From positions 109,377 to 173,376 of the forward strand of contig CAVYCR010000003.1 of the NCBI GenBank assembly GCA_963767115.1: a stretch of 64,000 bases of DNA. Reading direction: 5' to 3'. The notes under the pieces are model-generated. The model ran no database searches and had not been told where the DNA came from. It worked only from the letters and a program-made list of their open reading frames with translations. This document shows, in pieces, positions 1 through 64,000 of the stretch. Each line of letters begins with the position of its first letter. Position 1 is the stretch's first letter. Made by a program: the position numbers and the translations under genes. The stretch is from Candidatus Kaiserbacteria bacterium. Lineage in GTDB: Bacteria > Patescibacteriota > Minisyncoccia > Phycocordibacterales > UBA2100.

Positions 1-485
1 TTTTGGTCGGTGAGCGCAAGTATCTGGTCGCCTGCGATGATTCCCGCCGCGCTTGCCGGAGATCCCGCGATCACATCAGAGACCATAAGGCGCGCAGACG
101 GGTCGTGTGCGGCAGAGGTATCATCGACGACGCGCGGCACACCTATCGCAAGCGCGGTAGAGAAAAGCAGCCACGCAACGATTGCGTTCATCGCGACTCC
201 TGCAAAGAGGATGACCGCCTGCTTGAGGCGAGAAGCCCGCACGAAACTCCCCCGTCCGTTTTCGTTGTCGTCTTCGCCGAAGAGCCGCACAAAGCCGCCA
301 AAAGGCAGCCAATTGATCGTGTATTCCGTATCATTGATCTTGGCGAGGAGAAATGCGCGCGGCGGATACCCGATGCCAAACTCGTCGACGCGTACCTTGA
401 AAATTTTGGCCGCAACGAAATGCCCGAGCTCATGCGTGACGATGAGCAATACGAGTATAGCGATGACGATGAGCACAGTGGTCAT
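1..485 (-). CDS. rseP: RseP-like site-2 zinc metalloprotease, N-terminal part (gene continues beyond window start)
   Basis: Reverse-strand translation from the ATG at 485..483 gives MTTVLIVIAILVLLIVTHELGHFVAAKIF...INWLPFGGFVRLFGED. This carries the HExxH zinc site and the LPFGG motif of S2P proteases. It is absent from the ORF track because it runs off the window edge. The + strand ORF 3..590 is its antisense shadow. Confidence 0.8.
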   Translation of the reverse strand, partial: MTTVLIVIAILVLLIVTHELGHFVAAKIFKVRVDEFGIGYPPRAFLLAKINDTEYTINWLPFGGFVRLFGEDDNENGRGSFVRASRLKQAVILFAGVAMNAIVAWLLFSTALAIGVPRVVDDTSAAHDPSARLMVSDVIAGSPASAAGIIAGDQILALTDQ

Positions 486-512
486 AAGGAAAATGCTTCG
501 CGTCTCTTAGCA

Positions 513-1064
513 CTAGAGACTCATTTCTTTTTCTTTTGCTTCGAAGCTTGCCTCCAGTTCTTCGTTGAGCTTGTCGACGCGTTCCTGTAGCTGGTCTTTG
601 AGGGTAAATTTGTCGTCCTCGGTGAGCGTACCCTCGCGTTCGCGCTCCTGGATCTCCTTCCAACTCTCGTCGCGTGCTACGCGCGATGATGCGCGGGCCT
701 CTTCAAGCTTGGCCTTCGCAAGCTTCACCAGCTCCGTGCGGCGCTCGGAGGTAAGCTCGGGGAAGGTCACGCGCACGCCGCTACTGTCGGCAGAAGTGCC
801 GACGCCAAGATTGGCCGAGGCGATCGCCTTCTCGATATCCTTGACGACGCTCGAGTCCCACGGGATCACGCGCAGCGTGCGTGCGTCTTCGCTCGTCACG
901 TTGCCTACCTGCTTGAGGGGCACCATCGAGCCGTAGGCTGAGACCATCACACTGTCGAGGATCGTCGGCGACGCGCGGCCGGTGCGCAGTGTGCGATATT
1001 CCTTCGCAAGCCATTCTTTGGCCTGCGCAAATTTCTGATCGAGCTGTTTGAAATCGTAGTTCAT
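513..1064 (-). CDS. frr: ribosome recycling factor
   Basis: The 183-aa ORF (MNYDFKQLDQKFAQAKEWLAKEYRTLRTGRASPTILDSV...) matches the Frr family over its full length. Confidence 0.9.
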   Translation of the reverse strand: MNYDFKQLDQKFAQAKEWLAKEYRTLRTGRASPTILDSVMVSAYGSMVPLKQVGNVTSEDARTLRVIPWDSSVVKDIEKAIASANLGVGTSADSSGVRVTFPELTSERRTELVKLAKAKLEEARASSRVARDESWKEIQEREREGTLTEDDKFTLKDQLQERVDKLNEELEASFEAKEKEMSL

Positions 1065-1073
1065 ATCTTTTAA

Positions 1074-1742
1074 CTATATCACGGGCACGATCAAGGCAAC
1101 GCTTTCCAAAAGTGGCTTCACAAGCGCACCCTTGTCCGTACTATATTGGCGCGCAGTGTAGATCGTCTGAATTCCCTCGAGAATCTCATGCCGCTCAAAC
1201 CGCCCTGCGAGATCCTTCTCGAGCTCGGCGAGAAATGCGAGGAGTGCGCCCATGTCGCGACGATCGTCATCGCCTTTCTCTAAAAGAGGCTTAAGCATCT
1301 CGATTCTTTTTGCAGGCAGCGCCTTGAGGAAGTCGCGTGCATTGACCAAGCCTGGGTTTACCGACTTCGTAAGCGCGTATATTGAAAGCGTCTGCGCTCG
1401 CGAACGCACGGTCGAGAGTAGTGTCGATGGCGACGGCACCATAATGATGAACGACGCATCGGCGGGCGGTTCTTCGAGTGTTTTCAATAGTGCGTTCTGC
1501 GCTTCACTTGTGATCGATGCCGCAACGAGAACGAATGTGCGATGCTCGCCCATCGCGCGCGAGGAAGCGCGCTCGCGCAGCTCAAGCGCCTCGTCGATGC
1601 CGAAGTGCGAATACGTGCGGATATAGAAGTCGGGGTTCGCCGGCGAGACGTCTATGCCACCTTCGGCAAGCACCTTCAAAAGCGTCGGCACATCAGCAGC
1701 CGAGCCCGCGACGAGGTACGTAGTGCCTGCAAATCTATTCAT
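1074..1742 (-). CDS. holB: DNA polymerase III delta-prime-like clamp-loader subunit (short form)
   Basis: 222 aa with the clamp-loader LLKTLEEPP motif and a sensor region, but no Walker A, i.e. a short delta-prime-like protein. It lies immediately upstream of frr on the same strand. Confidence 0.6.
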   Translation of the reverse strand: MNRFAGTTYLVAGSAADVPTLLKVLAEGGIDVSPANPDFYIRTYSHFGIDEALELRERASSRAMGEHRTFVLVAASITSEAQNALLKTLEEPPADASFIIMVPSPSTLLSTVRSRAQTLSIYALTKSVNPGLVNARDFLKALPAKRIEMLKPLLEKGDDDRRDMGALLAFLAELEKDLAGRFERHEILEGIQTIYTARQYSTDKGALVKPLLESVALIVPVI

Positions 1743-1764
1743 ATTTGAATTATAGCGGAAAATC

Positions 1765-1850
1765 CCCGAGGTATCCCCTAGGTCTCCCCTAGGTCTCTCT
1801 CCTAGGTCCTCTCTCCTAGGTCCGACCTAGTGCTCTTCCTAGTGCTCTTA
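1765..1850. repeat. array of short tandem CCTAGG-containing repeats in a divergent promoter region
   Basis: Sequence reads ...cccctaggtct cccctaggtctctct cctaggtcctctct cctaggtccga cctagtgctctt cctagtgctctta. There are four CCTAGG palindromes plus two CCTAGT half-copies. The array lies between holB-like (-) and the DUF1003 gene (+). Confidence 0.6.
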
Positions 1851-1890
1851 CGTGGTCAGGCCTCGGAGATTTTGGTGCTATACTCGCGGC

Positions 1891-2400
1891 ATGCAAGAAA
1901 TCCCCAAGATACAGCGCGTCGCGCTCACCTTCACGCGATGGATCGGATCGCCACTATCGATCATTCTGCACAGCATCGTTTTTGCGGCGACGATCTCCCT
2001 CTTGATCGCCAACGTTTTCCCTTTCGACGTCGTCATCCTCGTCTTCAACACGGCCGTTTCTCTCGAAGCGATCTACCTCGCGCTTTTCATACAGATGACG
2101 GTCAACTTCCAGTCGGCAAGCCTCGAAGAAGTCGGCGAGGACATCGGGGAGATCCAGGAAGACATCGGGGAGATCACCGAAGACGTCGATGAGATCCAAA
2201 AAGACGTCGACGAACTGCAAGAAGATGTCGAGGAGATCAGCGAGGACGTGGAAGAAATCTCAGAAGACGTTGAGGAAATCAACGAAGACGACCAGGAGCA
2301 TGAGGCGCACACTACCAAGCAGCAGGAGACACTTTCAAAGATCCAAACAGACCTCCAAAAACTGATGGAAGACATCGAGCAACTCAAGAGTGGAAAATAA
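1891..2400 (+). CDS. DUF1003-family membrane protein with C-terminal acidic heptad-repeat tail
   Basis: Core sequence FPFDVVILVFNTAVSLEAIYLALFIQMTVNFQS matches the DUF1003 pattern. A probable start at MQEIPK (1891) is used. The tail EDIGEIQEDIGEITEDVDEIQKDVDELQEDVEEISEDVEEISEDVEEINED is encoded by seven copies of a 21-bp tandem repeat. Confidence 0.55.
   Translation: MQEIPKIQRVALTFTRWIGSPLSIILHSIVFAATISLLIANVFPFDVVILVFNTAVSLEAIYLALFIQMTVNFQSASLEEVGEDIGEIQEDIGEITEDVDEIQKDVDELQEDVEEISEDVEEISEDVEEINEDDQEHEAHTTKQQETLSKIQTDLQKLMEDIEQLKSGK
2137..2283 (+). repeat. 7 x 21-bp in-frame tandem repeat (gaa gac rtc grg gar atc nnn) encoding an E-D-[IV]-x-E-I-x heptad
   Basis: Direct reading of the nucleotide and protein sequence. 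Confidence 0.7.
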
Positions 2401-2489
2401 AAATACCCCGCAAGATCGCAGGGTATGGTAAGTGGTCGCTTCAGCTGTATCTATTTATACAGCTTTGATTCTATGTAGATGGATATCTA

Positions 2490-2678
2490 TCAATCGTCAC
2501 TTCTTAACAAAAGGATTGGTGTAAATATGACAACGGCACATAGTATCATCAAAAAGCCAATGATAAACAGTGCGGCATCGCTTTTGGAAACTTTAGAGAG
2601 TTCCTCGAGAGACGGTGCTGGCATGTATTCCTCCCTGTATCGTGATACGCGCCTACTACCTGAGATTGTAGTGCGCAA
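2490..2678 (-). CDS. small membrane protein (62 aa), TTG start, immediately downstream of mreB
   Basis: It has one clear transmembrane helix (ALFIIGFLMILCAVVIFTPILLL) and sits tightly packed after the mreB stop. It has no detectable homology signal and a weak start context. Confidence 0.25.
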   Translation of the reverse strand: MRTTISGSRRVSRYREEYMPAPSLEELSKVSKSDAALFIIGFLMILCAVVIFTPILLLRSDD

Positions 2679-2688
2679 GAACTTTATG

Positions 2689-3718
<1,030 letters not shown>

Positions 3719-3768
3719 TGTATACGCTTGCAGACGTTTACCAAAATGGACACAGATCGACTCGAGGC

Positions 3769-4089
3769 TTAGCCTCTAGGATTTTTGCGGTCACGCCATG
3801 CCTGCGCGTTTTCGCGACGCTTTTCTTCAGTATGATTCTCCGGATTGAGCTCCCACCAAAACCTCTTGGCGAAATGGGGTGCCTTGTCGCAAACGCTTTT
3901 GAGATAATAGAGATCCTTGGTGGGGATCTTCTCGAAGATCTTGCCCATGCGCGGCATCGTGATGCGCTCGTAGCCGTCGACGCTGCGCGTCGCATTGAGA
4001 CGTCCGACGAAATATTTCATAAGCTCGCCGCGCTCAGTCTCGCGCGCCTTCTGGATGCTCGTACGCAAGCGGTTGCCGATGTGATCCAT
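3769..4089 (-). CDS. conserved hypothetical protein
   Basis: The 106-111 aa ORF ([34 protein letters not shown]...[11 protein letters not shown]) has protein-like composition. No family was recognised. Confidence 0.4.
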
Positions 4090-4156
4090 AGAGTGATTGT
4101 ACAATAGTGGAGCATACTCTAGAGCAAAGAGTGTTTACGGGTTATATTCTTCATAC

Positions 4157-4837
4157 ATGCATACGATTATCCCATTCGAGCAAAACCCGGCTTTGCGCGA
4201 GATAGCTCGCGAGATCCCGATAGCCGAGATCACGAGCCCGCGCATCCGCGATCTCGTAGCTCACATGAGCGCGCTTCTCTCCAAGGAGAAAAACGGTGTC
4301 GCGATGGCGGCAAGCCAGCTCGGCGAGCCCCTCGCGCTCTTTATCGTCTCGGGCCGCGCGCTTGCGGAGCGCGAAGAAGACGAGGATCGTCCGGATAAAA
4401 GCAAGGTGCCGGTAAAGGACCAGGTCTACATCAACCCGAAGATCCTCAAGACGTCGCGCGGCAGGAAGCCCAAGCACGAGGGCTGCCTCTCGATCCGCGG
4501 CATCTGGGGCATGGTGCCACGCGCCGAGAAGGCGACGATCCGCGCATACGACGAAGAAGGCAGACACTTCACGCGCGGCGCCTCAGGCTTCCTCGCGCAC
4601 GTCTTCCAGCACGAGATGGATCATCTTGAAGGCATTCTCTACACTGACAAAGCCACAAAGCTGTATGACGATGACCCGCAAGACCAGAGATTAAGTTCGT
4701 CTTCTTCGGCACCGCACCGCTCGCGGACGCCGTCTTGGGCGCGCTCGAGAAAGAAGGACACCTGCCTCAATTGGTGGTTGCTGCGCCGGATGACCGATAC
4801 GAAATGCCAAAGACGGCGAAGTTATTCTGCCGACTGA
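4157..4837 (+). CDS. def: peptide deformylase (C-terminal boundary uncertain: frame reads on into the fmt region)
   Basis: The EGCLS and HEMDHLEG metal-binding motifs are present, with start at MHTIIPFEQ (4157). After about residue 175 (..KLYDDDPQDQ) the frame continues as a low-complexity tail (RLSSSSSAPHRSR...) that overlaps fmt in another frame. This suggests a further indel near 4670-4700. Confidence 0.75.
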   Translation: MHTIIPFEQNPALREIAREIPIAEITSPRIRDLVAHMSALLSKEKNGVAMAASQLGEPLALFIVSGRALAEREEDEDRPDKSKVPVKDQVYINPKILKTSRGRKPKHEGCLSIRGIWGMVPRAEKATIRAYDEEGRHFTRGASGFLAHVFQHEMDHLEGILYTDKATKLYDDDPQDQRLSSSSSAPHRSRTPSWARSRKKDTCLNWWLLRRMTDTKCQRRRSYSAD

Positions 4838-5537
4838 AAAGACATGGGCAGACGAAAGAAACATTCGTGTAGTACAGCCCGAAAAGATCGATGAGGATTT
4901 TATCGACCTGCTCAAAACTGAAGAATGTGATGTGTTTGTCGTCGCATCGTACGGCAAGATCCTGCCGAAAGCACTACTTGATATTCCGCGTCGCGGCGTC
5001 GTCAACATGCACCCGTCACTATTACCAAGATTGCGCGGCCCATCTCCTATCCGCTCCGCCATTCTCAACGACGAGAAAGAAGTCGGTGTCTCGGTGATGC
5101 TGCTCGACGAGAAGATGGATCACGGGCCGCTGATCGCGCAGAAAAAAGTCGAGATGCCGTATTGGCCGATGCACGGGCTCGAGCTCGACGACCTCCTCGC
5201 GCGCGAAGGCGGCGAATTGCTCGCGGACTATTTGCCGCTCTGGATCGACGGTGATGGTCGAAGCGCACAACAAAACCACGATCTCGCGACCTATTGCTCG
5301 ATGTTCAAGAAGGAAGACGGGCTGATCGACATGCAAGACGATGCGCATTACAACCTGCTGAAGATTCGCGCACTGGAAGGCTGGCCGGGCACATTTACTT
5401 TCTTCGAACGCAACGGGAAACAGTTACGCGTAAAGATCATCGACGCACATGTCGAAAACGGAAATCTGATTCTCGATCGAATTATTCCCGACGGAAAACG
5501 TATTATGTCGTTCCAAGAATTCTCGCGCGGGCTCTAG
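4687..5537 (+). CDS. fmt: methionyl-tRNA formyltransferase, no canonical start codon and an internal -1 frameshift near 4789-4797
   Basis: The N-terminal frame reads (E)IKFVFFGTAPLADAVLGALEKEGHLPQLVVAAPD then runs to a stop at 4876-4878. The other frame reads ...PIRNAKDGEVILPTEKTWADERNIRVVQPEKIDEDFIDLLKTEECDVFVVASYGKILPK...NMHPSLLPRLRGPSPI (ORF 4932..5537). Inserting one base after 4791 gives VVAAPDRPIRNAKDGEV..., the canonical Fmt (PDRPxGRG) layout. Confidence 0.8.
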
Positions 5538-5541
5538 CGGT

Positions 5542-5671
5542 GGCCGCAAGGGCCTGCACCCTTTGCGAACTGGTACTGATTATCTGCTCGTACGTCTACA
5601 TCTGTGGCCGTACTTTGTATGGCGTTGGCGCGGTTAGGCAATGTTCGCAAAGGGTGCAGGCCCTTGCGGCC
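5542..5671. repeat. long perfect palindromic element: 29-bp stems (5542-5570 / 5643-5671) around a 72-nt loop, filling the gap between the convergent fmt and hpf stops
   Basis: The left arm ggccgcaagggcctgcaccctttgcgaac is the exact reverse complement of the right arm gttcgcaaagggtgcaggcccttgcggcc. Confidence 0.85.
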
Positions 5672-6042
5672 TATTCCTCATCATCTCTGCGCATCCAACC
5701 CTTGATAGCAGAACCCGTACGACGGATGAAGCGGCGATGAAATTGCTTGCTCTTGCGGAGCTGCGTCATCACTTCCTCCTTGGCGCGGTCGATTGCCGCG
5801 TTGATCGTATCCTCGTGGTTGGTCGCGTGCACATGTACACCACCGGGCGTCCAGACGTCGATCTCGGCAAACCAGCCGTGGTCGCTATGATGCTTGCCGG
5901 AAGCGCGACCTAGCTGTACCTCGATACGCGCGGTATCGGCGTCGCTTCCGAGATGCTTCTCGATCGCCGCCATGCGCTCATCGATATAATCGCTCACTTC
6001 GGGCACCATCTGATAATCCGTCGTCTTGATGCGTAGTTCCAT
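5671..6042 (-). CDS. hpf: ribosome hibernation promoting factor (HPF/RaiA family)
   Basis: 123 aa (MELRIKTTDYQMVPEVSDYIDERMAAIEKHLG...IEVQLGRASG...) matches the sigma-54 modulation protein / S30EA family. Confidence 0.85.
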   Translation of the reverse strand: MELRIKTTDYQMVPEVSDYIDERMAAIEKHLGSDADTARIEVQLGRASGKHHSDHGWFAEIDVWTPGGVHVHATNHEDTINAAIDRAKEEVMTQLRKSKQFHRRFIRRTGSAIKGWMRRDDEE

Positions 6043-6069
6043 ATACTCGTATTGTACCCCACTTTTGGC

Positions 6070-6110
6070 ATGAAAAAATGAAGCCCCCGCGGCATACGCT
6101 GCGGGGGCTT
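6070..6110 (-). terminator. rho-independent terminator for the minus-strand gene 6124..6747
   Basis: A 10-bp GC stem (aagcccccgc ... gcgggggctt, 6081-6110) is followed on the minus strand by a T6 run (the A6 at 6073-6078 on the plus strand). Confidence 0.7.
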
Positions 6111-6123
6111 ATCAAGAAAGAAC

Positions 6124-6747
6124 TTACATTGTAAGCAACGAGCTCGTATCAGGGCATGTAACTGGTACACCCCTGCTCAGAAATGATGCTAGCTCAAGCG
6201 TCTCAGCCGAATGGCCGAGCTGACGAGCAGTAAACGCATGCGTCGAATCATAGAGCCAAAAAGAGGCCCGCTGATTCCAAGGTTTGATGAACAACCCTAA
6301 ACGCATCTTTACCGTCACATTTCTAATTGCATGCCCCTGCTCATCTACTCTGTGGTAATGAACGAGGAACATATCTTCAACCGAAGCTGTCGGTACGATC
6401 GGACGCACTACACTGACGTCTGTGACGTCACACAGAAATGTCTCGCTAGAAAAAGTAGGGTCACAATAGCGCTCATATCTTGCCTGCGGGACCAACCCAC
6501 AAAAGCGTTTCACTATTCCTGAAACTCTTCTGCACTCTGCGCCCGAAAGCCGATTAAGAGCAGTATTTGCCGGCTGGCTTCTCACTTTCGCCAGTACTTC
6601 TTCCAATTCTCCAACTCCTTCCTCGTAATCGCGAAACATTTCTATATGGTTCCTAAAACCAACCATCACTTGTGCTCCAGACCATTTCACTATAGGCACC
6701 TTGCAGTACCTAAGGCTTATACAACCATACTCCTGTACTTCTTTCAA
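6124..6747 (-). CDS. hypothetical protein (207 aa, Cys-rich)
   Basis: It is a long ORF with its own terminator. No recognisable family. Confidence 0.4.
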   Translation of the reverse strand: MKEVQEYGCISLRYCKVPIVKWSGAQVMVGFRNHIEMFRDYEEGVGELEEVLAKVRSQPANTALNRLSGAECRRVSGIVKRFCGLVPQARYERYCDPTFSSETFLCDVTDVSVVRPIVPTASVEDMFLVHYHRVDEQGHAIRNVTVKMRLGLFIKPWNQRASFWLYDSTHAFTARQLGHSAETLELASFLSRGVPVTCPDTSSLLTM

Positions 6748-6884
6748 GTTTCACTGTTGAAAAATGCCGATTTTGGGCCACGCTTTATAGATAGCCCCTG
6801 AGGAGAGGGCGCATACACAACGATATTTTGTCTTTTGGCCAAGATTTGGCTATACTCTCACGTAACCTCGCATACGAGGAATAT

Positions 6885-6957
6885 TCCGCGGTAGCTCAGT
6901 TGGTAGAGCGGCCCGCTGTTAACGGGTTGGTCGTAGGTTCGAGTCCTACCCGCGGAG
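6885..6957 (+). tRNA. tRNA-Asn (anticodon GTT)
   Basis: Cloverleaf: acceptor tccgcgg/ccgcgga, D-arm gctc-agttggta-gagc, anticodon stem gcccg/cgggt with loop ctGTTaa, T-arm gtagg-ttcgagt-cctac. Discriminator is g and CCA is not encoded. Confidence 0.9.
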
Positions 6958-7029
6958 CTTGACATTTTAAATAATTCTGTCATTTTAATGACAGTTGATA
7001 GCTTAGACCACTACGAAAGGACCGGGATC

Positions 7030-7701
7030 ATGAGTTTCTGGACAGCACATGGTTACTTGGGTGGCCTCTTTTACATCATATTTCTCCTCCTATTGCCACG
7101 CTTGACCATGTTCGTCTCGGCAGTTGGCTCTGTAGGAATATTAGTGTATCTGACTGCGCCATTTGGCTTTGCCCACACACCTCTTGGGTTTCCAGTTGGA
7201 TTACTCGGGATATTCGTGTGGGTCTTCTTTCCTCGTTTTCTTGTTGCCGCACTGGCAACAGGGCTCTACTTCGAGACCAACACAGTGCTATGCGTAGAAG
7301 CCTGGATACTTGCATACGTTATCTTGGATGCCAAAAAAGGAATAGCCGAAGAAAGGGCTAAGAAACGTCAGAAGGAGCAGGAAGAGGCCATTCGAGATGA
7401 GGCCGCTCGAGTTGCTGCAGAAAAGACTGCAGAACAGAAAAGGCGCACGCGCGGCTCTGATCAACAATCAGGACAGCAACGTAGGCAACGGCCCACTCAG
7501 TCAGCGGGCCAACGAGCGCAGCAGTGGTGGGATGTGTTGGGCGTCAGTCCTTCTGCATCCGCTGACGCTATCAAAGCAGCATATCGTCGAATGGCAAAGA
7601 CGACACATCCCGATAGTGCCCCTGATGGCAAAGGCGATGTGGAACGCTTCCGCAAGGCCAGTGAAGCCTATAAGGCAGGGCTCAGTCGCAATGGCAAATA
7701 A
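7030..7701 (+). CDS. membrane protein with C-terminal DnaJ (J) domain
   Basis: Several N-terminal transmembrane helices are followed by a Lys/Glu/Gln-rich linker and WWDVLGVSPSASADAIKAAYRRMAKTTHPDSAPDG, a J-domain with the HPD motif. Confidence 0.6.
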   Translation: MSFWTAHGYLGGLFYIIFLLLLPRLTMFVSAVGSVGILVYLTAPFGFAHTPLGFPVGLLGIFVWVFFPRFLVAALATGLYFETNTVLCVEAWILAYVILDAKKGIAEERAKKRQKEQEEAIRDEAARVAAEKTAEQKRRTRGSDQQSGQQRRQRPTQSAGQRAQQWWDVLGVSPSASADAIKAAYRRMAKTTHPDSAPDGKGDVERFRKASEAYKAGLSRNGK

Positions 7702-7706
7702 GCCGA

Positions 7707-7738
7707 CCCGTGGTGGGGCAACTCACCACGGGTTTTTA
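7707..7738 (+). terminator. intrinsic terminator after the J-domain protein gene
   Basis: A 9-bp stem (cccgtggtg ... caccacggg) is followed by ttttt. Confidence 0.7.
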
Positions 7739-7891
7739 TACAAAACTCAACCTACTTAATTCCCTCTCGACTTTCGCCCAATCGATATTTCGAAACTTAT
7801 CCAGTTCGGGGAGCATCCACAAAATACCCTTATTTTCCTTGCTATTCTAGATACGTAGGTAGGACAACCGAACCTAGCAAGCAATAACCGC
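7739..7891. repeat. intergenic repeat R1, copy 1 (about 153 bp); second copy at 11505-11657
   Basis: The copies are about 80% identical: caaaactcaa..ttcaattccctctc...ccagttcggggagcatcca.aaaatac...ttgctatt.tagatacgtaggtaggacaa.cgaacctagc..g..a.taccgc. Both follow a terminator hairpin of a + strand gene. Confidence 0.75.
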
Positions 7892-7950
7892 TTGAGGCTT
7901 TTTGCATGAGAAAGGCTCGTCGCGTGAACGACGAGCCTAACGGTCTTGGA

Positions 7951-8214
7951 TCAGGGTTGTGCTTCGAGCCGGTCGGCTTCAGCGACGAGCTCAATCGCCT
8001 TCTCGCGATGAAGTCGAGCACGTTCGCGAGCTTCTGCCGCAGTTCCGAGTTTGCCGGATGTTGCCCCGAAGGCGGCGGTAATCTGGTCGATGCGCTCGGC
8101 CTTCTTATCCTCGATATCTGCGAGGTCCAGTTCCGACTTTGCCGCAACATATTTGATCGCGGCATCGGTCTTTCTGTACTTGACTAGTGTTGCTGGCGAC
8201 CACGATATTGCCAT
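7951..8214 (-). CDS. hypothetical small protein (87 aa)
   Basis: An AGGAGG ribosome-binding site lies 7 nt upstream of the ATG. Composition is protein-like, and the overlapping + strand ORF looks spurious. Confidence 0.45.
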   Translation of the reverse strand: MAISWSPATLVKYRKTDAAIKYVAAKSELDLADIEDKKAERIDQITAAFGATSGKLGTAAEARERARLHREKAIELVAEADRLEAQP

Positions 8215-8331
8215 TGGGTACCCTCCTTTGCAGTCTTATCTATAATATATTGGATAATCTATGTCAAGCTGGCTGGTTTGTGACCACTCAATTCTTATGG
8301 TATAAAAATATCTGCCACAAGGGAGGTTGCA

Positions 8332-8868
8332 ATGGTATATGCTAGGCGCCTGAACGACGAGAACGCTGCGCAGGCTCAGGCCGAAATGGATGCAGAGTTG
8401 GAGAAGCTTCGCCAGGTCGGATTCTTGGCTGCGCCGAAACCGAAGCAGGGCCAATCCGCACGGCCCGTGCCGGTACGTATCCCGATTGTCGTAAAGACGA
8501 GGAGTCCTTCGGTAGTCGTTGAAATGAAACCTAAAGCACGTCTCAGCGACGGTGAGCTTTGCGCTCGACGCGCCGCTGCCGCACTGCAGCGAAAGAAGAC
8601 ACAGGAGAAAGTCGTGACTCGTACTGAATCCCCCAAGGTGGATGAAGCTGCTGAAGCGAGGAAAGATATGAGGAATTCATATCTTCCTATCGCGGTCCGC
8701 ATAATGGCCGCCGAATGCCTCGGTTATACGGTAACGTACCGTGGGCCTGAAGATCACCCACGGCGCATCATATTCCGGCACCCGCGGGGTAAGCTGCGCA
8801 TCGCGATCATGTTCCCCAAAGGCCGGACGAAACGACGTGAGGCAATGGCCGCATTCAATCGTCGTTGA
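8332..8868 (+). CDS. hypothetical basic protein (178 aa)
   Basis: A GGGAGG ribosome-binding site lies upstream of the ATG at 8332, divergent from 7951..8214 across a promoter-like AT-rich spacer. Confidence 0.45.
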   Translation: MVYARRLNDENAAQAQAEMDAELEKLRQVGFLAAPKPKQGQSARPVPVRIPIVVKTRSPSVVVEMKPKARLSDGELCARRAAAALQRKKTQEKVVTRTESPKVDEAAEARKDMRNSYLPIAVRIMAAECLGYTVTYRGPEDHPRRIIFRHPRGKLRIAIMFPKGRTKRREAMAAFNRR

Positions 8869-9056
8869 TAGCGACGGATGCCACCCCGATGAATTGATCG
8901 GTCACGATATACAGTCGCCCCTGCCAACAAGCTCGGGCGGCTTTTTCTTTGACGAGCCGTTCTCAGCAGGGTATCGGAACTTTTTTGTTTACGGCACTTT
9001 GTCCTTGTGATATCGTCCGGTCAGTATGAAGAAGCAGGGTGTGGAAGGAGCTGACG

Positions 9057-9281
9057 ATGCAAGAATATGAACTGCAATTCCGAGCGCCTACGATCCGAAG
9101 AGGCGGGAAGATTAAATACAACAAGCGGCGCAGACGATTCTTTGCGAAGGATAATGAGGAGGCGAGATCGGACGTTGACCGTTTTCTCAAAGAAAAAAGT
9201 GTCCTGCTAGATGGAAAGACTTATCATGCTAAGAATGCAAAACTCTTCCGTCTCGTACCGGTTGACTACGTTCTCGTCTAG
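9057..9281 (+). CDS. small basic hypothetical protein
   Basis: A GGAAGGAG ribosome-binding site lies upstream of ATG 9057 (MQEYELQF...). Confidence 0.3.
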   Translation: MQEYELQFRAPTIRRGGKIKYNKRRRRFFAKDNEEARSDVDRFLKEKSVLLDGKTYHAKNAKLFRLVPVDYVLV

Positions 9282-9388
9282 GCCGCCGACATCCTCTGGA
9301 CTCAGTGGTCTTTCCCGGGGTTATCCTTTTGTCTCATTTGACTCTCACCTATGATTAAACTATGGTGAAGATGGAAGGAAGGTGTCCT

Positions 9389-9655
9389 ATGTTAATCACA
9401 CTTGTAGCGGTACTTTGTCATTCTGTATCCGGGATTCCAGAACCCGTCTGCGTAGAGGAGATTGTCACTGATAACGACATGAGCGGCATTACTTGGATGT
9501 CGTGTCAGGTCTCGGCGCAAGAAGGCATCTCGAAATGGATGTCCGAAAACCCGAAGTACGCCGCGAGCATCGAGGCGCCGCACGCGGAAGGTTCCTGGCA
9601 TCTTTCCAAATGGAAATGCGTTCCCGGTCAGTACTCGATAGCAGGGAAGGCATAA
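9389..9655 (+). CDS. small secreted Cys-containing protein
   Basis: A ribosome-binding site (gaaggaagg) is followed by MLITLVAVLCHSVSG, a signal-peptide-like N-terminus. Confidence 0.35.
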   Translation: MLITLVAVLCHSVSGIPEPVCVEEIVTDNDMSGITWMSCQVSAQEGISKWMSENPKYAASIEAPHAEGSWHLSKWKCVPGQYSIAGKA

Positions 9656-9953
9656 TGAGAGGAGAAGGAAATGGCACGATACGAAGGGCGCCGCGACCGG
9701 CAACCTTGCAGGATATGTCCGGAAGACGCCCATATCATCGCAATCATTGGCGGGTATCCATGTCTCTTCTGTTCGAAGACACACGAGCTCACCTACAGAG
9801 CCCTCGCCACCGGAAGCGGAGGCGGTCTCAAGAAGAAATCGCATTATACACTCGACGGAGCATTCGACTCCTCGAGTGTCTCTGTTTTATGCGATCCAAT
9901 CTTTCTTACATCCTACCCCAGCACGACAGCAATTCTACCGTCGATACGTTATC

Positions 9954-10128
9954 ACCTTGAGTGCAGAGCCAGAAGCATCATTTCAACGTCCACAGACATC
10001 CTTCTGTGGTTTGTTGTGGCCCTCGGTGGCGCGAGTATTATTGCCGTCCTACGCTTTCCCCTACCATCCCCGAAAACCCTTGTGTTCCCTCACCATTGTA
10101 GGTTCGAAGGTCGTTCAACATGCGGAGC
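9954..10128. repeat. intergenic repeat R2, copy 1 (about 175 bp); second copy at 14035-14218
   Basis: This is an about 85% identical direct repeat (accttgagtgcag.gc.agaagc.tcatttcaacgtccac.gacatccttctgtgg.ttg.tgtggccctc...). Both copies end ...gtaggttcgaaggtcgttcaacatgcggagc, which partly resembles the 3' T-arm/acceptor of the tRNA-Asn at 6885. Confidence 0.8.
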
Positions 10129-10200
10129 AAACTTGACACAGTGTGCATACTGTGATATTAAATTTATGGACAATCTCGTCCTTTAAGAAAGAGGTGCTTC

Positions 10201-10566
10201 GTGACCGAAGTCGAAAGCTGTGGCCTCAAAATCGAGGACTTTGTGAAAACGATACAGCCCGATGGCACTGTCGTTTTTACTCACAAGACCTTCAATGACC
10301 GTATCGAGCTCACGCCGAATCAATCGCCGCTCTGGTTCTTCTTGAAAATCAGAGAGTTCTCGGAGAAACACGGTGTTCTGATGTGTCCCGAGATGGCGAA
10401 GCTGACTAACGGACTTGAGGCTGACTTTTACGGCGGTCTGGAACGTTTCGAGCACGAACTATCAGCGTCTATGGACCGAGATCTCGACGACGCATTCGAT
10501 GCGGAGATATTCGGATCAGACGAAGACGATATTATGCTCGGCTTTGAGCTCGCAAAGAGAAAATAG
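10201..10566 (+). CDS. small acidic hypothetical protein (GTG start)
   Basis: The ribosome-binding site aagaaagagg precedes GTG at 10201. 121 aa, acidic C-terminus. Confidence 0.4.
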   Translation: MTEVESCGLKIEDFVKTIQPDGTVVFTHKTFNDRIELTPNQSPLWFFLKIREFSEKHGVLMCPEMAKLTNGLEADFYGGLERFEHELSASMDRDLDDAFDAEIFGSDEDDIMLGFELAKRK

Positions 10567-10785
10567 GAGACCGCTATGTCTACAAGACCGTAACCCCGCC
10601 CGATGTGGCGGGGTTTTTTATTGAGAGGTTTAAAAAGTTCAGCTCATCCGCAATACGTTTCCAGTCCAAAGTTCTGAACGCATCCAATCGGCGGAGCTTG
10701 ACATTCTGGCATAATATATTAAAATACCGATTAGTTTTGAAAGTGCATCATTTTGATGTGCTCGCACGTTGAAAAGAGGTCTGAC

Positions 10786-11451
10786 ATGGAAAATCGCCAT
10801 ATCTCCGAAGCTCACAAGTGGCTCGGTCATCTACGCAACGGCACCGACATGTACGACTCGTTCATCGGCCACGTTCGCAAGGAAGCCCATAAAGGCAACC
10901 TCACGCTCGAAGATGTCGGCACCAGCGAAGCCGAACTTGCCGAAGTGAAGGTGAAGGGTTGCAAGACCGCCGCCAACAAGTGGCTCGGTCATCTACGCAA
11001 CGGCACCGACATGTACGACTCGTTCATCGGCCACGTTCGCAAGGAAGCCCATAAAGGCAACCTCACGCTCGAAGATGTCGGCACCAGCGAAGCCGAACTT
11101 GCCGAAGTGAAGGTGAAGGGTTGCAAGACCGCCGCCAACAAGTGGCTCGGTCATCTACGCAACGGCACCGACATGTACGACTCGTTCATCGGCCACGTTC
11201 GCGAGGAAGCCCAGAAGGGCGGCCTCACGCTCGAAGATGTCGGCACCAGCGAAGCCGAACTTGCCGAAGTGAAGGTGAAGGGTTGCAAGACCGCCGCCAA
11301 CAAGTGGCTCGGTCATCTACGCAACGGCACCGACATGTACGACTCGTTCATCGGCCACGTTCGCGAGGAAGCCCAGAAGGGCGGCCTCACGCTCGAAGAT
11401 GTCGGCACGAGCGAGGAGGAGCTTGCATCTCTCAATCGCCACGTCGCCTGA
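10786..11451 (+). CDS. tandem-repeat protein (about 4 x 54-aa repeat KWLGHLRNGTDMYDSFIGHVRKEAHKGNLTLEDVGTSEAELAEVKVKGCKTAAN)
   Basis: The ribosome-binding site AAAGAGG precedes ATG 10786. Four near-identical 162-bp DNA repeats span 10816-11451, and copies 1/2 and 3/4 are pairwise identical. Confidence 0.6.
   Translation: MENRHISEAHKWLGHLRNGTDMYDSFIGHVRKEAHKGNLTLEDVGTSEAELAEVKVKGCKTAANKWLGHLRNGTDMYDSFIGHVRKEAHKGNLTLEDVGTSEAELAEVKVKGCKTAANKWLGHLRNGTDMYDSFIGHVREEAQKGGLTLEDVGTSEAELAEVKVKGCKTAANKWLGHLRNGTDMYDSFIGHVREEAQKGGLTLEDVGTSEEELASLNRHVA
10816..11451 (+). repeat. 162-bp tandem repeat x about 3.9 (coding)
   Basis: The direct repeats are nearly perfect at nucleotide level. The alternative-frame ORF 11121..11588 is an artefact of the repeat. 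Confidence 0.85.
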
Positions 11452-11470
11452 CACTTGCACAATCAACCGA

Positions 11471-11500
11471 AAGCCGCCCTTCCACAAGGCGGCTTTTCAC
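11471..11500 (+). terminator. intrinsic terminator after the repeat-protein gene
   Basis: The stem aagccgcc ... ggcggctt is followed by tttt. Confidence 0.65.
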
Positions 11501-11504
11501 TTTA

Positions 11505-11657
11505 TGCAAAACTCAATCCGTTCAATTCCCTCTCCACGCCCGCCCAATTAATCGTTCGAAAAGCGTCCAGTTCGGGGAGCATCCATAAAATACGTTGATT
11601 TTGCTTGCTATTTTAGATACGTAGGTAGGACAATCGAACCTAGCGAGAAATTACCGC
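11505..11657. repeat. intergenic repeat R1, copy 2
   Basis: See copy 1 at 7739-7891. Confidence 0.75.
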
Positions 11658-11764
11658 AACGCGATTGCGCTTCGCTAGAGAATTTACAACCAACAATGTA
11701 TCATTGCCAGGAGTGGACTTCAGTAATATAGTCGTGCTGGATCACTTGAACATAGGTGAGAATC

Positions 11765-12058
11765 ATGGACATACCGAAACATTCCGTCGTACGAGACCTA
11801 GCGGGCGATGTCATAAGTCCAATAAATCTTCCACCCCCTGGTTATTCCCGGTGGACGCCCAACAAAAAGGCCATTGTCGTCCGTGCTGTACGCGCCGGTC
11901 TTGTGACACTACAAAGCGTGCTCGACCGTTATCAAATGACAGAACAAGAGTTTTCGATTTGGGAACATGGCTTGTACGATGACGGAGCGACAGGGTTAAA
12001 GATTACAAAGTATCAGAAGCGTAGAAGAAAAAGGGCAGCGAGTTCTGGTAAAGATTAA
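11765..12058 (+). CDS. DUF1153-like small HTH protein
   Basis: The sequence ...YSRWTPNKKAIVVRAVRAGLVTLQSVLDRYQMTEQEFSIWEHGLYDDGATGLKITKYQKRRR matches the DUF1153 pattern (RWTxxRKAxVVxAVxxGxLSLEEAxxRYxLSxEEFxxW). Confidence 0.4.
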   Translation: MDIPKHSVVRDLAGDVISPINLPPPGYSRWTPNKKAIVVRAVRAGLVTLQSVLDRYQMTEQEFSIWEHGLYDDGATGLKITKYQKRRRKRAASSGKD

Positions 12059-12066
12059 AAAGAAAT

Positions 12067-12088
12067 GGGTCGACCTTTCGGTCGACCC
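12067..12088. terminator. bidirectional hairpin between convergent genes (gggtcgacc-tttc-ggtcgaccc)
   Basis: A perfect 9-bp stem sits between the stops of 11765..12058 (+) and 12099..13034 (-). Confidence 0.55.
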
Positions 12089-12098
12089 TTCTACTTTA

Positions 12099-13034
12099 CT
12101 ATCCCCGCGAGATTCTTCGAGCAACATCGCGCAGTAGATCCGTAATTCCGACCACGCCAGAGTTCAGTGAAATTTGACTTGGATTTTCACTGATAGGCTC
12201 ATTCGATGATCCGAGCACATAGCCGCGCCCCCATACGGTCACGATGAGTTTCCCCGCATCGGGATGCGCATCGGTGAGCTTCTTACGTAATTTGCATACG
12301 AAGACGTCAATGATTTTCATCTCCGGCTCATCGTCTAATCCACCGGTGTATAGCTGAGTCAAAATCATTTCTTTCGAGAGAACACGTCCAGCCGTCGACG
12401 CTAACAGCAACATCAAAGCAAGCTCTTTGCCAGTGAGTTCGACCGGTCTCTCATTAATCAACACTGATTTGGTTGTCAGGTTGACTTTGAGCCTTGCTTC
12501 GCCGCTTTCGCATTCGAATATGTCAAGCAAGGCTCCTTTGAAACGCCTCGTGGCGGCTCGTAGTGATGCAACGAGCTCGCGAGGGTTCTCAGGTCCTCGC
12601 AATAGATCGTCGCCGCCATTTTCAAGAAACATGGCGCGATGGTCGCCCCACACTCTATCTTCTGATCCACGCGAAATGCCGATGAGCGGCATTGTCATTT
12701 TATTCACTCGCAAGCCACGAGCAAAGTAAATGCCAAGACCACTCTTCTCAAGATCGATAACACCAGCATCGCATGGGCCATTTAGGAGCCAGGCCCGCAA
12801 GTCCTCGGTATTCTCGACATCTTCTTGTTCAACGGCGATACCATTATCGCGTAAGAAAACGATTGTGGTACTGTCGAGTCCTGCTGCAAAGACCTTCATA
12901 GCCACCTCCATTGAGAACTGGTTAAACGCTAGTTCTATAGCGGAGTAAAACACAGCATATTGGTAAAGTCCACATAGAAAAAATGGGCCCCGAGGGGCCC
13001 ACGATAGTAGTCCACGTCGAAGGTGATCATTCAC
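12099..13034 (-). CDS. OmpR/PhoB-type winged-helix transcriptional regulator with atypical N-terminal receiver-like domain
   Basis: The C-terminus (ERPVELTGKELALMLLLASTAGRVLSKEMILTQLY...CKLRKKLTDAHPDAGKLIVTVWGRGYVL) is a Trans_reg_C domain. The N-terminal 190 aa are only weakly receiver-like and lack the N-terminal acidic pair. Confidence 0.55.
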   Translation of the reverse strand: MNDHLRRGLLSWAPRGPFFLCGLYQYAVFYSAIELAFNQFSMEVAMKVFAAGLDSTTIVFLRDNGIAVEQEDVENTEDLRAWLLNGPCDAGVIDLEKSGLGIYFARGLRVNKMTMPLIGISRGSEDRVWGDHRAMFLENGGDDLLRGPENPRELVASLRAATRRFKGALLDIFECESGEARLKVNLTTKSVLINERPVELTGKELALMLLLASTAGRVLSKEMILTQLYTGGLDDEPEMKIIDVFVCKLRKKLTDAHPDAGKLIVTVWGRGYVLGSSNEPISENPSQISLNSGVVGITDLLRDVARRISRG

Positions 13035-14016
13035 CTACGATCGCCTTGTGTATATCGCCAAGGTATCCGATAAGCTGCTGGACCAGCTTGGCGTCATACT
13101 CGCGGTCAACTTTCTCATTATCGCGAGTTCCGTACAGCGCATTGACGTCTAGATCTTGGTGTACGCGACGCGCTCGATTGAGCGTGCCTCCGATAAAGGC
13201 CTTGAGCGCCTTGTAGTCATCGGACGGTTTGCGCATACGCCCGCTGATGCCGTAACCACTTTTGCCTGTTTTCACTGAGATAAGTGTCCGAGTTTCCACG
13301 ACACCAAGGTTGCGTTCGATTGCTTCCCTGGCAATGGTAACTTGGAGCGCCGGGTCGTTGGTGCTTCGTGCAATGTCAATCGCTGCCGTCACGGTCAAGC
13401 GTTCATCCTTATGTCTTGTCGGGTCCATAAGTAGCTTAACCACATCAGGCAAAGTGTGCATCTGCAAGTAGCCGTCGACGTGCGTGAAGGACTTCTTCAC
13501 AATTGTCGCAATCTCGGTGACCCGTGCACGATGACTTCCCGTACCTTCATCATAAAGACGCTGGTATGCTGCCGCCTCGTCCTGCGGAATAAGATCCTCA
13601 CGATTCAGGTTATCGAGCAATGCTTCTCGGAAGTGATGCCGCTCATCGTTGACTGTGTCAATGAAGCATTTAACGAGCGGGTCACCGCCATTGCGTTCTT
13701 GAATGATGCCGAATGCCCGCAATCTACGTTCACCACCGATAAGTACGAACACACCTTTCTCAGATGAATGCTTGCAGACTCGCACAGGGGTCTTTTGACC
13801 ATCCCGTTCAATAGCGTCAGCAAGATCATCTAGCCCCCTCGGATCAAAGTACCGTCGGGGCTGACCATCGAAGCGTTGGATGCGACTGAGTTTAACAAGA
13901 AGTGGCTGACCAAGCCCGCTCTCATCGCTATTTTCAATAACACGCAGTGCTAGCTTATTCATCTCTACCTCCTTTTGGGTTGCATTTAGATCAAAACTCA
14001 ACCGATAATGCCACAT
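13027..14016 (-). CDS. ParB-like nuclease/partition domain protein
   Basis: The ParB N-terminal motif VLIGGERRLRAF (GERRxRA) is present. The probable true start is MNKLALRV, slightly downstream of the listed start. Confidence 0.65.
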   Translation of the reverse strand: MWHYRLSFDLNATQKEVEMNKLALRVIENSDESGLGQPLLVKLSRIQRFDGQPRRYFDPRGLDDLADAIERDGQKTPVRVCKHSSEKGVFVLIGGERRLRAFGIIQERNGGDPLVKCFIDTVNDERHHFREALLDNLNREDLIPQDEAAAYQRLYDEGTGSHRARVTEIATIVKKSFTHVDGYLQMHTLPDVVKLLMDPTRHKDERLTVTAAIDIARSTNDPALQVTIAREAIERNLGVVETRTLISVKTGKSGYGISGRMRKPSDDYKALKAFIGGTLNRARRVHQDLDVNALYGTRDNEKVDREYDAKLVQQLIGYLGDIHKAIVGE

Positions 14017-14034
14017 CTTAGAAATTACACAACG

Positions 14035-14218
14035 ACCTTGAGTGCAGGGCTAGAAGCGTCATTTCAACGTCCACTGACATCCTTCTGTGGCTTGCTGTGG
14101 CCCTCTGGGGCGCGTGCATTACGGTTGTCCCATGTTTTCCCTCACCGACCCTGAAAACCCTTGTTTTGCCTCAAGGTTTAGGTTCGAAGGTCGTTCAACA
14201 TGCGGAGCCCAATAGGCA
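14035..14218. repeat. intergenic repeat R2, copy 2
   Basis: See copy 1. The 3' end of the excisionase-like gene overlaps the last about 24 bp of this copy. Confidence 0.8.
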
Positions 14219-14419
14219 TACTGATTTTTGCGTTTTATGAGACGCTAAGAAGCTTTCAAATTCTCTGGTCTCAATGCGAAATTCTTTGCCGAATTTGTAC
14301 GCCTTAAGCCTCCCTGCCTTTATATAGCGGTAGATCGTCATTACGTTAACACGGAGCGAGTCTGCGAGTTCCTGAGCGGTATAGAAGTCTTTCTCCTTCG
14401 CCATAATGTTTAGAATCAT
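14195..14419 (-). CDS. excisionase-family helix-turn-helix DNA-binding protein
   Basis: YTAQELADSLRVNVMTIYRYIKAGRLKAYKFGKEFRIETREFESFL matches the HTH_17/Xis pattern. Confidence 0.65.
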   Translation of the reverse strand: MILNIMAKEKDFYTAQELADSLRVNVMTIYRYIKAGRLKAYKFGKEFRIETREFESFLASHKTQKSVCLLGSAC

Positions 14420-14432
14420 ACCTTACAATGCT

Positions 14433-15545
14433 TTACACGCCAAACGTGCCTGTGGACACGCGGAGCGGCTCATAATGCGCAAGGGCGCGATCTACCTGCC
14501 CAATCCAATTATGCTCGGGAAACACGCCCTCAATGCGCTTTAAATCCCCTAGGACGCGTCTGTGCCATGCTTCCCTAGAGAAGCTCCGCGAAAGGGTCGC
14601 TCTGAATCCACGCATTCCATCTGCATCCTTTGAGAGCATGGCAAGCCCCGCGAGGTATATTGCCTCTTTTGCATCCTTTGCAATTTTCTTGCGAAGAATC
14701 AGCTCAAACATGGTTTGCGGCTGGACCGGAGACGTAAGAATTGAAACACTGGCTTTCTTTATGGCCTCCCATTCCCGCCGTAGTGCCGCCATAGCGACGC
14801 CGTGGCTGAATACATCCTTGAACAGCACCTCGTCTTTGTTTTTCGGACCGAATACTGCCTGTCTTACCTCCTTTTTATTGCCATATCGCGCCTCTATCCG
14901 GAGAATCTCCGGCACAAGTTCCACCTTTTTCCAGTCGAACAGTGAAAGTTGTTTTGCCGTTTGCTCTTTGTCTACAGCCTTAGATTTTGGCCTTAGAAGG
15001 TCTTTTACTTTGTCGTAGAACACCACCTCGCGATCATGCGTGTGAGCCAGATGAAGGGCATGGCCAGCATCCGGAAAACGGTCCCTTTCTATGCCGAGAT
15101 ACCTTGGAAGGTCGACTTTGCCAAGATCGCTCAATATCGGCTGAACGCTATAACCATCTTTGAGAACTATGTTTTTCCCAAAATGCACTGCGGATACTAT
15201 CGCAGTCCGTAAATGCTCTATCGTTACGAAAATATCCTGCTCCCTCAACGTATCGCGTAGCTTTTCGAGGACCGCTGGAAAATCTGCGTCCGAAAACTCG
15301 TTTACATTATCTCCCCACATCATCTTAGGGAGTGAGACCTCAAACTGCAAAGAGAATCCTTCGCCACGCCTTATTACTCGTAAACGAGGCCGCGTCTTGC
15401 CGTCTTTTTTCTGTTCGGTAGTATGCGGTTTGAGCCATTTTTGATACCCGCTTCGCCTGCTATTTAGCTCCCATTTTTGCCCATCCGGATTTGTTATACG
15501 GGCAAAAGTATTGCTGTTCAAAGTCAAAACGATTGTATCTATCAT
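14433..15545 (-). CDS. Rep_trans-like (rolling-circle type) replication initiation protein
   Basis: The N-terminus MIDTIVLTL.. resembles the IDYLSFTF start of the family. VVFYDKVKDLL resembles the RIYdK motif and ILRIEARYGNKKE resembles the lwRvEielk motif of pT181-type Rep proteins. Assigned from motifs only. Confidence 0.45.
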   Translation of the reverse strand: MIDTIVLTLNSNTFARITNPDGQKWELNSRRSGYQKWLKPHTTEQKKDGKTRPRLRVIRRGEGFSLQFEVSLPKMMWGDNVNEFSDADFPAVLEKLRDTLREQDIFVTIEHLRTAIVSAVHFGKNIVLKDGYSVQPILSDLGKVDLPRYLGIERDRFPDAGHALHLAHTHDREVVFYDKVKDLLRPKSKAVDKEQTAKQLSLFDWKKVELVPEILRIEARYGNKKEVRQAVFGPKNKDEVLFKDVFSHGVAMAALRREWEAIKKASVSILTSPVQPQTMFELILRKKIAKDAKEAIYLAGLAMLSKDADGMRGFRATLSRSFSREAWHRRVLGDLKRIEGVFPEHNWIGQVDRALAHYEPLRVSTGTFGV

Positions 15546-15547
15546 AT

Positions 15548-15763
15548 TTATTCGCTATCTAATAATTTGCCATCTTCGGCGTCTAAACGTCGTTCGATCT
15601 CCAACAGTTTGCCGAAAAAACGTCCAACTTCCGGAATCGAAAAATCGCTAGCAACGATCACGCACGTAGACTCTTTACCTTTTGTATCGTTTGCTGTAGG
15701 CATGTACAACACACTCGCACGCGCCGCATAATGCGTCGTAGTAGGCGGACTGCTTCGGTCCAC
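15548..15763 (-). CDS. small hypothetical protein (71 aa) upstream of the Rep gene
   Basis: It is tightly packed on the same strand. No homology signal. Confidence 0.25.
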   Translation of the reverse strand: MDRSSPPTTTHYAARASVLYMPTANDTKGKESTCVIVASDFSIPEVGRFFGKLLEIERRLDAEDGKLLDSE

Positions 15764-16187
15764 ATAGGACGTTATCCTACAAGGGACTCTTATCTATCGG
15801 CCGCGCTCTATTCAGGGAATACAAATCAAGCCACTATCTATATGAGCGATGAGGTTGAAGCCAGTCTGCCGACCAGTGTGCAAGCGTATGTTTCTCCTGT
15901 CTCCTCGAATACAAACGCCTTGAATATCCAAAACTGGTCCATTGCAGAGCTTGGTGTGCCGCCGTATCCAGAGAATAGGATTTACGAGAGCGTGGCAAAG
16001 GAGGTATGTGCCTTGTCCAACAAGCCTACTCAACTAAATCTCATCATTCAAGATGAGCGAATGTTCAATGATGGTCTGAAACGGAACTACACGTGCGCTG
16101 ATTTGCAGTCAAGCTACCATTGACAAATATTTAATACGTGATACAATAACATTAGCGGACTTCCCCGCACTTTGTAAGGAATCTGAA

Positions 16188-16463
16188 ATGTCGAAGCTCG
16201 TAACTCTGGCTTTTGTCATCCCCGCCTTCTTGTCCCCCGTGGCGGCAAGCGCCGACTATCTGCCGAACCCCGACGATATGACTCGGCACATCGACCGCAC
16301 TGGCAACGTGCAGCAGCAGATTGCCTCTGTCGGAATCTGCCTCAAGGTGCGTGGCATCGAGTACAAGGTCATGCAGGGCTATACGGGAACCGACATTGTC
16401 GTTTTCGGCGGCGCAAAGGCGTCGTCCGATACGAAAGCGCACATTGACGAATGTTTCAAGTAG
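16188..16463 (+). CDS. small secreted protein (signal peptide)
   Basis: The ribosome-binding site AAGGAA precedes MSKLVTLAFVIPAFLSPVAASA. Confidence 0.45.
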   Translation: MSKLVTLAFVIPAFLSPVAASADYLPNPDDMTRHIDRTGNVQQQIASVGICLKVRGIEYKVMQGYTGTDIVVFGGAKASSDTKAHIDECFK

Positions 16464-16725
16464 CCAGCAGTCCCACACTACGCCGCCACTTCGGCGGGAC
16501 GAATGCCATCGCTTCGTCTCGTACGGAGCGGCGGCATTTCTTTTTAAGTATTCATCGCAAAAGAAGGGCACCGATAGATAAACTGGCTTTTTCCCTCTAT
16601 CAAACAGGTTCTAACGTCGTCCAGTCCTCGGAGCAAAATTTGATTTTTTAATACAGAATGTTATTACTATTGCGGTTACGGACTTGGTATCCGTTGCTCA
16701 AATTCACCAATCCGAGGAGGATGCC

Positions 16726-17151
16726 GTGATAGACATTAAGGACAAAGTATTCACCGAGTGCGATTCCATCGCCAAAGATCTTGAAGGATTCAGGGCTGCG
16801 ATTCAAGGCATGTCAAAGGAAGAGGTCGTCCTTCATCTTCTTTCTCGTCCTGTGGGAGAAAACACGGCCTATGCCATCTGGGTACATGCCGATCGCCTCT
16901 CTTATAATATACCCCAGGAACTACTGAGGAAGACTGTTGAGGCCCGTAAACTCTCGCCAGACGAAGAGCCTGACACGGAGTCCGAGATCCTCGTTGAGTT
17001 CGAAGGCGAACGCTATGGCGTGAAGACGGCGTTCCTCTACGATGGCACGGGCTTAGCGGTGAGTCTCTGCGACGCGCGCTATATTGTGCCAGTCGGACCT
17101 TGGAGCCACGAGACGCCGCCCAAGCCAGAGGGTGGATGGAAATCTGCCTGA
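16726..17151 (+). CDS. hypothetical protein (GTG start after GAGGAGG)
   Basis: GAGGAGG lies 6 nt upstream of GTG 16726. The listed upstream ATG (16684) lacks a ribosome-binding site. Confidence 0.4.
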   Translation: MIDIKDKVFTECDSIAKDLEGFRAAIQGMSKEEVVLHLLSRPVGENTAYAIWVHADRLSYNIPQELLRKTVEARKLSPDEEPDTESEILVEFEGERYGVKTAFLYDGTGLAVSLCDARYIVPVGPWSHETPPKPEGGWKSA

Positions 17152-17547
17152 TCTTCTAACGAACCACAACTCGAAGGCGGCGCTGCGAAGCGTCGCTTTT
17201 CTTTTACACAAACCCTAACCTTTGAACCTCTCTTGCTATACTTCTCCACTTGAAAGTTCTGAAATCATCCAGCCTATTGGGGAAAAATGCTACCTGACAT
17301 ACTGCGATTGTTTACCTTCAATGTGTTGCTGCTGCGGTATTGAGATGTTTTCTACGGAGCATGACTGACACCATTTTCCCGATCGCACGAACAGCGTACC
17401 GTGCCTTCAAAAGACGCACGATGACCGCCCGATCTTCGCCTCCAATGTGTGTATGTGCCATATCCCAAGAGTGTGGAGGTCCTCTAGGGTGGTGCAATTA
17501 GCCTGCAAACTTTGGTGCTTTTAGAGTGAGAATTCACTCGCGTGTAT

Positions 17548-17579
17548 TTGACGCAACCAATGCAATGTTGTACATTGCA
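17548..17579 (+). promoter_or_regulatory. sigma70-like promoter (TTGACG-17-TACATT) overlapped by an 8-bp inverted-repeat operator (tgcaatgt-tgt-acattgca)
   Basis: -35 at 17548-17553, -10 at 17571-17576, inverted-repeat arms at 17561-17568 and 17572-17579. It lies 35 bp upstream of the ribosome-binding site/ATG of 17614. Confidence 0.4.
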
Positions 17580-17613
17580 AAACAGAAGGACCCGCCACGT
17601 AGGAGACTTACTA

Positions 17614-18069
17614 ATGAGCAGAACAACGTTGAATGAGAAACCCTTCGAGCATCATTGTCGCAACGGCACCACTTTCACGGCGGAGCGTTGCGATTTTGTA
17701 GGCGGCGTTACGGCCTATGTCCCCGCCGGGCTAACAGAAGCTCAAATGATGGCGGATGCGGCCGAGCTCGGAGCTTGGCACTGGGCCAATATTGTCCCGG
17801 AGCTGAATGGCTTCACTGGGGTCGCCCGATGCACTGTCATACGAGTTGGCGTGAATGGGACATGGCGACACGAGGCACTGCGCTTGCGTCGCAAACCACA
17901 GTTGCTTTTGGGTACTGTCATCAGTCTCGCCGATGTCGGCAAAATATTCGTCTTGGCTGCGGACAAGTCGTCGGGGAGGGTTGTAACCCGCGAGGACTTT
18001 CTCGCCCTCCCGCTCGATCAGATCGGCGCGTGGTATGAGATTGACGAGTTCGACATAAACGACGATTGA
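17614..18069 (+). CDS. hypothetical protein
   Basis: The ribosome-binding site AGGAGA precedes ATG 17614 (MSRTTLNEKPFEHH...). Confidence 0.45.
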   Translation: MSRTTLNEKPFEHHCRNGTTFTAERCDFVGGVTAYVPAGLTEAQMMADAAELGAWHWANIVPELNGFTGVARCTVIRVGVNGTWRHEALRLRRKPQLLLGTVISLADVGKIFVLAADKSSGRVVTREDFLALPLDQIGAWYEIDEFDINDD

Positions 18070-18181
18070 CTCGTGAGTCGTCTCTCAATAGCCGCCAGCC
18101 GCGGTTTGGCGAAAGCCAATAACGATAAACGGTCGCCGCCTATCCTCGAGGATAGGCGGCTTTTCGTGATATAGTCGTCGC

Positions 18182-18610
18182 ATGGCAACCATACATCCGT
18201 GGATCAACTTCAACGGCAATGCCGAGGAAGCCTTTACTTTTTACCGATCGGTCTTTGGAGGTGAATTTACCAAGATCGTACGCTTCAAGGACATCGCGGG
18301 TGCAGGACCGCATGTATCAGAGACAGACGCCGAGAAGATAATGCTGATCGCATTGCCGATCGGCAACGGCGCTACGCTTTTCGCAAACGACGTGCCTTCG
18401 GCGATGGGCACCGTGAATGAGCAGGAAAATCGAAGCAAGATTCTAGTCAATGCAGCGAGCAAAGAAGAGGCCGATGCCATCTTCAACGGTCTCTCAAGCG
18501 GCGGGCAGGTAGAGGCTCCGATGAGCGAGAGCCCGTGGGGTACGTACTTTGGTATGTTTAGAGACAAATACGGCATCGAGTGGATGGTGGAATTCTCTGC
18601 CGCCGCATAA
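18182..18610 (+). CDS. PhnB/YjdN-like VOC (glyoxalase-fold) protein
   Basis: MATIHPWINFNGNAEEAFTFYRSVFGG...IEWMV matches the 3-demethylubiquinone-9 methyltransferase-like / PhnB family. Confidence 0.75.
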   Translation: MATIHPWINFNGNAEEAFTFYRSVFGGEFTKIVRFKDIAGAGPHVSETDAEKIMLIALPIGNGATLFANDVPSAMGTVNEQENRSKILVNAASKEEADAIFNGLSSGGQVEAPMSESPWGTYFGMFRDKYGIEWMVEFSAAA

Positions 18611-18645
18611 GCAATCTGCGCTTCTTTACAGTGCTCGGTCGGCTT

Positions 18646-19571
18646 TTATTTTATCGCGGCAATCTTGCATTCAGGCGAGCAGAAGGCCTTGCCCTGCTCA
18701 TCTCTGCACGCGTCGCAGGCCAGAAAGTGCAGATGGCACGTATCCTCTGCACAGTCGGCATAACGCTCCGACTTTGCTCCGCACAAACGGCAGCGTCCGA
18801 TGACTTCCCGCTCCGCTCCCTCTGCGCCGCCGAAGTCCATCGTGAGGCGCTGGTCGAAGGTGTAGAGCGTGCCTTGGAAATCCTTGCCCGGGAACTTCTC
18901 CATATACGTGTGGATGCCGCCGTCGAGCTGGCGCACATCCTTAAACCCTTTGTGCATCAAGTACGCTGACATCTTCTCGCAGCGCACACCACCGGTGCAG
19001 ACCGTGACGATCGTCTTTTCTTTGAGAGGTTCCAGCCTGCCCATGGCAAGCGGCAAATGCCGCGAAGCGGAAATGTCGGGCTGTATCGAATCTTTGAAAT
19101 GCCCCGACGCAAATTCGTAATTGTTGCGCATATCGACGACGACGAAGTCCTGCTTGCTCTCGTACCAATCACGCAGCTCTTCCACAGAAAGTTTCGGTGC
19201 AGTAGCGACGCGTGGGTCGGCCTCCTCGCTTGAGAGACCAGTCGAGACTATTTCGTCACGGACCTTGACCGAAAGCCGGGGAAGCTTTTGCCATTGCCCG
19301 CGCTTCTTTTGATCTGTGTGTCAGCAAAGAGCGACTCAGCAAGAAACCTCGCAGCGAATGCTTCGGTGTTGTGTACGGTCCCCTCCAGGGTCGCATTGAT
19401 TCCTTCAGCGGCTATGATGACGCGCCCGATGAGCGAAAATTCCGTCGCGAGCGATCTCATCTTTTGTGCCAATTCTTGGGGCGCGTCCACGTACGCGTAT
19501 TTGTAGAAAAGCAGTACCTGATATACATCAGACGCCATGGGTACCGATTGTATTTGCTCCCCTTGTAACAT
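18646..19571 (-). CDS. trhO: tRNA U34 hydroxylase TrhO (rhodanese-domain, UPF0176/YceA), split by a -1 frameshift near 19270-19280
   Basis: The N-terminal ORF (19248..19571) reads VLLFYKYAYVDAPQ...RVIIAAEGINATLEG. The C-terminal ORF (18646..19185) reads LRDWYESKQDFVVVDMRNNYEFASGHF plus a Cys-rich tail. Reading the other frame across the gap gives ...SVKVRDEIVSTGL..., the expected linker. One missing base in the ccggc/tttcgg run rejoins them. Confidence 0.8.
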
Positions 19572-19658
19572 CTCCGCACTATACCAAGTCTTTCAATTAT
19601 TGATATTGGTATGATTTTAGTTGGAAAGATTTTCTTTTATGTTATATAGTTTTACGGT

Positions 19659-20087
19659 ATGTCAAAGCTTACCTTTTCAGCCCCGTCCGGAGAGGTTCTC
19701 GAAAACCCAGAGCTAAGCGATATCAAGAAACTGATTCTGACCAAGGGCGAGCGATACTGGAATACGGGCTCCGGCGACGGCGGTTTCGATTTCTATTATG
19801 AGACCGGCAATGCAAACCTTCAATTGATATTCGACAAGAAATGGGGGTTTTATCTTCTCTACCGAGGAGCAGACAAGAAAAGCTATACTTCGTTTGGGCC
19901 AGGAGATTTCGATCATACCGTCTCTCCTGGTGTGGGCGGTGATCCGTTGCTCTTGCCAACAAAATTCTTCGTACCGCGCGAACGTGCCTGGGAAGCAGTG
20001 GAGGAATTTTGCAAGAGCGGTCAAAAGTCAGCAAAAATTACGTGGATGGACAATGCGAAGGTGAAATGGAATTACGGCGAAGAGTAA
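19659..20087 (+). CDS. hypothetical protein (142 aa)
   Basis: Composition is protein-like. No family recognised. Confidence 0.4.
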   Translation: MSKLTFSAPSGEVLENPELSDIKKLILTKGERYWNTGSGDGGFDFYYETGNANLQLIFDKKWGFYLLYRGADKKSYTSFGPGDFDHTVSPGVGGDPLLLPTKFFVPRERAWEAVEEFCKSGQKSAKITWMDNAKVKWNYGEE

Positions 20088-20138
20088 TGTTTACAGTATC
20101 GCGCGCTATATCCATACAACCTTTTGTGTCGCTCTTTC

Positions 20139-20753
20139 CTAGCGTGAAAGGTTTTCTTTGAGCCCAGCAAACATCGCTTCATCAGCAAGGTAATCAAACA
20201 TGCCCGGGAGCGCCGCCGGCAGCCACGTGTAATGCGTCGGCTCGGGGATGCGTAATCGCAAATGGAATGTCGTACTGCTCGCCGTATTGTTTTCCAAGAT
20301 GAGCGTCCAAGTAAAATTGCATTGGTCTCCCATGTAATTGATATTCGGTATCGAGCAATATTCGATGTACTGCCCGGGCGCTATCGCGAGCACGCGCAAA
20401 GCACCACCGCCAAAATCCGGGATCTGCTCGCCGACAGCGAGTGTCTGATATTGCGCAAGCGTCGTCGTTGCACTGTATTTACGCAAGAGATCTTCAAGCC
20501 ACATCGGCGCGTACCAGCCTGCGCGCTCTGAGCCGAGCTGTACTACCCACGGCCACACAGCAGCACTCGACGTCGCAAAGGTGGCAGCACGATCAATCGT
20601 CACCCACGGCTGGGGAAACATCTCATCGCCGGGCAGGGCCTCGGCGACTTGCGCCTCAGTCACACCTGAGCGAACGCCGAGCCTTACTATGAGAAACCCG
20701 AGCGCAACAAGGATTACTAGCAGGACTAGCCCGGCAATCAGAATTCTCTTCAT
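20139..20753 (-). CDS. membrane-anchored hypothetical protein
   Basis: The N-terminus MKRILIAGLVLLVILVALGFLIV is a transmembrane anchor, followed by a soluble domain. Confidence 0.4.
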   Translation of the reverse strand: MKRILIAGLVLLVILVALGFLIVRLGVRSGVTEAQVAEALPGDEMFPQPWVTIDRAATFATSSAAVWPWVVQLGSERAGWYAPMWLEDLLRKYSATTTLAQYQTLAVGEQIPDFGGGALRVLAIAPGQYIEYCSIPNINYMGDQCNFTWTLILENNTASSTTFHLRLRIPEPTHYTWLPAALPGMFDYLADEAMFAGLKENLSR

Positions 20754-20803
20754 TGGTATACATAGTACACCACTCATACCATTGTCGTTGAGCATCGAAA
20801 ATA

Positions 20804-22495
20804 GTGGCTTCCCTATTTATAGAACTTCATAAAAAGCTCGAAAATAAGCTGATTTTTGATACTATTGTACGCATGGACCCTGTAAGCGTGGCCGCACGAC
20901 ACTTCAGATTCACAGGGCGAGAATGGCGAACCATGGGAGTGCTCGCGCTCTCGTATCTCGCCGTCTTCTTTGCAAGCACTGCGCTCGTTGAACCTTTTGC
21001 CCAGCTCTACCCGGCTTCAGCCGTCGCGTTCTCGGTGCTCTTTTTTGGCGGCGCGCGAATCTTCCCGGCACTCTACCTGGCGGCGTTGGTCGGCGAGCTC
21101 ATCGTGCATGCGCCACTCTCCTTCGTCATCGTCATGCCGATTGCTATTACTTTGCAAGCGCTTGTTGGCGCATGGATATTGCGCGCATGCCGTCTCGACC
21201 CGCTCTTCCGCCGGTATGTTGACGTGCTCTTCGTACTCATCGCAATCGCCGCCGCATCTTTTGTGTCCCCCACCGGCACATCGCTTGCGGTTCTCTCAAG
21301 CGGCGGATCGTACCCGGTACAGGCGTGGTACTACGGCTACATAGCGTCTTTCTGTACGACACTCATCATCGCGCCTTTTATCTTACGATGGTTTGGGAAG
21401 CCACGCTTCAGTCGACTTCGTGTCGAGACTTTTGAAATCACCGGCGTCTTCGCTCTCCTCGGTGCGATACTCTTCGCCGTCTTTATCGAGAATATCTCGA
21501 CCGTCATCGGCATACCGCTTCTGTATTTCATTCTTGGACCGCTCTTCTGGATCGCACTTCGCTTGCGACCGCGTTTCCTCACCCTAGCGCTTCTCATCAC
21601 CGGCATCGCATCGCTCGGGAGCGTACTCGCCTACTCGCCAACGCTCGTGCTCACGCGCCACCTCTTCACCGACGAGATATTCTTGATCGCGCTTTCGATC
21701 AGCTTCTTCATCGTCGTAGCGCTCGAGGAAGAACGCCGCGTCAATACCAACAAAATGCATTCACAGCTCTCGACACTCGAAAACGCGATGACGCGCGTGC
21801 GCCAAGAGTCACAAGCCAAGAACGACTTCATAGCCATCCTCGCGCATGAGCTGCGCAATCCATTGGCACCGGTCCTCTCCGGTATCGAATTCCTCAAGCT
21901 CAAAGGCGCACGAGATGCCGACGAAATGGAGACGCTCATGGTCATGGATGACCGGATGATGACAGTGCGGCGCCTGCTCGACGACCTGCTCGACATCTCG
22001 CGCATCTCCGAGGGCAAGGTCGCGCTTGACAAGAAGAAAGTCAACCTTGAATCAATCGTCCGCCAGGCCATCCTGTCGACCGATCACTATCGCAAGGAGC
22101 GGCATCAATCACTGGCCTTTCGACCGCCCCAGAGCCCGCTCGAGATCGAAGGCGACACATTACGCATCGAGCAAATCTTCTCCAACCTGCTGGGGAATGC
22201 TTCCAAATACTCCAACTCCGGTGACCGCATCACGATCATCATCGGGGAGGTCAACGGCATGGCCGAAGTACGCATCATCGACGAAGGCGTCGGCCTGCGG
22301 CGCGAAGCGCTCGAGAGCATCTTCATGCCCTTCCAGCAGATAGAGCACGGCGAACGTAGCAAGCAGGGCCTCGGCATCGGGCTCGCGCTCGTGAAGACCT
22401 TTGCCGAACTGCACGGCGGCAGCGCAGAGGCCTTCAGCGACGGCCCGGGCAAGGGCAGCACCTTCATCATCCGCCTGCCGCTCATCAATAAATAA
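20804..22495 (+). CDS. sensor histidine kinase with polytopic N-terminal membrane sensor domain
   Basis: About 8 transmembrane segments, then HisKA (FIAILAHELRNPLAPV) and HATPase_c (GLGIGLALVKTFAELHGG). Confidence 0.8.
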   Translation: MASLFIELHKKLENKLIFDTIVRMDPVSVAARHFRFTGREWRTMGVLALSYLAVFFASTALVEPFAQLYPASAVAFSVLFFGGARIFPALYLAALVGELIVHAPLSFVIVMPIAITLQALVGAWILRACRLDPLFRRYVDVLFVLIAIAAASFVSPTGTSLAVLSSGGSYPVQAWYYGYIASFCTTLIIAPFILRWFGKPRFSRLRVETFEITGVFALLGAILFAVFIENISTVIGIPLLYFILGPLFWIALRLRPRFLTLALLITGIASLGSVLAYSPTLVLTRHLFTDEIFLIALSISFFIVVALEEERRVNTNKMHSQLSTLENAMTRVRQESQAKNDFIAILAHELRNPLAPVLSGIEFLKLKGARDADEMETLMVMDDRMMTVRRLLDDLLDISRISEGKVALDKKKVNLESIVRQAILSTDHYRKERHQSLAFRPPQSPLEIEGDTLRIEQIFSNLLGNASKYSNSGDRITIIIGEVNGMAEVRIIDEGVGLRREALESIFMPFQQIEHGERSKQGLGIGLALVKTFAELHGGSAEAFSDGPGKGSTFIIRLPLINK

Positions 22496-22564
22496 CGGCT
22501 GACTTGTGTGATTGTAGATAAAAACGTATAACTCTCTACAGAATAAATCAACGGAGATATCCAA

Positions 22565-23242
22565 ATGCTCATGGGGATACCACGAGACGAAGCTCACATG
22601 CTCATAAGGTTTGAGGAGATCGACATCGACGTCCCGACGCTCGTACGCGGAGCACGACGACCAATGTCGAGCTTGTACAGGCAAATCTCAGAGTATGAAG
22701 CGGCAATCGTACTAAACGAATCCGGTAAGTTTTTGACAATGTTTCGCGAAAGCGTTAAGACACTCATAAGATTTACGGATGCGCAAAACATTCAGCATAC
22801 GCTCCATGAAATAGGTCGCATCTATCAGCAACCCCACCTCAATTCGGGCATGCCGAGAGAATGGGTTCCAAACAAGAGACCTTACAGTCTTTCAGGAACC
22901 CGTAAGAAAATAATTGGTGCGAACGGCGTGTTGCAAATGGAGGATATCCTTACAGCCGCTCAAAGAGAGATGTGGGAGGAATTGAAAATTGATATCGGAA
23001 AAATAGACGCAGTATTGAAACCAGCAAATCAAGCGCCAGTATCTGATGAACATCCTTCCTCGATATACCCCGGACTCCGAGTATCAGAGCATATGACATT
23101 CGTAGACTGTTGGTTAGCAGAATGTCCTGTGGAATTACGATCACCTCCAGTGGCAGATGACGACCATACATTTATAATGTTTGAGTGGTCTCCGCCCTTT
23201 CACTTACTTGACGGCGTCGTGCTCAGTGCGCAGATCTCTTGA
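22565..23242 (+). CDS. NUDIX-hydrolase-like protein
   Basis: GVLQMEDILTAAQREMWEELKIDIG fits the Nudix box G-x5-E-x7-REuxEExGu. Confidence 0.45.
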   Translation: MLMGIPRDEAHMLIRFEEIDIDVPTLVRGARRPMSSLYRQISEYEAAIVLNESGKFLTMFRESVKTLIRFTDAQNIQHTLHEIGRIYQQPHLNSGMPREWVPNKRPYSLSGTRKKIIGANGVLQMEDILTAAQREMWEELKIDIGKIDAVLKPANQAPVSDEHPSSIYPGLRVSEHMTFVDCWLAECPVELRSPPVADDDHTFIMFEWSPPFHLLDGVVLSAQIS

Positions 23243-23329
23243 AGAACCCGGCGAAAACCGGGTTCTTTTCTTTTTGCCTTATACACCGCCCCGTATTGAA
23301 TCTCGCGCCGTTTCTTATATACTAGGGAG

Positions 23330-23698
23330 GTGAAAAAGGTACTGATCGCCGAAGATGATTCTTTCCTCTCATCACTCCTGATACAGGATCTCAAAGTGAT
23401 CGGCTTTGATCTGATGACCGCCTTCGACGGCAACGAAGCGCTTGAGCGCATCCACTCGTGGCACCCCGACATGATCCTGCTCGACCTCGTCATGCCCAAC
23501 AAAGACGGCTTCGCCGTGATGGAGGAGCTGCACAAGGACACCGGCGAGGCTTCCAAGATCCCTATACTCGTGCTCTCCAACCTCAGCAAGGAGTCAGACG
23601 TGGCCAAGGCCAAGCAATACGGCGCAGTCGACTTCATGGTGAAGGCCAACACCACCCCGCACGACATAGCTGAGCGAATCAAGAAGATACTTTCTTAG
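23330..23698 (+). CDS. single-domain response regulator (CheY-like receiver)
   Basis: VLIAEDD...ILLDLVMPNKDGF...ILVLSNL...KPF is a canonical REC domain. Confidence 0.85.
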   Translation: MKKVLIAEDDSFLSSLLIQDLKVIGFDLMTAFDGNEALERIHSWHPDMILLDLVMPNKDGFAVMEELHKDTGEASKIPILVLSNLSKESDVAKAKQYGAVDFMVKANTTPHDIAERIKKILS

Positions 23699-23702
23699 CG
23701 CC

Positions 23703-24851
23703 ATGAGCGAGACACGCGTCATCACGACCGTGAAGGAAAAGAAGGCCGGTATGCGCTTGTTCTTTTCGATATATTTCAAGATCGCTTTGACGATCATTTG
23801 TGCGCTTGCACTGCCTCTCTTGCTTGCGGCCGTGCTGCCAAGCCAATGGTTCGCGACGAGCAGCTTTCATCCGTGGTTTATCTTCCTTTGGACTACGCAA
23901 CTATCTCTGGGTGCTCATACACTCCGGCTTTATTACCTGGCGCTCGCGCTCCTTGGCTTCGTCTGCTTCGCATTCGTCATGCTCGATATCTATGCGCTCT
24001 ATATGCGCCCGCTTGCGATACTGCACTCATGGGTGCAAATGGTGCGTGACGGCGCACATCCGCTCACACCAGAGCTTGCGCGCGACGAGGTAGGCGCCCT
24101 CGGGATAGAAATCAGCTCGCTCGTCGCCTCTTACATGGAGACGCGTGAGCTCAACACCGACCTCGCCGAGCAAAAATCGCTTTTCACGACGATCATGGCG
24201 CACCAGCTGCGCACGCCGCTCACGGGCCTCATCTGGAGCATCGATGCGCTTCTCAACCCCGCCACACAGGAAGAGCAGCGCAAGAAGATGCTCACCGACG
24301 TCGACATGCTCCTCAAGCGCATGCGGCTCATCATCAACCACATCCTCGCTGCCGCCAACGTCGAGAGCGAGCACTTCGGGTTCGTCATGACGGAGACCGA
24401 CCTCGCGCCGATCGTCGAGAAGCTGGTCGAAGGGTTCAAGCCCATAGCACAGGATCGCTCGCTCACGCTTGCCTTTGACCATCCCGACAACCTCCCCGTG
24501 GTGTACGCAGACGGAGAGCGCATCTCGATCGCGCTTTTCGACTTGCTCTCCAACGCGATCGACTATACGCCCAAAGGCGGCACGGTGACGGTCTCGCTCC
24601 TGCCTGGCAAGGACCGTGTAAGCGTCTCGGTCAGCGACACGGGGATCGGGATCCCTTCAAATGAATTACCGCTCCTCTTCAACAAGTTTTATCGCGGAGA
24701 GAACGCGCGGCATATGCGCGCCAATGGCACCGGCCTCGGACTCTATCTCGTCAAACAGATCATCACCGCGCACGCGTCAGAAATTTCTGTACAATCCAAT
24801 TCTAAAGGATCACGCTTCTCGTTTTATTTGAGTACAAAGAAACCAGTGTAG
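23703..24851 (+). CDS. sensor histidine kinase
   Basis: Transmembrane N-terminus, HisKA (LFTTIMAHQLRTPLTGL) and HATPase_c (GTGLGLYLVKQII). It starts 5 nt after the receiver gene stop. Confidence 0.85.
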   Translation: MSETRVITTVKEKKAGMRLFFSIYFKIALTIICALALPLLLAAVLPSQWFATSSFHPWFIFLWTTQLSLGAHTLRLYYLALALLGFVCFAFVMLDIYALYMRPLAILHSWVQMVRDGAHPLTPELARDEVGALGIEISSLVASYMETRELNTDLAEQKSLFTTIMAHQLRTPLTGLIWSIDALLNPATQEEQRKKMLTDVDMLLKRMRLIINHILAAANVESEHFGFVMTETDLAPIVEKLVEGFKPIAQDRSLTLAFDHPDNLPVVYADGERISIALFDLLSNAIDYTPKGGTVTVSLLPGKDRVSVSVSDTGIGIPSNELPLLFNKFYRGENARHMRANGTGLGLYLVKQIITAHASEISVQSNSKGSRFSFYLSTKKPV

Positions 24852-24857
24852 GCACGA

Positions 24858-24973
24858 GTGGCCACCTAGGAGCGCAAGCATTTTGGGGTCTTTGCAGCGC
24901 GGCGGCGCGAAACAGAGGGATTTTCTAGCAAGAAAATCCCGACCCCAAAATGCTTGCGCTCCTAGGTGGCCAC
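24858..24973. repeat. long perfect palindromic element, family B: 33-bp stems (24858-24890 / 24941-24973), 50-nt loop
   Basis: gtggccacctaggagcgcaagcattttggggtc and its exact reverse complement flank the loop tttgcagcgcggcggcgcgaaacagag-gggattttctagcaagaaaatccc. It sits between the stops of the convergent HK (+) and GH15 (-) genes. Confidence 0.85.
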
Positions 24974-24979
24974 GCAGAA

Positions 24980-26047
24980 TTATCTCAACATTTCACGTTG
25001 GTTTACCTCATGCAAAGCAACGATAAAAAGGCTCTCGCTCCAACCGAGCGGCGTGTTGTCGTTGTATTTCGTTGAGTTGGAATAATAGAGCTCCGGCTGG
25101 CCTTTGCTGGTCGCGGTGGCCTTCGCCATTTCGAGATATTCCTGCGCCTTAGTATGCTCTCCGAGCTTCTCGTAGATGATCGCAAGCCAGCTCAAGCCGA
25201 AGGTCCATTCTGCTTCTTCCGACCATCCGTCTTCGTTCTTGTTGTAGTAGCGGTCGCCCTTGTAGCGGATCACGCCGCGTTCGCGCAGGAGATGATATTC
25301 GACATGCTCGAGAATCGTTTTACTCTCCTCGGGCGACGTGACGCCATACGGCCAGATGAGCGACAGGAGTGCGAGGTCGACGAACTTGGCCTTCGACTCG
25401 CGCGGGAGCATGCGCGTGAGCGTTTCTTCACCTTTGGCTATCAACTCTTCCGGCACGTCGATCCCCTCTATGCTACGGATCATCTTCAGGCCCGCGAGAC
25501 ACGCGCCGACCGAAGAAGCATGCAGCTCCTGGTTTTCTTCCCACATGCCGGAGTCGGGATCATTCCAATACTCGAGTGTCGAGAGATACCACACGAGCTT
25601 CTGCAAGACACGCCTGTCGTCATCGTCGAGCGCGAGCGCTCCCGGCCGCGCGTTCTCGAGCTCGCCGATCTTGAAGAGAATGCAGCCGATCGAATCGTTC
25701 TGCTTGTTGCCCCATTCTTCCCAATATTCGTCGAAGGTCTCCGGGTGATAGCGCGGATGAATGTACTGATGCGTATGCTCGGGCTTCGCGCTGATCGCAT
25801 GGTCGATCTTGTACTCGTGCTTCTTGAAGATGTCGAGGATCGCGCGGTAGGTCTTGCGGACGGTGTCGAAGTCGCCGACCACCTCGAAGGCGAGGCATTC
25901 ATAAAAGTTGTCGCGCAGCCACGCCTTGTCATACCCCGTCCCCACCTCTTTGCGAGATGCCGCAAAAAGCCCCGAATCGTACTGCAGGTCCTTCAAGATC
26001 TGCAGATGTTGCTCCAGGAGCTTATCGTAGATCGCGCTTTGTGCCAT
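24980..26047 (-). CDS. glycoside hydrolase family 15-like (glucoamylase/trehalase-type (alpha/alpha)6 barrel)
   Basis: GYDKAWLRDNFY and ...WEENQELHASSVGACLAGL... are hallmarks of GH15. Confidence 0.65.
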   Translation of the reverse strand: MAQSAIYDKLLEQHLQILKDLQYDSGLFAASRKEVGTGYDKAWLRDNFYECLAFEVVGDFDTVRKTYRAILDIFKKHEYKIDHAISAKPEHTHQYIHPRYHPETFDEYWEEWGNKQNDSIGCILFKIGELENARPGALALDDDDRRVLQKLVWYLSTLEYWNDPDSGMWEENQELHASSVGACLAGLKMIRSIEGIDVPEELIAKGEETLTRMLPRESKAKFVDLALLSLIWPYGVTSPEESKTILEHVEYHLLRERGVIRYKGDRYYNKNEDGWSEEAEWTFGLSWLAIIYEKLGEHTKAQEYLEMAKATATSKGQPELYYSNSTKYNDNTPLGWSESLFIVALHEVNQREMLR

Positions 26048-26146
26048 GCATATATTATACACACCTGTAATAAACGATCCTGCAGAGAGGTATTATTAAT
26101 CGAAGATTAATGAAGTATCTTATTTATAAAAATACATTACAGGGAT

Positions 26147-28243
26147 ATGCACTTTCATATGTATCGCGCTCTTAGATCTGTTTCGCTTTTAGTCATTTCA
26201 AGTAGCGTCGCGCTTTTTGCACCACTGGCCTTCGCGTACGCGGATGTCTCGGTTTCTATCCAGTCGCTCTCGCCCAGCAACACTGTGACAGTCGGAACGA
26301 CGGTCTCTTTCTCGGTCACGGAGACTGGCTTCACCAACCCGACCTACACGATCACGGACCCGACAAGCGGCAGCAGTATCACGACCAACGACATCAACTC
26401 AAGCGGCAACTTCTCATGGACGCCCGAGAGCATCGACGTGGGTACGCACAGCCTTACGATCACCGTAAACGACGCGCAGGGTGACACTGCAAACACACAG
26501 GAATCTATTACCGTCAATCCGACGCCTACTCTTACCCTAGGCTCGCTTTCGCCGGGAACCTCTATCACTGCCGGGCAGACAGTAAGCTTCGCTGCGACCA
26601 CCAACGGCTTCACCAACCCAACTTTTAGCGTCAGTGATTCGCTCAATGGTTCGTCAGTATCCAACAACGACATCAATCCCTCCACTGGTGCCTTCTCCTG
26701 GACACCGGCAAGCAATCAAACGGGTACGCACACGATCACGATGTATGCGACAGATGCACTCGGACACAGCGCAAACGCAACTGAGACGATCATCGTCGGT
26801 TCGACGCCTGTGGTCGCGATACAATCACTCTCGCCGGGCTCGAGCGTGGGCGTCGGCCAAAACGTGACCTTTACCGCACTTGCATCCAACTTCAACGACC
26901 CTTCGTATACCGTAAGCGACACCTTCGGCAATAGTTCAGTCTCAGACAACAATATCAACTCTTCAGGCCAATTCTCGTGGACACCGGAGACGAGCGACAT
27001 CGGCACGCATACGATCACCGTGACGGTCAACGATGCATCCGGTCATAGTTCGACTGCGACGCAGACGATCACGGTCTCGAGCAGCAGCGTGGTGAGCGGC
27101 ACCGGCGGCGCGACCGTACAAGGTCTTTCGCCCGGCACCAATGTAATAATCGGCCAGCCTGTCTCCTTCACTGTCGCTGCATCCGGCTTCAGTAATCCCG
27201 TCTTTAGCGCGCAAGATTCTTTCTCTGGTTCGACTATGACTGGGAGCGACATCAATTCCGCTGGCTATTTCTCATGGACACCTACCAGCTCTGACACAGG
27301 GACGCACACCATCACTGTCTACGTGAATGACTCTTCGGGCCATACCGGCAATGTGACGCTTCAGCTCACCGTCAATCAGCCAAACATTACCATCACCTCG
27401 ATCAACCCGGGCACGACCGTCCTTGAGAATTCCCTGCTCACCTTCAACGTGACGCCCGCAGGCTTCACCAATCCGACCTACACGCTTTCGGATTCTTTCA
27501 GCGGCACAACGATCAGTACTTCAAACATCAACTCTTCGGGTCAGTTCTCATGGACGGCGCTTGCGAGCCAAGTGGGTACGCATACGATCACCGTCTCGGC
27601 GACCGATGCCTCGGGACACAACACCACGACGCAGCTCGTCATCGACGTGACGGCGAGCGGTACGGCAGTCACGCCGACCACGACAAGCAGCGCTTCCCTG
27701 AGCACGCTCGAGACGGAGCTCGCACAAGCCGAAGCTGCGCTCCAAGCTGCGCAAGGGACGAGCGGATCGTCAGCAACGAGCCAGCTCACCGAGAACCTCT
27801 CTTTCGGCATGACCGACGACCAAGTAACGACACTGCAAAACCTGCTCGCAGCGCACGGCTATTTCTCGGGCACGGCGACGGGCTATTTCGGAGGACAGAC
27901 ACAGGCCGCCGTGGAGAGATTCCAGAGCGCAAACGGCATCAGTCCGATCGGCATCGTGGGCCCTGCGACGCGCGAAGCGCTCAACAGCCTGAGTACCACC
28001 GCGACTGCGAGTACTTCGACCGGTGACGGCTATGTATTCTCCAACTTCATCGGCATGGGTAGCACAGGCACCGACGTGACCGAACTGCAAAAGCGCCTCA
28101 CCGCGCTCGGCTTTTACTCCGGCCCAGTCACCGGCACCTTCGGCTCACTCACCCAGGCGGCGGTCAAGGCATTCCAAGCCGCCCACGGCATCACCCAAGC
28201 CGGCTACGTCGGCCCGGGCACGCGTGCGGCCTTGAATCAGTAA
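26147..28243 (+). CDS. secreted surface protein: signal peptide, six about 100-aa Ig-like repeats, two C-terminal peptidoglycan-binding (PG_binding_1) domains
   Basis: The repeat SLSPGxxVxxGQxVSFxxxxxGFxNPxYxxSDSxxGSSxxxxDINSSGxFSWTPxxxDxGTHTITV occurs six times. The C-terminus has TTLQNLLAAHGYFSGTATGYFGGQTQAAVERFQ and TELQKRLTALGFYSGPVTGTFGSLTQAAVKAFQ. Confidence 0.75.
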   Translation: MHFHMYRALRSVSLLVISSSVALFAPLAFAYADVSVSIQSLSPSNTVTVGTTVSFSVTETGFTNPTYTITDPTSGSSITTNDINSSGNFSWTPESIDVGTHSLTITVNDAQGDTANTQESITVNPTPTLTLGSLSPGTSITAGQTVSFAATTNGFTNPTFSVSDSLNGSSVSNNDINPSTGAFSWTPASNQTGTHTITMYATDALGHSANATETIIVGSTPVVAIQSLSPGSSVGVGQNVTFTALASNFNDPSYTVSDTFGNSSVSDNNINSSGQFSWTPETSDIGTHTITVTVNDASGHSSTATQTITVSSSSVVSGTGGATVQGLSPGTNVIIGQPVSFTVAASGFSNPVFSAQDSFSGSTMTGSDINSAGYFSWTPTSSDTGTHTITVYVNDSSGHTGNVTLQLTVNQPNITITSINPGTTVLENSLLTFNVTPAGFTNPTYTLSDSFSGTTISTSNINSSGQFSWTALASQVGTHTITVSATDASGHNTTTQLVIDVTASGTAVTPTTTSSASLSTLETELAQAEAALQAAQGTSGSSATSQLTENLSFGMTDDQVTTLQNLLAAHGYFSGTATGYFGGQTQAAVERFQSANGISPIGIVGPATREALNSLSTTATASTSTGDGYVFSNFIGMGSTGTDVTELQKRLTALGFYSGPVTGTFGSLTQAAVKAFQAAHGITQAGYVGPGTRAALNQ

Positions 28244-28253
28244 TAAAAAAAAT

Positions 28254-28279
28254 ACCCGCGGAGCTTTTGTTCCGCGGGT
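28254..28279. terminator. bidirectional intrinsic terminator (acccgcgga-gcttttgt-tccgcgggt) flanked by A-run/T-run
   Basis: It lies between the convergent stops of 26147..28243 (+) and 28292..29284 (-). Confidence 0.65.
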
Positions 28280-28291
28280 AAAAAGTTCAGT

Positions 28292-29284
28292 TCAAAGGAA
28301 GTCGATATCATCCAGATGCGTCGAGTATTTCTCAGGATAATTGAGAAAGGTGTCGACACATGGAAACACAATAACGATTTCGCCGTCGGTATTGCGACGC
28401 TGATCCCATTCGCTTCGGGTATTTTCGAGGTCCTCTTCAATACCTTCAAGCACCAAGCCACCACTCGGACCGGTAAGGATTCCATGCCGGACTAGCTTGA
28501 GACTCTTGCGATATGCATCCTTGGAGCTAATCTGGATGCAATCTTTTTTGTACTTTTCGACATCAAATTCGACATCGGCATCAATTCGCACGAGTGGCCG
28601 TGCGCCAGGTGTTTGATCTTCTTTAGGCACGACCATGCGCACGCGCACGTTTGCACCCTGACCCTGGAAGTATTTATCGGGACCTATAACATGACCACAC
28701 GTTCCACCGGCCGCATAATAGTCCGTAATCATGCCACCTGTTTGATGCCAAATCTGCGGGCCAAGCCATTTGACGTAGGTCTTCCAGTTGTCCGGATTAT
28801 GGTACTGACCAGGATTGAAACATCCCGGTTTCGAGCCTTCGAGATGAGCTTCCTCGGGTCCGCTTAAGTCGGACGAACCACTGAACTTATATCTGACACC
28901 GATCAGACGCAAGCCTTCAAGTTTCGCCGGCGCCATAGTTGGCGGGACGTAAGCGCGGAATTTCTCGATACCGAAAACGACATACGCAACAATTTTCATC
29001 GCGAATGCGCTACCTCCGGACGAATTTTCAATAATTTCTTCGACACCCTCAAGCCCTCCCCTAAGATACGCTTCGTAGAGCATATTGAACGCCATCGGCC
29101 ACTTGTCAGTGAGCAGGGGCGAGAGATATGCGAGTTTTACAAAGATTCTGATCTTGTCTTTGGTGAAGCGATTGAGCCTGTCATCAAGCTCAACCAGCGG
29201 GGTGGGCAGGTGATGCGCGGGGTTCAAGAAGTTCTTCATTCCATCCCGCCCTGCAAACACGTTCATGTGGAGCGTATCGCTCAT
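28292..29284 (-). CDS. PLP-dependent fold-type II enzyme (cysteine synthase / tryptophan synthase beta superfamily)
   Basis: The ribosome-binding site GAAAGGAAA precedes MSDTLHMNVF. LPTPLVELD and SSGGSAFAM resemble the TPLVRLN and TSGNTGIAL motifs of CysK, and a Gly-rich loop YAAGGTCGHVIG is present. Confidence 0.45.
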   Translation of the reverse strand: MSDTLHMNVFAGRDGMKNFLNPAHHLPTPLVELDDRLNRFTKDKIRIFVKLAYLSPLLTDKWPMAFNMLYEAYLRGGLEGVEEIIENSSGGSAFAMKIVAYVVFGIEKFRAYVPPTMAPAKLEGLRLIGVRYKFSGSSDLSGPEEAHLEGSKPGCFNPGQYHNPDNWKTYVKWLGPQIWHQTGGMITDYYAAGGTCGHVIGPDKYFQGQGANVRVRMVVPKEDQTPGARPLVRIDADVEFDVEKYKKDCIQISSKDAYRKSLKLVRHGILTGPSGGLVLEGIEEDLENTRSEWDQRRNTDGEIVIVFPCVDTFLNYPEKYSTHLDDIDFL

Positions 29285-29408
29285 GGTAGATTTCCTTTCT
29301 CTGTTGCCTTTCCGAAGAAAAGCATTTTCTCGCCCAAAGATCAAATATTGACAAAAAACTCGGATATGGCAATGATACTGCTTGGCCCTAAGAAAACAGG
29401 AGGTCAGG

Positions 29409-29588
29409 TTGGTAAAAATAGTCGATGGTGACGACAGGCACCGTGAACCGGAATACTACGGTCCGCAAGAGCGCGACTTCGACAATCGGCAGATCGGGCC
29501 CGGATGGATAGCGGTATCGATGATCCTGCTCGGCATGGCGCTCTTCGCGCTGATCAAATACTATCCCAGTTGGCCTATGCCTCACTAG
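29409..29588 (+). CDS. small membrane protein (about 59 aa, TTG start after AGGAGG)
   Basis: AGGAGG precedes TTG 29409. The C-terminal transmembrane helix is WIAVSMILLGMALFALI. Confidence 0.25.
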   Translation: MVKIVDGDDRHREPEYYGPQERDFDNRQIGPGWIAVSMILLGMALFALIKYYPSWPMPH

Positions 29589-29648
29589 ACTTGGCACTGG
29601 CCTACAGTTCACCCTCGCGACCCGCTCACAAGCGGGTCGTTTCTTTTT

Positions 29649-31482
29649 TTATGACGTACGCTTGCCATGCAGAAGCAGGTCGAGTGCCTGCTGCATGGAG
29701 CCGGCACGAGTGACTTCCCCGCCGTTGACGAAGAAGATCTCGTCGGCGTTCTCGATCGTGTTGAGGCGGTGCGCGATGATGACCTTAGTCGTCGACTTCG
29801 GCAACTTTTCCAATATCTCCTCTAGGAGCTGCTCGGTGACTGTGTCGATGTTGGCAGTCGCCTCGTCGAGGATGAGAAGCTCCGGCTCTCTCATGACTGC
29901 GCGGATGAAAGCGATGAGCTGCTTCTGGCCGAGGCTGATCGCGTCTGCTCCCACCGCGACCTTCGTATCAAGCCCTTCGTCGAAGCGCTTCATCAGGCCG
30001 TCGAGCCCTTTGCGCTTAAGTTCCTCAACAATCTGATTGTTGATCGAGCCTGCGACAATCTGATTGTTGTCAGAGCGGAAGCGCTCGTTGCCGTAGACGA
30101 TGTTGTCGCGGATCGTGCCGCTGAAGAGAAACGGTTCTTGCAGGATGAAACCAATCACGCCTGCCTTCTCCTCGCTCGTGAAGCTGCGAATGTCGCGGCC
30201 ATTGAGAAGCACGCTGCCTTCAGTAGGGTCATAGAGGCGCGCCATGAGGGATGCGGTCGTGGTCTTGCCGCCGCCGGTCGGTCCCACGAGCGCGTAGGTC
30301 TTCCCCTTCTCGAGACCGAAGGAGACGTGCTTGAGGACGTCGGGTCCTTCGCTGTAGCGGAACGATACATCCTTAAACTCAAGAATACGCGTACCTAGCT
30401 CAGTGGAATTATTTGCGACAATCTGATTGTCCCGCCCTGGTGCGACAATCAGATTGTCGCAGATGGGCATGTCACTCTTGAGCGAAAGCACTTCCGAGAT
30501 GCGGTCGAGGCCGGCAAGCGCGAGCTGCAGCGACGACCACACGGAGGCGAGCTGGCGCAAGCGGGTTGTAGAAGTTGTTGACGTAGAGCAAGAAGCCCAC
30601 GAGCAGTCCCACCGTGAAGTTGCCCGTCGAGATGAGATAGATGCCGTAGGCAAGGACGATGAGCTGGCCGAGGTTGTACGCGAGGCCGTAGAGCGGCGTG
30701 AAAATACCGCTCGCGATCCCGGCACTCACGTTGGCGGAGAAGTTCGCGGCGTTTTTCTCGTGGAACTTGTCGCGGAAATAATCAAGGCGGTTGAAGGCCA
30801 CAATGACCTTGAAGTTGTTGATGCTCTCTTGGATCTCGCCGCTCATGGCACCGAGGCTTTGCAAGCTCGTGAAGCTCGTGCGCTTGACCCATGGCGAGAT
30901 GATCTGCGTGATTATAAGTACGAGCAGCGCGGGCACGAGCGCGGCGGCACCGAGCTTGATGTTGAGGACGAGGAGGAATACCCCGGCCCCGACGATGATG
31001 AAGAAATTGCCGACGAACTGCATGAGTGCCTGCGCGAAGAATTGGTTGAGCTTGTCGGTGTCGTTGTTGATGCGCGAAATGATGTCGCCGGCCTTGTTTT
31101 GGTTGAAGAATGCGACAGGCAGCTCCTGGAGCTTGTTGAAGATGTCGTTGCGTAGGTCGAAAAGCACGCGGCGGCCGATCGACCCCATCGTGATGGTCTG
31201 GAGGTAGTTGCTGCCGACGCCGATGAGATAGACGACGAGCAGGATTCCCGACCATTCGAAGAGTCCTGAGAGGTCGCGCGTGTCGATATACGCATCGATG
31301 ATGTGCGCGATGATGATCGGTGAGAGCAGAGTCGAGAGCGCGTTGAAAAGTATTGCGAAAAGCGCGATGACGATCGGCCTGCGTTCTTTGCCAAGAAGCG
31401 GCAGGAGCTTCTGCACGCCGCCGAAGAAGCTTCCCTTCTCCCCTGTGTCATCCATGGTTGCAAGTTTGTAGTTGGTGTTCAT
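29649..31482 (-). CDS. ABC exporter permease/ATPase fusion (MsbA-like half transporter B), interrupted by a +1 frameshift near 30553-30562
   Basis: The TMD ORF (30472..31482) reads ...YVNNFYNPL then out-of-frame junk. The NBD ORF (29649..30725) has Walker A GPTGGGKTT, signature LSLGQKQ and Walker B LLILDEAT. Removing one base in cttgcgcc gives ...NPLRQLASVWSSLQLALAGLDRISEVL..., the canonical TMD-NBD linker. Confidence 0.8.
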
Positions 31483-33221
31483 ACGCGTTCGTAGCTTTCG
31501 GTGCTTTTCTGAGAATTGTAAATCTGCACGTATTCCGGTGACTCTTTGAGCAGTTCTTGGTGCGTACCTTTCGCGAGCACCTCGCCCTCCATCAGAAGCA
31601 CGATCTGATCGTATCCTTCGACAGGTGCGATCTTCTGCGTGACAGAGATCAGCGTGAGATCAGGATAGTTCTTCGCGACATTACTGAGGATCTTGCCTTC
31701 AGTCGAAGTATCGACTCGCGCAGTAAAGTCGTCGAGCAAGAGGATCTTGGGGTCAAGCGCGAGCGCACGAGCGAGCATCACGCGCTGTTTCTGGCCGCCC
31801 GAGAGGCTCGTGCCGCGTTCAGAGACGATTTCGTCCAAGCCCTTCGGAAGCTTCGCGATGAAGTCACCAAGCTCCGCAGTGTCGATTGCCTTCTTAAGGT
31901 CCTCGTCGCGCACCGTGTTGCTGAAGGCGATGTTCTCGCGCAAGCTGAGGTTGAACATGATGCTGTCTTGAAAGACAAAGCCGATCTGTCGATGAAGTGC
32001 TTGTTTCTTGTAGTGCGCGATAGGCACGCCGTCGTAGTCGATCTCGCCCTCACTGAGCTCAATGAGGCCCGTCATCGCGTAGAGTAGCTGCGTCTTGCCG
32101 GCCGCTGTCGGGCCGATAATCGCATTTTTGGTGCCGGGCTTGATCTCAAAGGAAACGGCTTTCAGCGCGGAGCGTTCACCATAACGGATCGAGACATCGC
32201 GCACCGAGATCGCACCCCTGAGTGTGGCTTCGACCGTGCCCACATCCTGCTCGACCGGTGCATCCAAGACTTCGGCGATACGCGCGAGAGACGCTTGTGC
32301 CTGTGCGATCGCATTGCTCATAAAACCGATGATAAGGATCGGGAAAACAAGGACCGCAAGGTAGCTGTTGAAGGCGGTAAAATCGCCGAGTGTCATGCTG
32401 CCGTGTATCACGAAAGTACCGCCGAGCGTCACGATGATGAGGGTTGCGAGATTGGTCGCGAAGGTAATGACCGGAATGAGACTCGCAAAGAGGCGCAGGA
32501 TACTCATGCCGATCGACCGCGACTCATTGTTGGCCGCGAGGAATTTCTCATACTCCGGCTGTTGCGAATTGAGAAGACGAATCAAGGCCGCGCCAAGTAT
32601 GCTCTCGTTGATGACTTTGTTGAGCCAATCTATCGCTTCTTGCGAACGACGGAAAAGTTTGCGCACACGTACCAGCACCAAGAAAAAGGTGATGCCGATC
32701 AAGGGCACCACCACTAACACTGCCAGCGCAAGCGGCCAGTTGATCCAAAGTAGAAGCAGGCTTGCCCCGACGATCAAGAATACCGACGAGATCAGGGACG
32801 CGATCGCCTGTGAGACGAAGGTCTTCACCGCATCAGTGTCAGAAGTAAGGTTGGTAAGGAGCTTCGAGGGCGTGACGTCTTCTATATAAGCATAATCGTG
32901 ATGCGAGACCTTGGCGATGAAACGGTCACGCAGGTCGCGCGCGACGCGCTCGGAAGCGTATGTCTGGGCGATGCTCTGCGCATAGGTGAGGATGAAAATA
33001 CCAGCGGACACAATGAAAAATTCAACTATCAGGCCCGAGAGTATGAAAGCAGGAGTTCCGTATGAGTCGATCGCCCGTGCGATCATCAAGGGTACAACCA
33101 GATTGAGTGCGTTTGCAAGAACAGTAGCGACAGCGAGACCCGCGACGAGCCACGCATACGGCCTGAGCACGCTCAAGAGCGTGATGGATGCTGCGGGCTT
33201 GTTGGTATGGGTATCAGGCAT
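31479..33221 (-). CDS. ABC exporter permease/ATPase fusion (half transporter A), intact
   Basis: A six-helix TMD is followed by Walker A GPTAAGKTQ, LSGGQKQRVMLARAL and LLLDDFTARVD. Its stop overlaps the start of partner B (ATGA). Confidence 0.85.
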   Translation of the reverse strand: MPDTHTNKPAASITLLSVLRPYAWLVAGLAVATVLANALNLVVPLMIARAIDSYGTPAFILSGLIVEFFIVSAGIFILTYAQSIAQTYASERVARDLRDRFIAKVSHHDYAYIEDVTPSKLLTNLTSDTDAVKTFVSQAIASLISSVFLIVGASLLLLWINWPLALAVLVVVPLIGITFFLVLVRVRKLFRRSQEAIDWLNKVINESILGAALIRLLNSQQPEYEKFLAANNESRSIGMSILRLFASLIPVITFATNLATLIIVTLGGTFVIHGSMTLGDFTAFNSYLAVLVFPILIIGFMSNAIAQAQASLARIAEVLDAPVEQDVGTVEATLRGAISVRDVSIRYGERSALKAVSFEIKPGTKNAIIGPTAAGKTQLLYAMTGLIELSEGEIDYDGVPIAHYKKQALHRQIGFVFQDSIMFNLSLRENIAFSNTVRDEDLKKAIDTAELGDFIAKLPKGLDEIVSERGTSLSGGQKQRVMLARALALDPKILLLDDFTARVDTSTEGKILSNVAKNYPDLTLISVTQKIAPVEGYDQIVLLMEGEVLAKGTHQELLKESPEYVQIYNSQKSTESYERV

Positions 33222-33302
33222 AGCGGAATGCGTAATCGTACTACGATGCGGCAGCGAAATATAGTGAAGTCCGACATCACTACATCATGCTATGGGCTGT
33301 AT

Positions 33303-33782
33303 CTAGATGACTTTGCCTTGGAGGAAGCGTGTGAATTCATCACGGCGATCTACTTGGTCCTCGGCGCGCATGTGCGAGATCGGATAGCACTCCGGCGTAA
33401 GCTCGTAATGGCCGCGCACTTCCCTGTCGACAAATACTCGCAGATGGTATTGGTACTCGAATCCGTCGACATAGCGCAGGCTTACGAGCTCCCCCTCATC
33501 CTTGAGAGCGAAGAGATGCCGTCCGAACCCTTGCTCCACGAGCTGCATGATGAATTCCTGCGTCGAAAGATCAGGCGTAATCGTGCCCAGGAGATAATTC
33601 TGACGGCCGCGATGACGCACGAGGCCGACTGAGACGAGCGCGTCGCGCAATATGGGATGGTACGGCGTATATGCTCTCCAAAAAAAGTATTTGGCTCGTT
33701 TAGCGAGCGTATCGGGAAAGACCATTCGCGACCGCGGCAGCGATTTGATCCAATATTTTATCTCCACCGGCGAGGGGTTCAT
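33303..33782 (-). CDS. hypothetical protein (true start probably MNPSPVEIKYW; listed N-terminus is read from the palindromic element)
   Basis: ORF 33303..33935 extends into the repeat at 33844-33957. An internal Met at about 33782 precedes protein-like sequence. Confidence 0.35.
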   Translation of the reverse strand: MNPSPVEIKYWIKSLPRSRMVFPDTLAKRAKYFFWRAYTPYHPILRDALVSVGLVRHRGRQNYLLGTITPDLSTQEFIMQLVEQGFGRHLFALKDEGELVSLRYVDGFEYQYHLRVFVDREVRGHYELTPECYPISHMRAEDQVDRRDEFTRFLQGKVI

Positions 33783-33843
33783 AGTGCCACGAGCTATGCC
33801 CCCTATCTTACCAGATATATCGATGAGCAAACAGTGGCTTTTG

Positions 33844-33957
33844 TGCGTATCCCAGATATAAGTATTTGGGGTCGCTATCTGGGACTGCTGTCCCAGCGCT
33901 CGGACTCGGCCCCGTCGGGCCTGCGTAGACCCCAAATACTTATATCTGGGATACGCA
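33844..33957. repeat. long perfect palindromic element, family A (inverted orientation): 30-bp stems (33844-33873 / 33928-33957), 54-nt loop
   Basis: Stem tgcgtatcccagatataagtatttggggtc has an exact reverse complement on the other side. The loop is the reverse complement of the 60777-60830 loop except for the inner mini-hairpin, which carries compensatory changes. Confidence 0.85.
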
Positions 33958-33965
33958 TCCGCTTT

Positions 33966-34466
33966 TTATTCACGAATGAACTGCACCTCGATCGCTGGCG
34001 TGGCACTACTTGTATCGATTTGTCCCGTTACCGTGACCAACTGCCCGGGCTCAAGGTCGGAAAGCGCAGCAGCACTGCCATCACCTGCGAAGACTTTGGT
34101 CGCACTCGTTATTTCACCATGCCAACTGAAGCTCTCAGCGCCCCACGAGCTTTCGATCGTCGCGCTCTCGCCCGATATCGCTTCGAGCGTCGCGTTTTGT
34201 AAGTACACGATGCCGTTGTTGCCGATCGTCATTTGATGCGTCACCATCGGGGCACTCGCAAGCATTGCATTTTCTCCGCTGGAGTCGGAGGAAAGTACCG
34301 GTGCAGCAGAAGCGTATACGACGTTCTCATATGAGAGATACACAAAGAGCGATGCCGCGACCAGCACGACTCCCGAAGCGCCCAAGGCAAGCGCGGCGCG
34401 CGACGGCCCATATGAGCGCGGGACGGCGACTGTGGAGACCGTAAGCTGTTGAATCGTCTGCAGCAT
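33966..34466 (-). CDS. membrane-anchored/secreted hypothetical protein
   Basis: A transmembrane/signal-anchor segment LALGASGVVLVAASLFVYL is followed by a Ser/Thr-rich domain. Confidence 0.4.
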   Translation of the reverse strand: MLQTIQQLTVSTVAVPRSYGPSRAALALGASGVVLVAASLFVYLSYENVVYASAAPVLSSDSSGENAMLASAPMVTHQMTIGNNGIVYLQNATLEAISGESATIESSWGAESFSWHGEITSATKVFAGDGSAAALSDLEPGQLVTVTGQIDTSSATPAIEVQFIRE

Positions 34467-34518
34467 TACGGCATATTCATACGAAGAGCGTTAAGAATTT
34501 GTGAACAGTAAATGTTTT

Positions 34519-34634
34519 GGCCGCACCCTTTCCGAATGCATTTCCGCGGTCGTTCTTTTCTTGCTAGAAAAGAACTCTGTTTCGCGCCGCCGCGCTGCAA
34601 AGACCCCGGAAATGCATTCGGAAAGGGTGCGGCC
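34519..34634. repeat. long perfect palindromic element, family B (inverted orientation): 28-bp stems (34519-34546 / 34607-34634), 60-nt loop
   Basis: ggccgcaccctttccgaatgcatttccg and its reverse complement flank a loop whose reverse complement (tttgcagcgcggcggcgcgaaacagag-ttcttttctagcaagaaaagaac) matches the 24891-24940 loop with compensatory mini-hairpin changes. It lies directly 3' of the uppS stop. Confidence 0.85.
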
Positions 34635-34636
34635 CG

Positions 34637-35320
34637 CTATTTACCGTGTCTGCGCGATCGTTGTGCAAATTCAGCAAGTACCTGATCTAAGTCTGCTTCA
34701 GAAAAGTCGGGCCAATAAGCGGGTATAAAAAAGAGTTCACTGTATGCCGCCTGCCAGAGCAGGAAGTTGGAGAGGCGGATCTCGCCGCCGGTGCGGATGA
34801 TGAGCTCGGGGTCGGGCATCTGCGCGCTCCACATATGCGCGCGCAACCTTTCTTCTGTAATTTCAATTCCCTTTGCGGAGAGTAGCTCAGCTGCATCTGT
34901 AATCTCTGCGCGACTTCCATACGAGAGGCAGACCCACGCAGTCATGTCAAAATCACCCCTGCGCTTGTCGTTCTCAGCGATAGCATCCTGAATCGGTTGC
35001 GGGAGCATCTCGAGCTTCCCTACGAAACGGACGCGGATACGCTCAGGCGCAAATCGTTTCGGTAGGTCTCGCGCTGCCTCCGCAAGCAAATCCATGAGAT
35101 AGCCGACTTCCGTCTCCGTACGTTTCCAATTCTCGGTCGAGAACGCATAGACCGCGAGATGCTTGACGCCTTTGTCTCTCGCCCAGAGTGCACACTCGAT
35201 CAGGCGCTCATATCCTGCTCGATGCCCTGCAAAAGAAGGCAGTCCCTTTTCCTTCGCCCAACGGCGATTGCCGTCGAGAATGATGCCGACACACTCAGGA
35301 GGGTTTGCTTTTTCTGACAT
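34637..35320 (-). CDS. uppS: undecaprenyl diphosphate synthase (cis-prenyltransferase)
   Basis: VGIILDGNRRWAKEKGLP...HLAVYAFSTENWKR... matches the UppS family. Confidence 0.85.
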   Translation of the reverse strand: MSEKANPPECVGIILDGNRRWAKEKGLPSFAGHRAGYERLIECALWARDKGVKHLAVYAFSTENWKRTETEVGYLMDLLAEAARDLPKRFAPERIRVRFVGKLEMLPQPIQDAIAENDKRRGDFDMTAWVCLSYGSRAEITDAAELLSAKGIEITEERLRAHMWSAQMPDPELIIRTGGEIRLSNFLLWQAAYSELFFIPAYWPDFSEADLDQVLAEFAQRSRRHGK

Positions 35321-35424
35321 TGGACCATGCTACTCGCACAGCTCATGCAGGTCAACGAAACTTCATCGAGAGTACAGAGAGCGCTGCGGTATACTGCATC
35401 GATATTCGTAACATCTTACCGATT

Positions 35425-36132
35425 ATGGAAATCAAAAATAAGGTTGCGATCGTGACAGGGGCCTCAGAAGGCATCGGCAAGGAAATCGCACGGCAGCTAC
35501 ACGCAGGCGGCGCCAAGGTCGTGCTTGCTGCACGCACACAAAAGACGCTCGCAGAGATCGAGAAGGAGTTGCCCGGAGCAGTAGGCATCCAGACCGACAT
35601 GCGCCGTCCTGAAGCGATTCAAAATCTCGTCGATAGCACAGTACAACAGTTCGGTCGTATCGATATCGTTATCAACAACGCCGGCCAGGGCATGTACATG
35701 CCAGTCGAAAAGATCGATATCGCGGCATATCAAGACATCATTGAGCTCAATATCATGGGTGTCTTGCGGATGATGCAGGCAGTGATACCGATCATGCGCA
35801 CACAAGGCGGCGGCATGATCGTCAACATAAGCTCGATGGTCTCCAAGAATTATTACCCTGGACTTGGTGCCTATGCGTCTACCAAATACGCCCTCAACGC
35901 GCTCTCTCTCACCGCACGCGCAGAGCTTGCCGATGAAAAGATCGTCGTCTCCGTCATGCATCCGCGCATGACAGCGACCCGTTTCGGCGAAAACGCGCTC
36001 GGTGAGAGTCCTTCATGGGATAGCGATACCTTCAAGGGTCGCCCGCGCCCCGAAGTTGATTCACCAGAAGACGTCGCCGCGCGCACGCTCGAGCTTATCG
36101 AGAGCGAGGAGGGTGAAGCGATGATGGGTTAA
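35425..36132 (+). CDS. short-chain dehydrogenase/reductase (SDR)
   Basis: The motif VAIVTGASEGIGKEIARQL (TGxxxGIG) is followed by the YxxxK region. The start is taken at MEIKNK (35425) to avoid overlap with uppS. Confidence 0.75.
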   Translation: MEIKNKVAIVTGASEGIGKEIARQLHAGGAKVVLAARTQKTLAEIEKELPGAVGIQTDMRRPEAIQNLVDSTVQQFGRIDIVINNAGQGMYMPVEKIDIAAYQDIIELNIMGVLRMMQAVIPIMRTQGGGMIVNISSMVSKNYYPGLGAYASTKYALNALSLTARAELADEKIVVSVMHPRMTATRFGENALGESPSWDSDTFKGRPRPEVDSPEDVAARTLELIESEEGEAMMG

Positions 36133-36160
36133 CCCTTACAAATATGATAGCCTCACCTCC

Positions 36161-36538
36161 ATGAACGAGCCTAGCATTAGCAGCGGACTCAGAATCCTTA
36201 TCGTTGACGACAACGAGCTGGCAGCGCATGGGCTACAAAAACTCCTCGGTTATCGCGGCCACTTCGTTGACCTCGCCTATGATGGCGAGGGTGCGCTGAA
36301 GGTCGCCGCCGAAGCGTCATATGATGTGATTGTGCTCGACATCGGGCTTCCCGACATGAACGGATACGAGGTCGCGCGCCGCCTGCGCGCGGGAGGTTCA
36401 CCCGCAACCCTTATTGCACTCACCGGCTACGGCCAAGACGAAGACAAGGCGCTCGCTTTCGAGTCTGGTTTCAATCATCATCTGACCAAACCCGTCGGTC
36501 TCGTCGACATCGAAGCAGTGCTGCCGCGACAAACCTAG
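36161..36538 (+). CDS. single-domain response regulator (receiver only)
   Basis: ILIVDDNELAAHGL...VIVLDIGLPDMNGYEV...LIALTGYG...KPV is a REC domain. Confidence 0.8.
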   Translation: MNEPSISSGLRILIVDDNELAAHGLQKLLGYRGHFVDLAYDGEGALKVAAEASYDVIVLDIGLPDMNGYEVARRLRAGGSPATLIALTGYGQDEDKALAFESGFNHHLTKPVGLVDIEAVLPRQT

Positions 36539-36700
36539 TTCCTCCGACGCCAGCGACCAATCCTATTGTGCCATCACTACAACAAGCTCAAGGAGTCTTT
36601 CGTTTCTTGAGCTCGATCTTCTAGACTATCCCCATAACACCTCAGTATTCGAATACGATTTCTGAATATGCTGATACAATACTCGTAATCGCATTCTTTC

Positions 36701-39700
36701 ATGAAATCAAGATTCAATCTCCTGATCATAACAGGAACGCTCTTACTCTCTTTTCCACTCATTGCTTCAGCAACCTCCTACCTCCCCGGCCAAACACTCA
36801 ACCCAAGCTGTACGCCGACTGACCCTACGTGTGTCGTCGTCCCCAATACTACAAGCAGCAACTTTACTGCAACATCAAGTACCGCAACATCTACCTTTGC
36901 CGGCAACGTCACGGTCTCGGGCAACGTCTCGGTTGGCGGCCTCTCCGGTATTCTCCGTGCCGTTGAAGGAGTGATCACGAGTACGCTGGTCAATCTCTCT
37001 TCTGATGTTACCGGCGTGCTTGGCATCATCAATGGCGGTACCGGCATATCGTCTGCTCCGGGGTATGGACAGGTGCTGGTGGGCAATGCGCTTGGCGGTT
37101 ATACGCTCATGTCGACGTCGTCACTGGGTATTGCGGGTGCATCGAGTCAGTGGACGATTGGCGGTTCGAACATCTATTTCAATACGGGCAATATCGGTAT
37201 CGGGACCACCAGTCCTTCGGGATTGCTAACACTCGATTCTTCGTCGGCGACCGGTACCATCCTGCGTATGAGCAACACCTCGGTAGGCGGTCACGTCTAC
37301 GACTTCCTGGAGACTGGCTCAGCCAATACCGGCGGTGCAGGACGGCTCGACTTCTTTGACAACACGGTAGGCGCGGCGCGGCTATCGATTGCTGCCAATG
37401 GGAATGTGGGGGTGGGCACCACGAGCCCGTTTACAAATTTTGGTGTTTCCGGAAGCGGATATTTCGGGGGGAATCTTGCGGCCGCCACTCTATCAGTACC
37501 AGGTCTCACAACACTTGGAAATGCAACAACAACGAACCTTGAGGTTACTGGAGGTCTAAGTTTTACGGGCAATCAGGTTTATTCTGGCTCTGGTACTTCG
37601 AGTCCAGCAAATTCTTTTATATTCATGAAGGGTTCTCTCTCTGGAGTTGCAGCCCCAGCGGGGGACGGGATCATAAGCCCTTTTCATGTTTTTATTCCCG
37701 CAGATACAGTCAATACTAATGGAAACGGAAGCCTCATTGGATTCTCAATTGAAGAAGCTGCGAGTACTGGCCATGCGGGTGCACGCATCGCGTCACAGAG
37801 TTATTTGGCTGTTGTCGGAACACCTTCAACTACACCCGGTTCGGGTGGTTATGTAGGAGAAGCAGCCTTAACAAGAATCAGTGCAAACTTGGATGGAACC
37901 GCCGGCGCCTACTCCAATTACAAAGGCTCTACCTTTGGTGCCAACTCGGACATTTATCTCACTTCAGGTGCGACGTTTCTTGGTTTGGTAAATGCGGAAG
38001 AGTTTGATGTAACGATTCCATCCGGAGATTCAACTGCCGATAAATTTGGCATATCCATCGTGAAAGGTTCAAATGACGCAGTGCGCGGGACGTACGATGA
38101 CTCAGCGATAAGTATCAATGACCAGGATAATGCAAATACCCAAGGGTGGCATTACGGGCTTTCCTTCGGCTCCTATGCACATCAATGGGCATTTGCCACC
38201 GACAGCACGCTCATCATGGCTCAGACACGGCAGACAGGAGCCTCGAGCCCAGACGTAGCATTGAATGGTATCGACTTTCGAAACGTAACATTTGGAGGGT
38301 TGGCGTTTGCTTCTCCAGGATTCTCTGTTGATCCCTCGGGGAACATTGTTGGAAACGATTTTTATGCTTCTTCGACGAATTTTATGACGTTCGGCGGCAT
38401 CGGCGCAGGTACTAGAATCATTGCAGACGGAACCTCCACAAATATCACTTCTTCTCCCAGCGCGACTGCCTTTGGGTACGACGCTCTCGAATACGCATCA
38501 TCTACATCAGGTAATGGAAGCAGTGCTTTCGGATTCGAAGCGCTTCTCGGCAGTTTCTCTCTTGGCAACACGGGAAACAATACAGCTCTGGGGTATAAAT
38601 CGCTAATTGTCGACAGTAGTGGTGCTTCCAATACCGGGGTTGGTGCCAATACATTGCTTGGGAATACGACAGGGTCTTCAAACGTAGCCTTAGGGCAAGG
38701 TGCTCTTTTTGCAAATACTTCGGGCAATCAAAATATCTCGATTGGGCAGTCTTCACTCGTTGGCAACACATCAGGGTCAGGTAATATAGCCATGGGTACG
38801 GGCGCGCTTCGTGGTCTCGCGGGGAGCAGTGCAAACGACAACATTGGAATTGGTACAAATACTGCTACAACATCGACTTCTGGCTCCAACAACATCGCCA
38901 TCGGTTATGATATCGGCCTGCCCAACCTCACCGGCTCGAACCAACTAGATATTGGCAATTTGATTTTCGGCACCGGTGTAAGCGGCCAGGGTATAGCCGT
39001 TTCAGGTAATGTAGGTATTGGCACTTCGTCCCCGCAGGCTACGCTCGAAGTGTGGGGACCAGATACTGCATCTACAAGTGCCTTTACGGTCGCCAATAGC
39101 GCATCGACGACCGAATTCACGGTCTATGATACCGGCAATGCAGTCCTTGCTGGTAGCCTCACACAGAACTCGGATCAAAGGCTCAAGACCAACATCTCGG
39201 ATCTTGATGGCTCGAGCTCGCTTGCAGAGATTAATGCCTTAAACCCCGTCACTTTCAATTGGATCGACCCCGAGAAGAGTTCCGTACCGCAATTTGGCTT
39301 CATCGCGCAGCAGGTAGAGAACGTCTTCCCGAACCTTGTTGCGACGACTTCCCCGACCGCGCTCACACCTGACGGCACGCTCTCATTGAATTACATTGAT
39401 CTCATTTCGCCGATCATTGCGGCGATACAGCAGTTGGATAGAGATCTGACAACGCTCAGCTCAACAGTTGATGGTTTTGCGCAGTCGATAACATCTATGG
39501 TCGGCAATTTCGGCCAAGTTAATACGCAAGAATTGTGCGTTCAAGGCACCTGTGTAACCGGCGCCCAGCTCAAAGCGCTTCTCGCATCCGCTCATCAGTC
39601 TGCGAGTTCATCCGGTTCATCGCCTGGTGATCCGACCGATGCCACTGACACTTCGGATTCGACAAACTCACCGCAATCGCCTGTCATTCAGGTCAATGGC

Positions 39701-40000
39701 GCCAATCCTGCCACGATCGAGGTCGGCGCCATCTACAACGATCTCGGTGCGACCATCACCGGTCCGCAGGCTGATCTCAATCTGGGAATCGCGACCTATC
39801 TCAACGGTGTGGCGATGAATCCGATACAGCTCGACACCACGCAAACGGCGACTGATACGATCGATTACGTCGTGACTGATCAAAGTGGATTGACGAGCAC
39901 CTCGACGCGCACGGTCGTCATACAGGCGCCGATCACTCCGGTTGCGACCGCATCTACCACGACCGCCACGAGCTCATCAGCGACAAGCACTACGCCATAG
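36701..40000 (+). CDS. giant secreted fibre protein 1 (1099 aa): signal peptide, N-terminal module shared with the 41003 gene, collar repeats, C-terminal peptidase-S74 intramolecular-chaperone domain plus Ig-like (DUF5011-type) domain
   Basis: Signal peptide MKSRFNLLIITGTLLLSFPLIASA. Collar repeats read NTxxGxxALxxNTxGxxN.. The sequence ...LTQNSDQRLKTNISDLDGSSSLAEINALNPVTFNWIDPEKSSVPQFGFIAQQVENVFPNLV matches the S74 auto-chaperone, with the predicted S|D autocleavage site at 39172/39173. The C-terminal VIQVNGANPATIEVGAIYNDLGATITGP...DTIDYVVTDQSGLTSTSTRTVVIQ is Ig-like. Confidence 0.8.
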   Translation: MKSRFNLLIITGTLLLSFPLIASATSYLPGQTLNPSCTPTDPTCVVVPNTTSSNFTATSSTATSTFAGNVTVSGNVSVGGLSGILRAVEGVITSTLVNLSSDVTGVLGIINGGTGISSAPGYGQVLVGNALGGYTLMSTSSLGIAGASSQWTIGGSNIYFNTGNIGIGTTSPSGLLTLDSSSATGTILRMSNTSVGGHVYDFLETGSANTGGAGRLDFFDNTVGAARLSIAANGNVGVGTTSPFTNFGVSGSGYFGGNLAAATLSVPGLTTLGNATTTNLEVTGGLSFTGNQVYSGSGTSSPANSFIFMKGSLSGVAAPAGDGIISPFHVFIPADTVNTNGNGSLIGFSIEEAASTGHAGARIASQSYLAVVGTPSTTPGSGGYVGEAALTRISANLDGTAGAYSNYKGSTFGANSDIYLTSGATFLGLVNAEEFDVTIPSGDSTADKFGISIVKGSNDAVRGTYDDSAISINDQDNANTQGWHYGLSFGSYAHQWAFATDSTLIMAQTRQTGASSPDVALNGIDFRNVTFGGLAFASPGFSVDPSGNIVGNDFYASSTNFMTFGGIGAGTRIIADGTSTNITSSPSATAFGYDALEYASSTSGNGSSAFGFEALLGSFSLGNTGNNTALGYKSLIVDSSGASNTGVGANTLLGNTTGSSNVALGQGALFANTSGNQNISIGQSSLVGNTSGSGNIAMGTGALRGLAGSSANDNIGIGTNTATTSTSGSNNIAIGYDIGLPNLTGSNQLDIGNLIFGTGVSGQGIAVSGNVGIGTSSPQATLEVWGPDTASTSAFTVANSASTTEFTVYDTGNAVLAGSLTQNSDQRLKTNISDLDGSSSLAEINALNPVTFNWIDPEKSSVPQFGFIAQQVENVFPNLVATTSPTALTPDGTLSLNYIDLISPIIAAIQQLDRDLTTLSSTVDGFAQSITSMVGNFGQVNTQELCVQGTCVTGAQLKALLASAHQSASSSGSSPGDPTDATDTSDSTNSPQSPVIQVNGANPATIEVGAIYNDLGATITGPQADLNLGIATYLNGVAMNPIQLDTTQTATDTIDYVVTDQSGLTSTSTRTVVIQAPITPVATASTTTATSSSATSTTP

Positions 40001-40013
40001 TATAATCTTTCCT

Positions 40014-40925
40014 ATGTATCAACGCACCGCCGCGATGCTTGCCCTCGGACTTTCCCTCTTCGCCATCACCACATCCGTGGCTTTCGCATCCACCGGCACC
40101 ATTGTTTCACCCGATCAATACGCATGGGATGACAACGGCGGGTATGTGAATTGGCTTGCAGTCGGCGGCAATGTCACTGTCACCGATACCGGACTCACCG
40201 GATATATCTGGTCTGCAGGATTCGGCTGGATCAACCTCTCACCGACCGACGGCGGCGTCACCAACGTGGGTGGAGTTCTCGGCGGCTATGCATGGGGTAC
40301 CAATACCGGCTGGATCAATTTCACCGGGGTGACGATCGACAGTAATGGCCTCTTTCATGGTCACACTGTCGCGCAATCCACCTTCGGCACGATGACGTTT
40401 GACTGTACCTACTGCGATGTTGTCACTTCGTGGACAGGATCTTTTGTGGCGCCGCCGACTACTCCTACACCATCACCATCTCCTATCACTGGGGCCAACG
40501 GCATGCCGGCGCAAAGCGGCACGCTTTCATACGGCTACCAAGCGACAACTACAATTACTGGTAGTGCGTCGACACAAGTAGCTACAACTACCATCACAGC
40601 ACAAACATCGACTAACGTATCGCCATCATTGCGACCAACGACCCCGCCACCATCCGTTGAGCCGACGTCCGCGCCGCCAAAGGCTTCAGCATATGTATCA
40701 CAACATATTTCAAATCAGCACGTGGTGACTGCAGTAGTTTCTCAAGCAAACATGCCGACAGTCGGCCCCTCGACAAACGGAGGCGCTCCGACGCCAGCGA
40801 CCAATACCATCGAGCCATCTCCACAGCACGCTCCGGCGCAATCAACAACGCCGCTTCCTCCTACGTGCTCACTATTCACCTGCTGGATTCAGGGACTTTT
40901 TGATTTCTTGAAGTCGATTTTTTGA
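40014..40925 (+). CDS. secreted repeat protein (GYxWSxxxGWINF/L repeats, Pro/Thr-rich C-terminus)
   Basis: Signal peptide MYQRTAAMLALGLSLFAITTSVAFA. The repeated units are GYIWSAGFGWINL and GYAWGTNTGWINF. It lies between the two giant genes. Confidence 0.55.
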   Translation: MYQRTAAMLALGLSLFAITTSVAFASTGTIVSPDQYAWDDNGGYVNWLAVGGNVTVTDTGLTGYIWSAGFGWINLSPTDGGVTNVGGVLGGYAWGTNTGWINFTGVTIDSNGLFHGHTVAQSTFGTMTFDCTYCDVVTSWTGSFVAPPTTPTPSPSPITGANGMPAQSGTLSYGYQATTTITGSASTQVATTTITAQTSTNVSPSLRPTTPPPSVEPTSAPPKASAYVSQHISNQHVVTAVVSQANMPTVGPSTNGGAPTPATNTIEPSPQHAPAQSTTPLPPTCSLFTCWIQGLFDFLKSIF

Positions 40926-41002
40926 GTAATACACATAATCTTTTCAGCATTTAAATAGTGGCCTTGAATTTCTTGCTACAATGCAGGAACGTTAAATATT
41001 GC

Positions 41003-44000
41003 ATGAAATCCAGGTTATCAGTTATTGTCGGATTTGCTCTCTTACTTGCAGCTCCATTCGCCGCTTCAGCAACCTCCTATTTGCCAGGTCAAACCCTCAA
41101 CCCAAGCTGTACACCGACTGATCCTACGTGTATCGTCGTTCCCAACACGACGAGTAGCAGCTTCACGGCGACGTCTTCTTCGGCGACATCGACGTTTGCC
41201 GGCAGCGTCACTGTCTCAGGTAATGTAGCTATCGGTGGTCTCAGCGGCATTCTCCGTGCTGTTGCTGGTGTGATCACAAACACGCTCGTCAATCTCAGCT
41301 CAGACGTGACAGGTGTACTGAGCATCATCAACGGTGGCACCGGCATATCATCCGCTCCGAGTTACGGCCAAGTCCTCGTCGGCAACGGGAGTGGTGGATA
41401 CACGCTGACGTCGACATCGTCCTTGGGAGTGGCGGCGTCGGGTGCAGTATGGGGCAGCATTGTGGGATCGATTGCTAGTCAGGCGGATTTGCAGAGTGCG
41501 CTTGGTGCGAAGCTCGGACTCGCTGCCTGGTACGCAACCACTACCGACGCCTTAGCACAAGGCTCAACCAACAAATATTTTGCCAATTCACTCGCGCAAG
41601 CGGCTATTTCGGTCTCCGGTTCCCCACTCACCTATACATCCGGTGTGATCGGCATCAACCAAGCAAGCGCCAGTCAGAACGGTTACCTCGCTTCTACTGA
41701 CTGGTCAAATTTCAACGGGAAACTCGCATCGTCATCACTCTCCGCCTCGTATCCGCTTGCGTACAACTCTTCAACGGGAGTCTTTAGTCTCGGCTTCGGT
41801 ACAACGACTGCCAACACTTTCTCTTCTCTCCAAACGTTCAAAGGTGGGGCTTCTACCTCTGCACTCACCCTTGGCACGGGCGCAGGCATTTTGCAAACGA
41901 ACGCTGCTGGCGTGGTATCAGCGGGCACTGTGAGCCTGACTTCTCAAGTAGCAGGCACGCTCGCTCAAAGCAACGGTGGCACCGGATTCAATTCATATAC
42001 TGCCGGTGCCATCCTCTATGCAGACGGCTCGGGCAATCTTCAGGAGCTTCCTGCCGGCAGTAACGGCCAAGTCCTCAAGGTCGCGGCAGGATTACCGGGC
42101 TGGGGAGTTGACCTTACCTCCGGTGGCGGGGGTAGTAATGACGGCATCTTTGCAACGACGAGCAGCGGTGTCGTGTATCAACTCAACACCTCAAATCCCG
42201 TCGTCATCGGTTCGAATTCCACCTCGACTGCCAACAGCATCTTTGAAGTCTCAGGGCAACAATATATTTCAACCAAGCTCGGCATCGCGACCACTACTCC
42301 AAGTACCAATCTCTCGGTTGCAGGCTCAGGCTACTTTACCGGAGGCCTCGGCATCGGTACCTTGAATACTGCTCCGGGTTCACTTGTCGTCACGGGCAAC
42401 ACCACGCTTGGCAGCGCAACCTCCACCAATTTCTTCTCGACAGTTGCCAACTTCACCAGCGCTATCGCTACGACTTTTAATGCTTCGCTTGCTAATATCG
42501 CTGGTTTGAGCGTGACGAATTCGACTACTACTAACGCAACGACGACCAATCTCTACGCGCAAAGCGCATCGATCGGATCATTGGGTCTCTCTTCTGCACT
42601 TGGTATCGGGAGTGGGGGCACAGGACTTGCTTCTGGACCCGCCTATGGCCAAGTACTGCTCGGCAATGGAAGTGGCGGATACACGCTGACGTCGACATCA
42701 TCACTTGGAATAACGAGCGGCGTTTGGGGCAATATCACCGGCACACTTGCCAATCAGACCGATTTGCAAAGTGCACTCAATCTCAAATTGTCATCGTCAT
42801 CACTCTCCGCCACCTATCCGCTCTCATACAATAATAGTAGCGGTATTTTCAGTATTGGCTTCGGCACCACGACGAGTAACTCTTGGGCTGGAACGCAAAC
42901 ATTTAACAATATTTCTGCAACGAATGCGACGACGAGTAATTTTGGCATCACTGGTATTACCAATGGCGTTCTTGCGACGAATGGAAACGGTTCGGTGATT
43001 GCGACAACAAGTATTGGTGCCAACTACATCAACGGCATCCTGGGTACGATCAATGGCACAAACTTTTCACGCGGCGGATCAATTACACTGGGAGGAGCAT
43101 CAACGACACTGCTTTCTGATGCCAACACTTTTTCGGGTAGTAATATATTCTCAGCACTTAGCACATTCACAACCGGAATTCTTTCGAATGCCTCATCGAC
43201 ATTCACTTCGATCTTGAACGTGAATACAGTTAATCTCTCCAACGCACTCGGTATCGGGAGTGGCGGCACAGGACTTGCCTCCGCCCCTACGTACGGTCAA
43301 TTATTGCTCGGCAACGGAAGTGGCGGCTATACCCTCACATCGACCTCATCGCTCGGCATTGCAAACGGTTTCCAGTGGGCAACGAATGGTTCAGCTATTT
43401 CATACAGTACGGGTAATGTGGGTATTGGTACGAGTTCTCCCGGCGCAGCATTGTCAGTAAGTGGCAATACAGCACTTGCCGGCACCCTTTCGATCCAGAC
43501 GTCAGGCACCTCAACACTTACCGACCTTCAGGGTACGTCACAGTATGTCTTCGGCTCATGGGCTCCGCGTTTATGGGAACTTGCAGATGGTACGTCGCTC
43601 AATCCAGTAACCACCACTGGTGCGACCTTCAAGATTTCCCGCACCGAAGCAGTGGCGAGCAGCACCTGTAACAACAACAATGTTGATAATGAATGCAACG
43701 CGGCATTGCTTGTCGAATCTAATGCAAACGCGATCGCCGCATCTTCCTCCCAACAAACCGACGCAATTTTTGCCGGGGCAAAAGGACAACCGATCGGAAC
43801 TGACGTCGTAGGACTTTCAGCTATTGGCGACGTAGTGGGCGCTGGCACCGGTATCGGTACAGGCGCGTATCTTGAGGGCCGCCGCGATACCGCGACAGGC
43901 CTTGCAAAAGGCCTCGAGGTGCGCGTCACCAACATCACCAGCAAAGCGGGCACCTACTATAACGCTGGCGAATCGGACACCGAAGGCATCTGGGTCACCG

Positions 44001-47000
44001 GTAATTCAAGCAACGGACTTCCGATAGGCGCCGGCATGTCATTTGGTGCCATTAACGGGAGCGAATTCCTGACTGGTATCGGATTTACAACAAACAGCGT
44101 TGCGTCTTCCACCATTCGTGATGACAGTTCTGCATCCACATCAATCCAGATCAACGGAAATCACACCAATGCGATCAATATAGCGAGTAATGGTACCTAC
44201 GCTTTAACTACTGGAGCAAATTCAGGAAACGTCGGCATCGGCACAGCCAGCCCCGGTTATGAATTGACGGTCTCAACGACATCAGGAACGCAAGCGTATT
44301 TTGGAAGCACGGGCTCGCATAACGGTGGCATCATCATCGACAACGCCGCCGGTGGATTCCAGTCGGTCATTAATTTACTGAATGCCGGTACACAAATATT
44401 CCAAATCGGAAAGCAGACGGACAATTCATTCTTCATGTATGACGCATCGAACACGCGGAATTTTTTAACCTACTCACCGACCTCACAAAATCTCATACTC
44501 AATTCAGCGGCAGTAGGAAATGTCGGCATTGGTACGACCACTCCCGGATCGCTTCTCTCTGTCGGCGGCGTTGCAAACTTCAGCACAGCCACCAGCACGT
44601 TTTATTCTTCAGGCGGCATCAATCTTACGAACGGCTGTTTTGCATTAAATGGAACCTGCATAACAGGCGGTGGTGGTTCTAACTATTGGACCTCGTCAGC
44701 GGGGACGCTCTATAACAACACCGGCGCGAGCATCGGAATCAACAATGCATCCCCTTCTTACCCCCTCGACGTCGGAGGCTTTATCAACACCAGCGCACTC
44801 ACTGGTGGATTCAAGCAGGGCGGCACCACGCTCTTGTACGCAAGTACTACAAACCTTTCAACCTTTGTCGGCTTCAATGCGGGAGCGAATGTCCTCACGA
44901 TCGCTACCTCAAGCTCGCTCACCTCCGGCGCATACAACACGGTACTTGGCTACCAAGCACTCCAGAACGCGACCTCATCCCAGAACGTTGCAATCGGCTA
45001 CCAGGCACTGCAGGGAAACTCCAGCTCGGGCGATAGCTCTGGCAACCAGAACGTGGGTGTCGGCTATCAGTCACTGCGATACAACGCGGGTGGATCCGAC
45101 AACAGCGCACTCGGCTATATAGCGCTCCTTAACAACACCAGCGGCACGCTCAACACCGCACTCGGCTACCAAGCGCTCACCGGCAACACGGGCGGCTCAA
45201 ACAACCTCGCCATCGGTCCCTTCGCGCTTGATGGGAATCAGACTGGTGTGAGCAACGTTGCCGTCGGCAGAAATGCGATGCTCAATGAACTGAACGGATC
45301 GAGTAACGTCGCAGTCGGTATGGGCGCCGGAGACGGTGTCGCGTCAAACTCATTCTCCAACAACGTGCTTCTCGGCTATTACTCCGGATTCGGCCTTTCG
45401 ACGGGCGGTAATAACATACTACTTGGGTATCAGGCCGCCTCCACCACTGCAACAGGCGGAAACAACATCGCACTCGGCTACAACATCGATCTGCCGTCCG
45501 CAAACGGCTCCAACCAACTCGATATCGGCAACCTGATCTACGGCACGGGGATCAATGGAACTCTGAACACTGTCTCGACGGGCAACATCGGCATCGGCGA
45601 ATCCGCTCCCCTTGCAAAACTTGATATAGCGAACTCTTCAGCAACGAGCAGCCTTCTTTTGCGCGGTGGCAATAACCAGACTTCATCCACTACCAACCAG
45701 ATCGTCTTCAGCTACGCAGGCACTGCCAACTACGAGAGCGCCCTCAAGACTCGCAGCAATAGTGCCGGCAACAGTGGCAACGACATTGACTTCTACCTGT
45801 GGAACACCACCGACGGAGCAGCGAGCATTGCCAACAACCCCGCATTCACCATCGATGGCGCGGGCGGTATCGCGGTTGGGCAAGGATACGCGGGTGCCGG
45901 CGGGATCACTCCGCCTGCCAACGGCGCGATCATACAAGGAAATGTGGGGATCGGCACCACGTCACCTTCTTCTGCACTCTCACTGAATGGCAACGCACTT
46001 TTTGGCGGTAACCTCAATGTCATTGGCAATATTACTGGCAACTATCCCTTCAGCCAATACGGCACCGGCGCAGTAGCAGAACCGATCATCACTACCGTCG
46101 GCCGCGTGATCTACGCAGATCAATACGGCACGCATCACGACGGTATCACCGACGACACGACGGCAATCCAAAACGCACTCAACGCTGCAAGCTCTGAAGG
46201 CGGCGGCACAGTTTTCATCGGTCCGTACCGCTACCTCATCAACAGTGCGAACCTCACGATCCCGTCGCAAGTCACCCTCTCAGGCGAGGCATGGCCGGGA
46301 GTACCTTCAGCTGGGAACTTCGGTACCAAGCCGTACACGCTGGTGCTCAACCCTACCTACACGATCATCGGTAGTGACAACGCAGGCCTCCAAGACCTGC
46401 TGATCTTGAAAAGCGGAATGACCTCGCCGACATCGACGCGCTCCAGCATGAACTTGGTCGCGAGCTACGCGGGCACCGCCATTACCGGAGCAGGTAATGA
46501 CTTCAGCGTGCAGAACGTGACAGTTGGCGGCTTCAATACGTGCTTCTACTCAAGCGGGTACGCGAGAATGGTACTCAACCAGTTCTTCGGCGACTGTACC
46601 AACGGCCTCGTCGCGGACAACGTCCACGATATCGGCAAGCTACACAATATCGAGTTCTGGTCGTTCCTCTCGGTAGGTTTCGGTGGTGCCTATGTCGTCG
46701 CGTACCCTGTATCTAATGTTTCCAACAGTAGTGGCAACTATGATGTCACAATCCCGACTAACGTCTTCCAGACTGGTGACACGGTCTGGGTCTCGGGTGT
46801 CGGTGGTGCCGTAGGTGCTAACGGTAAATGGATCGCGACAGTCGCTGGTCCCAACGACCTAATTCTCCAGAACTCTGCGGTCTCCCCCTCAGTTGTCGGC
46901 ACCACGACCGCAAGCTCATACGAAGTATCCGTCGCAACCACAACCGCGCTCTATGCCGGGGAAGGCGTGAGCGGTACCGGCATTCCCTCGGGCGACACTG

Positions 47001-50000
47001 TCGCGCAAGTTTCATCGCCCGCTTCAGTGATCTGGCTTACCCAAGCCGCAACAGCAAGTGGTACGAACGTGACGTTGAGCTTTACCAACGGCACCTACAC
47101 GAGCGGTGGTAACGTCTATATAGATACGACGATCCGCAATGGAACTGCCTACACAATTACTCATAGTGAGGGGCTGGAATGCAACGACTGCTCCGATATC
47201 GGCCACCAAATAGGCTTCTATCTCGGCGCGGGAGCGAGCGGCATCAATATTATTAATGGAGTTTCTGACTATGATGGAAATCTCCAAGATCCTACCGCGA
47301 TCAACCTTGAGGTCACCAGCACCTCGACTGCTTCGGATTGGAATGGTGGTTGGATGGATTCAAAGAATACTTCAATCTATAACGCTAACGCGAGTGGCCC
47401 TGCGACAACGGTGTCGGGGGTAAATATTTCTACCGAATCAGGCGGTACCACGGCTGACGTCGAAAGCGGTCGCCTCATTATATCCAACTCGCAGCAGTGG
47501 AACGCGAGCGATATCTTGGTGGGCTCAGGGACCGGCAGCCTCACCATGAATGGTGACGACATGGTCCACACGACTATGTTGCCGGCTAATTCCGCAACGC
47601 TCGCGGAACTGTCGATCGATGGTAGTACGCAGCTTAAGTCCAACTCAGTTGACCAGGGTCTTGCCTCGTTCTCTTCGCCTCTCAACGGCAATACGGGAGC
47701 AGGCACCGGTGCGCTGACCCTCTATCTCGGCACCACCACGACCGGCTTCGAGACCGCTTTCGGCAACAACGCACTCCAAAACGCCACGTCATCCTCCGAT
47801 GACGTCGCCGTCGGCTATGGTGCGCTCACCGGAAGTGCCACGATCTCGAGTGTTGGCTCCAATACCGCAATCGGCTGGAACACGCTCAACCTCAATACCT
47901 CGGGACACGGCAATGCTGCGCTCGGCGCAGGTGCCTTGTATCGTAACACCTCTGGCAGTTTCAACATCGGCATTGGTAATTCCGCACTCGCTTTTAACAC
48001 GACCGGCTCATCCAATGTCGGCATCGGCGCATCTGCTTTGTGGTTCAACACGGGATCTCAAAACACGGCGATCGGCTATCAAGCCGGCGAAGGCGTCAAT
48101 GGCAGTTCTTCCGGCGGCAGCAATACATTCTTCGGATACAATACCGGCTTCGGCGACACGACCGGCGCTTCAAACCTCTATATCGGCAACAACGTCGCTT
48201 CAACCAGCGCGACTGGCTCTTTCAACGTAGCGCTCGGCTACGATATCGCCCTGCCAAGCGTGAACGGCTCCAATCAACTCGACATCGGCAATCTCCTCTT
48301 CGGCACCAATTTGACGCAAGGCACTACGGTCTCGACGGGTAATTTCGGCATCGGTACTTCGAGTCCCGGATCGATCTTCTCTGTAGGAGGTGTGGGCAAC
48401 TGGACCACGGGAACGTCGACCATGTACAGCTCTGGCGGCATCAACCTCTCTGGCGGCTGTTTCGCGGTAAACGGTACGTGCATTACCACCAGTAGTGGTG
48501 GCGGTGGAAGTTCTGCGTCGACGACATTACTCACAGATAACGACACCTTCTCCGGCGCCGAATTCTTCACCAAACCCATAAATACCTCAGGCACGACAGG
48601 AGGATACGACATCGACGGAAACCTCATCCTGCAAGCTTCTTCAACACTCGCCTCGACGCTCGTCGGTCAGAATGCAGGTTCGTCACTCACTACGTCATTC
48701 GGCAACGTCGCTCTCGGCTACGGTGCACTTCAGTACGCCACCTCGAGTCCTGACAACGTTGCAATTGGCTACAACGCACTGAACGCATTCACCTTCGCCA
48801 TTCCTGCGAATCCCGGCGCAGTGGGAGATATGACCGCGGTCGGGTATAACGCACTCGCGAGTTCCACCAACGGCTACATCAACACCGCAATCGGCTACGA
48901 ATCGATGTATGAGAGCACATCAACGGTCGAGAACACCTGCGTGGGATGGACTTCTTGCGGAGACCTGCAAAATCAGTTTTTGTCGACCGCCGGCAGCTAC
49001 AACGTTGGCGTTGGTGCTGGCGCTTTGTGGCACGATACCACTGGGGACAACAACGTGTCGGTTGGTTCTGACAACATGCGCAATACCGTCGGCGCGCAGG
49101 GCGACGTCGCCGTCGGCGAGGGATCGATCAGGAATGGCGTGCCGAATGCTGACATTGGTATCGGCGTCTATGCGCTGCGCGGCCAGGGTTGGTACGATGG
49201 CAACGCCGCAACTTCTACCGAGGCCGACGACATTGCCATCGGTACCTATGCAATGTCGACGACGAGTCTGACCACAGCACAGTACGACACGGCGGTAGGT
49301 CACTACTCCTCGCAGAACTTGATTAATGGTAACTACAACGTCGCATTCGGTGCCTTTACCTTGCAGAATGCCACCTCGTCCAACAACAACGTCGCCATCG
49401 GCTACAACGCACTCTTGGGAAGCAGTACAGTCTCGAGCGTCGGCAACAACACAGCTATCGGATACAACTCACTCGAAAATGATGCTTCCGGTGCAAGCAA
49501 TACAGCCCTTGGTTATTCATCTCTCGCCAGCAACACTTCCGGCGGCAACAACGTGGGTCTCGGCTATGGAGCGCTGACTGCGAATCTTGCAGGCAACAAC
49601 AACGTCGCGATCGGTCTCAATTCGCTTGCTAACGACAATACTTCAGGAAGTACCGGTATCGGCGCTTCATCACTCTTATACAGTACCGGTGCGGGCAACA
49701 CTGCAGTGGGCTTCCTCGCAGGTCAGGGTGTAAACGGTAGTTCTTCAGGCACTTTCAATTCACTTTTCGGCTACCAGAGCGGTTTTGGACTTACAACCGG
49801 CGCTGCAAACATTCTCCTCGGTACTAATGCTGCATCGACCACGGCATCAGGCTCATTCAATATCGCGCTCGGTTATGACGTCGCACTGCCAAGTCAGAAC
49901 GGCTCCAACCAGCTCGACATCGGCAACTTGATCTACGGCACCGGCATCAATGGCCAAGGGAGCAATGTCTCGACCGGCAATATCGGTATTGGCACCACGA

Positions 50001-50941
50001 CCTCATATTCACGTCTTGAAGTCTGGGGCCCTGATTTCTCAGCTTCTACGACCGCTTTTCTCGTCTCAAATGCCGCTTCGACAACCGAGTTCGCCGTCCT
50101 CGACAACGGCAATGCGACGCTTGCCGGCAACCTGATTCAAAACTCTGACCAACGCCTCAAGACCAACATCACCGACCTCGATGGTTCAAGTTCGCTCGCC
50201 GAAATCAATGCGCTGAACCCGGTAACTTTCAACTGGATCGATCCGGCCAAAAGCTCAGTGCCGCAGTTCGGCTTCATTGCCCAGCAGGTGGAAGGAGTGT
50301 TCCCCAACCTAGTCTCCACAACCTCACCAACTGCCCTTACACCAGATGGCACGCTTTCACTCAACTACATTGATCTCGTATCTCCTATTGTGGCAGCCAT
50401 TCAAGAACTCTCGCGGGAGATTGCTTCAATCGAGAATACTGTTTCCGGATTTGCGACGATATTTCATACCAACGAGCTTTGCGTTGGCTCCACATGCGTG
50501 ACACCCGCACAGTTCGAGGCGATGGTTGCTGCGGCAAATCAGACAAACCAATCAGGAGAATCCTCCCAGAGTTCAAGTAGTTCGGACAATTCCTCAAATG
50601 CAACCGACACTCCGCCCGTCATAGAAATCAACGGCGCCAACCCTGCAACTATTCAAGTCGGCGCGACATACAACGACCTCGGTGCCACCATCATCGGACC
50701 AAGTGCTGATACGAACCTCGATATTACGACCTATCTCAACGGTATCGCTCTGTCCCCCATCACGATTGATACTTCAGCTGCTGCTACAGACACGATCGAC
50801 TACGTCGTGACTGATCAGAACGGCCTTACGAGTACATCCACACGCACCGTGATCATACAATCATTGAATACGATCGACGCTTCTACTTCAGTAGCCGACG
50901 ACGCAACAAGTACATCGGATACTTCCTCGACCAATCAATAA
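41003..50941 (+). CDS. giant secreted fibre protein 2 (about 3312 aa): signal peptide, N-terminal module paralogous to 36701, GGYTLTSTSSLG-type repeats, YadA-head/tail-fibre-like collar repeats, internal pectate-lyase-fold (tailspike-like) domain, C-terminal peptidase-S74 chaperone domain plus Ig-like domain
   Basis: Start chosen at ATG 41003 (MKSRLSVIVGFALLLAAPFAASA); the listed GTG at 40958 is also possible. The pectate-lyase-3-like segment is VIYADQYGTHHDGITDDTTAIQNALNAASSEGGGTVFIGPYRYLI (about 46090-46700). The S74 segment is ...LIQNSDQRLKTNITDLDGSSSLAEINALNPVTFNWIDPAKSSVPQFGFIAQQVEGVFPNLV, with predicted cleavage at 50146/50147. The C-terminal Ig module is near-identical to that of protein 1. 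Confidence 0.8.
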   Translation: MKSRLSVIVGFALLLAAPFAASATSYLPGQTLNPSCTPTDPTCIVVPNTTSSSFTATSSSATSTFAGSVTVSGNVAIGGLSGILRAVAGVITNTLVNLSSDVTGVLSIINGGTGISSAPSYGQVLVGNGSGGYTLTSTSSLGVAASGAVWGSIVGSIASQADLQSALGAKLGLAAWYATTTDALAQGSTNKYFANSLAQAAISVSGSPLTYTSGVIGINQASASQNGYLASTDWSNFNGKLASSSLSASYPLAYNSSTGVFSLGFGTTTANTFSSLQTFKGGASTSALTLGTGAGILQTNAAGVVSAGTVSLTSQVAGTLAQSNGGTGFNSYTAGAILYADGSGNLQELPAGSNGQVLKVAAGLPGWGVDLTSGGGGSNDGIFATTSSGVVYQLNTSNPVVIGSNSTSTANSIFEVSGQQYISTKLGIATTTPSTNLSVAGSGYFTGGLGIGTLNTAPGSLVVTGNTTLGSATSTNFFSTVANFTSAIATTFNASLANIAGLSVTNSTTTNATTTNLYAQSASIGSLGLSSALGIGSGGTGLASGPAYGQVLLGNGSGGYTLTSTSSLGITSGVWGNITGTLANQTDLQSALNLKLSSSSLSATYPLSYNNSSGIFSIGFGTTTSNSWAGTQTFNNISATNATTSNFGITGITNGVLATNGNGSVIATTSIGANYINGILGTINGTNFSRGGSITLGGASTTLLSDANTFSGSNIFSALSTFTTGILSNASSTFTSILNVNTVNLSNALGIGSGGTGLASAPTYGQLLLGNGSGGYTLTSTSSLGIANGFQWATNGSAISYSTGNVGIGTSSPGAALSVSGNTALAGTLSIQTSGTSTLTDLQGTSQYVFGSWAPRLWELADGTSLNPVTTTGATFKISRTEAVASSTCNNNNVDNECNAALLVESNANAIAASSSQQTDAIFAGAKGQPIGTDVVGLSAIGDVVGAGTGIGTGAYLEGRRDTATGLAKGLEVRVTNITSKAGTYYNAGESDTEGIWVTGNSSNGLPIGAGMSFGAINGSEFLTGIGFTTNSVASSTIRDDSSASTSIQINGNHTNAINIASNGTYALTTGANSGNVGIGTASPGYELTVSTTSGTQAYFGSTGSHNGGIIIDNAAGGFQSVINLLNAGTQIFQIGKQTDNSFFMYDASNTRNFLTYSPTSQNLILNSAAVGNVGIGTTTPGSLLSVGGVANFSTATSTFYSSGGINLTNGCFALNGTCITGGGGSNYWTSSAGTLYNNTGASIGINNASPSYPLDVGGFINTSALTGGFKQGGTTLLYASTTNLSTFVGFNAGANVLTIATSSSLTSGAYNTVLGYQALQNATSSQNVAIGYQALQGNSSSGDSSGNQNVGVGYQSLRYNAGGSDNSALGYIALLNNTSGTLNTALGYQALTGNTGGSNNLAIGPFALDGNQTGVSNVAVGRNAMLNELNGSSNVAVGMGAGDGVASNSFSNNVLLGYYSGFGLSTGGNNILLGYQAASTTATGGNNIALGYNIDLPSANGSNQLDIGNLIYGTGINGTLNTVSTGNIGIGESAPLAKLDIANSSATSSLLLRGGNNQTSSTTNQIVFSYAGTANYESALKTRSNSAGNSGNDIDFYLWNTTDGAASIANNPAFTIDGAGGIAVGQGYAGAGGITPPANGAIIQGNVGIGTTSPSSALSLNGNALFGGNLNVIGNITGNYPFSQYGTGAVAEPIITTVGRVIYADQYGTHHDGITDDTTAIQNALNAASSEGGGTVFIGPYRYLINSANLTIPSQVTLSGEAWPGVPSAGNFGTKPYTLVLNPTYTIIGSDNAGLQDLLILKSGMTSPTSTRSSMNLVASYAGTAITGAGNDFSVQNVTVGGFNTCFYSSGYARMVLNQFFGDCTNGLVADNVHDIGKLHNIEFWSFLSVGFGGAYVVAYPVSNVSNSSGNYDVTIPTNVFQTGDTVWVSGVGGAVGANGKWIATVAGPNDLILQNSAVSPSVVGTTTASSYEVSVATTTALYAGEGVSGTGIPSGDTVAQVSSPASVIWLTQAATASGTNVTLSFTNGTYTSGGNVYIDTTIRNGTAYTITHSEGLECNDCSDIGHQIGFYLGAGASGINIINGVSDYDGNLQDPTAINLEVTSTSTASDWNGGWMDSKNTSIYNANASGPATTVSGVNISTESGGTTADVESGRLIISNSQQWNASDILVGSGTGSLTMNGDDMVHTTMLPANSATLAELSIDGSTQLKSNSVDQGLASFSSPLNGNTGAGTGALTLYLGTTTTGFETAFGNNALQNATSSSDDVAVGYGALTGSATISSVGSNTAIGWNTLNLNTSGHGNAALGAGALYRNTSGSFNIGIGNSALAFNTTGSSNVGIGASALWFNTGSQNTAIGYQAGEGVNGSSSGGSNTFFGYNTGFGDTTGASNLYIGNNVASTSATGSFNVALGYDIALPSVNGSNQLDIGNLLFGTNLTQGTTVSTGNFGIGTSSPGSIFSVGGVGNWTTGTSTMYSSGGINLSGGCFAVNGTCITTSSGGGGSSASTTLLTDNDTFSGAEFFTKPINTSGTTGGYDIDGNLILQASSTLASTLVGQNAGSSLTTSFGNVALGYGALQYATSSPDNVAIGYNALNAFTFAIPANPGAVGDMTAVGYNALASSTNGYINTAIGYESMYESTSTVENTCVGWTSCGDLQNQFLSTAGSYNVGVGAGALWHDTTGDNNVSVGSDNMRNTVGAQGDVAVGEGSIRNGVPNADIGIGVYALRGQGWYDGNAATSTEADDIAIGTYAMSTTSLTTAQYDTAVGHYSSQNLINGNYNVAFGAFTLQNATSSNNNVAIGYNALLGSSTVSSVGNNTAIGYNSLENDASGASNTALGYSSLASNTSGGNNVGLGYGALTANLAGNNNVAIGLNSLANDNTSGSTGIGASSLLYSTGAGNTAVGFLAGQGVNGSSSGTFNSLFGYQSGFGLTTGAANILLGTNAASTTASGSFNIALGYDVALPSQNGSNQLDIGNLIYGTGINGQGSNVSTGNIGIGTTTSYSRLEVWGPDFSASTTAFLVSNAASTTEFAVLDNGNATLAGNLIQNSDQRLKTNITDLDGSSSLAEINALNPVTFNWIDPAKSSVPQFGFIAQQVEGVFPNLVSTTSPTALTPDGTLSLNYIDLVSPIVAAIQELSREIASIENTVSGFATIFHTNELCVGSTCVTPAQFEAMVAAANQTNQSGESSQSSSSSDNSSNATDTPPVIEINGANPATIQVGATYNDLGATIIGPSADTNLDITTYLNGIALSPITIDTSAAATDTIDYVVTDQNGLTSTSTRTVIIQSLNTIDASTSVADDATSTSDTSSTNQ

Positions 50942-50970
50942 AGGTTTAGAAACTGAATCCACTTGTGTCA

Positions 50971-50999
50971 AAAACCACCCTAATAACGGGTGGTTTTTG
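50971..50999. terminator. bidirectional intrinsic terminator between the giant gene and 51029..52234
   Basis: aaaaccaccc-taataac-gggtggttttt forms a GC stem with A-run and T-run flanks. Confidence 0.8.
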
Positions 51000-51028
51000 T
51001 TTGCTAAACAATTTGCTCGGTTGCATTA

Positions 51029-52234
51029 CTATTGTGTGCGACGGCGCATGACGTAGTACGAGCTGCCCAAGACTACAGCTGCAGAGAGCGCGAGTACCAA
51101 GAAGTTCATTGGTGCCTCGCCGCCTGCGCCGGTGTTTGGTGTGCCAGGAGTAGTTACTGTCACTCCGGTGCCGGTCGTACCGGTAGTTGTCGTGGTCGTA
51201 GTGGGTGCAGTGATCATAACCGTACCGGAAGTCGGCTCAACGATGCCCGAGGTTGTAGTCTCTACGATCGGCATAAACGAGCCGCTTGTGCTACCACTTG
51301 CTGTCACTGCTGACGGTACGACAGCGATACCAATCGTGCTACCTACTGAAGCCGCAGAGGACGCATTGCATGTGAGCGCGAGGATATCTGCAGAACCTGC
51401 CGATATAGTAAGCGGCGTGTCGAGCGTGAAGGTGTTGGTGCCGTTTACCGGCGCATTGATGGCGTTGAGTCCTGTGTTGAGCGAGCTTGCGAGACTCGCA
51501 GCCGTATGCAGCGAACAATCCGAAAGATAATTCGAAGCAAGCGACGCATTGCTACTCGTCACCGTGAACGAAAGCGGGATCGAGGAGATGCTCACCGGCT
51601 GGTTGGAATTGGAGGCGTCAAGCGTGACGAGCGCCAATACCGCGTTCTGTGCGCCAGCGCGAACGCTTGCGATCGGCGAGAGCATTACGCCGAGCGCGCT
51701 CGTGCCTGTAGTCGTGCTCGTCGTCGGTGCCATAGCAGACGTAATGACGGGCGTTCCCGCGGTGAATTGATACATTGCGCCCGACGGGCTCGATGAGCTC
51801 ACTGCACAATCGAGATTGAGCGTGACGGATGTGTTGGCAGGGACCGTAAGCGGCGCATTAAGGACGAAGGTGTTGGTCCCGCTTGCGATCGTCGGAATGT
51901 TGGTGCCCGTGTTGAGGGCGGTGCTACTTGCTGTATTCATAAGCTGACAATTGGAGAGGTACGAGGGCACCCCGCCGCTGCTGGTCGAAAACATGAACGG
52001 GATCGACGAGACGGTGTATGTCTCACTGTTGGTACCGGTAAGCGTCACCAACGCCATCGTGCCGGAGGATCCCGCGACAGGCGTGGAAGCGGGTGCTGCG
52101 GTCGAGACATTCACAGTATTGACTGTCTGCGCCGAAGCGGAGCCCGTCATCAACGCCACAGCGAGGAGCATTGCCACCCCCCCTGCAATAACCCCGATAT
52201 TTCTCCCAGTACTTCTGATTGTTCTAGATTTCAT
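51029..52234 (-). CDS. Ser/Thr-rich cell-surface protein with two about 130-aa internal repeats and a C-terminal LPXTG-like (TPNTG) sorting signal
   Basis: Signal peptide MKSRTIRSTGRNIGVIAGGVAMLLAVALMTGSASA. The C-terminus is TPGTPNTGAGGEAPMNFLVLALSAAVVLGSSYYVMRRRTQ, i.e. motif, hydrophobic span, then a basic tail. Confidence 0.55.
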   Translation of the reverse strand: MKSRTIRSTGRNIGVIAGGVAMLLAVALMTGSASAQTVNTVNVSTAAPASTPVAGSSGTMALVTLTGTNSETYTVSSIPFMFSTSSGGVPSYLSNCQLMNTASSTALNTGTNIPTIASGTNTFVLNAPLTVPANTSVTLNLDCAVSSSSPSGAMYQFTAGTPVITSAMAPTTSTTTGTSALGVMLSPIASVRAGAQNAVLALVTLDASNSNQPVSISSIPLSFTVTSSNASLASNYLSDCSLHTAASLASSLNTGLNAINAPVNGTNTFTLDTPLTISAGSADILALTCNASSAASVGSTIGIAVVPSAVTASGSTSGSFMPIVETTTSGIVEPTSGTVMITAPTTTTTTTGTTGTGVTVTTPGTPNTGAGGEAPMNFLVLALSAAVVLGSSYYVMRRRTQ

Positions 52235-52352
52235 ACTGACTGATTAATTAAGACTGCTACTACTAATAGCATCATCTAATACCAAGAGCGATTAAGCCTC
52301 CATGAAGGCGCAGTAGGCACTCATACCTGAGGAGTTTGCTATACTGGCCCCC

Positions 52353-53246
52353 ATGCAAGACAAGCTCGTGATCGGCACTCGCGGAAGCAAGCTCGCGCTC
52401 GCGCAGACGAGACTCGTTCTCGAAGCGATGAGACAGATACTCCCGACGGTCACCATCGAGACCAAAATCATCACCACTACCGGCGACATCAACACCTCGC
52501 CCATCCCGCAGACTACTATCGGCAAGGCATGGTTCACCGCAGAGATCGAGGAAGAGCTCGCCTCCGGGGCGATCGACATCGCCGTACACAGTCTCAAAGA
52601 CGTGCCGCCTGCCGTGAAAGAAGGCACGACAGTGTTGCCGGTCTTGCGCCGCGGCGATCCGCGCGATGTCTTGATCGCAGCCGATGTGCGCAGCTTTTCA
52701 GAGCTCCCGCGCGGCGCACGCATCGGCACTGACAGCGCACGACGCAAGGCGCTCCTTTTTGCGTTACGAAGCGACCTCTCCGTAGAGAGCATCCGCGGCA
52801 ACGTCGACACCCGCCTGCGCAAGATGCATGAGGAAGGCTACGACGCGATCGTGCTCGCGGCCGCGGGCCTTCAACGGCTCGACATGCTGGGACTCGTGAA
52901 CGAATTCTTCCCTATCGAGACTTTCACTCCTGCACCGGGTCAGGGAGTGCTTGCCGTACAGATCAAGAGTGACAACGCGGAATTACTTACAACACTACAG
53001 GCGATCCAGGACCCTGACACCGTCGTCGCCGTTGATGCTGAATTTTCATTCGTGAAGACGCTCGGCGGAGGCTGCAAGAGCCCGGTCGGTGCCTACGCGC
53101 TCCCGCAAGGCGACGCCTTGCGGTTGTATGGCATGGCCGTCGGCTCTTCCGGCACACTCTTCGATACCGAGACGGGCCCGCGCTCCGAAGCCGCACACAT
53201 CGGAAGCACCCTCGGCGAGCGTTTGACCAAGATGATACATGAATAA
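52353..53246 (+). CDS. hemC: hydroxymethylbilane synthase (porphobilinogen deaminase)
   Basis: KLVIGTRGSKLALAQT... matches HemC over its full length. Confidence 0.9.
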   Translation: MQDKLVIGTRGSKLALAQTRLVLEAMRQILPTVTIETKIITTTGDINTSPIPQTTIGKAWFTAEIEEELASGAIDIAVHSLKDVPPAVKEGTTVLPVLRRGDPRDVLIAADVRSFSELPRGARIGTDSARRKALLFALRSDLSVESIRGNVDTRLRKMHEEGYDAIVLAAAGLQRLDMLGLVNEFFPIETFTPAPGQGVLAVQIKSDNAELLTTLQAIQDPDTVVAVDAEFSFVKTLGGGCKSPVGAYALPQGDALRLYGMAVGSSGTLFDTETGPRSEAAHIGSTLGERLTKMIHE

Positions 53247-53991
53247 TACGACATATATCGTGGTGACCGGCGCCGAGGACGAGTGCCGCGCACTTGCCGC
53301 GCGCATGAGCGAGCTCGGCCTCAGCACGTCTGCCCTGCCGACGATCCGCATACGCAAGCGGTCCTTGAGCGCTTCGTCCAAGAGGTTCATGGCGGGTCTC
53401 GAGGACTACGACTACATTCTTTTCACGAGCGCGCATGCCGCGCGCTTTTTCGACGAGGCATTGCGCGCACTCCGGATCAAGCGTCCGCGCGGCGTTTCCA
53501 TTGCAGCCGTCGGCCCCGCGACCGCGCGTGCACTCCGAGAAGTCGACCTCTCGCCGCGAATCATCGCGAAAAACCCCGGCGCTTCCGCGCTCGTAAGCCA
53601 ACTGCGGAATATCAAGGGCAAACGCATCCTCTTCCCCCGCTCTACAATCGCGTCGAAAGAAACTCTCGAGTCGTTGCGTACTAGGGGTGCATCGGTCGAT
53701 GTAATTCCTTTGTATATGACCTCTTCAATCGCGATATCGGGCCCTGCGTTCGCTCGAGCATTCAAGAATCCGGTGACACAAATCGTCTTCTTGAGCCCGT
53801 CGAGTGTGGACAGCTTCGCAAAGAATCTGCGCAGCGCTATACTGCGCAAGCGCGTGCTTGAGGCGAAAGTCTTCGCGATCGGTACGACGACTGCGAGCGC
53901 GGCACGCGATGCGGGCTTTATCCACGTAGCGATCGCGCGGCCGTCAACGACCGACGGCATTGTGCAAATGTTCAAATCAAAAGCCTTATGA
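53239..53991 (+). CDS. hemD: uroporphyrinogen-III synthase
   Basis: DYILFTSAHAARFF and IAAVGPATARAL are HemD hallmarks. It overlaps the hemC stop. Confidence 0.65.
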   Translation: MNNTTYIVVTGAEDECRALAARMSELGLSTSALPTIRIRKRSLSASSKRFMAGLEDYDYILFTSAHAARFFDEALRALRIKRPRGVSIAAVGPATARALREVDLSPRIIAKNPGASALVSQLRNIKGKRILFPRSTIASKETLESLRTRGASVDVIPLYMTSSIAISGPAFARAFKNPVTQIVFLSPSSVDSFAKNLRSAILRKRVLEAKVFAIGTTTASAARDAGFIHVAIARPSTTDGIVQMFKSKAL

Positions 53992-54638
53992 CACACAGTT
54001 ATCTCTTCTTGGATACGATGCCGAGCATCAGAGAGCTCTCGCCGAGCGATCTTGATTCATACAAACGCGAATTTGAAGAAGTCATCACGAATCGTCCCGA
54101 GATATATGTGCGCTCCTATGCGACACTCGCTCTCAAGGTCGGTTCACGATTCATGCTGCATCTGCGTGCCGAGGATGCGACGACGATACAGGACCTAGCA
54201 CGTGAGCTCTTGCACACTCGTCTCGGCAAGCATCTCGTTATCACCTATACACTCCTCGGCATAACGCGTCCGTCGCCCTACAATCCGAAAGGTACCGAAT
54301 CCGAAGAAGAAGACCCGGGCCGCACCTATCTGATTGTGTATCCATTTACAAAGACTATTGAATGGCACCTCCTGCCCAAGGAGGAGCGCGGCCGCATCAT
54401 GAAAGACCACGTAAGCGTCGGCAAGAAGTTCAACGACGATATTTCGCAACTCCTGCTCTATAGCTACGGCATTGACGACCACGAATTCATCGTCTCGTAC
54501 CAGACGGAGAGCCTGCTGCATTTCCAAACGCTCGTCATGGAACTGCGCGGCACCGAAGGCCGCGGCCATACCGAGCGCGACACGCCGATTTTCACTTGTG
54601 TACGGAAGACTATTACTGAAGTGTTGGATTTTATATGA
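53988..54638 (+). CDS. hemQ: chlorite-dismutase-family coproheme decarboxylase (HemQ/ChdC)
   Basis: YLIVYPFTKTIEWHLLPKEERGRIMKDHVSVGKKF... is Cld-like. It sits in hemC-hemD-(this)-hemE-hemH synteny. Confidence 0.65.
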   Translation: MTHSYLFLDTMPSIRELSPSDLDSYKREFEEVITNRPEIYVRSYATLALKVGSRFMLHLRAEDATTIQDLARELLHTRLGKHLVITYTLLGITRPSPYNPKGTESEEEDPGRTYLIVYPFTKTIEWHLLPKEERGRIMKDHVSVGKKFNDDISQLLLYSYGIDDHEFIVSYQTESLLHFQTLVMELRGTEGRGHTERDTPIFTCVRKTITEVLDFI

Positions 54639-54750
54639 GCGGAAATGACAAAGGTATTTTTTCGTTCTGCGGGACGCATAGCGCCCTCACGCCCCTGCGG
54701 GGCTGCGGGTTCGGTCCTCGAACGAAAAAATACCTTTGTCATTTCCGCTC
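54637..54750. repeat. long perfect palindromic element: 31-bp stems (54637-54667 / 54720-54750), 52-nt loop, directly after the hemQ stop
   Basis: gagcggaaatgacaaaggtattttttcgttc and its exact reverse complement flank the loop. The loop contains the mini-hairpin cccctgcgggg. Confidence 0.85.
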
Positions 54751-54762
54751 TCACGTTCGAGT

Positions 54763-55767
54763 ATGAACACCTTCCTCGATGCAGCGGCAGGTAAGAGGGT
54801 CGACAAGATTCCAGTCTGGTTCATGCGCCAAGCGGGGCGCTCGCTCCCCGGCTATCGCAAGCTCCGCGAACAGTACGACGTGCTCACGCTCACCCAGACC
54901 CCCGAGCTTGCAGCACAAGTTTCTCTCGAGCCCATAGAGCGGCTCGGCGTCGACGCGGCGATACTCTTCGCTGACATCATGCTCCTGCCGATTGCGCTTG
55001 GAGTCGACGTGAAGATCGTCGACGGCGTCGGGCCGATCATTGACGAGCCGATCACGTGCGCCCACGACCTTGTAAAGCTCCGGCCTTTCCAAGCTGACAG
55101 TATCGCCTACCTGCAATCCACAATCAGATTGTTGCGCGGTGAGCTGAAGGTCCCGCTCATCGGCTTTTCCGGCGCGCCCTTTACGCTTGCGAGCTATCTC
55201 ATTGAGGGCAAGCCGTCGCGCACCTGGGGCCTGACCAAACGATTTATGTACGATCAACCGCAGGCGTGGAATGAACTGATGACCAAGCTTTCAGATGCGA
55301 CCATCCTGTATCTAAAAGCACAGGTGGATGCTGGCGCGCAGGCGGTGCAGATTTTCGACAGCTGGGTCGGATGCCTCTCCCCGGACGACTACCGCGCGTA
55401 CGTGCTGCCTCATATGCAAAGGATTTTCTCAGGCCTCAGAGAGGCAAATGTTCCGCGCATCCATTTCGCTACCAACACGGCCGGCATGCTTGCTGATTTC
55501 TCAGACGTCGATTGCGAAGTGATCGGCGTCGACTGGCGCGTGCGGCTCGCTGAGGCACGAAGTGTCGTCGGCACGAAATCATTGCAAGGCAACCTCGACC
55601 CCGCGATTCTTCTTGCCGAATGGGACATCATCAAGGCGAAGGTCGACTCGATGTTCTCGGAGATCGATCCGCATCAGAGTTATATTTTCAATCTCGGGCA
55701 CGGCGTATTGCCGGAGAGCGACGACGCAAAAGTACGCAAACTTGTCGAGTATGTCCACACCAAATAA
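54763..55767 (+). CDS. hemE: uroporphyrinogen decarboxylase
   Basis: MNTFLDAAAGKRVDKIPVWFMRQAGRSLPGYR is the canonical HemE N-terminus. The listed start at 54736 lies inside the palindromic element and is rejected. Confidence 0.85.
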   Translation: MNTFLDAAAGKRVDKIPVWFMRQAGRSLPGYRKLREQYDVLTLTQTPELAAQVSLEPIERLGVDAAILFADIMLLPIALGVDVKIVDGVGPIIDEPITCAHDLVKLRPFQADSIAYLQSTIRLLRGELKVPLIGFSGAPFTLASYLIEGKPSRTWGLTKRFMYDQPQAWNELMTKLSDATILYLKAQVDAGAQAVQIFDSWVGCLSPDDYRAYVLPHMQRIFSGLREANVPRIHFATNTAGMLADFSDVDCEVIGVDWRVRLAEARSVVGTKSLQGNLDPAILLAEWDIIKAKVDSMFSEIDPHQSYIFNLGHGVLPESDDAKVRKLVEYVHTK

Positions 55768-56662
55768 GACCGGTATCATTCTCATGACCTACGGCTCGGC
55801 AACGACTGCCGAACACGTCGAGGAATACATGCATCGCATCTATGGCGGCAAGGCTTCGCAAGAGCTGGTTGACGATTTCAAGATGCGTTATCGGCTCGTC
55901 GGTCATTCGCCCTTGATCGAAATAGCCCACAATCAAGCCATACTTTTGCAAGAGAGACTCGGCGGCGATTACATCGTGCGCTCCGCCATGCGGCATTCCG
56001 CACCATTCATAAATGATATGGTCGCCGAATGTCGTGCAGAAGGCGCTGAGAAAATAGTCGGCATCATTCTCTCGCCGCAATTTTCGTCATTCATAATGGA
56101 AGGATATCGCACCGCGCTCTACGAAGCCGGCAAACGTAATGGGTTAGCGATGTCCGACATCACTATTGCCGAGCCTTGGCCTACCGAAAAACATTTCATA
56201 GAACTCCTCGCGAAACGCGTGAAGGAGAAAACGGCAATTCTTGAAACATTGCATGGCGCGAAAATCCCTGTCGTCTTCACCACGCATTCGCTCCCGGAGC
56301 GCGTGGTCGCCAAAGATCCAACATATCTTGACCAACTCAAAGCGACTACCGACGCGGTACTCGCCAAGCTCAACGACCCCGAGCTCGAGTGGTACGCGGG
56401 GTATCAGAGCGCAGGGCACACGCCGGAGACGTGGCTCAAGCCCGACCTCACCGATATCTTGAAGATCCTGCGCGAGAAAAATTCGCCCGCCGTCCTCATC
56501 GTGCCGATCCAGTTCCTCGCCGATCACCTCGAGATACTCTATGACCTCGACATCGAGGGCGCGAAGCAGTGCGCGGAGCGCGAGATCGCCTACAACCGCA
56601 TCGACCTCCCCAACACCGACCCGCTCTTCATCGATTCGCTCGCGGCGATCGCACGAATGTAG
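55751..56662 (+). CDS. hemH: ferrochelatase (coproporphyrin ferrochelatase type)
   Basis: MSTPNKTGIILMTYGSATTAEHVEEYMHRIYGG... matches the HemH/CpfC N-terminus. The upstream 63 codons of the listed ORF are an out-of-frame overlap with hemE. Confidence 0.8.
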   Translation: MSTPNKTGIILMTYGSATTAEHVEEYMHRIYGGKASQELVDDFKMRYRLVGHSPLIEIAHNQAILLQERLGGDYIVRSAMRHSAPFINDMVAECRAEGAEKIVGIILSPQFSSFIMEGYRTALYEAGKRNGLAMSDITIAEPWPTEKHFIELLAKRVKEKTAILETLHGAKIPVVFTTHSLPERVVAKDPTYLDQLKATTDAVLAKLNDPELEWYAGYQSAGHTPETWLKPDLTDILKILREKNSPAVLIVPIQFLADHLEILYDLDIEGAKQCAEREIAYNRIDLPNTDPLFIDSLAAIARM

Positions 56663-56682
56663 ATTCGCGATATACTTTGCAC

Positions 56683-57519
56683 ATGCTCACCATTCTTCAG
56701 GCAATCGTGCTCGGCCTTCTGCAGGGCTTTACCGAACTCTTCCCGATCTCGAGCCTCGGGCACAGCGTGATCGTGCCGGCGCTCCTGCATTGGCAGATCG
56801 ACCAATCGAGCGACGAATTTGTCTCGTTCGTAGTATTGACGCATTTTGCGACATCGCTCGTCATGATCGGCTTCTTCTGGAGAGAATGGGTCGCCGTAGT
56901 CTTGGGCATGGTGCGCTCGATCGCGAAATTCAAGATCGACACTGCATACGGCAAGCTCGGCTGGCTCATCGTCGTGAGCACGATCCCCGCGGGAGTGCTC
57001 GGCTTACTGTTTCAAAACCAGCTGCAGAGCCTCTTCGGCGATGCGCTCTTGGTAAGCATCATTTTGATCCTCAACGGCTTCCTGCTCTACGCCGCGGAAT
57101 TCTTCCGCAAGCCCGCACCAGAGGGCAAACCCGACGATCGCGACATCGCGCATCTCTCGTGGACCAAGGCTCTCATGATCGGGCTCGCGCAATGCCTTGC
57201 GCTCATTCCAGGATTCTCCCGCACCGGCTCCACGATGACGGCAGGACTCATCAGCGGTCTCTCACACGAGAACGCGGCGCGTTATTCCTTCTTCCTCGCA
57301 GGCCCGATCATCCTCGCGGCCGCAGCGCTCAAGGTGCCGCACGTGTTTCATTATCGGGCAGGATTGCTTGCAGCACTCGTGGGCGCTGTGTGCGCCGCTG
57401 CGAGCGCGTATATTTCGGTGCGATTCCTCGTGAAATATTTCGAAGCGAAGACACTCAAGCCCTTCGCACTTTACTGCATCGTTGCCGGCGCGGTCTCGTG
57501 CGCGATATTGTTGGCGTAG
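56683..57519 (+). CDS. uppP: undecaprenyl-diphosphatase (BacA/UppP)
   Basis: MLTILQAIVLGLLQGFTELFPISSLGHSVIV... matches UppP. The alternative-frame ORF 56541..57710 is spurious. Confidence 0.85.
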   Translation: MLTILQAIVLGLLQGFTELFPISSLGHSVIVPALLHWQIDQSSDEFVSFVVLTHFATSLVMIGFFWREWVAVVLGMVRSIAKFKIDTAYGKLGWLIVVSTIPAGVLGLLFQNQLQSLFGDALLVSIILILNGFLLYAAEFFRKPAPEGKPDDRDIAHLSWTKALMIGLAQCLALIPGFSRTGSTMTAGLISGLSHENAARYSFFLAGPIILAAAALKVPHVFHYRAGLLAALVGAVCAAASAYISVRFLVKYFEAKTLKPFALYCIVAGAVSCAILLA

Positions 57520-58748
57520 TCAATCTTTGCTGGATGGAGAATCTCGGTCGCCGTCACATGCTCGGGCAGAAATCCGATGCCGATAATGTACGCGGGGATC
57601 TTCTGAAGCGGTGGGATTATATTGAAGAGTCTGAAAAACCACGGCGCACGCACATGCCCCTGCGCACGGAGTACGGTAGAGAAGACTCTTTTGTGCAGGA
57701 ACACCTGTAGCTTCTGTGTACGCCGCGTCGCTCTATCGCGGCGCTTCTGTACGGCATTGAGATCGGCCAAGCTCGGTACTCCTTTAGCGAAGACAGGCGC
57801 CAGAATATTCCCTGCAGCAACAGCATCCTGGATCGCAAGGTTGATGCCGATGCCGCCGACCGGGCTCATCGCATGCGCGCTGTCCCCTATGCAGAGCAGC
57901 CCCTCGCTCGCCCATTGTCTGAGATGATCGACGGCCACGGAGAGCATCTTTACTTGGTCCCACTCTTTCAGCTCATCGACGACACCTGAGAGAAACGGCG
58001 CAAGCGCCACCAAGTCTTTCTTGAAGGCATCGACGCCAGCAAGCTTAAGCGTATCGAACCCTCCTTTTGCGATGATGTATCCACACTGCCAGTAGTCATT
58101 GCGGTCGAGCAAGACGAGGCCCGCGCCAGCGTCGATATACCCGAGCGAGCGCTTGGTGCCGTCGTCGGTACGCGAAAGCCTGAACCACAAGACGTCGATC
58201 GGCGCGCCAAAATCCTCCAGAGGAAGCTTTGCTTTTTCACGGATCGTAGAATGCCGGCCATCAGCACCCACGACGAGATCAGTACGAATTTCAAGTTCGC
58301 CTTCTTTGTTCTTCGCCTTGATGCCGACTGTCTTTCCGTTTTCTACAATTATATCCGTCGCCTCCGTCTCCATCATGAGATGGAAGTGCGGGAACGCTTT
58401 TGCCTTTGCCGACATAAAGTTGAGAAAATCCCACTGCGGGATAAATGCGATGAAGGGAGTGCGCGTCCTGAGGCGAGTGAAATCGGCCGCGATGAACTCC
58501 TCGCCGCCGATGTGCGCATCCATCTGCTGCATCTCGCTGTGCGGCAATGCCAGGAATTCTTCAAGCAGTCCGAGCTCAAAGAGAACTTCCATAGTCGAAG
58601 GATGGATCGTGTCACCACGAAAGTCTCTGAAGAAATCCGGCCACTTTTCGAGCACGACTACATCGATGCCGGCACGAGCCAAGAGATACCCGAGCATGAT
58701 ACCCGCAGGCCCGCCGCCTGCTATCGCGCACCGCGTCGAATGGTTCAT
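57471..58748 (-). CDS. FAD-dependent class-A flavoprotein monooxygenase (PHBH/UbiH-like)
   Basis: CAIAGGGPAGIMLGYLLARAGIDVVVLEK is a Rossmann GxGxxG motif. CIGDSAHAMSPVGGIGINLAIQDA is the GD(A/S)AH...G.G.N motif of this class. Start taken at MNHSTR. Confidence 0.65.
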   Translation of the reverse strand: MNHSTRCAIAGGGPAGIMLGYLLARAGIDVVVLEKWPDFFRDFRGDTIHPSTMEVLFELGLLEEFLALPHSEMQQMDAHIGGEEFIAADFTRLRTRTPFIAFIPQWDFLNFMSAKAKAFPHFHLMMETEATDIIVENGKTVGIKAKNKEGELEIRTDLVVGADGRHSTIREKAKLPLEDFGAPIDVLWFRLSRTDDGTKRSLGYIDAGAGLVLLDRNDYWQCGYIIAKGGFDTLKLAGVDAFKKDLVALAPFLSGVVDELKEWDQVKMLSVAVDHLRQWASEGLLCIGDSAHAMSPVGGIGINLAIQDAVAAGNILAPVFAKGVPSLADLNAVQKRRDRATRRTQKLQVFLHKRVFSTVLRAQGHVRAPWFFRLFNIIPPLQKIPAYIIGIGFLPEHVTATEILHPAKIDYANNIAHETAPATMQ

Positions 58749-59145
58749 GTACGAAGAATAACACGCATTTGGGCGCTCATAATGCCAGTTCGAACCCAAA
58801 ACCCCAGCACTTGACATAAAATTTATATCAACTATATTAATTTTGATCGGCAAAGAAGTCGGTCGGTGCACCTGGAAGCTGTAAATCGCAAGTCAGTCGA
58901 AATCAGAGATACGCAGTAGTCAACAGACGAGAAAAGCAGTTGAATTTCGCATACAGATTGGTCTATGGGGACTGGTCTGGGCGGGAGTCCCATAACTCCC
59001 GCCACCACCAAAAATCCGGTCGCAAGACCGGATTTATTTTTTAAAAAAGGTTTCAACATTGTCCCGAACTCCAAAAAAACTACAACGGAGTGACAAACTG
59101 CCGGTGTGTTACAATCTCCCCATTATTCGTTCATACTTAGAGACC

Positions 59146-59550
59146 ATGTTGAAAGGATTTAGAGATTTTATACTCCGCGGCAACGTTGTCGACCTCGCGG
59201 TCGGTATCGTGATCGGCGCGGCATTCTCGGCGGTCGTGCAGGGCCTCGTGAAGGACCTCATTACGCCCTTGATCGGCGCTGTCGCCCAAGTGCCCAATTT
59301 TTCCAACCTCGTCTTCACGATCAACGGCAGCCAGTTCATGTACGGCGATTTTATCAACCTCCTCGTCGCATTCCTCATCGACGCGGCAGCGATCTACTTC
59401 TTCGTGGTACTGCCAGTCAACAAGCTTATGAACCGTTTCAAAGGGCCGCCTGCCGAGTCCACCACTAAAGCGTGTGAATTCTGCAAGATGGCCGACGTCC
59501 CCAAGGACGCGGTCAAATGCCCGCACTGCGCTTCAGCGCTCGCAGTCTAA
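59146..59550 (+). CDS. mscL: large-conductance mechanosensitive channel with C-terminal zinc-ribbon-like CxxC...CxxC tail
   Basis: MLKGFRDFILRGNVVDLAVGIVIGAAFSAVVQGLVKDLITPLIG is the canonical MscL N-terminus. The C-terminus is CEFCKMADVPKDAVKCPHCAS. Confidence 0.85.
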   Translation: MLKGFRDFILRGNVVDLAVGIVIGAAFSAVVQGLVKDLITPLIGAVAQVPNFSNLVFTINGSQFMYGDFINLLVAFLIDAAAIYFFVVLPVNKLMNRFKGPPAESTTKACEFCKMADVPKDAVKCPHCASALAV

Positions 59551-60431
59551 TAACGCGAGATTCTGAGAAAGCCGTTGGGCTCAAGATACACGCGGAACCG
59601 CCGCGAAGTCTCGTGTGCGCCACCGTTACCGTAAGCATAATTCTGGTACGCGCGCGTCGCATACGACGGTACGCCGATGCCGATCGAGGATGATGCCGCG
59701 GTAGTGCGCTCGACAGTGAAGCTCATACCGTCTGTGCCGAGACTCGATGGCACGGCTGTCGGTTCGCCATTTTGGTTTTGCATCGTGAGCGCTTGTGCGC
59801 CGGAGTCTGCGATGGTTTCACTCGTGCCGTTTTGCATGGTCGATCCGTCGGAGAAGTCGATCGTGCCGAAATCGTCAAGCGAGATGCGCTCTCCGACGCC
59901 CGCCGGCATTTCCTCGATCCATTCTGCCGATGAGAGCGACGAAGCATACATGACCGTCGTCTGATACGACTGTCCGGTCGTGCTGTCGTTAAAATCAATG
60001 CTCCATTCATCAGTCGTTGCCGATTGCAGGGCGATCGAGACACTTACCGAATCGCCGGGATGTATGGTGAGCGGCACCACCTGGGAATTGTCGGGCAGAA
60101 GCTCATACCAGGCCTCATAATCAGTATCCCCGTTACTATCCGGTACCGCTTCTGTGCCTGCCTGTATAAGGTCGTGCGAAAGAACGCCGCCGATGCCCAC
60201 CCACGTGGCGTCAGCACTCGTGTCATTGGTCGTCGTCACGGTCGGGATGACCCACGAGCCCGTGATCTGCGTGTAGCTGCCTATATCAGCGACATACCCC
60301 GACCAATTCAGCGCTGTTGCACTACTAGTAGTAGATCCCGAAGATACAGATTGTGCCGAAGCCGCAAGCGGAGAGACAACCATCAAGAGTGCACACAACG
60401 CGCTAACATATGTGATGTATTTTGTCTGCAT
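59547..60431 (-). CDS. secreted peptidase G1 (eqolisin / Peptidase_A4)-like protein
   Basis: Signal peptide MQTKYITYVSALCALLMVVSPLAASA. NWSGYVA..YTQITGSWVIPTV...ATWVGIGG...YEAWYELLPD follows the scytalidoglutamic-peptidase pattern (NWAGAV..VTGEFTVP...ASAWVGIDG...YDAWYEWYP). Confidence 0.5.
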   Translation of the reverse strand: MQTKYITYVSALCALLMVVSPLAASAQSVSSGSTTSSATALNWSGYVADIGSYTQITGSWVIPTVTTTNDTSADATWVGIGGVLSHDLIQAGTEAVPDSNGDTDYEAWYELLPDNSQVVPLTIHPGDSVSVSIALQSATTDEWSIDFNDSTTGQSYQTTVMYASSLSSAEWIEEMPAGVGERISLDDFGTIDFSDGSTMQNGTSETIADSGAQALTMQNQNGEPTAVPSSLGTDGMSFTVERTTAASSSIGIGVPSYATRAYQNYAYGNGGAHETSRRFRVYLEPNGFLRISRY

Positions 60432-60680
60432 ACACCTCTAGTACGTCCTGTGGATAACTTTTATTTCTTCTTGTGTTTCCTCTTCTGTTTTCTTTTGCAG
60501 GAGATTCACGATCCGTTCATGCAACTTGTTTTATATTTGCGCGTAGACATAGCACTTTGTTGCGCTCATAAGAGCGCTTGCCCGCTACTTTTAGTGGGAC
60601 CACCCAATTAGTCATCAAGGTAAGGTACATTCATGGAAACCAGCACGGAACAAGTCATGGATCTTCGCAAGATCGTGACG

Positions 60681-60728
60681 GCCGGGGCGGCTGCAGCGTC
60701 TAGGCGCGCAGCCGCCCCGGCGTTTTTG
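60681..60728 (+). terminator. GC-rich hairpin plus T-run (ccggggcggctgc-N13-gcagccgccccgg cgtttttggg), terminator/attenuator-like, upstream of the OmpR regulator gene
   Basis: A perfect 13-bp inverted repeat is followed by T5. It lies inside the small + ORF 60633..60881. Confidence 0.5.
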
Positions 60729-60742
60729 GGTTCGATTTCTGT

Positions 60743-60864
60743 GCACAGAGACCGTTGGGTTTTGTATTTTGCCGTCTACGCAGGCCCGACGGGGCCGAGT
60801 CCGAGCGCTGGGCGAGCACGCCCAGATAGCGACGGCAAAATACAAAACCCAACGGTCTCTGTGC
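60743..60864. repeat. long perfect palindromic element, family A: 34-bp stems (60743-60776 / 60831-60864), 54-nt loop
   Basis: gcacagagaccgttgggttttgtattttgccgtc and its exact reverse complement flank the loop tacgcaggcccgacggggccgagtccgagcgctgggcgagcacgcccagatagc. Confidence 0.85.
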
Positions 60865-60964
60865 CCTCATTCACATCATGAAATCTTCATCGTCCGAGAA
60901 TAGTATTACAATAGTTACTAGCTAAACAAAGTAGAAGCTCATTTTAGAAGCTCATGCACTTGTT

Positions 60965-61637
60965 ATGAAAATACTCTTAGTCGAAGATGAAGCCAAGCTC
61001 GCGGCCGCGATCAAGAAGGGGCTCGAGCTCGAGGGATATACGGTCGATATGATCGATGACGGTAAAAAAGCCTTGACACGACTCTCCCTGCATCGCAACG
61101 ATTACGACCTCGTGATTCTCGACCTCATGCTCCCCTCGCTTGACGGCCAGGAAATAACGAAGCAATCGGCGAGATGGGCGTCACGGTGCCGATCCTGATA
61201 CTCACCGCGCGCGCCGAGACGGACACCAAGGTCAGCGTCCTGCTCTCCGGCGCAGACGATTATATCGTCAAGCCGTTTTCATTCGCCGAGCTCTCAGCGC
61301 GCATGCGCGCGATACTACGCAGGCCCGCCGAATCGCTCCCCGAAGTCCTCAAGGTCGGCGATATCGAGCTCAATGCATCGCTCAGACGCGTGCTGCGCAA
61401 CGGTGATGAGATTTCGCTTACACTCAAAGAGTTCGGTCTCTTGGAATACTTCATGCGCCGGCCCAACCAGGTCGTGAACCGCGAAGACCTGCTGAACCAC
61501 TCTGGGACTTCAATTATATCGGTTTTAGCAACGTGGTAGACGTCCATGTCAAAAATCTTCGACACAAACTCTCTGATGCAAACGGCGGCAACATACTGGA
61601 AACGGTTCGCGGCATCGGCTACCGGTTGGTGGCGTAA
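60965..61637 (+). CDS. OmpR-family response regulator, disrupted by two single-base deletions (near 61163-61166 and 61498-61505)
   Basis: ORF 60965..61198 gives MKILLVEDEAKLAAAIKKGLELEGYTVDMIDDGKKALTRL...DLVILDLMLPSLDGQEI then junk. Frame 2 gives ..IGEMGVTVPILILTARAETDTKVSVLLSGADDYIVKPFSFAEL...LKVGDIELNASLRRVLRNGDEISLTLKEFGLLEYFMRRPNQVVNREDLLNH. Frame 3 gives .WDFNYIGFSNVVDVHVKNLRHKLSDANGGNILETVRGIGYRLVA*. Joined, these form a complete REC plus winged-helix protein. Confidence 0.8.
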
Positions 61638-61672
61638 ATACCAGACCGACCCCTTCTTCCGGACGGAAGTCA

Positions 61673-62719
61673 ATGTCGTCGCTTTTGCAAGCGCTCTTCG
61701 CCATCGTGATTATGATCACGATCGGGATCTCTTTCAGCGTGCTCTACCACAACGTCTCGCTCGCCATCCTCGAGGGTATTAGCGCGAGCCTCGCAAGCGA
61801 TGCGCCGACCTCGCTCGGGCCCGTGATCGTGCACGAGATAGAGAACATCCGCACGGTCAACCTCTGGATCATTCTTGGCGTCGTCACGCTCACGACGATC
61901 ATCTTCGGCTACGTCGTCTCAAGGGTGACACTGCGCCCGGCACGCACGGCACTCGCTTCGCAGAAACAATTCATCGGCAACGTCGCGCACGAGCTGCGCA
62001 CGCCGCTTTCGATCATCAAGACCAATACCGAGGTACTGCTCTTCGACCGTTCAATCTCACCTGACATACGCTCCACCCTCGAGAGCAACGTCGAGGAGCT
62101 CGACCGTATTTCGCAGATCATCAACAACCTGCTCTCGCTCTCGAGCCTTGCGCGGCGCGAAAATATGGAATTTGGCCTGATCGATTTTTCCGCGCTCGTC
62201 GCCGCGACAGTCGACAAATACGCGCAGCTCGGCAAGCAAAGCAAGCTCGAGATCGAGCTCAGGCAGGGCGAAGGCATCCGTGTCTGGGGCAACACGACCG
62301 CGCTCGAGCAGGTCGTCGGCAACATCGTAAAAAACGCCATCAACTACACGCCTGTCGGCGGGCGCATCAGCATCACCGTCGATCAGACCGACGAACACGT
62401 CTCATTCGTAGTGCAAGACTCGGGGATCGGCATCGAGCGCAAGGATCTCTTCCGTATTTTTGAGCCTTTCTATCGCGCAGAGCCGTCGCGTGCGCGTCGC
62501 GAAACGCGCTCCGGCAAAGTAAGCGGCAGCGGCCTGGGACTCACCATAGTCTCCGAGCTCATCAAGATGCATGAGGGAAGCATCACCGTGAGGAGTGCTC
62601 TCGGCGCGGGAACGACGGTCACCGTGCTCTTCCCCCTGCCTCAAGGCTTTGACGCAAAACGGCAGTTGGACCAGCAGGCGCTCTCAAGCGAGATCGCGAT
62701 TGATTTCTCCAAGAAGTAG
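61673..62719 (+). CDS. sensor histidine kinase (cognate of the adjacent OmpR regulator)
   Basis: Two transmembrane helices, HisKA (FIGNVAHELRTPLSIIKT) and HATPase_c (GSGLGLTIVSELIKMHEG). Confidence 0.85.
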   Translation: MSSLLQALFAIVIMITIGISFSVLYHNVSLAILEGISASLASDAPTSLGPVIVHEIENIRTVNLWIILGVVTLTTIIFGYVVSRVTLRPARTALASQKQFIGNVAHELRTPLSIIKTNTEVLLFDRSISPDIRSTLESNVEELDRISQIINNLLSLSSLARRENMEFGLIDFSALVAATVDKYAQLGKQSKLEIELRQGEGIRVWGNTTALEQVVGNIVKNAINYTPVGGRISITVDQTDEHVSFVVQDSGIGIERKDLFRIFEPFYRAEPSRARRETRSGKVSGSGLGLTIVSELIKMHEGSITVRSALGAGTTVTVLFPLPQGFDAKRQLDQQALSSEIAIDFSKK

Positions 62720-62838
62720 CGGCTCTCGCGGAGTTTTTGTATTTTGCCGTCTTCGCAGGGCCGGCGGGCCCGAGACCGAGCGCTGGCCTAGCAAGGCCAG
62801 ATAGCGACGGCAAAATACAAAAACTCCGCGAGAGCCGC
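62719..62838. repeat. long perfect palindromic element, family A: 33-bp stems (62719-62751 / 62806-62838), 54-nt loop, starting in the HK stop codon
   Basis: gcggctctcgcggagtttttgtattttgccgtc and its exact reverse complement flank the loop ttcgcagggccggcgggcccgagaccgagcgctggcctagcaaggccagatagc. This is the same core as 60777-60830, with compensatory mini-hairpin changes. Confidence 0.85.
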
Positions 62839-62936
62839 CACCCTACTTTTTAGCCATGCACATTGCACGTTCACAAAGAAAGGCTACAATACCGAAGCTT
62901 ATCAGTTTACTTTTTAAAGTGCCCCGTAAAAAAATT

Positions 62937-63479
62937 GCTATGCAAGAAACAAATCTCTACACCGTTACCATCCCGCCGATGATCAAGACCCTTCGCGCGC
63001 TCTCAGGAGTGCTCGACAAGCTCGATACCCACGCCAAGTCTAAGCAGCTTGAATTTCATCCTGCCGGCATGCAGGAGGACGCGCTTCTCCAGTCGCGCCT
63101 CATCTCAGACCAGTTCCCGTTCGTTCGTCAGGTGCAAGTAGCGTGCGACAACGCCAAAGGCGCGGCGGCTCGCCTCGCCGAAGTCGAGATGCCGAAGTAC
63201 GAAGACACTGAGAAGACGGTCGCCGAGCTCAAAGAGCGCATCAAGAAGACGGTCGCCTTTATGGAGACTATCAAGCCCGAGCAAGTGATCGGCAAGGAAG
63301 GCATTAAGATTTCCCTCCCCTTCTGGAAGGGCAAGCATGTGACCGGCTTCGAGTACGTCACGGAATTTCTCCTGCCCAATTTTTATTTCCACGTCACGAC
63401 GGCGTATTCGATCCTTCGCAAAAACGGCGTCGATTTGGGCAAGGCTGATTATATCGGCGACATTCCACTCAAAGATTAA
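62937..63479 (+). CDS. DUF1993-family protein
   Basis: MQETNLYTVTIPPMIKTLRALSGVLDKL...NFYFHVTTAYSILRKNGVDLGKADYIG matches the DUF1993 pattern. Confidence 0.55.
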   Translation, partial: AMQETNLYTVTIPPMIKTLRALSGVLDKLDTHAKSKQLEFHPAGMQEDALLQSRLISDQFPFVRQVQVACDNAKGAAARLAEVEMPKYEDTEKTVAELKERIKKTVAFMETIKPEQVIGKEGIKISLPFWKGKHVTGFEYVTEFLLPNFYFHVTTAYSILRKNGVDLGKADYIGDIPLKD

Positions 63480-63481
63480 TC

Positions 63482-64000
63482 ATGGCTTCAGCGCTCTCGA
63501 TCAAAGGTCTCACCAAGACCTACAATAATGGTGTTAAGGCGCTCAACGGCGTCGATCTCGACATTCCCGAGGGCGACTTTTTCGCGCTGCTCGGCCCCAA
63601 TGGCGCGGGCAAGACCACGATCATCGGCATCTCGACTGGGCTCGTCAACAAGACAGGCGGCACCGTCGAAGTCTTCGGCCACGACATCGACAAGGAGCCT
63701 GAGCTCGCGAAGACCTTCATCGGCCTCGTCGGGCAGGAGATCAACTTCAACCCTTTCGAGAAGCTCATCGACATGGTCGTGAATCAAGGCGGCTACTACG
63801 GCATCCCGCGCGCCGTCGCGATACCGCGCGCCGAGCAGTTGCTCACAGATCTCGGCCTCGGCGACAAGATGGCAATCAACGGGATGCAGCTCTCGGGCGG
63901 CATGAAGCGTCGCCTCATGATCGCACGCGCGCTCATTCATCAGCCCAAGTTCCTCATCCTCGACGAACCGACCGCCGGCGTCGACGTCGAGCTGCGCCGC
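63482..64000 (+). CDS. ABC transporter ATP-binding protein (5' part; continues beyond window end)
   Basis: The frame from ATG 63482 reads MASALSIKGLTKTYNNGVKALNGVDLDIPEGDFFALLGPNGAGKTT...LSGGMKRRLMIARALIHQPKFLILDEPTAGVD. No stop codon falls inside the window, so it is absent from the ORF track. Confidence 0.85.
   Translation, partial: MASALSIKGLTKTYNNGVKALNGVDLDIPEGDFFALLGPNGAGKTTIIGISTGLVNKTGGTVEVFGHDIDKEPELAKTFIGLVGQEINFNPFEKLIDMVVNQGGYYGIPRAVAIPRAEQLLTDLGLGDKMAINGMQLSGGMKRRLMIARALIHQPKFLILDEPTAGVDVELRR

Follow-up and report, generated by a model that had tools for sequence, protein, structure and literature searches.

In the staphylococcal SCC and SCCmec elements, large serine recombinases (LSRs) use the 3' end of a single conserved gene, rlmH, as the insertion point of the elements, and a direct repeat of the integration site bounds every unit of the resulting tandem arrays. 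SCC elements also code for their own replication proteins, which serve the excised circle. Units without a recombinase lie next to units that have one; one report places a ccr-less pseudo-SCC element in such composite islands (bioRxiv 10.1101/336396). Integron cassette arrays line up short units beside a fixed primary site, all pointing the same way, most with a single gene and none with an integrase; a conserved recombination site closes each unit, and related ends surround unrelated genes. In the CIMEs of the streptococcal ICESt1/ICESt3 family, integrase-less att-flanked units accumulate in tandem by using the enzyme of a neighbouring element, in systems that rely on tyrosine integrases and conjugation. 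To our knowledge, wild-type serine integrases do not as a rule accept attL, attR or P|P' junctions as partners of attP, and classical serine integrases therefore build no arrays. Tandem growth would thus need a promiscuous serine recombinase, as reported for Ccr.

The DNA analyzed here, referred to as the window, is a 64-kb stretch from a member of the Kaiserbacteria/Paceibacterota (CPR), an uncultured ultra-small bacterium. Positions 6959-17282 of the window are probably a composite array, in which each short segment would have been inserted in turn, site-specifically, at the 3' end of a tRNA-Asn gene, most likely by an LSR supplied in trans. The tRNA-Asn(GTT) gene (6885..6958, + strand; ARAGORN; Rfam tRNA, 71 bits) ends in GGTTCGAGTCCTACCCGCGGAGC (6936-6958, 23 nt, + strand), the attB-type left arm with which the array starts. 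Eight sites resembling the T-arm and acceptor end of this tRNA, all on the + strand, can be read directly in positions 6936-17282. They divide the stretch from 6958 to about 17282 into seven segments, 0.57-2.6 kb long and named K1 to K7 from left to right. No other credible site was found in the rest of the 64 kb; outside the island the strict pattern matches only once, at 27227-27247, and this match looks like chance because it is 21 nt long and lies within an ORF (26147-28243). An earlier, sequence-only reading of this DNA had described a foreign, island-like stretch beside tRNA-Asn. This agrees with the GC content, which is about 48-52% in the island (55.6% in one segment) and about 55% in the flanks, and with the relatives: none of the island genes between 6124 and 18069 has a homologue in 24 syntenic relative loci, about 20 of which do share synteny with the left flank. 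The absence of an integrase, noted in the same reading, also stands. Neither family searches nor tblastn queries with relatives' serine recombinases found a recombinase of any kind in the window, and no island ORF contains an integrase domain.

Every segment ends on the right in an element-side arm of 28 nt with the consensus (A/G)GTTC(T/G)(A/G)A..TCCA..GGAGC. K1 (6959..7814, + strand) has the left end TTGACATT and a gene (6988-7701, + strand) whose product is a membrane protein that carries a J-domain at its C-terminus (Pfam DnaJ, 51.6 bits); the right end of K1, the left part of R2a, finishes in the 28-nt site ATTTCGAAACTTATCCAGTTCGGGGAGC (7787-7814, + strand). K2 (7815..10128, + strand) holds small ORFs without family matches (7842-8165 on the - strand, 8332-8868, 9039-9281 and 9362-9655) and ends in R1a, with its site at 10101-10128. 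K3 (10129..10697, + strand) has the left end AAACTTGACA, a single gene for a 121-aa protein without a family (10201-10566, + strand), a terminator-like hairpin after it (10592-10615) and the right end R3a, with its site at 10670-10697. The earlier reading had missed that the tRNA end recurs at 10683-10705. K4 (10698..11580, + strand) shares the left end TTGACATT with K1 and ends in the left part of R2b, with its site at 11553-11580. Its gene (about 10786-11451, + strand) codes for four 54-aa repeats, and the tandem-repeat protein previously recognized from 162-bp repeats corresponds to an array of 3.7 copies of 162 bp with 98% identity (10814-11414). K5 (11581..14208, genes on both strands) ends in R1b (14035-14208), with its site at 14181-14208. 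K6 (14209..16634, - strand) has the left end CCAATAGG and a right site at 16607-16634. K7 (16635..17282, + strand) has the left end AAAATTTGA, a single gene for a 155-aa protein without a family (16684-17151, + strand) and the right end R3b. The last site (17255-17282, 28 nt, + strand; AGTTCTGAAATCATCCAGCCTATTGGGG) is degenerate at its GGAGC end and probably marks where the array stops on the right.

The tRNA arms and the element-side arms differ consistently in length. The tRNA arm is 23 nt in all cases inspected (the window, L002, L003, L037 and L038) and the element-side arm is 28 nt in all cases inspected (seven in the window, three in L030, two in L031 and one each in L003 and L038). The longer arm mimics the tRNA's T-arm and acceptor strand, with its outer GGTTCGA block separated by 5 additional bp from its inner TCC..GGAGC block. 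In the att sites of serine integrases, among them those of an A118-type Listeria phage ('LI' in PMC3783163), Bxb1 and phiC31, attP has the zinc-ribbon-domain motif 5 bp further outward than attB has (PMC3783163), and the outer block of the 28-nt arm, which is 5 bp further from the crossover than that of the 23-nt arm, appears from its sequence to match this offset. Crossover would take place within or adjoining the shared GGAGC, and since the right end of every segment is an element-side arm, internal junctions would join the arm of one element to the left end of the next. Unlike the att sites of classical serine integrases, the right half-sites have no evident dyad symmetry with the left arms.

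The same sites occur in other genomes. Metagenome contigs L030 and L031 contain single-gene segments of 0.47-0.8 kb bounded by them, and in three other related genomes, the def-fmt-syntenic L006, L010 and L016, tRNA-Asn is followed by integrase-less arrays similar to that of the window, with 28-nt sites on the tRNA strand. Stray matches to the 28-nt site elsewhere numbered only two in the 24 loci scanned.

K6 links the array to a family of CPR elements that carry an LSR. On the - strand it carries an HTH_17 gene (14195-14419), Rep (14433-15545; Pfam Phage_CRI) and a 71-aa ORF (15548-15763), and on the + strand two small ORFs (15842-16123 and 16188-16463). The HTH_17 match bears out the excisionase-type HTH protein proposed earlier, possibly a directionality factor. 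Relatives of the Rep segment (L002, L003, L037 and L038) have the order small ORF, Rep, HTH_17, defence cargo, LSR, and in all four of these full-length elements the 3' end of the LSR gene overlaps the 3' end of tRNA-Asn. At the far ends of L003 and L038 a 28-nt site is followed by AAA. The left end of K6 is identical to the recombinase-side end of L002, the junction at 14208 of the window being GCGGAGC|CCAATAGG and that of L002 CCGCGGAGC|CCAATAGG. K6 retains only about 9 nt of this recombinase-side end and lacks the recombinase and cargo found in the relatives. K6 probably arose by deletion from the autonomous elements of this family, which have a small ORF, Rep, HTH_17, defence genes and an LSR. 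It would have entered an R1|AAAxTTGA junction, of which an uninterrupted paralogue remains at 10128. From the position of the LSR genes and the 5-bp offset, we infer that an LSR is the enzyme that acts on the array.

Site-specific recombination by another enzyme, such as a tyrosine integrase or a different recombinase whose gene lies at another place in the genome or on a helper element, is unlikely. Islands of tyrosine integrases typically grow in tandem at tRNA 3' ends and have repeated cores, and the window has no visible recombinase to decide the matter; however, no tyrosine integrase was found in the related loci examined, it is an LSR that adjoins the junction in 4 of 4 full-length elements, and the arm offset also fits LSRs (PMC3783163).

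Rep had been described as a Rep_trans-like initiator. The catalytic motifs are indeed shared with that family, but Pfam assigns Rep to Phage_CRI (22.4 bits; cutoff 21.7) and gives no match to Rep_trans. The two families are regarded as related, and only 5 of the 36 members of the Rep family reach Phage_CRI. Residues Y177-D-K179 and R216-x-E218, which are invariant in the 36 homologues, fit motif III (Y-x-K-x-x-acidic) and motif IV (R-x-E) of Rep_trans (pT181 RepC/RepD) and Phage_CRI (filamentous-phage gene II protein). No sequence match of Rep to any solved structure was found, but the AlphaFold model (pLDDT 84.6) matched viral models in Foldseek with a probability of 1.0 and E-values of 7e-9 to 9e-6, including Inoviridae G2P. 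The model also weakly resembles TBP, whose curved-sheet topology is common to the Rep_trans fold (Carr et al.). Rep is thus predicted to be a nicking initiator of the Phage_CRI/Rep_trans type, and it probably replicates the excised circle. Unlike the plasmid and phage proteins of these families, this Rep is encoded on an integrative element with a serine recombinase; no nick site or origin was found.

Rep itself might have built the array by nicking the tRNA-like sites as origins and terminators, the released ssDNA circles re-inserting at tRNA-like hairpins, in a rolling-circle process that would resemble CTX/RS1 prophage arrays and IS91-type one-ended transposition. The predicted catalytic motifs and G2P-like fold suit such a role, the sites are all co-oriented as origin/terminator pairs must be, and the true tRNA site includes a hairpin, the T-arm. 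That hairpin is not kept in the 28-nt arms, however, and folding z-scores of R1 are near 0. No Rep was found near the arrays of L030, L031, L006, L010 and L016; the LSR gene occupies the classic integrase position at the tRNA junction in every full-length relative, and the 23/28-nt spacing is a serine-integrase signature (PMC3783163). We consider a Rep-driven origin improbable.

The repeats inside the array bear on the two remaining alternatives. The 175-bp direct repeats reported earlier exist: R1a (9954-10128) and R1b (14035-14208) are 84% identical over 175 nt (blastn), with similarity at lower identity to 10143 and 14223. They share TAGGTTCGAAGGTCGTTCAACATGCGGAGC, 30 nt without a mismatch, and this sequence is similar to the tRNA 3' end, in agreement with the view of their 3' ends as att-like mimics. 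A third, partial copy of the R1 end (16605-16649) and the pairs R2 (7735-7891 and 11501-11657, 82% identity) and R3 (10650-10686 and 17235-17271, 78% identity; blastn) had been overlooked. The pairs are colinear, all copies are on the + strand, and blastn found none elsewhere in the 64 kb. Three types of segment can be told apart by their ends (K1 with K4, K2 with K5, K3 with K7), and the cargo within each pair is unrelated. R1 similarity, which includes 98 nt conserved upstream of the arm, ends exactly after GCGGAGC in four copies (two in the window, and those of L030 and L031), and the sequence that follows differs in each. The 175-bp repeats are homologous right ends, one of K2 and one of K5, and do not mark the limits of a single element.

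It is very unlikely that the repeats are no recombination sites at all but intergenic regulatory DNA such as promoters and terminators, duplicated locally as a segment, between whose copies the genes were later replaced. The colinearity of the pairs in consecutive blocks (6.9-10.7 kb and 10.7-17.3 kb) would suit a duplication, as would the TTGACA boxes 3' of several junctions and the best promoter-like site of the island, at the left end of K4 (10698-10725), and searches for RNAs and structures yielded nothing. Against this, the sites keep the tRNA strand even in K5 and K6, where genes run opposite, the same sites flank unrelated genes in other organisms, always beside or downstream of tRNA-Asn, similarity ends at one exact base, and element ends match those of LSR elements elsewhere.

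Least probable of all is the single integrated plasmid or decayed ICE of the sequence-only reading, with Rep, ParB, HTH_17 and the regulator pair between 175-bp repeats as attL and attR. In its favour, the repeats are real and end in tRNA-Asn-like sequence, the region does encode Rep, ParB and an HTH protein of the excisionase type, and the absent integrase fits decay. Against it, the repeats belong to two different segments, are less similar than the products of a single integration and enclose only 10.1-14.2 kb, whereas the genes for Rep and HTH_17 come after the second copy, on its right. Six more tRNA-like sites, together with two further pairs of colinear repeats, break the region up into its seven segments, the Rep/HTH module occurs elsewhere with its own recombinase and without ParB or the regulators, and these occur elsewhere without Rep. 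The internal sites largely refute this model, and the ICE label is unsupported because no conjugation genes were found. The sequence features on which it was built hold with the corrections given here, as do the family assignments apart from that of Rep.

K5 differs in the nature of its cargo. It encodes a SciP-like DUF1153 protein (11756-12058, + strand; Pfam DUF1153), a CtrA-like winged-helix regulator (12099 to about 12899-13034, - strand; Pfam Trans_reg_C) and ParB (13027 to about 13962-14016, - strand; Pfam ParB_N and HTH_ParB; NCBIfam parB_part, 77.6 bits), with NCBIfam scores below the cutoffs for SciP (76.6 vs 100 bits) and CtrA (131 vs 350 bits). ParB and an OmpR-type regulator with a degenerate receiver beside a DUF1153 protein had been correctly recognized. 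Pfam finds Trans_reg_C alone and no receiver domain in the regulator, the N-terminal 55 aa cannot be aligned, and Response_reg is absent in about 115 of the 120 homologues listed, four near the end of the list having one. The two regulators are not an orphan pair, as had been thought, but form with ParB a trio that other Kaiserbacteria/Paceibacterota also have, with 64-75% amino-acid identity and in chromosomal surroundings that are unrelated. An independent Logan contig, L042, equals 14208..11379 of the window. The regulator resembles true CtrA of Alphaproteobacteria in its DNA-binding domain (46% identity over 184 aa), in the nearly identical motif DEPE(L/M)KIIDVF(I/V)CKLRKKL and in 75-78% DNA identity over about 120 nt, and SciP is the best-matching model of the gene beside it. 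In contrast to the alphaproteobacterial genes, these lie in a CPR host and in synteny with parB, and the receiver half is degenerate; no TTAA-N7-TTAA box was found in the island. The trio is a lineage-conserved module, probably with a housekeeping role. Because this would be odd cargo for a mobile cassette, its DNA may be resident and later flanked by insertions.

By analogy, the closest counterpart of the proposed composite array is the staphylococcal SCC composite island. The target here is a tRNA gene in a CPR host, the units are far smaller (0.46-2.6 kb) and often single-gene, the island lacks a recombinase and the replication protein is a Phage_CRI/Rep_trans-type nickase. The array shares recombinase-less, att-flanked tandem units with CIMEs but has no conjugation genes. 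With integrons it has in common a chain of short, co-oriented units whose related ends surround unrelated genes. It differs from them in that an IntI tyrosine recombinase and a hairpin signal of the attC type are both absent, several units have promoter-like sequences of their own, genes lie on both strands and the enzyme associated with its relatives is a serine recombinase. A hint of activity comes from the end point of Logan contig L005, which stops one base past the far-end GGAGC|A, where the integrated form (..GGAGC|AAAGTC) and the circular form (..GGAGC|ACGGAAGG) are expected to diverge. The segments of the array would move as circles, and some part of it may still be mobile, although the window itself encodes no recombinase.

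The region immediately downstream of tRNA-Asn (6959-17282) is a composite array rather than a single element. The tRNA-Asn(GTT) gene at 6885-6958 was the sole tRNA found in the window by ARAGORN and Rfam, and the array begins at its last base. Repeat finding and blastn gave three colinear pairs of direct repeats, all on the + strand: R1 (9954-10128 and 14035-14208; 84% identity over 175 nt), R2 (7735-7891 and 11501-11657; 82%) and R3 (10650-10686 and 17235-17271; 78%). Further + strand copies were the tRNA end plus TTGACATT (10683-10705) and an incomplete R1 end (16605-16649), and blastn found no copies elsewhere in the 64-kb window or on the - strand. Reading of the junctions showed that all repeats contain or end in (A/G)GTTC(T/G)(A/G)A..TCCA..GGAGC, like the T-arm and acceptor strand of tRNA-Asn. 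Eight such sites lie on the + strand, one in the tRNA itself (6936-6958) and the others at 7787-7814, 10101-10128, 10670-10697, 11553-11580, 14181-14208, 16607-16634 and 17255-17282. These co-oriented sites divide the region into seven segments, K1 to K7, which pair by their ends (K1 with K4, K2 with K5 and K3 with K7). The genes within each pair are unrelated, and the 121-aa protein of K3 (10129-10697) has no similarity to the 155-aa protein of K7 (16635-17282). The sequence-only reading had described the 175-bp direct repeats, which we recovered, and had tentatively placed them in a single integrated element, a view that the eight sites and seven segments contradict.

Scanning metagenome contigs for exact matches to the pattern of the R1 end turned up two, L030 and L031. 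When their R1 copies were aligned with those of the window, 126 nt were conserved at 83-88% and the similarity ended at one base, directly 3' of GCGGAGC, with a different continuation in each of the four copies. The att-like nature proposed earlier for the repeat ends was borne out by this stop and by their resemblance to the tRNA-Asn end. After their R1 copy, L030 and L031 have single-gene segments of 0.47-0.8 kb, each terminating in GGTTCTAACATCGTCCAGTCCTCGGAG(C/T) or GGTTCTGAACATGTCTACGTTCGGGAGC, and the next segment starts CCCTAAAAT..., CCTATAAT... or CCAATAGG....

The arms of the tRNA and of the element side differ in length. From the GGTTC block to GGAGC the distance was 23 nt in five of five tRNA arms (the window and contigs L002, L003, L037 and L038) and 28 nt in 14 of 14 element-side arms (seven in the window, three in L030, two in L031 and one each in L003 and L038), the 5 extra nt lying between the outer GGTTCGA and the inner TCC..GGAGC blocks. 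Rutherford et al. (PMC3783163) placed the motif for the zinc-ribbon domain of serine integrases 5 bp nearer the crossover in attB than in attP. We infer that the 23/28-nt pattern would fit this attP/attB geometry provided that the crossover dinucleotide falls inside the GGAGC common to both. Serial insertion at tRNA-Asn by a serine recombinase acting in trans is the best-supported account of the array.

Duplication of regulatory DNA, as a source of the repeats, is less likely. Approximately 98 nt upstream of the R1 arm are kept at 83-88% in the four copies (window 10000-10100 and 14081-14180, L030 2343-2442, L031 2539-2636); the neighboring genes are unrelated, and the stretch carries no coding or RNA-structure signal. 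It could be a binding region for an accessory protein. Within the left ends of K2 (7815-10128) and K5 (11581-14208), some 45-65 nt in, inverted T-arm-like copies were noted by eye at 7855-7878 and 11621-11644. Their reverse complement reads TAGGTTCGGTTGTCCTACCTAC where the tRNA has TAGGTTCGAGTCCTACCC, and the left ends of the L030 cassettes carry a similar GGACATTCGAAC, again by eye.

Other origins for the repeats were discarded. A structured RNA (tRNA-like, tmRNA-like or intron-derived) in the 190-nt repeat was not supported by Rfam (none at gathering score or E<=5), by single-sequence folds (z-scores -0.3 to 0.7) or by the four-copy consensus fold, which held one compensatory pair with a covariation term of -0.88. 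The idea that R1 is a relic of a group I intron and 3' exon, prompted by the intron-split tRNA-Asn of relatives, found no similarity by eye and no Intron_gpI match in the window. R1 is not coding sequence (ORF 9671-10186): an indel breaks the frame between the copies, the second of which lacks any + strand ORF. An inverted match of 20 nt (14208-14227 and 17262-17281), considered as terminal inverted repeats, was by our estimate at chance level for its seed and length.

To the left of tRNA-Asn, def, fmt and their neighbors are syntenic in about 20 Kaiserbacteria/Paceibacterota MAG contigs (57-93% amino acid identity, varying by gene), which places the host among the CPR bacteria and not among the Alphaproteobacteria. 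An alphaproteobacterial origin, to which DUF1153 and ctrA-like DNA matches had pointed, was rejected on the grounds of this neighborhood and of the wide occurrence of the CtrA-like family in CPR. None of the tested ORFs between 6124 and 18069 had a homologue in 24 syntenic loci of relatives, and the GC content of the island segments was 48-52%, except for K4 (55.6%), compared to 54-56% in the flanks. Synteny and composition, when compared in this way, uphold the island that had been placed at tRNA-Asn: the left flank is shared with relatives and the tested ORFs of the island lack homologues in their loci. An empty-site comparison found no relatives of the 207-aa left-flank gene to anchor on. 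Relatives anchored on def, at 57-68% amino acid identity, were too distant for an empty site at base level and yielded the synteny break and further arrays. The 207-aa ORF itself (6124-6747, - strand) adjoins the tRNA upstream, has 47% GC and no family match, and had no relative in the genome collection or the syntenic loci; possibly it inserted independently, on the side of the tRNA opposite the array. Between fmt and the gene that follows it is a perfect inverted repeat of 29 nt (5542-5570 and 5643-5671, 72-nt spacer). As called, the fmt ORF (4932-5537) begins at position 83 of the Formyl_trans_N profile, about 90 nt from def, and may be N-terminally short or have a miscalled start. One ORF of 3327 aa occupies 40958-50941 of the window.

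Arms of 28 nt were present downstream of tRNA-Asn, on its strand, in three of the five def-fmt-syntenic relatives with tRNA-Asn in view. There were two arms with segments of about 0.47 kb in L010 (12444-13376), one arm 2.0 kb downstream of the tRNA in L006 (13688-15696) and two arms in L016 (8925-10797); only two stray arm matches were seen elsewhere in the 24 loci scanned. No recombinase domains were found in the scanned ORFs of the L006 and L010 arrays. Several segment left ends in these three relatives read (A)AAC(T)TTGACA, similar to those at 10129 and 6959 of the window.

The source of a recombinase is suggested by the relatives of K6 (14209-16634), the segment that encodes the Rep protein and an HTH_17 protein. 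Homologues of Rep were detectable in 60 cases, mostly on short contigs. The four contexts with enough flank, L002 (79% DNA identity to the window Rep), L003/L004, L037 (Moranbacteria) and L038, shared the order small ORF, Rep, HTH_17, restriction or other defense genes and a large serine recombinase (LSR) of about 500 aa, defined by the Resolvase, Recombinase and Zn_ribbon_recom domains present in each. In all four (L002, L003, L037 and L038) the 3' end of the LSR gene overlaps the 3' end of tRNA-Asn(GTT). The recombinases of L002 and L003 had no tblastn match in the 64-kb window and no such domain occurs in the island ORFs, in agreement with the earlier statement that an integrase is missing. 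That a recombinase other than an LSR builds the array is less likely than serial insertion by a serine recombinase supplied in trans.

The junctions of these elements can be set beside those of the window (a slash marks the junction). L002 reads CCGCGGAGC/CCAATAGG and the window at 14208 reads GCGGAGC/CCAATAGG; on their far side the L003 and L038 elements carry AGTTCTAAGTTCATCCACCAAGGGGAGC/AAAG... and GGTTCTGAACTCGTTTATTTTGGGGAGC/AAAC.... K6 is therefore, as judged from sequence, a member of the Rep/HTH_17/LSR family that lost its recombinase and cargo. It is inserted in a junction of the R1/AAAxTTGA type, of which an uninterrupted paralogue is at 10128. Circular K6 would join 16634 to 14209 (...TCCTCGGAGC/CCAATAGG), the site emptied of K6 would join 14208 to 16635 (...GCGGAGC/AAAATTTGA) and the circle junction of an L003-type element would read ...GGGGAGC/ACGGAAGG. 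Among independently assembled Logan contigs of run ERR11630394, L001 is identical to window 16635..14179 and L042 corresponds to 14208..11379 with a single 1-nt indel; the break between them arises because they overlap in an exact 30-mer common to both R1 copies. The other end of L001 and the end of L005 (position 2) each lie one base past the element-side GGAGC/A, and the L005 end is the exact point at which the integrated (attR) and circular (attP) junctions would diverge. Such breaks, expected if alternative junctions coexist in the samples, are a hint of heterogeneity and not proof.

Several features of these relatives were noted in passing. The target tRNA-Asn(GTT) of L002 (6234-6447, - strand) and L003 (17429-17669, - strand) carries a group I intron of about 210-240 nt in its anticodon loop (Rfam 71 and 73 bits), and ARAGORN misses both tRNAs; the tRNA-Asn of the window is intron-free. 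A tRNA-Arg(TCT) lies within the element between Rep and HTH_17 in L003 (11206-11279) and L005 (3244-3317), with cargo or a second att site as possible roles. Rfam matches near related elements (L037 1785-1907 and L003 1879-1947) were to LOOT RNA (77 bits) and DUF3800-IX RNA (52 bits).

The Rep protein (370 aa) scored 22.4 bits with Phage_CRI of Pfam, barely above the 21.7-bit cutoff (E 1e-4), a family matched by only 5 of 36 Rep homologues (best E 1.4e-7), and had no Rep_trans, NCBIfam or PHROG match. In an alignment of 36 sequences D3, Y177, D178, K179, R216 and E218 were invariant and D182 nearly so. The catalytic motifs of Rep_trans/Phage_CRI proteins are YxKxxE/D (III), RxE (IV) and an N-terminal acidic residue (PMC5714925), and the invariant residues fit motifs III and IV (PMC5714925, PMC4797284). 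The AlphaFold model (pLDDT 84.6) matched viral models in BFVD, including Inoviridae G2P, with probability 1.0, E 7e-9 to 9e-6 and TM 0.39-0.50. Against the PDB it gave weak TBP-like matches, and TBP has the Rep_trans sheet topology (Carr et al., PMC4797284); RepD/RepDE was not found, and the Rep sequence matched no solved structure. The proposal of a Rep_trans-like initiator held for the catalytic motifs and the fold and did not hold for the family match, which was, narrowly, to Phage_CRI instead; the assignment as a predicted initiator of Phage_CRI/Rep_trans type stands. An integrated filamentous phage, suggested by Phage_CRI, was rejected: there was no phage DNA match, no PHROG match for Rep and no coat- or Zot-like ORF seen. 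That Rep drives the array is also less likely than serial insertion by a serine recombinase.

Segment K5 carries a trio of ParB, a CtrA-like regulator and a DUF1153 protein (11756-13962). ParB_N and HTH_ParB were above Pfam thresholds and TIGR00180 scored 77.6 bits against 58.45; no ParA was seen among the island ORFs. The best NCBIfam model for the 266-aa regulator was CtrA, which scored 131 bits where the cutoff is 350 (runner-up 73 bits), and Pfam found Trans_reg_C alone, with no receiver. The regulator is 46% identical to true CtrA over 184 aa with an almost unchanged recognition region, its N-terminal 55 aa cannot be aligned, and it has neither an intact receiver nor an equivalog-level CtrA score. 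About 115 of the 120 homologues listed have the winged-helix domain only, and a receiver accompanies it in four placed toward the end of the list; homologues with named sources run from Paceibacterota, Kaiserbacteria and Parcubacteria down to true alphaproteobacterial CtrA near the end. The third protein matched DUF1153 of Pfam at 74.5 bits (cutoff 23.5), and its sole NCBIfam match was SciP at 76.6 bits, below the cutoff of 100. The domains named by the sequence-only reading, namely ParB, an excisionase-type HTH (HTH_17), the winged helix of an OmpR-type regulator and DUF1153, were all found by Pfam. The regulator pair is not an orphan one: the order ParB, CtrA-like, DUF1153 recurs in L032-L036 at 64-75% identity (L032 6937-8732, L034 7030-9098 and L035 4665-6733, for example). 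The neighbors there are unrelated, pilus genes and groEL in one lineage and TspO and a reverse transcriptase in another, and no tRNA-like sites occur at these loci. The trio is therefore a module conserved in this lineage, set here between ends of the cassette type, and it may have been captured or simply flanked by insertions. CtrA boxes (TTAA-N7-TTAA) were sought and none occurs in the island; the window has a single one (26096), no more than chance would give. In full-text literature we found no paper discussing CtrA in CPR lineages (co-occurrences of Patescibacteria and CtrA were unrelated surveys), and the term was absent from the Parcubacteria, Kaiserbacteria and Paceibacterota papers listed by the search. 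Since CPR bacteria conserve a DNA-binding protein of CtrA type, its receiver dead, together with ParB and a SciP-like partner, one may ask whether circuits in the style of CtrA/SciP also occur beyond the Alphaproteobacteria.

Segment K4 (10698-11580) holds the four near-identical 162-bp repeats reported earlier, a tandem array at 10814-11414 of 3.7 copies at 98% identity that encodes four 54-aa units. Such identity in DNA points to a recent expansion. The repeat protein has 25 homologues of 121-377 aa, and this range of lengths suggests that unit number varies; in another CPR genome a homologue is encoded downstream of tRNA-Leu.

The array resembles composite SCC islands in its insertion at one specific site, the 3' end of a conserved gene (tRNA-Asn here and in L002, L003, L037 and L038), and in units bounded by co-oriented copies of the integration site. 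It differs from an SCC-like element in that the window island encodes no LSR; a composite SCC island that includes a ccr-less pseudo-SCC element is described in bioRxiv 10.1101/336396. Unlike an integron, it has no IntI tyrosine recombinase and no folded attC, the z-scores of R1 with its arm being those of the repeat folds. A decayed ICE, as once suggested, gains no support: type IV secretion, coupling protein and relaxase domains were found in no island ORF.

It is possible, though rather doubtful as a whole, that Paceibacterota possess an integron-like gene-cassette system run by an LSR instead of a tyrosine integrase. The 3' end of tRNA-Asn may be its primary site and the 28-bp tRNA-mimicking arm its cassette site; cassettes of 0.5-2.6 kb, frequently carrying a promoter of their own, may be captured, stacked and shuffled in trans by recombinases on Rep-encoding "driver" elements, and even the ParB/CtrA-like/SciP-like module of the lineage may have been captured here between cassette ends. 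The array is a system of a known kind; what is new is the lineage of its host, its arms that mimic the tRNA, the very small size of its cassettes and the driver family that bears Rep. Much of bacterial diversity belongs to CPR bacteria, and to our knowledge their mobile elements have been little described; in full-text searches we found no paper joining Patescibacteria, serine recombinase and integrative elements. If the serial-insertion model holds, the 23- and 28-nt arms would give a single family of serine integrases a natural set of sites, some attB-like and some attP-like, and such sites could serve the study or engineering of partner-site discrimination and of tolerance to tandem insertion. 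tRNA-Asn would then be a lineage-wide hot spot of gene gain in these tiny genomes, served by an element family with restriction and other defense genes and by trains of recombinase-less cassettes.

What the first reader, a model, noticed from the sequence alone, without database searches (positions are those of the whole stretch)
36701..52234. Phage-tail-fibre-like giant adhesin locus in a cellular genome: two paralogous secreted giants that end in self-cleaving S74 chaperone domains
Two ORFs of 1099 and about 3312 aa start with Sec signal peptides and share an about 120-aa N-terminal module (ATSYLPGQTLNPSCTPTDPTC[IV]VVPNTTSS...GGYTL). They contain beta-helix/collar-type repeats reminiscent of YadA heads and phage tail fibres (N-x-A-[IL]-G-x-x-[AS]-L...NTSG). 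Both terminate in an about 110-aa peptidase-S74 intramolecular-chaperone domain (NSDQRLKTNI[ST]DLDGSSSLAEINALNPVTFNWIDP..SSVPQFGFIAQQVE.VFPNLV) followed by a coiled stretch and a DUF5011-like Ig domain. In phages this domain folds trimeric tailspikes/fibres and is then auto-excised. Here it is carried by signal-peptide proteins and flanked only by housekeeping genes, a GW-repeat secreted protein and a TPNTG-anchored surface protein. There are no capsid, terminase, tail tube or baseplate genes. This looks like a domesticated, secreted trimeric fibre/adhesin system, possibly glycan-degrading, rather than a prophage remnant.
Basis: partly seen in the sequence, partly recalled or inferred. Interest (0 to 1): 0.8.

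Follow-up and report, generated by a model that had tools for sequence, protein, structure and literature searches.

The report
Secreted phage-like fibres of an ultrasmall bacterium
An ultrasmall soil bacterium (Kaiserbacteria-like) carries two exported, phage-tail-fibre-like giant proteins with a self-cleaving folding domain and a conserved small partner protein, a likely cell-surface attachment apparatus similar to one known from the predator Bdellovibrio.

Summary
ORFs 36701-40000 (1099 aa) and 41003-50941 (3312 aa) have Sec-type signal peptides. They are 79% identical over their first 151 aa. Both end in Peptidase_S74 (E 2e-17 and 2e-16) followed by PF16403 (formerly DUF5011). The Ser-Lys dyad (SDxRxK) is invariant in 20 relatives. 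The 64-kb window holds no tailed-phage genes. Its ribosome recycling factor points to Candidatus Kaiserbacteria (CPR).

The main interpretation holds: a cellular, secreted fibre rather than a prophage remnant. Three details do not.
- YadA/Hep_Hag fails by HMM.
- The pectate-lyase match is partial and found only in the large protein.
- Cleavage is predicted before the Ser, not at S|D.

New findings:
- The roughly 300-aa C-terminal cassette (S74, coil, Cys pair, Ig) defines a family of more than 100 mosaic proteins. They occur in CPR bacteria and soil Alphaproteobacteria. The cassette was not found in phage collections.
- The "GW" gene between the two giants is a conserved partner. All 13 fibres with the N-terminal Cys-loop cap have it within 2 kb, against 1 of 24 fibres without the cap.
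- The partner models confidently as an 8-stranded beta-barrel.

The closest known system is the Bdellovibrio MAT fibres, so this is a new variant of a known kind. Function remains inferred.

The parts
36701..40000 (+). Fibre A, 1099 aa. Layout by residue: signal peptide (1-24); Cys-loop cap (about 25-45, C37/C44); shaft unit (about 46-150); knob module flanked by VGIGTxxP motifs (about 150-250); unassigned payload domain (about 234-560); 17-aa N-x-A-x-G repeats ending in GSNQLDIGNL (about 578-760); S74; coil; Cys pair; Ig; S/T-rich tail.
36773..36835 (+). N-terminal Cys-loop cap of A (SYLPGQTLNPSCTPTDPTC), directly after the predicted signal-peptidase site. The same cap is in B at about 41075-41131.
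   Evidence: Invariant Y, P, G, T, P, C, P, D and C in alignment A4. Found only at protein N-termini. Co-occurs with the GW partner gene.
39170..39490 (+). S74 intramolecular-chaperone/autoprotease domain of A. Pfam match covers aa 824-880. Catalytic S824 and K829. Predicted cut at N823|S824. A helical segment extends to about aa 930.
39686..39919 (+). PF16403 Ig-like domain of A (aa 996-1073). It is preceded by the invariant Cys pair C946/C951 and an S/T/D-rich linker.
40014..40925 (+). GW-like partner protein, 303 aa. Layout: signal peptide; a roughly 125-aa domain with three GYxWxxxxGWINF units and FDCxxC, modelled as an 8-stranded beta-barrel; an S/T/P-rich stalk; a C-terminal hydrophobic/amphipathic tail.
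41003..50941 (+). Fibre B, 3312 aa. It has the same signal peptide and Cys-loop cap as A, then three copies of the shaft unit. Three blocks of 17-aa repeats each end in GSNQLDIGNL (at aa 1502, 2422 and 2967). Only the last block is followed by S74 and Ig.
46118..46330 (+). Start of a pectate-lyase-like right-handed beta-helix in B (aa 1706-1776). Matches PF12708 at E 3.4e-8, 34 bits against a cut-off of 27, but only profile positions 5-76 of 213.
50144..50314 (+). S74 domain of B (aa 3048-3104). Catalytic S3048 and K3053. Predicted cut at N3047|S3048.
50621..50857 (+). PF16403 Ig-like domain of B (aa 3207-3285).
51029..52234 (-). Neighbouring surface protein, 401 aa, with a sortase-type C-terminal signal (PGTPNTG, hydrophobic stretch, RRR).
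   Evidence: Sequence. No Pfam or PHROG match. No homologue in 78 related loci.

Best explanation
The locus is a three-gene operon (fibre A, GW partner, fibre B) of a Kaiserbacteria-like CPR bacterium. I propose that it builds cell-surface fibres in the following steps.

1. Both giants are exported by Sec (inferred from their signal peptides).
2. The C-terminal S74 domain trimerises them and nucleates folding of the preceding triple beta-helix. It then cuts itself off before S824 (A) or S3048 (B), using the conserved Ser-Lys dyad. This is inferred from homology to endoNF, T5 pb1, MyRF and Bdellovibrio Bd3182.
3. The roughly 275-aa fragment (S74, coil, Ig) is released. Its unusually high conservation suggests a role beyond transient folding, but that role is unknown.
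4. The mature fibre keeps an N-terminal disulphide-loop cap. I propose that the cap docks onto the beta-barrel of the co-encoded GW protein. That protein has a Pro/Thr-rich stalk and a C-terminal hydrophobic tail, and would hold the fibre at the cell surface. This step rests on the strict co-occurrence of cap and partner gene.
5. The distal and central modules bind or cut surface polysaccharide of another cell. These are an unassigned domain in A and a pectate-lyase-like beta-helix in B. Relatives carry esterases, a sialidase and LysM instead.

For an obligate epibiont lineage, the most likely use is recognising and holding onto the host bacterium. This parallels the way Bdellovibrio uses its MAT fibres on prey.
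For: Architecture and S74:
- Pfam S74 and PF16403 are found in both proteins.
- S45, D46, R48 and K50 of the cassette are invariant in 20 diverse relatives.
- The cassette profile hits solved ICA domains.
- The cleavage chemistry and position come from MyRF and endoNF.
- The VGIGTxxPxxxL motif occurs 3 times in A and 5 times in B. One copy sits about 50 residues before the S74 Ser in A. This resembles the MAT/MyRF capping-loop motif.

Phage-type fibre body:
- The repeat region matches PHROG tail-fibre, tailspike and virion-protein families.

Cellular rather than viral:
- The window carries housekeeping genes and no tailed-phage genes.
- The ribosome recycling factor is 69-78% identical to its closest listed relatives beyond one 88% hit. 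Every named one is from Kaiserbacteria, Paceibacterota or Parcubacteria.
- An IMG/VR scan found only three weak matches, all to the Ig part.
- Of 247 GenBank phage records that match, none covers the cassette beyond S74, and identity is at most about 41%.
- The GW barrel has no viral structural match and no PHROG match.

Partner gene:
- The GW gene lies on the same strand within 2 kb of 13 of 13 Cys-loop fibres, against 1 of 24 other fibres (Fisher p = 4e-9). This count includes four independent metagenome loci fetched as a test.
- A C-terminal hydrophobic tail is conserved across the GW homologues.

Mosaic family with swapped payloads.

Precedent: Bdellovibrio MAT fibres have a signal peptide, a conserved N-terminal domain, a trimeric fibre and swapped tips. 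Thirteen of 21 end in S74 (SDxxxK) with demonstrated autocleavage and surface location.
Against: - Nothing about trimerisation, cleavage, surface display or binding was tested.
- The AF2 model of A 150-580 was unusable (pLDDT 54), so A's payload is unknown.
- B's pectate-lyase match covers only a third of the Pfam model.
- The cap-to-barrel docking rests on co-occurrence alone. The loci are not phylogenetically independent, and the partner could be an assembly factor or co-receptor instead.
- The window protein's C-terminal tail is short and amphipathic, not a textbook transmembrane helix.
- The same family sits on mobile elements in Alphaproteobacteria that are not epibionts. Host attachment therefore cannot be its only use.
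- The CPR assignment rests on one marker protein.
- The window carries a haem operon, which I regard from general knowledge as atypical for CPR. This expectation was not checked with the tools.
Confidence: 0.6

Rival explanations
1. The fibres are exported but not held on the cell. They would be released trimeric depolymerases or esterases that digest environmental or host exopolysaccharide for nutrition or biofilm remodelling. The GW protein would have an unrelated or accessory role.
For: Family payloads are enzymes typical of polysaccharide breakdown: SGNH/GDSL in about 10 of the 120 listed relatives, PF12708 in 7, SASA in 2 and a sialidase in 1. B has a partial PF12708 match. Neither fibre has a recognisable anchor such as a sortase signal or transmembrane segment.
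Against: The N-terminal cap strictly co-occurs with a stalked, tail-anchored barrel protein, which is hard to explain for a free enzyme. A free enzyme would not need a shaft of up to 3,000 residues. The MAT precedent shows surface localisation.
Confidence: 0.15
2. The fibres are contact adhesins of conjugative or mobilisable elements. They would stabilise donor-recipient pairs, filling the role PrgB-type adhesins have in monoderm type IV secretion.
For: In related loci, mostly labelled Alphaproteobacteria, the fibre gene recurs next to other mobile-element genes. These are a TrwB/VirD4-like coupling ATPase (11 loci), Replic_Relax (7) and a primase Zn-ribbon protein (11), plus serine recombinase or resolvase, ArdC and ParA in some. 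A survey of patescibacterial T4SS found no PrgB-like adhesin.
Against: The window has no coupling protein, relaxase or T4SS gene near the locus. tblastn with the element genes of L011 found nothing in the window. In CPR loci the neighbours are housekeeping genes. Mobile elements carry many kinds of cargo, and the same islands hold defence genes.
Confidence: 0.12
3. The genes are ordinary phage tail fibres from a prophage or degraded prophage, and work as virion parts.
For: The repeat region and S74 match phage tail-fibre, tailspike and virion-protein PHROGs. NCBI names relatives 'tail fiber domain-containing protein'. A possible integrated element lies 19 kb upstream at tRNA-Asn. It has ParB and a weak Phage_CRI-like Rep.
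Against: No capsid, portal, terminase, tube, sheath or baseplate gene lies in the 64 kb. Both proteins have Sec signal peptides, which virion fibres assembled in the cytoplasm do not need. The S74-linker-Ig cassette was not found in IMG/VR or GenBank phages. The upstream element looks plasmid- or filamentous-phage-like, not tailed.
Confidence: 0.05

Closest known systems
Bdellovibrio bacteriovorus MAT (mosaic adhesive trimeric) fibres, e.g. Bd3182 (Caulton et al. 2024, PMC10769870)
   Same: Both are cellular rather than viral. Both have a signal peptide followed at once by a conserved N-terminal element thought to sit at the producer's surface. Both have a long fibre of about 1000 aa or more, with tips and modules exchanged among paralogues. 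Both end in S74 with an SDxxxK dyad and carry a VG-x-x-x-P-x-x-x-L-type motif ahead of it. Both come as several paralogues per genome and belong to a bacterium that lives on other bacteria.
   Different: Here S74 is not the end of the protein. It is followed by a conserved Cys pair, a linker and a PF16403 Ig domain. Neither PF16403 nor a partner gene was searched for in the MAT paper, and neither appears in the passages read. The host organism is a monoderm-type CPR bacterium rather than a diderm predator. Homology of the N-terminal elements could not be tested. The supplementary table of MAT-like proteins that I read lists no CPR member.
Phage tailspikes and tail fibres with a C-terminal intramolecular chaperone (K1F endosialidase, T5 pb1, S16 gp37, GA-1 gp12)
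   Same: They share the S74/ICA domain with the same dyad. They share homologous repeat and beta-helix regions (PHROG matches). They carry the same kinds of payload enzyme.
   Different: In the phage collections searched, only the S74 part of the cassette matches. From general knowledge, phage fibres lack signal peptides, are encoded with virion genes, and end with the chaperone. None of these three points holds here.
Myelin regulatory factor (MyRF/MrfA) ICA domain
   Same: It is the best solved-structure match to the cassette (7dc3, E 2e-11). It is the one known case where the S74/ICA domain is internal and followed by further domains.
   Different: MyRF is a eukaryotic ER-membrane transcription factor. 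Its C-terminal part is a membrane anchor, and cleavage releases the N-terminal part. Here there is no transmembrane segment after S74.
Trimeric autotransporter adhesins (YadA, Hia)
   Same: Both have Gly/Asn/Ala-rich short repeats (N-x-A-[ILV]-G). JGI labels some relatives 'trimeric autotransporter adhesin'.
   Different: There is no Hep_Hag, YadA-head or YadA-anchor match even at E <= 1. The repeat period is 17 residues. From general knowledge, YadA heads repeat at about 14, and a CPR cell has no outer membrane for a beta-barrel anchor. Not a member.

Membership tests
[quoted passage not shown] | Sequence match to PF13884 above the curated cut-off | tested here: met
   A: 63.7 bits, E 1.9e-17. 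B: 60.4 bits, E 2.1e-16. Cut-off is 22 bits.
[quoted passage not shown] | Catalytic Ser-Lys dyad spaced S-x4-K (S911/K916 in endoNF, S587/K592 in MyRF) | tested here: met
   SDQRLK at A 824-829 and B 3048-3053. S, D, R and K are invariant in 20 relatives.
[quoted passage not shown] | Homology to solved ICA structures, including the C-terminal helix that forms the trimeric coiled coil | tested here: met
   Profile A1 against PDB: 7dc3 at 1.8e-11, 8jov at 3e-10, 6f45 at 8e-10, 3gud at 0.019. The alignments run through the helical segment. This is sequence-level evidence only; no model was made.
[quoted passage not shown] | Trimer-dependent autocleavage N-terminal to the Ser | not testable with these tools
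   Needs expression of wild type against S824A and K829A.
MAT fibres (Bdellovibrio type) | Signal peptide followed directly by a conserved N-terminal domain shared by all paralogues | tested here: met
   A and B are 79% identical over residues 1-151. The cap is conserved in 27 of 124 family proteins. The signal peptide was judged by eye.
MAT fibres (Bdellovibrio type) | N-terminal domain homologous to the roughly 130-aa beta-rich MAT domain | not testable with these tools
   No MAT N-domain sequence or structure was available. The AFDB library was offline. PDB holds no such domain.
MAT fibres (Bdellovibrio type) | Mosaic architecture: modules and tips swapped among relatives | tested here: met
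   The same C-terminal cassette is combined with GDSL, PF12708, LysM, SASA, BNR, Kelch or LVIVD middles. N, middle and C modules are shared independently.
MAT fibres (Bdellovibrio type) | Trimeric fibre on the producer's surface that acts on another bacterium | not testable with these tools
   Inference only.
Phage tail fibre (virion component) | Encoded within a phage or prophage alongside virion genes | tested here: not met
   No structural phage family was found in the 64 kb. Pfam covered the ORFs of at least 150 aa. PHROGs was run on ten proteins only. The cassette was not found in IMG/VR or INPHARED.
Phage tail fibre (virion component) | Sequence homology to phage fibre or spike families | tested here: met
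   phrog_1980 at 6e-22, phrog_23837 at 2e-23 (A) and 2e-56 (B), phrog_4636 at 4e-39, phrog_6002 at 8e-51.
Trimeric autotransporter adhesin (YadA-like) | Hep_Hag or YadA head repeats and a YadA_anchor beta-barrel | tested here: not met
   No such Pfam family at E <= 0.01 on the whole proteins, or at E <= 1 on segments.
Pectate-lyase-like beta-helix (PF12708) | Match to the Pfam model above its cut-off | tested here: inconclusive
   B 1706-1776: 34 bits against a cut-off of 27, E 3.4e-8, but only profile positions 5-76 of 213, and only when the segment is scanned alone. No match in A.
PF16403 Bact_surface_Ig-like (DUF5011) | Match above the curated cut-off | tested here: met
   A: 29.5 bits. B: 35.3 bits. 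Cut-off is 27.

The most novel reading that the evidence does not exclude
The fibre plus GW-barrel pair may be a host-recognition apparatus of CPR epibionts that also travels between CPR bacteria and soil Alphaproteobacteria. The vehicle would be small integrative elements of monoderm conjugation type. Shared fibre cassettes could then mark physical CPR-host partnerships, for example Kaiserbacteria with Bradyrhizobium or Xanthobacteraceae.

The evidence:
- Two Bradyrhizobium isolate assemblies carry a fibre with the same signal peptide and Cys-loop cap, next to a GW gene. That GW gene is 61-69% identical to the window's.
- In one of these assemblies the pair lies between a relaxase/primase module and a serine recombinase.
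- A neighbour-joining tree of the cassette interleaves CPR and alphaproteobacterial sequences.
Probability: 0.2. Interest if true: 0.85.

Novelty: new variant of a known kind. Interest (0 to 1): 0.6.

Why it matters
According to the abstracts retrieved, how CPR/Patescibacteria find and hold their hosts is largely unknown beyond type IV pili. That same search is the only basis here for the pili point; none of those papers was opened on this question. A survey of patescibacterial T4SS found no adhesins.

This locus gives a concrete, testable candidate: a two-component fibre system that takes up about 14 kb of a small genome. It has a clear biochemical handle (S824A/K829A autocleavage), a predicted docking pair (Cys-loop cap and GW barrel), and exchangeable enzyme or lectin modules that could set host range.

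It also extends the S74 'phage fibre in a cell' theme from predators to epibionts. It defines a conserved S74-Ig cassette that was not found in the phage collections searched. It points to gene flow between CPR bacteria and soil Alphaproteobacteria.

Tried and rejected
- AF2 of A residues 150-580 with a 22-row alignment gave pLDDT 53.7 and pTM 0.29. I did not fold-search it. A's payload stays unassigned, probably because the domain is an intertwined trimer.
- The AFDB50 fold library was unavailable. The planned test of the N-terminal element against Bdellovibrio MAT models could not be run.
- NCBIfam gave no match for any of the four locus proteins.
- Single-sequence PDB searches were nearly empty. 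Only the cassette profile worked.
- The promoter and terminator scan of 36400-52400 found fewer sites than shuffled sequence and was uninformative.
- The PLSDB plasmid search found only distant S74-only matches.
- The TPNTG protein as a system component was rejected. It has no homologue at any of 78 related loci.
- YadA/TAA membership was rejected.
- The prophage reading was rejected for this window.
- The source genome was not among the GTDB species representatives; the best match was 68% identical. The organism was therefore inferred from one marker.
- One look-up (P0015) was not on record.

Full report
**1. What is there**

The region holds four ORFs:
- Fibre A: 36701-40000 +, 1099 aa.
- A small 'GW' gene: ATG at 40014, ends 40925 +, 303 aa. 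This is the start called on an independent Logan assembly of the same locus.
- Fibre B: ATG at 41003, ends 50941 +, 3312 aa. This sequence is on record in NCBI and ENA on a 237-kb contig.
- A convergent gene at 51029-52234 - (401 aa). It ends in PGTPNTG, a hydrophobic stretch and RRR.

The gaps are 13 nt (A to GW) and 77 nt (GW to B), so the three + strand genes look like one operon. A and B are rich in Ser, Thr, Gly and Asn (about 13, 12, 14 and 7-10%). They are poor in charged residues, and their cysteines always occur in close pairs.

**2. Checking the observation**

Both giants begin with an n-h-c signal peptide ending in ASA|TS (judged by eye). A 1-151 is 79% identical to B 1-150, and A 578-1076 is 59% identical to B 2769-3287. 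Pfam finds Peptidase_S74 and PF16403 (formerly DUF5011) in both, well above the cut-offs.

A profile of the last 300 residues, built from 20 diverse relatives, has invariant S, D, R and K in SDxRxK. It matches solved ICA domains: MyRF 7dc3 (2e-11), phage fibre 8jov (3e-10), S16 gp37 6f45 (8e-10) and GA-1 3gud.

The N-x-A-[ILV]-G repeats have a 17-residue period. Each block ends in GSNQLDIGNL, once in A and three times in B. B therefore looks like three fibre units joined head to tail, with only the last keeping S74.

Hep_Hag/YadA is not detected even at E <= 1. PF12708 (pectate-lyase-like) matches only B 1706-1776, covers the first third of the model, and appears only when the segment is scanned alone. 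PHROGs match the repeat region plus S74 to phage tail-fibre, tailspike and virion-protein families, with E from 2e-23 down to 2e-56. The phage likeness is therefore real and goes beyond S74.

**3. Context and organism**

Pfam scans of the ORFs of at least 150 aa across all 64 kb show cellular genes:
- frr, holB, mreB, def, fmt and tRNA-Asn.
- Several two-component system genes.
- ABC exporters, uppS and an SDR.
- A hemC-hemD-chdC-hemE-hemH operon.

There is no capsid, portal, terminase, tube, sheath or baseplate family. A lower-GC stretch next to tRNA-Asn (about 7-18 kb) carries ParB and a weak Phage_CRI-like Rep. It may be an integrated plasmid-like element. It is not a tailed phage and lies 19 kb from the fibres.

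The ribosome recycling factor has one unnamed relative at 88% identity. The other listed relatives are 69-78% identical. Every named one is from Candidatus Kaiserbacteria, Paceibacterota or Parcubacteria. The host is therefore most likely a Kaiserbacteria-like CPR bacterium. This rests on one marker only.

**4. The family**

A search with A found 457 proteins at E <= 1e-5. Nearly all end in PF13884 plus PF16403. The C-terminal cassette of about 300 aa consists of a neck, S74, a helix, an invariant Cys pair, a linker and an Ig domain. It is mostly 45-77% identical across more than 100 of them. Some more distant members are only 27-44% identical, but all are recovered at E <= 1e-5.

The middles differ. 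They include SGNH/GDSL esterases (about 10 of the 120 listed), PF12708 beta-helices (7), LysM (3), SASA (2), a BNR sialidase, Kelch and LVIVD. N-terminal, middle and C-terminal modules are shared independently of each other. NCBI calls relatives 'tail fiber domain-containing protein'.

A scan of one genome per species found 78 loci:
- CPR groups: Adlerbacteria, Kaiserbacteria, Paceibacterota, Saccharibacteria and Minisyncoccia.
- Soil Alphaproteobacteria: two Bradyrhizobium isolates, Xanthobacteraceae, Roseiarcus, Pseudolabrys and a 4.04-Mb contig.

The cassette as a whole was not found in phage collections. An IMG/VR scan gave three weak Ig-only matches. A tblastn against 50,697 GenBank phages matched only the S74 part, at up to about 41% identity, in 247 records. 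Plasmids gave the same picture.

**5. The N-terminal 'module' is two things**

A profile of A 24-160 hit 1675 representative proteins (455 at E <= 1e-10). Positions 25-145 form a generic shaft repeat that occurs up to 45 times in giants of up to 5777 aa.

Only the first 20 or so residues are specific: Y-x-P-G-[QA]-T-L-[ND]-P-x-C-x-P-x-D-x-x-C. They are always found right after a signal peptide. Other family members have signal peptides followed by a different, helical N-terminus.

**6.

tblastn of all the window's neighbouring genes against the related loci found one recurrent hit, the GW protein, in 9 loci. I then fetched independent metagenome loci for fibres with and without the Cys-loop cap and searched them with a GW HMM.

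Over all evaluable loci, 13 of 13 Cys-loop fibres have a GW gene within 2 kb on the same strand. Only 1 of 24 other fibres does, and that one shares its locus with a Cys-loop fibre. Fisher p = 3.9e-9, although the loci are not phylogenetically independent.

GW homologues (144 found, none with a Pfam family) share one plan:
- A signal peptide.
- A roughly 125-aa domain with three GYxWxxxxGWINF units and FDCxxC.
- A long Ser/Thr/Pro stalk, sometimes with an Ig-like domain.
- A C-terminal hydrophobic tail.

**7. Mobility**

In Bradyrhizobium sp. LTSP885 the fibre has the same signal peptide and cap (SYQPGQTLNPTCPPSD). Its GW gene is 69% identical to the window's. Both lie between a TraG/D-like protein, Replic_Relax and a primase on one side and a large serine recombinase on the other. 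The locus GC is 0.56. From my own knowledge this is low for Bradyrhizobium, so an island or a contaminant cannot be told apart here.

Across the loci, a TrwB-like coupling ATPase recurs in 11, the primase in 11 and Replic_Relax in 7. Most of these loci are labelled alphaproteobacterial. Fibres without the cap sit in islands with ArdC, resolvase, ParA, toxin-antitoxin pairs, SMODS/SLATT, a reverse transcriptase and GmrSD.

In CPR loci the neighbours are housekeeping genes, Laminin_G_3 giants and, next to GW in six loci, a LytR_C protein. A neighbour-joining tree of the cassette interleaves CPR and alphaproteobacterial sequences. It has no support values. Taxon labels are those of the records, and some MAG labels may be wrong.

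**8. Mechanism**

Shown by sequence and statistics:
- An operon of two exported mosaic proteins.
- An intact S74 dyad.
- A cassette that was not found in the phage collections searched.
- Strict linkage of the Cys-loop cap to a stalked barrel protein.

Inferred from characterised homologues:
- The S74 domain trimerises and folds the preceding triple beta-helix.
- It then cuts N-terminal to the Ser (N823|S824 in A, N3047|S3048 in B).
- This releases a fragment of about 275 aa containing S74, the coil and the Ig domain.

Proposed:
- The cap docks on the GW barrel, which tethers the fibre to the cell.
- The middle and distal modules bind or cut surface glycans of another cell.
- For an epibiont lineage, the likely target is the host bacterium.

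MyRF shows that an ICA domain can be internal. Why this released fragment is the most conserved part of the protein is unexplained.

**9. Comparison with known systems**

The closest known system is the Bdellovibrio MAT fibre family. It has a signal peptide, a conserved N-terminal domain, a trimeric fibre and swapped tips. Thirteen of 21 members end in S74 (SDxxxK) with proven autocleavage. The fibres are surface located and act on prey.

The supplementary table of MAT-like proteins in other lineages lists predators and Omnitrophica but no CPR. Full-text searches found no paper on S74 proteins in Patescibacteria. A T4SS survey reports that no adhesins were detected there.

Differences here are the post-S74 Cys pair and Ig domain, the GW partner, the monoderm-type host and the mobile-element spread. 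Homology of the N-terminal elements could not be tested because AFDB was offline.

**10. Verdict**

The YadA, pectate-lyase (for A) and S|D details are not. This is a new variant of a known kind: MAT-like S74 fibres, now in CPR bacteria and with a conserved partner protein. Function is inferred, not shown.

Noticed in passing
window 52353-56662 (+), possibly to 57710: A compact hemC-hemD-chdC(hemQ)-hemE-hemH operon, the coproporphyrin-dependent haem route, in what looks like a CPR genome. From general knowledge such genomes usually lack haem synthesis. The next ORF (56541-57710, 389 aa) has no Pfam match and overlaps hemH.
   Followed up: no
window 6885-18100: tRNA-Asn (6885-6958) is followed by a lower-GC stretch (0.48-0.52). 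It holds a DnaJ-domain protein, ParB (13027-14016 -), a weak Phage_CRI-like Rep (14433-15545 -) and a Trans_reg_C protein matching phrog_731. A 23-nt partial copy of the tRNA 3' end lies at 10683-10705, and repeats of 139 and 45 nt lie at 9954/14035 and 10099/14179. This may be one or two integrated plasmid-like or filamentous-phage-like elements.
   Followed up: partly
window 10753-11451 (+): The ORF contains four near-identical 162-nt (54-aa) tandem repeats (copies from 10805; 94-100% identical) and a weak HYDIN/VesB Ig-like match.
   Followed up: no
window 2689-3718 (-): mreB appears split into two overlapping ORFs (2689-3405 matches MreB profile positions 96-327; 3263-3718 lies upstream). 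This could be a frameshift, a pseudogene or an assembly error.
   Followed up: no
window 26147-28243 (+): Another surface protein, 698 aa, with Big_9, He_PIG and PF16403-like Ig domains and two C-terminal PG_binding_1 domains. Its PG_binding part recurs near fibre genes in five related loci (L003, L006, L010, L022, L041).
   Followed up: partly
window 59547-60431 (-): A peptidase A4 (eqolisin-type glutamic peptidase) homologue. From general knowledge this family is uncommon in bacteria. A 47% identical copy lies near a fibre gene in a Paceibacterota MAG (L031 13686-14438).
   Followed up: no
L011 (Bradyrhizobium sp. LTSP885, NZ_JYMT01000011.1) 1-20837: The whole 20.8-kb stretch has GC 0.52-0.59, which from my own knowledge is low for Bradyrhizobium. 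It holds two identical-anticodon tRNA-Arg(TCG) genes (16158, 19936), Ku, MgtC and a serine recombinase. It is either a foreign island or non-Bradyrhizobium DNA in the assembly.
   Followed up: partly
L018 (record labelled uncultured Alphaproteobacteria MFD06085, 1.09-Mb contig) 6646-10825: It carries the CPR-style LytR_C, GW and Cys-loop fibre arrangement at GC 0.55 on a contig of CPR-genome size. The taxon label of this MAG may be wrong.
   Followed up: no
L053, L060, L061, L035 and other CPR loci: S74-bearing giants of 2,700-3,540 aa and separate Laminin_G_3 giants (about 1,320 aa, in 10 loci) cluster near gapA, rpe and tkt. CPR genomes seem to keep several kinds of giant surface protein at a conserved chromosomal site.
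   Followed up: no

Follow-up and report, generated by a model that had tools for sequence, protein, structure and literature searches.

The locus described here raises three questions: whether two large proteins encoded near each other by a Candidatus Kaiserbacteria bacterium cut themselves in the manner of phage tail fibres, at which bond they would do so, and what purpose the residues beyond the self-processing domain may serve. The window analyzed is a stretch of 64,000 nt (contig CAVYCR010000003.1, positions 109,377 to 173,376), and all features below are given in window coordinates on the plus strand. Peptidase S74 domains, also called intramolecular chaperone auto-processing (ICA) domains, are a well-understood means of quality control of phage fibres. 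The ICA domain usually forms the C-terminal end of the protein and comes off as a piece of ~90-150 aa; this is a typical feature and not a strict criterion, and MyRF departs from it too. Schwarzer in 2007 and Schulz in 2010 are the names reportedly attached to the phage intramolecular chaperone domains.

The S74 motif and the predicted cleavage bond

The motif QNSDQRLKTNI[ST]DL had been noticed in a sequence-only reading of this DNA, and inspection of both ORFs bore out its presence and positions in protein A (36701-40000, 1099 aa) and protein B (41003-50941, 3312 aa). Protein A reads ...LTQNSDQRLKTNISDLDG..., with Ser824 encoded by tcg (39170-39172) and Asp825 by gat (39173-39175), and protein B reads ...LIQNSDQRLKTNITDLDG..., with the Ser codon at 50144-50146 (residue 3048 counted from the ATG start, 3063 from the GTG start). 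Pfam PF13884 (Peptidase_S74, cut-off 22 bits) matches A with 63.7 bits (E 1.9e-17) and B with 60.4 bits (E 2.1e-16); the matches span profile positions 1-57 of 58, and the motif Ser falls on profile position 1 in both proteins. Judged from the sequences, the S74 motif matches in A and B are not due to chance.

The Ser and Lys of the motif stand at positions equivalent to the dyad of characterised S74 domains. Ser824 and Lys829 of A align with S587 and K592 of MyRF (S587 is deposited as Ala), whose Ser-Lys dyad was established by mutagenesis (PMC8326128), and also with the Ser and Lys(+5) of 8jov, 6f45, the T5-type fibre 8hqz and GA-1 gp12 3gud. The MyRF reaction-centre residues R590, Y615, Y617, I637, and Q639 have likewise been probed by mutagenesis (PMC8326128), and their counterparts in the alignment are R827 of A (Arg at Ser+3), the Phe and Trp of VTFNW, and the Ile and Gln of GFIAQQV; MyRF K671 is not kept in A, where the alignment places a Tyr. 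Lys829 (39185-39187) is the predicted general base of the dyad, from its alignment to MyRF K592 and to Lys(+5) of solved ICA domains, and the predicted catalytic Lys of B (Ser+5) lies at 50159-50161 by sequence, Pfam, and comparison with A. An alignment of 32 family members shows no substitution of Ser, Asp, or Arg and at least 90% conservation of Lys, and Ser and Lys(+5) are retained even in divergent variants of the motif. Conservation counts from a regex-selected ICA set are circular for S, D, K, G, A, and Q and were not counted as evidence. The consensus S-D-x-R-L-K-x-N-I, which had been ascribed to endosialidase and T5 fibres, holds as a general family consensus, but the T5-type fibre reads T-S-G-I-E-Y-K and therefore only Ser and Lys(+5) are common with the motif.

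The bond between Ser and Asp had been proposed as the scissile one. This site is one residue too far C-terminal, as MyRF is cut at P586|S587 by mass spectrometry (PMC8326128), T5 pb1 at Thr1263|Ser1264 (PMC4690869), and the mature tip of Bd3182 ends at A781, before S782 (PMC10769870); the deposited GA-1 chaperone chain 3gud_A starts at SDERHK. Because the characterised homologues cut before Ser, the predicted bond of A is Asn823-Ser824 (39167-39172, between nt 39169 and 39170), in agreement with profile position 1 and the alignments, and on the same grounds that of B is the Asn-Ser bond at 50141-50146 (between nt 50143 and 50144). Both lie 3 nt upstream of the S|D sites proposed earlier. A and B probably self-cleave before Ser in the style of phage fibres, the exact bond being a prediction.

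Domain architecture of proteins A and B

Gene A (36701-40000) is an intact ORF, also called on public contigs, with matches to PF13884 and PF16403 and a C-terminal S74/ICA cassette; its 1099-aa product is a predicted secreted fibre protein. A Sec signal peptide (MKSRFNLLIITGTLLLSFPLIASA|T, 36701-36772) is predicted from reading the sequence and from hydropathy (maximum 19-residue Kyte-Doolittle value 1.95). It is followed by a conserved N-terminal domain (SYLPGQTLNPSCTPTDPTC..., 36773-37150; 79% identity between A and B), which is common to fibre genes of Bradyrhizobium, Adlerbacteria, and Paceibacterota. A repetitive fibre body with a motif of the capping-loop type is present upstream of Ser, as detected by profile match to structures of the Bdellovibrio fibres discussed below.

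The ICA domain of A comprises residues 824-934 (39170-39502) and ends in a long helix, as delimited by Pfam (824-880), an AlphaFold2 monomer model, and Foldseek. In the model the ICA core occupies query residues 23-131 (pLDDT 73-86) with the helix at 96-131, and residues flanking Ser have pLDDT <50. Foldseek matches the model to the MyRF ICA domain 7dc3 (E 1e-6, TM 0.6, target-normalised) and weakly to 3gw6 (E 0.03), and both methods give a fold with a mixed alpha/beta part followed by the long helix. Beyond it follow, in order, a two-Cys hairpin plus helix, an acidic linker, an Ig-like domain, and a Ser/Thr tail. The beta-hairpin with its helix (Cys946 and Cys951; ELCVQGTCVTGAQLKALLASA; 39530-39604) is supported by the model and by conservation; in query numbering the strands are at 141-144 and 147-150 and the helix at 151-165, C143 being invariant and C148 at least 90% conserved in the family alignment. 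The Ser/Thr/Asp-rich acidic linker (39605-39670) is predicted to be disordered (pLDDT <50; mean pairwise identity 0.23). The Ig-like domain (PF16403, Bact_surface_Ig-like; 39671-39925, residues 996-1073 by Pfam, E 7.6e-7, pLDDT 80-93) resembles Big_3, SraP, Rib, and SusE-like domains in Foldseek. The C-terminal residue of protein A is Pro, not Gln.

Gene B (41003-50941) encodes a paralogous fibre protein, predicted to be secreted, of 3312 aa from ATG 41003, where the public gene call starts, or 3327 aa from GTG 40958. It also carries an N-terminal signal peptide as predicted by sequence reading. Identity to A is 79% over the N-terminal 150 aa and 59% over the C-terminal ~530 aa. The start of a pectate-lyase-like (tailspike-type) domain is found in mid-B (46118-46330; PF12708, E 3e-8, 34.2 bits, cut-off 27). 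The C-terminal cassette contains the ICA domain (50144-50470, end approximate; Pfam 3063-3119, E 2.1e-16) with a core ~92% identical to A, the two-Cys hairpin plus helix (ELCVGSTCVTPAQFEAMVAAA, 50474-50548, by comparison with A), and the Ig-like domain (PF16403; 50621-50857, residues 3222-3300 from the GTG start, E 1.2e-8). An Ig-like domain after S74 in both proteins had been noted earlier and agrees with Pfam. Directly after the B stop codon there is a hairpin followed by a T-rich run (50969-50999; RNA fold -18.7 kcal/mol, z -4.4, none of 200 shuffles as stable), which is likely the terminator of the A-partner-B unit. A consensus promoter/terminator scan did not flag this hairpin, and in the same scan promoter-like sites were rarer than in shuffled sequence.

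The extension and the predicted released fragment

About 270 residues had been said to follow the S74 domain. The residues that follow Ser number 275 in A and 264 in B, of which ~111 are the ICA domain itself; the extension was thus overstated by counting the ICA domain twice, and the real extra is ~165 residues in A and ~155 in B. If cleavage occurs, the released piece is a chaperone plus an Ig-like domain by domain order, as had been proposed. The predicted C-fragments are acidic, with 276 aa (28.4 kDa) for A and 265 aa (27.4 kDa) for B, ~3x the phage length and beyond the typical ~90-150 aa: viral C-fragments have 88-126 aa (median 95) in 60 of the 63 IMG/VR examples, and those of Bdellovibrionales and Bacteroidota have 133-150 aa. 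Such a fragment is indeed long compared to the viral pieces, but the arrangement, which had been called unusual, is not rare: the extension forms a large recurrent family of 136 protein clusters (50% identity, E<=1e-30). Nor is a long post-ICA product new in itself, as there is a precedent in MyRF (PMC3742440).

Of all segments the Ig-like domain is the most conserved, with 68% mean pairwise identity vs 62% for the ICA core, and it stays constant between family members whose fibre bodies are completely different. Such a pattern is easier to reconcile with a constant ligand than with a variable receptor-binding tip. The conservation argues for some function of the Ig-like domain, be it before or after release, and it is conservation that suggests a role for the extension as a whole. 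After Ser no transmembrane segment was found (maximum 19-residue Kyte-Doolittle hydropathy 1.2 in A and 1.17 in B), the post-ICA part of the AlphaFold2 model contains no helix of the membrane-spanning type, and no known sorting motif is present downstream of the ICA domain. A terminal Gln is found in 80 of 120 family proteins, vs 2.6% Gln in the preceding 30 residues; in genomic relatives it ends 26 of 58 long-fragment proteins and 1 of 23 short-fragment proteins.

Distribution of the family and gene neighbourhood

The extension is carried by Patescibacteria (soil) and Xanthobacteraceae including Bradyrhizobium. Homologues are present in the cultured Bradyrhizobium sp. LTSP885 and B. manausense BR 3351 (loci L006 and L010). 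In Patescibacteria most S74 proteins have the hairpin motif downstream of the ICA domain, and most of these relatives have the hairpin and a low-complexity tail rich in Ser/Thr/Pro/Glu without the Ig domain, which suggests that the Ig domain is an optional insert in an older extension. Giant adhesin-like proteins contain related Ig-like domains in tandem, with 11-37 copies. The ICA domain is matched in 231 phage records and many IMG/VR contigs; no match covers the extension among 50,697 phage records, and the hairpin-Ig extension was found in none of the phage or viral contigs searched (phage records and IMG/VR). Short Ig-only matches and broken C-fragments (for example at loci L027, L011, and L031) are likely truncated or frameshifted gene calls and were left out as evidence for free fragments. 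NCBIfam gave no match for A or B.

A partner gene is called between A and B (40014-40925). Its product has a signal peptide, an all-beta head (residues 28-138) with three GY(I/A)W..GWIN(L/F) repeats, a Pro/Thr-rich spacer, and a hydrophobic C-terminal helix; the head model is confident and has no match in PDB or BFVD. There are 275 homologues with variable C-terminal parts including PG_binding_1, SLH, SH3, and dockerin-like modules. At least 12 loci from different phyla have the partner gene beside S74 fibre genes, and in the loci compared its presence follows that of the N-terminal domain and not that of the Ig domain. Neighbours in the window encode a response regulator, a short-chain dehydrogenase, UppS, ABC transporters, and haem-synthesis enzymes, and no capsid, tail, or terminase genes were found near A and B. 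The homologous gene pair in Bradyrhizobium lies beside genes for Replic_Relax, a primase-like zinc-finger protein, and a large serine recombinase. Rfam found only a tRNA-Asn in the whole window (6885-6957; 6885-6958 by ARAGORN).

Comparison with known self-cleaving fibres

The closest known system is the S74 subgroup (Bd3182) of the mosaic adhesive trimer (MAT) fibres of Bdellovibrio (Caulton et al., 2024, PMC10769870). Like A and B, for which we infer trimerisation, MAT fibres are cellular, signal-peptide-bearing, very long trimers with a conserved domain right after the signal peptide, a mosaic body, and a C-terminal S74 domain with SDxxxK. Bd3182 self-processes and the S782A substitution blocks processing (PMC10769870). 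The pre-Ser profile of A and B matches the MAT structures 8ond (Bd2133, E 3.5e-8), 8oml, 8ojn, and 8ol4 via GNVGIGTxxPxxxLxV. In contrast, the Bd3182 C-fragment has 141 aa and is a chaperone only, while those of A and B have 276 and 265 aa with the hairpin-helix, linker, Ig-like domain, and tail. A and B also differ by their conserved adjoining partner gene, and the Bdellovibrio fibres are displayed on the surface of a predator with a role in prey recognition (PMC10769870), whereas the uncultured host of A and B is not a known predator. In MAT proteins the signal peptide is followed by a conserved beta-rich N-terminal domain of ~130 aa (PMC10769870). The ~125-aa N-domain of A and B was not matched to S74 fibre ORFs of Bdellovibrionales/Pseudobdellovibrio (L063 and L043) by BLASTP alone, at which level remote homology is possible. 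At the same level the N-domain shows no homology to the MAT N-domain, since BLAST matched Bdellovibrionales S74 fibre proteins through the GNVGIGT repeats only.

Among phage proteins we compared the K1F endosialidase endoNF, the T5 pb1 L-shaped tail fibre, and GA-1 gp12 (Garcia-Doval, 2015, PMC4690869). The Ser-Lys(+5) dyad, the GxIAQ motif, the long coiled-coil-forming C-terminal helix, and the position at the fibre end are alike, and A can be profile-aligned to the T5-type fibre 8hqz and to GA-1 3gud. The phage C-fragments are shorter (88-126 aa in the 60 of 63 viral examples; 133 aa in T5, PMC4690869), and phage fibres have no signal peptide whereas A and B have a predicted one. The best structural match is to the eukaryotic membrane-bound transcription factors MyRF/MrfA (7dc3, E 1e-6), with conserved counterparts in A for S587, R590, K592, Y615, Y617, I637, and Q639. 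In MyRF, as in A and B, the ICA domain is not the protein end, and the region beyond it departs with the C-terminal product (PMC3742440). The two differ downstream, where MyRF has a transmembrane helix and a lumenal domain and A and B have the hairpin-helix, linker, and Ig-like domain with no hydrophobic segment; the N-terminal cargo is a DNA-binding domain in MyRF and a fibre in A and B.

Proposed mechanism and alternative readings

A and B are likely paralogues that a cellular bacterium exports through Sec and that act as self-cleaving trimeric fibre adhesins or enzymes, the extension being part of the pro-region. The cellular assignment is based on the signal peptides, the housekeeping neighbours, and the lack of phage genes nearby. 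Each protein would end in an ICA (Peptidase S74) domain with its extension; after export three ICA domains would join via the long helices at their C-terminal ends and seed the folding of the trimeric beta-structure upstream. In a correct trimer Ser824 (A) or Ser3048 (B), activated by Lys(+5), would attack its own N-terminal peptide bond (Asn|Ser), leaving mature fibres of ~799 (A) and ~3024 (B) residues and freeing the acidic C-terminal fragments of 276 and 265 aa. The extension may be a part of the pro-region typical of this lineage, with a role in assembly or in holding the fibre transiently at the surface of the producing cell, and it would bind a constant ligand instead of being a variable receptor-binding tip.

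The sequence-only reading suggested that the chaperone-plus-Ig fragment, cut at S|D, works after release as a soluble trimeric lectin or signal. The high conservation of the Ig-like domain (0.68) is consistent with this, as are its fold like that of adhesin- or carbohydrate-associated Ig domains (SraP, Rib, Big_3, SusE-like), the tandem copies of related domains in the giant adhesin-like proteins, and the prospect that the ICA coiled coil would join three copies into a trivalent particle (by extension from PMC8326128). We nevertheless consider it unlikely: the S|D bond is at odds with the mass spectrometric and crystallographic data for MyRF, T5, K1F, and Bd3182 and with the start of 3gud_A, and the Ig domain is optional, being absent from most Patescibacteria relatives. 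The conserved envelope-anchored partner gene next to the fibre genes would fit another, MyRF-like reading, in which the extension holds the pro-fibre by its C-terminus at the producer surface and autocleavage, acting as a switch, frees the distal end or passes the fibre on to an anchor at its N-terminus. MyRF has an anchoring region after its ICA domain, and its C-terminal product remains in place (PMC3742440); the Gln end in 80 of 120 proteins resembles a terminal recognition signal, and the Ser/Thr/Pro/Glu tails are like wall-spanning spacers. Yet the part after the ICA domain lacks a transmembrane segment (maximum 1.2) and any known sorting motif, protein A ends in Pro, the partner gene tracks the N-terminal domain and not the Ig domain, and no enzyme that recognises a terminal Gln was identified, so that we regard this reading as distinctly unlikely.

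A permanent, non-cleaving S74 trimerisation knob with three Ig-like domains as the distal receptor-binding tip is quite improbable, as the Ser, Arg, Lys, aromatic, and IAQ reaction-centre residues are all kept and nearly invariant; moreover, receptor-binding tips are usually variable, but in this family the bodies vary and the Ig domain changes least. It can be said for the knob that a beta-sandwich tip replaces the chaperone in non-S74 MAT fibres (PMC10769870) and that the Ig-like domain lies at the far end of the molecule in the model. That A and B are tail-fibre genes of a prophage or tailocin is hardly credible. In its favour, ICA domains are familiar above all from phage fibres, with the 231 phage records and many IMG/VR contigs matched, and the Bradyrhizobium pair sits beside Replic_Relax, a primase-like zinc-finger protein, and a serine recombinase; against this stand the absence of the hairpin-Ig extension from every phage or viral contig searched and the window without capsid, tail, or terminase genes, and the N-terminal signal peptides on both proteins together with the housekeeping neighbours led us to reject a prophage origin.

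The motif itself is routine annotation, with ICA domains now known in the Bdellovibrio MAT adhesive fibres and in MyRF. What has no description in the literature searched is a large conserved family with ~165 extra residues on the self-cleaved piece, whose Ig-like domain exceeds the chaperone in conservation. If the extension tethers, sorts, or acts after release, this would be a new use of ICA cleavage in bacteria and could be relevant to the mounting of attachment fibres by ultrasmall episymbiotic bacteria; should it be only a longer pro-peptide, the finding is ordinary. A bolder and rather doubtful proposal is that the extension is a new tethering/sorting module of Patescibacteria-type fibres, with S74 autocleavage as the release or hand-over switch, and that the fibre-plus-partner unit moved from Patescibacteria to Xanthobacteraceae on mobile elements; if true, it would be a bacterial counterpart of the MyRF logic. 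The module so conceived consists of the two-Cys hairpin-helix, a low-complexity spacer, an optional Ig-like domain, and a tail ending in Gln in two thirds of the proteins.

Among the loci compared, the closest is that of the unclassified MAG BP5.bin44 (RRF 68% identical), followed by an Adlerbacteria MAG (RRF 53%). The fibre protein is also found on a contig of Logan run ERR11630394.

The predicted auto-processing domains of fibre proteins A and B

Gene A (36701-40000, + strand) encodes a fibre protein of 1099 aa. Its paralogue B, also on the + strand, has an ORF that starts with GTG at 40958 and ends at 50941, and encodes 3312 aa from the ATG at 41003 used in the public gene call. The motif region reads ...LAGSLTQNSDQRLKTNISDLDG in A and ...LAGNLIQNSDQRLKTNITDLDG in B, with the Ser codons at 39170-39172 and 50144-50146, respectively. 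Both proteins match Pfam Peptidase_S74 (PF13884) with 63.7 bits (A) and 60.4 bits (B) against a curated cut-off of 22, and the Ser falls on profile position 1. At the sequence level this match is far beyond chance, and the motif call of the sequence-only reading was correct and routine. Pfam also places an Ig-like domain (PF16403) downstream of S74 in both proteins; no NCBIfam model matched A or B.

The sequence-only reading had further equated the Ser and Lys with the catalytic dyad of characterised S74 domains, and the alignments bear this out. In phmmer and profile searches of PDB sequences, Ser824/Lys829 of A align with position 587 (Ser-to-Ala) and K592 of MyRF's ICA (intramolecular chaperone auto-processing) domain (7dc3), and likewise with those of a tail fibre (8jov, SDERLK) and of 6f45 (SSDRRIK). 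With an ICA profile of wider scope, made from 40 diverse relatives of cellular and viral origin, the alignment extends to the L-shaped T5-type fibre 8hqz (GTSGIEYK) and to 3gud, the neck-appendage chaperone of GA-1 (SDERHK). When the residues from MyRF mutagenesis (PMC8326128) were mapped onto A via the alignments, R590 corresponded to R827, Y615/Y617 to the Phe and Trp of VTFNW, and I637/Q639 to the Ile and Gln of GFIAQQV. Among 32 family members, the Ser, Asp and Arg are invariant and the Lys is at least 90% conserved; divergent relatives (SDITLK, SIRSTK, SLRYK, SDQRQK) retain Ser and Lys(+5). An AlphaFold2 monomer of the last 296 residues of A (mean pLDDT 69; ICA core 73-86) has the alpha/beta part and long helix expected for ICA. 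In the PDB it matches the MyRF ICA domain best (E 1e-6) and endoNF 3gw6 weakly. Judged by sequence, dyad, supporting residues and modelled fold, A and B are members of the S74/ICA family, with self-cleavage predicted.

Position of the cut and proposed processing

MyRF is cut at P586|S587, as determined by mass spectrometry (PMC8326128), and T5 pb1 at Thr1263|Ser1264, where the Ser goes with the chaperone, likewise in K1F; phi29 is a less certain exception to the cut before Ser (PMC4690869). The mature Bd3182 tip ends at A781, ahead of S782 (PMC10769870), and the deposited GA-1 chaperone chain (3gud) begins with Ser. Because the characterised homologues consulted cut N-terminal to the Ser, cleavage is predicted at Asn823|Ser824 (nt 39169/39170) for A and at Asn|Ser (nt 50143/50144) for B. 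The S|D sites proposed from sequence alone (39172/39173 and 50146/50147) are arithmetically right as coordinates, but the bond is off by one residue.

The best-supported account of A and B, which we consider fairly probable, is the standard ICA mechanism, with cleavage predicted. The fibre precursor would be exported, the ICA helices would drive trimerisation, the upstream fibre part would fold, and the Ser-Lys dyad would then cut the Asn|Ser bond. Mature fibres of ~799 (A) and ~3024 (B) residues are expected to result, and the acidic pieces cut off would weigh 28.4 and 27.4 kDa, respectively.

The C-terminal extension and its family

The stretch after the Ser is 275 residues in A and 264 in B. 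The ~270 residues first ascribed to the region beyond the S74 domain had been counted from the Ser and include the ICA domain itself; the true extension is ~165 residues in A and ~155 in B. In the AlphaFold2 model of A, residues 824-934 form the ICA domain. A short spacer of low confidence (935-943) leads to a hairpin-helix unit (944-968), whose beta-hairpin contains Cys946 and Cys951. Residues 969-990 are an acidic, disordered linker, and the Ig-like domain (991-1075) and a Ser/Thr tail complete the protein.

Matching phage records (231 of 50,697) align over the ICA part only. In IMG/VR, scanned with two patterns of which one was derived from the Ig-like domain, the match in the best 80 loci is likewise confined to the ICA part. 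Of 63 viral C-fragments, 60 measure 88-126 aa (median 95) and the other three ~198 aa. Those of cellular relatives range from 72 to 463 aa, at 133-150 in Bdellovibrionales and Bacteroidota and mostly 170-300 in Patescibacteria, where the ICA domain is regularly followed by a two-Cys hairpin-helix motif as in A and B and a low-complexity tail. The Ig-like domain, found in the A/B subfamily, is an insert in this tail. The unusual length noted in the sequence-only reading is real relative to phages, but it is the norm in a large bacterial family that is uncharacterised. More than 366 proteins were matched in a word-indexed search, nearly all with PF13884 and PF16403, and the extension alone as query retrieved 136 representatives (50%-identity clusters) at E<=1e-30. 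Among the best 140 extension matches, 75 carry the Ser..Lys motif and the hairpin at the protein end (proteins of 363-1958 aa, C-fragments of 241-310 aa). Among the carriers are Adlerbacteria, Paceibacterota, Bradyrhizobium sp. LTSP885 and B. manausense BR 3351, as well as alphaproteobacterial MAGs, Xanthobacteraceae among them, whose contigs reach 4 Mb. Full-text literature searches returned no paper linking S74 domains with Patescibacteria or describing the extension. Some Patescibacteria fibre ORFs have two tandem S74 motifs in one reading frame, and in others differing inserted domains separate ICA from the Cys hairpin and the C-fragment reaches as much as 463 aa (comparison loci L032, motifs at 10037 and 10514; L041, 10016 and 10496; also L029, L030 and L079).

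Mean pairwise identity in the family is highest in the Ig-like domain (0.68), followed by the ICA core (0.62), the hairpin-helix (0.50) and the linkers (0.23-0.27); upstream of the final ~60 pre-Ser residues, family members are unrelated to each other. Since the extension is constant while the fibre bodies vary, this comparison argues for a constant ligand of the extension, perhaps an assembly factor or a surface of the producer itself, and not the variable target. The constancy fits a pre-cleavage helper, a cleavage-released tether and a post-cleavage active product alike, and does not separate them. The last residue is Gln in 80 of 120 family proteins, with Gln at 2.6% over the preceding 30 residues; among genomic relatives, a terminal Gln occurs in 26 of 58 long C-fragments versus 1 of 23 short ones. 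B ends in ...STNQ (Gln codon CAA, 50936-50938) and A in ...STTP. The terminal Gln may be a recognition signal.

Fibre architecture and comparison with known systems

Both proteins begin with a predicted Sec signal peptide of the typical kind, after which comes a domain of ~125 aa (SYLPGQTLNPSCTPTDPTC...) in which A and B share 79% identity. Over their final ~530 residues the identity is 59%, and the middle parts are different. Mid-B has a pectate-lyase-like, tailspike-type domain (46118-46330; PF12708, E 3e-8). B also contains, at ~residues 1455-1530 and 2370-2460, two internal copies of the usual pre-S74 segment (...SNQLDIGNLIYGTGI...GNIGIG...) with no S74 domain behind them; B looks like a chain of several fibre modules linked end to end.

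The GNVGIGTxxPxxxLEV repeats upstream of the Ser have hits among the solved structures of Bdellovibrio MAT fibres (Bd2133 and relatives), and A and B have the overall design and body repeats in common with the S74 subgroup of MAT fibres. However, their N-terminal domain has no BLAST similarity to the MAT N-terminal domain, the invariant feature of that family, and for this reason A and B were not assigned as MAT. MyRF resembles A and B in having a substantial region beyond the ICA domain (PMC3742440), but it has a membrane anchor and they do not.

The partner gene and genomic neighbourhood

Between A and B lies a partner gene (40014-40925, + strand, 303 aa) whose product has a signal peptide, an all-beta head containing three GY(I/A)W..GWIN(L/F) repeats, a spacer rich in Pro and Thr, and, at the C-terminus, a hydrophobic helix. 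The head, confidently modelled, has no structural match in PDB or BFVD; in homologues this head is joined to differing envelope anchors (PG_binding_1, SLH, SH3 or dockerin-like repeats). It shares 64-79% identity with genes that lie beside the S74 fibre genes in Bradyrhizobium, Adlerbacteria and Paceibacterota, and weaker copies adjoin S74 genes in other Patescibacteria. At no fewer than 12 loci, ranging from Bradyrhizobium to Patescibacteria, the partner gene neighbours S74 fibre genes. Because the partner gene co-occurs with the fibre N-terminal domain in the fetched loci, we suspect that its product is a docking site for the fibre base. Two cultured strains, Bradyrhizobium sp. LTSP885 (L006) and B. 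manausense BR 3351 (L010), carry the same fibre-plus-partner pair, with partner heads 68-79% identical and the same fibre N-terminal domain and C-terminal cassette. There, in a 20-kb stretch of ~56% G+C, the pair sits amid genes for Replic_Relax, a zinc-finger protein of primase-like type and a large serine recombinase, a setting that points to mobile-element transfer between Patescibacteria-like bacteria and Xanthobacteraceae.

The genes around A and B are cellular (RRF, DNA polymerase III delta', Def, Fmt, MreB, histidine kinases, ABC transporters, UppS and HemC/HemD/HemE), and no phage genes were seen around them in the window. A stable hairpin directly after the stop codon of B (50969-50999, + strand; -18.7 kcal/mol, z -4.4) probably terminates the A-partner-B unit; a consensus terminator scan did not pick it up. 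A stand-alone response-regulator receiver gene (36161-36538, +) ends 162 bp upstream of A and is a possible regulator of the fibre unit. A 698-aa protein (26147-28243, +) with several Ig-like domains (Big_9, He_PIG) and two C-terminal PG_binding_1 domains is a further envelope-anchored surface protein near A and B. The window RRF (513-1064, - strand) shares 53% identity with the RRF of an Adlerbacteria MAG and 68% with that of the unclassified MAG BP5.bin44. A haem-synthesis run (52353-55767, +) comprises HemC, HemD, a chlorite-dismutase-family protein and HemE, and haem synthesis would be unexpected if the organism is a Patescibacterium.
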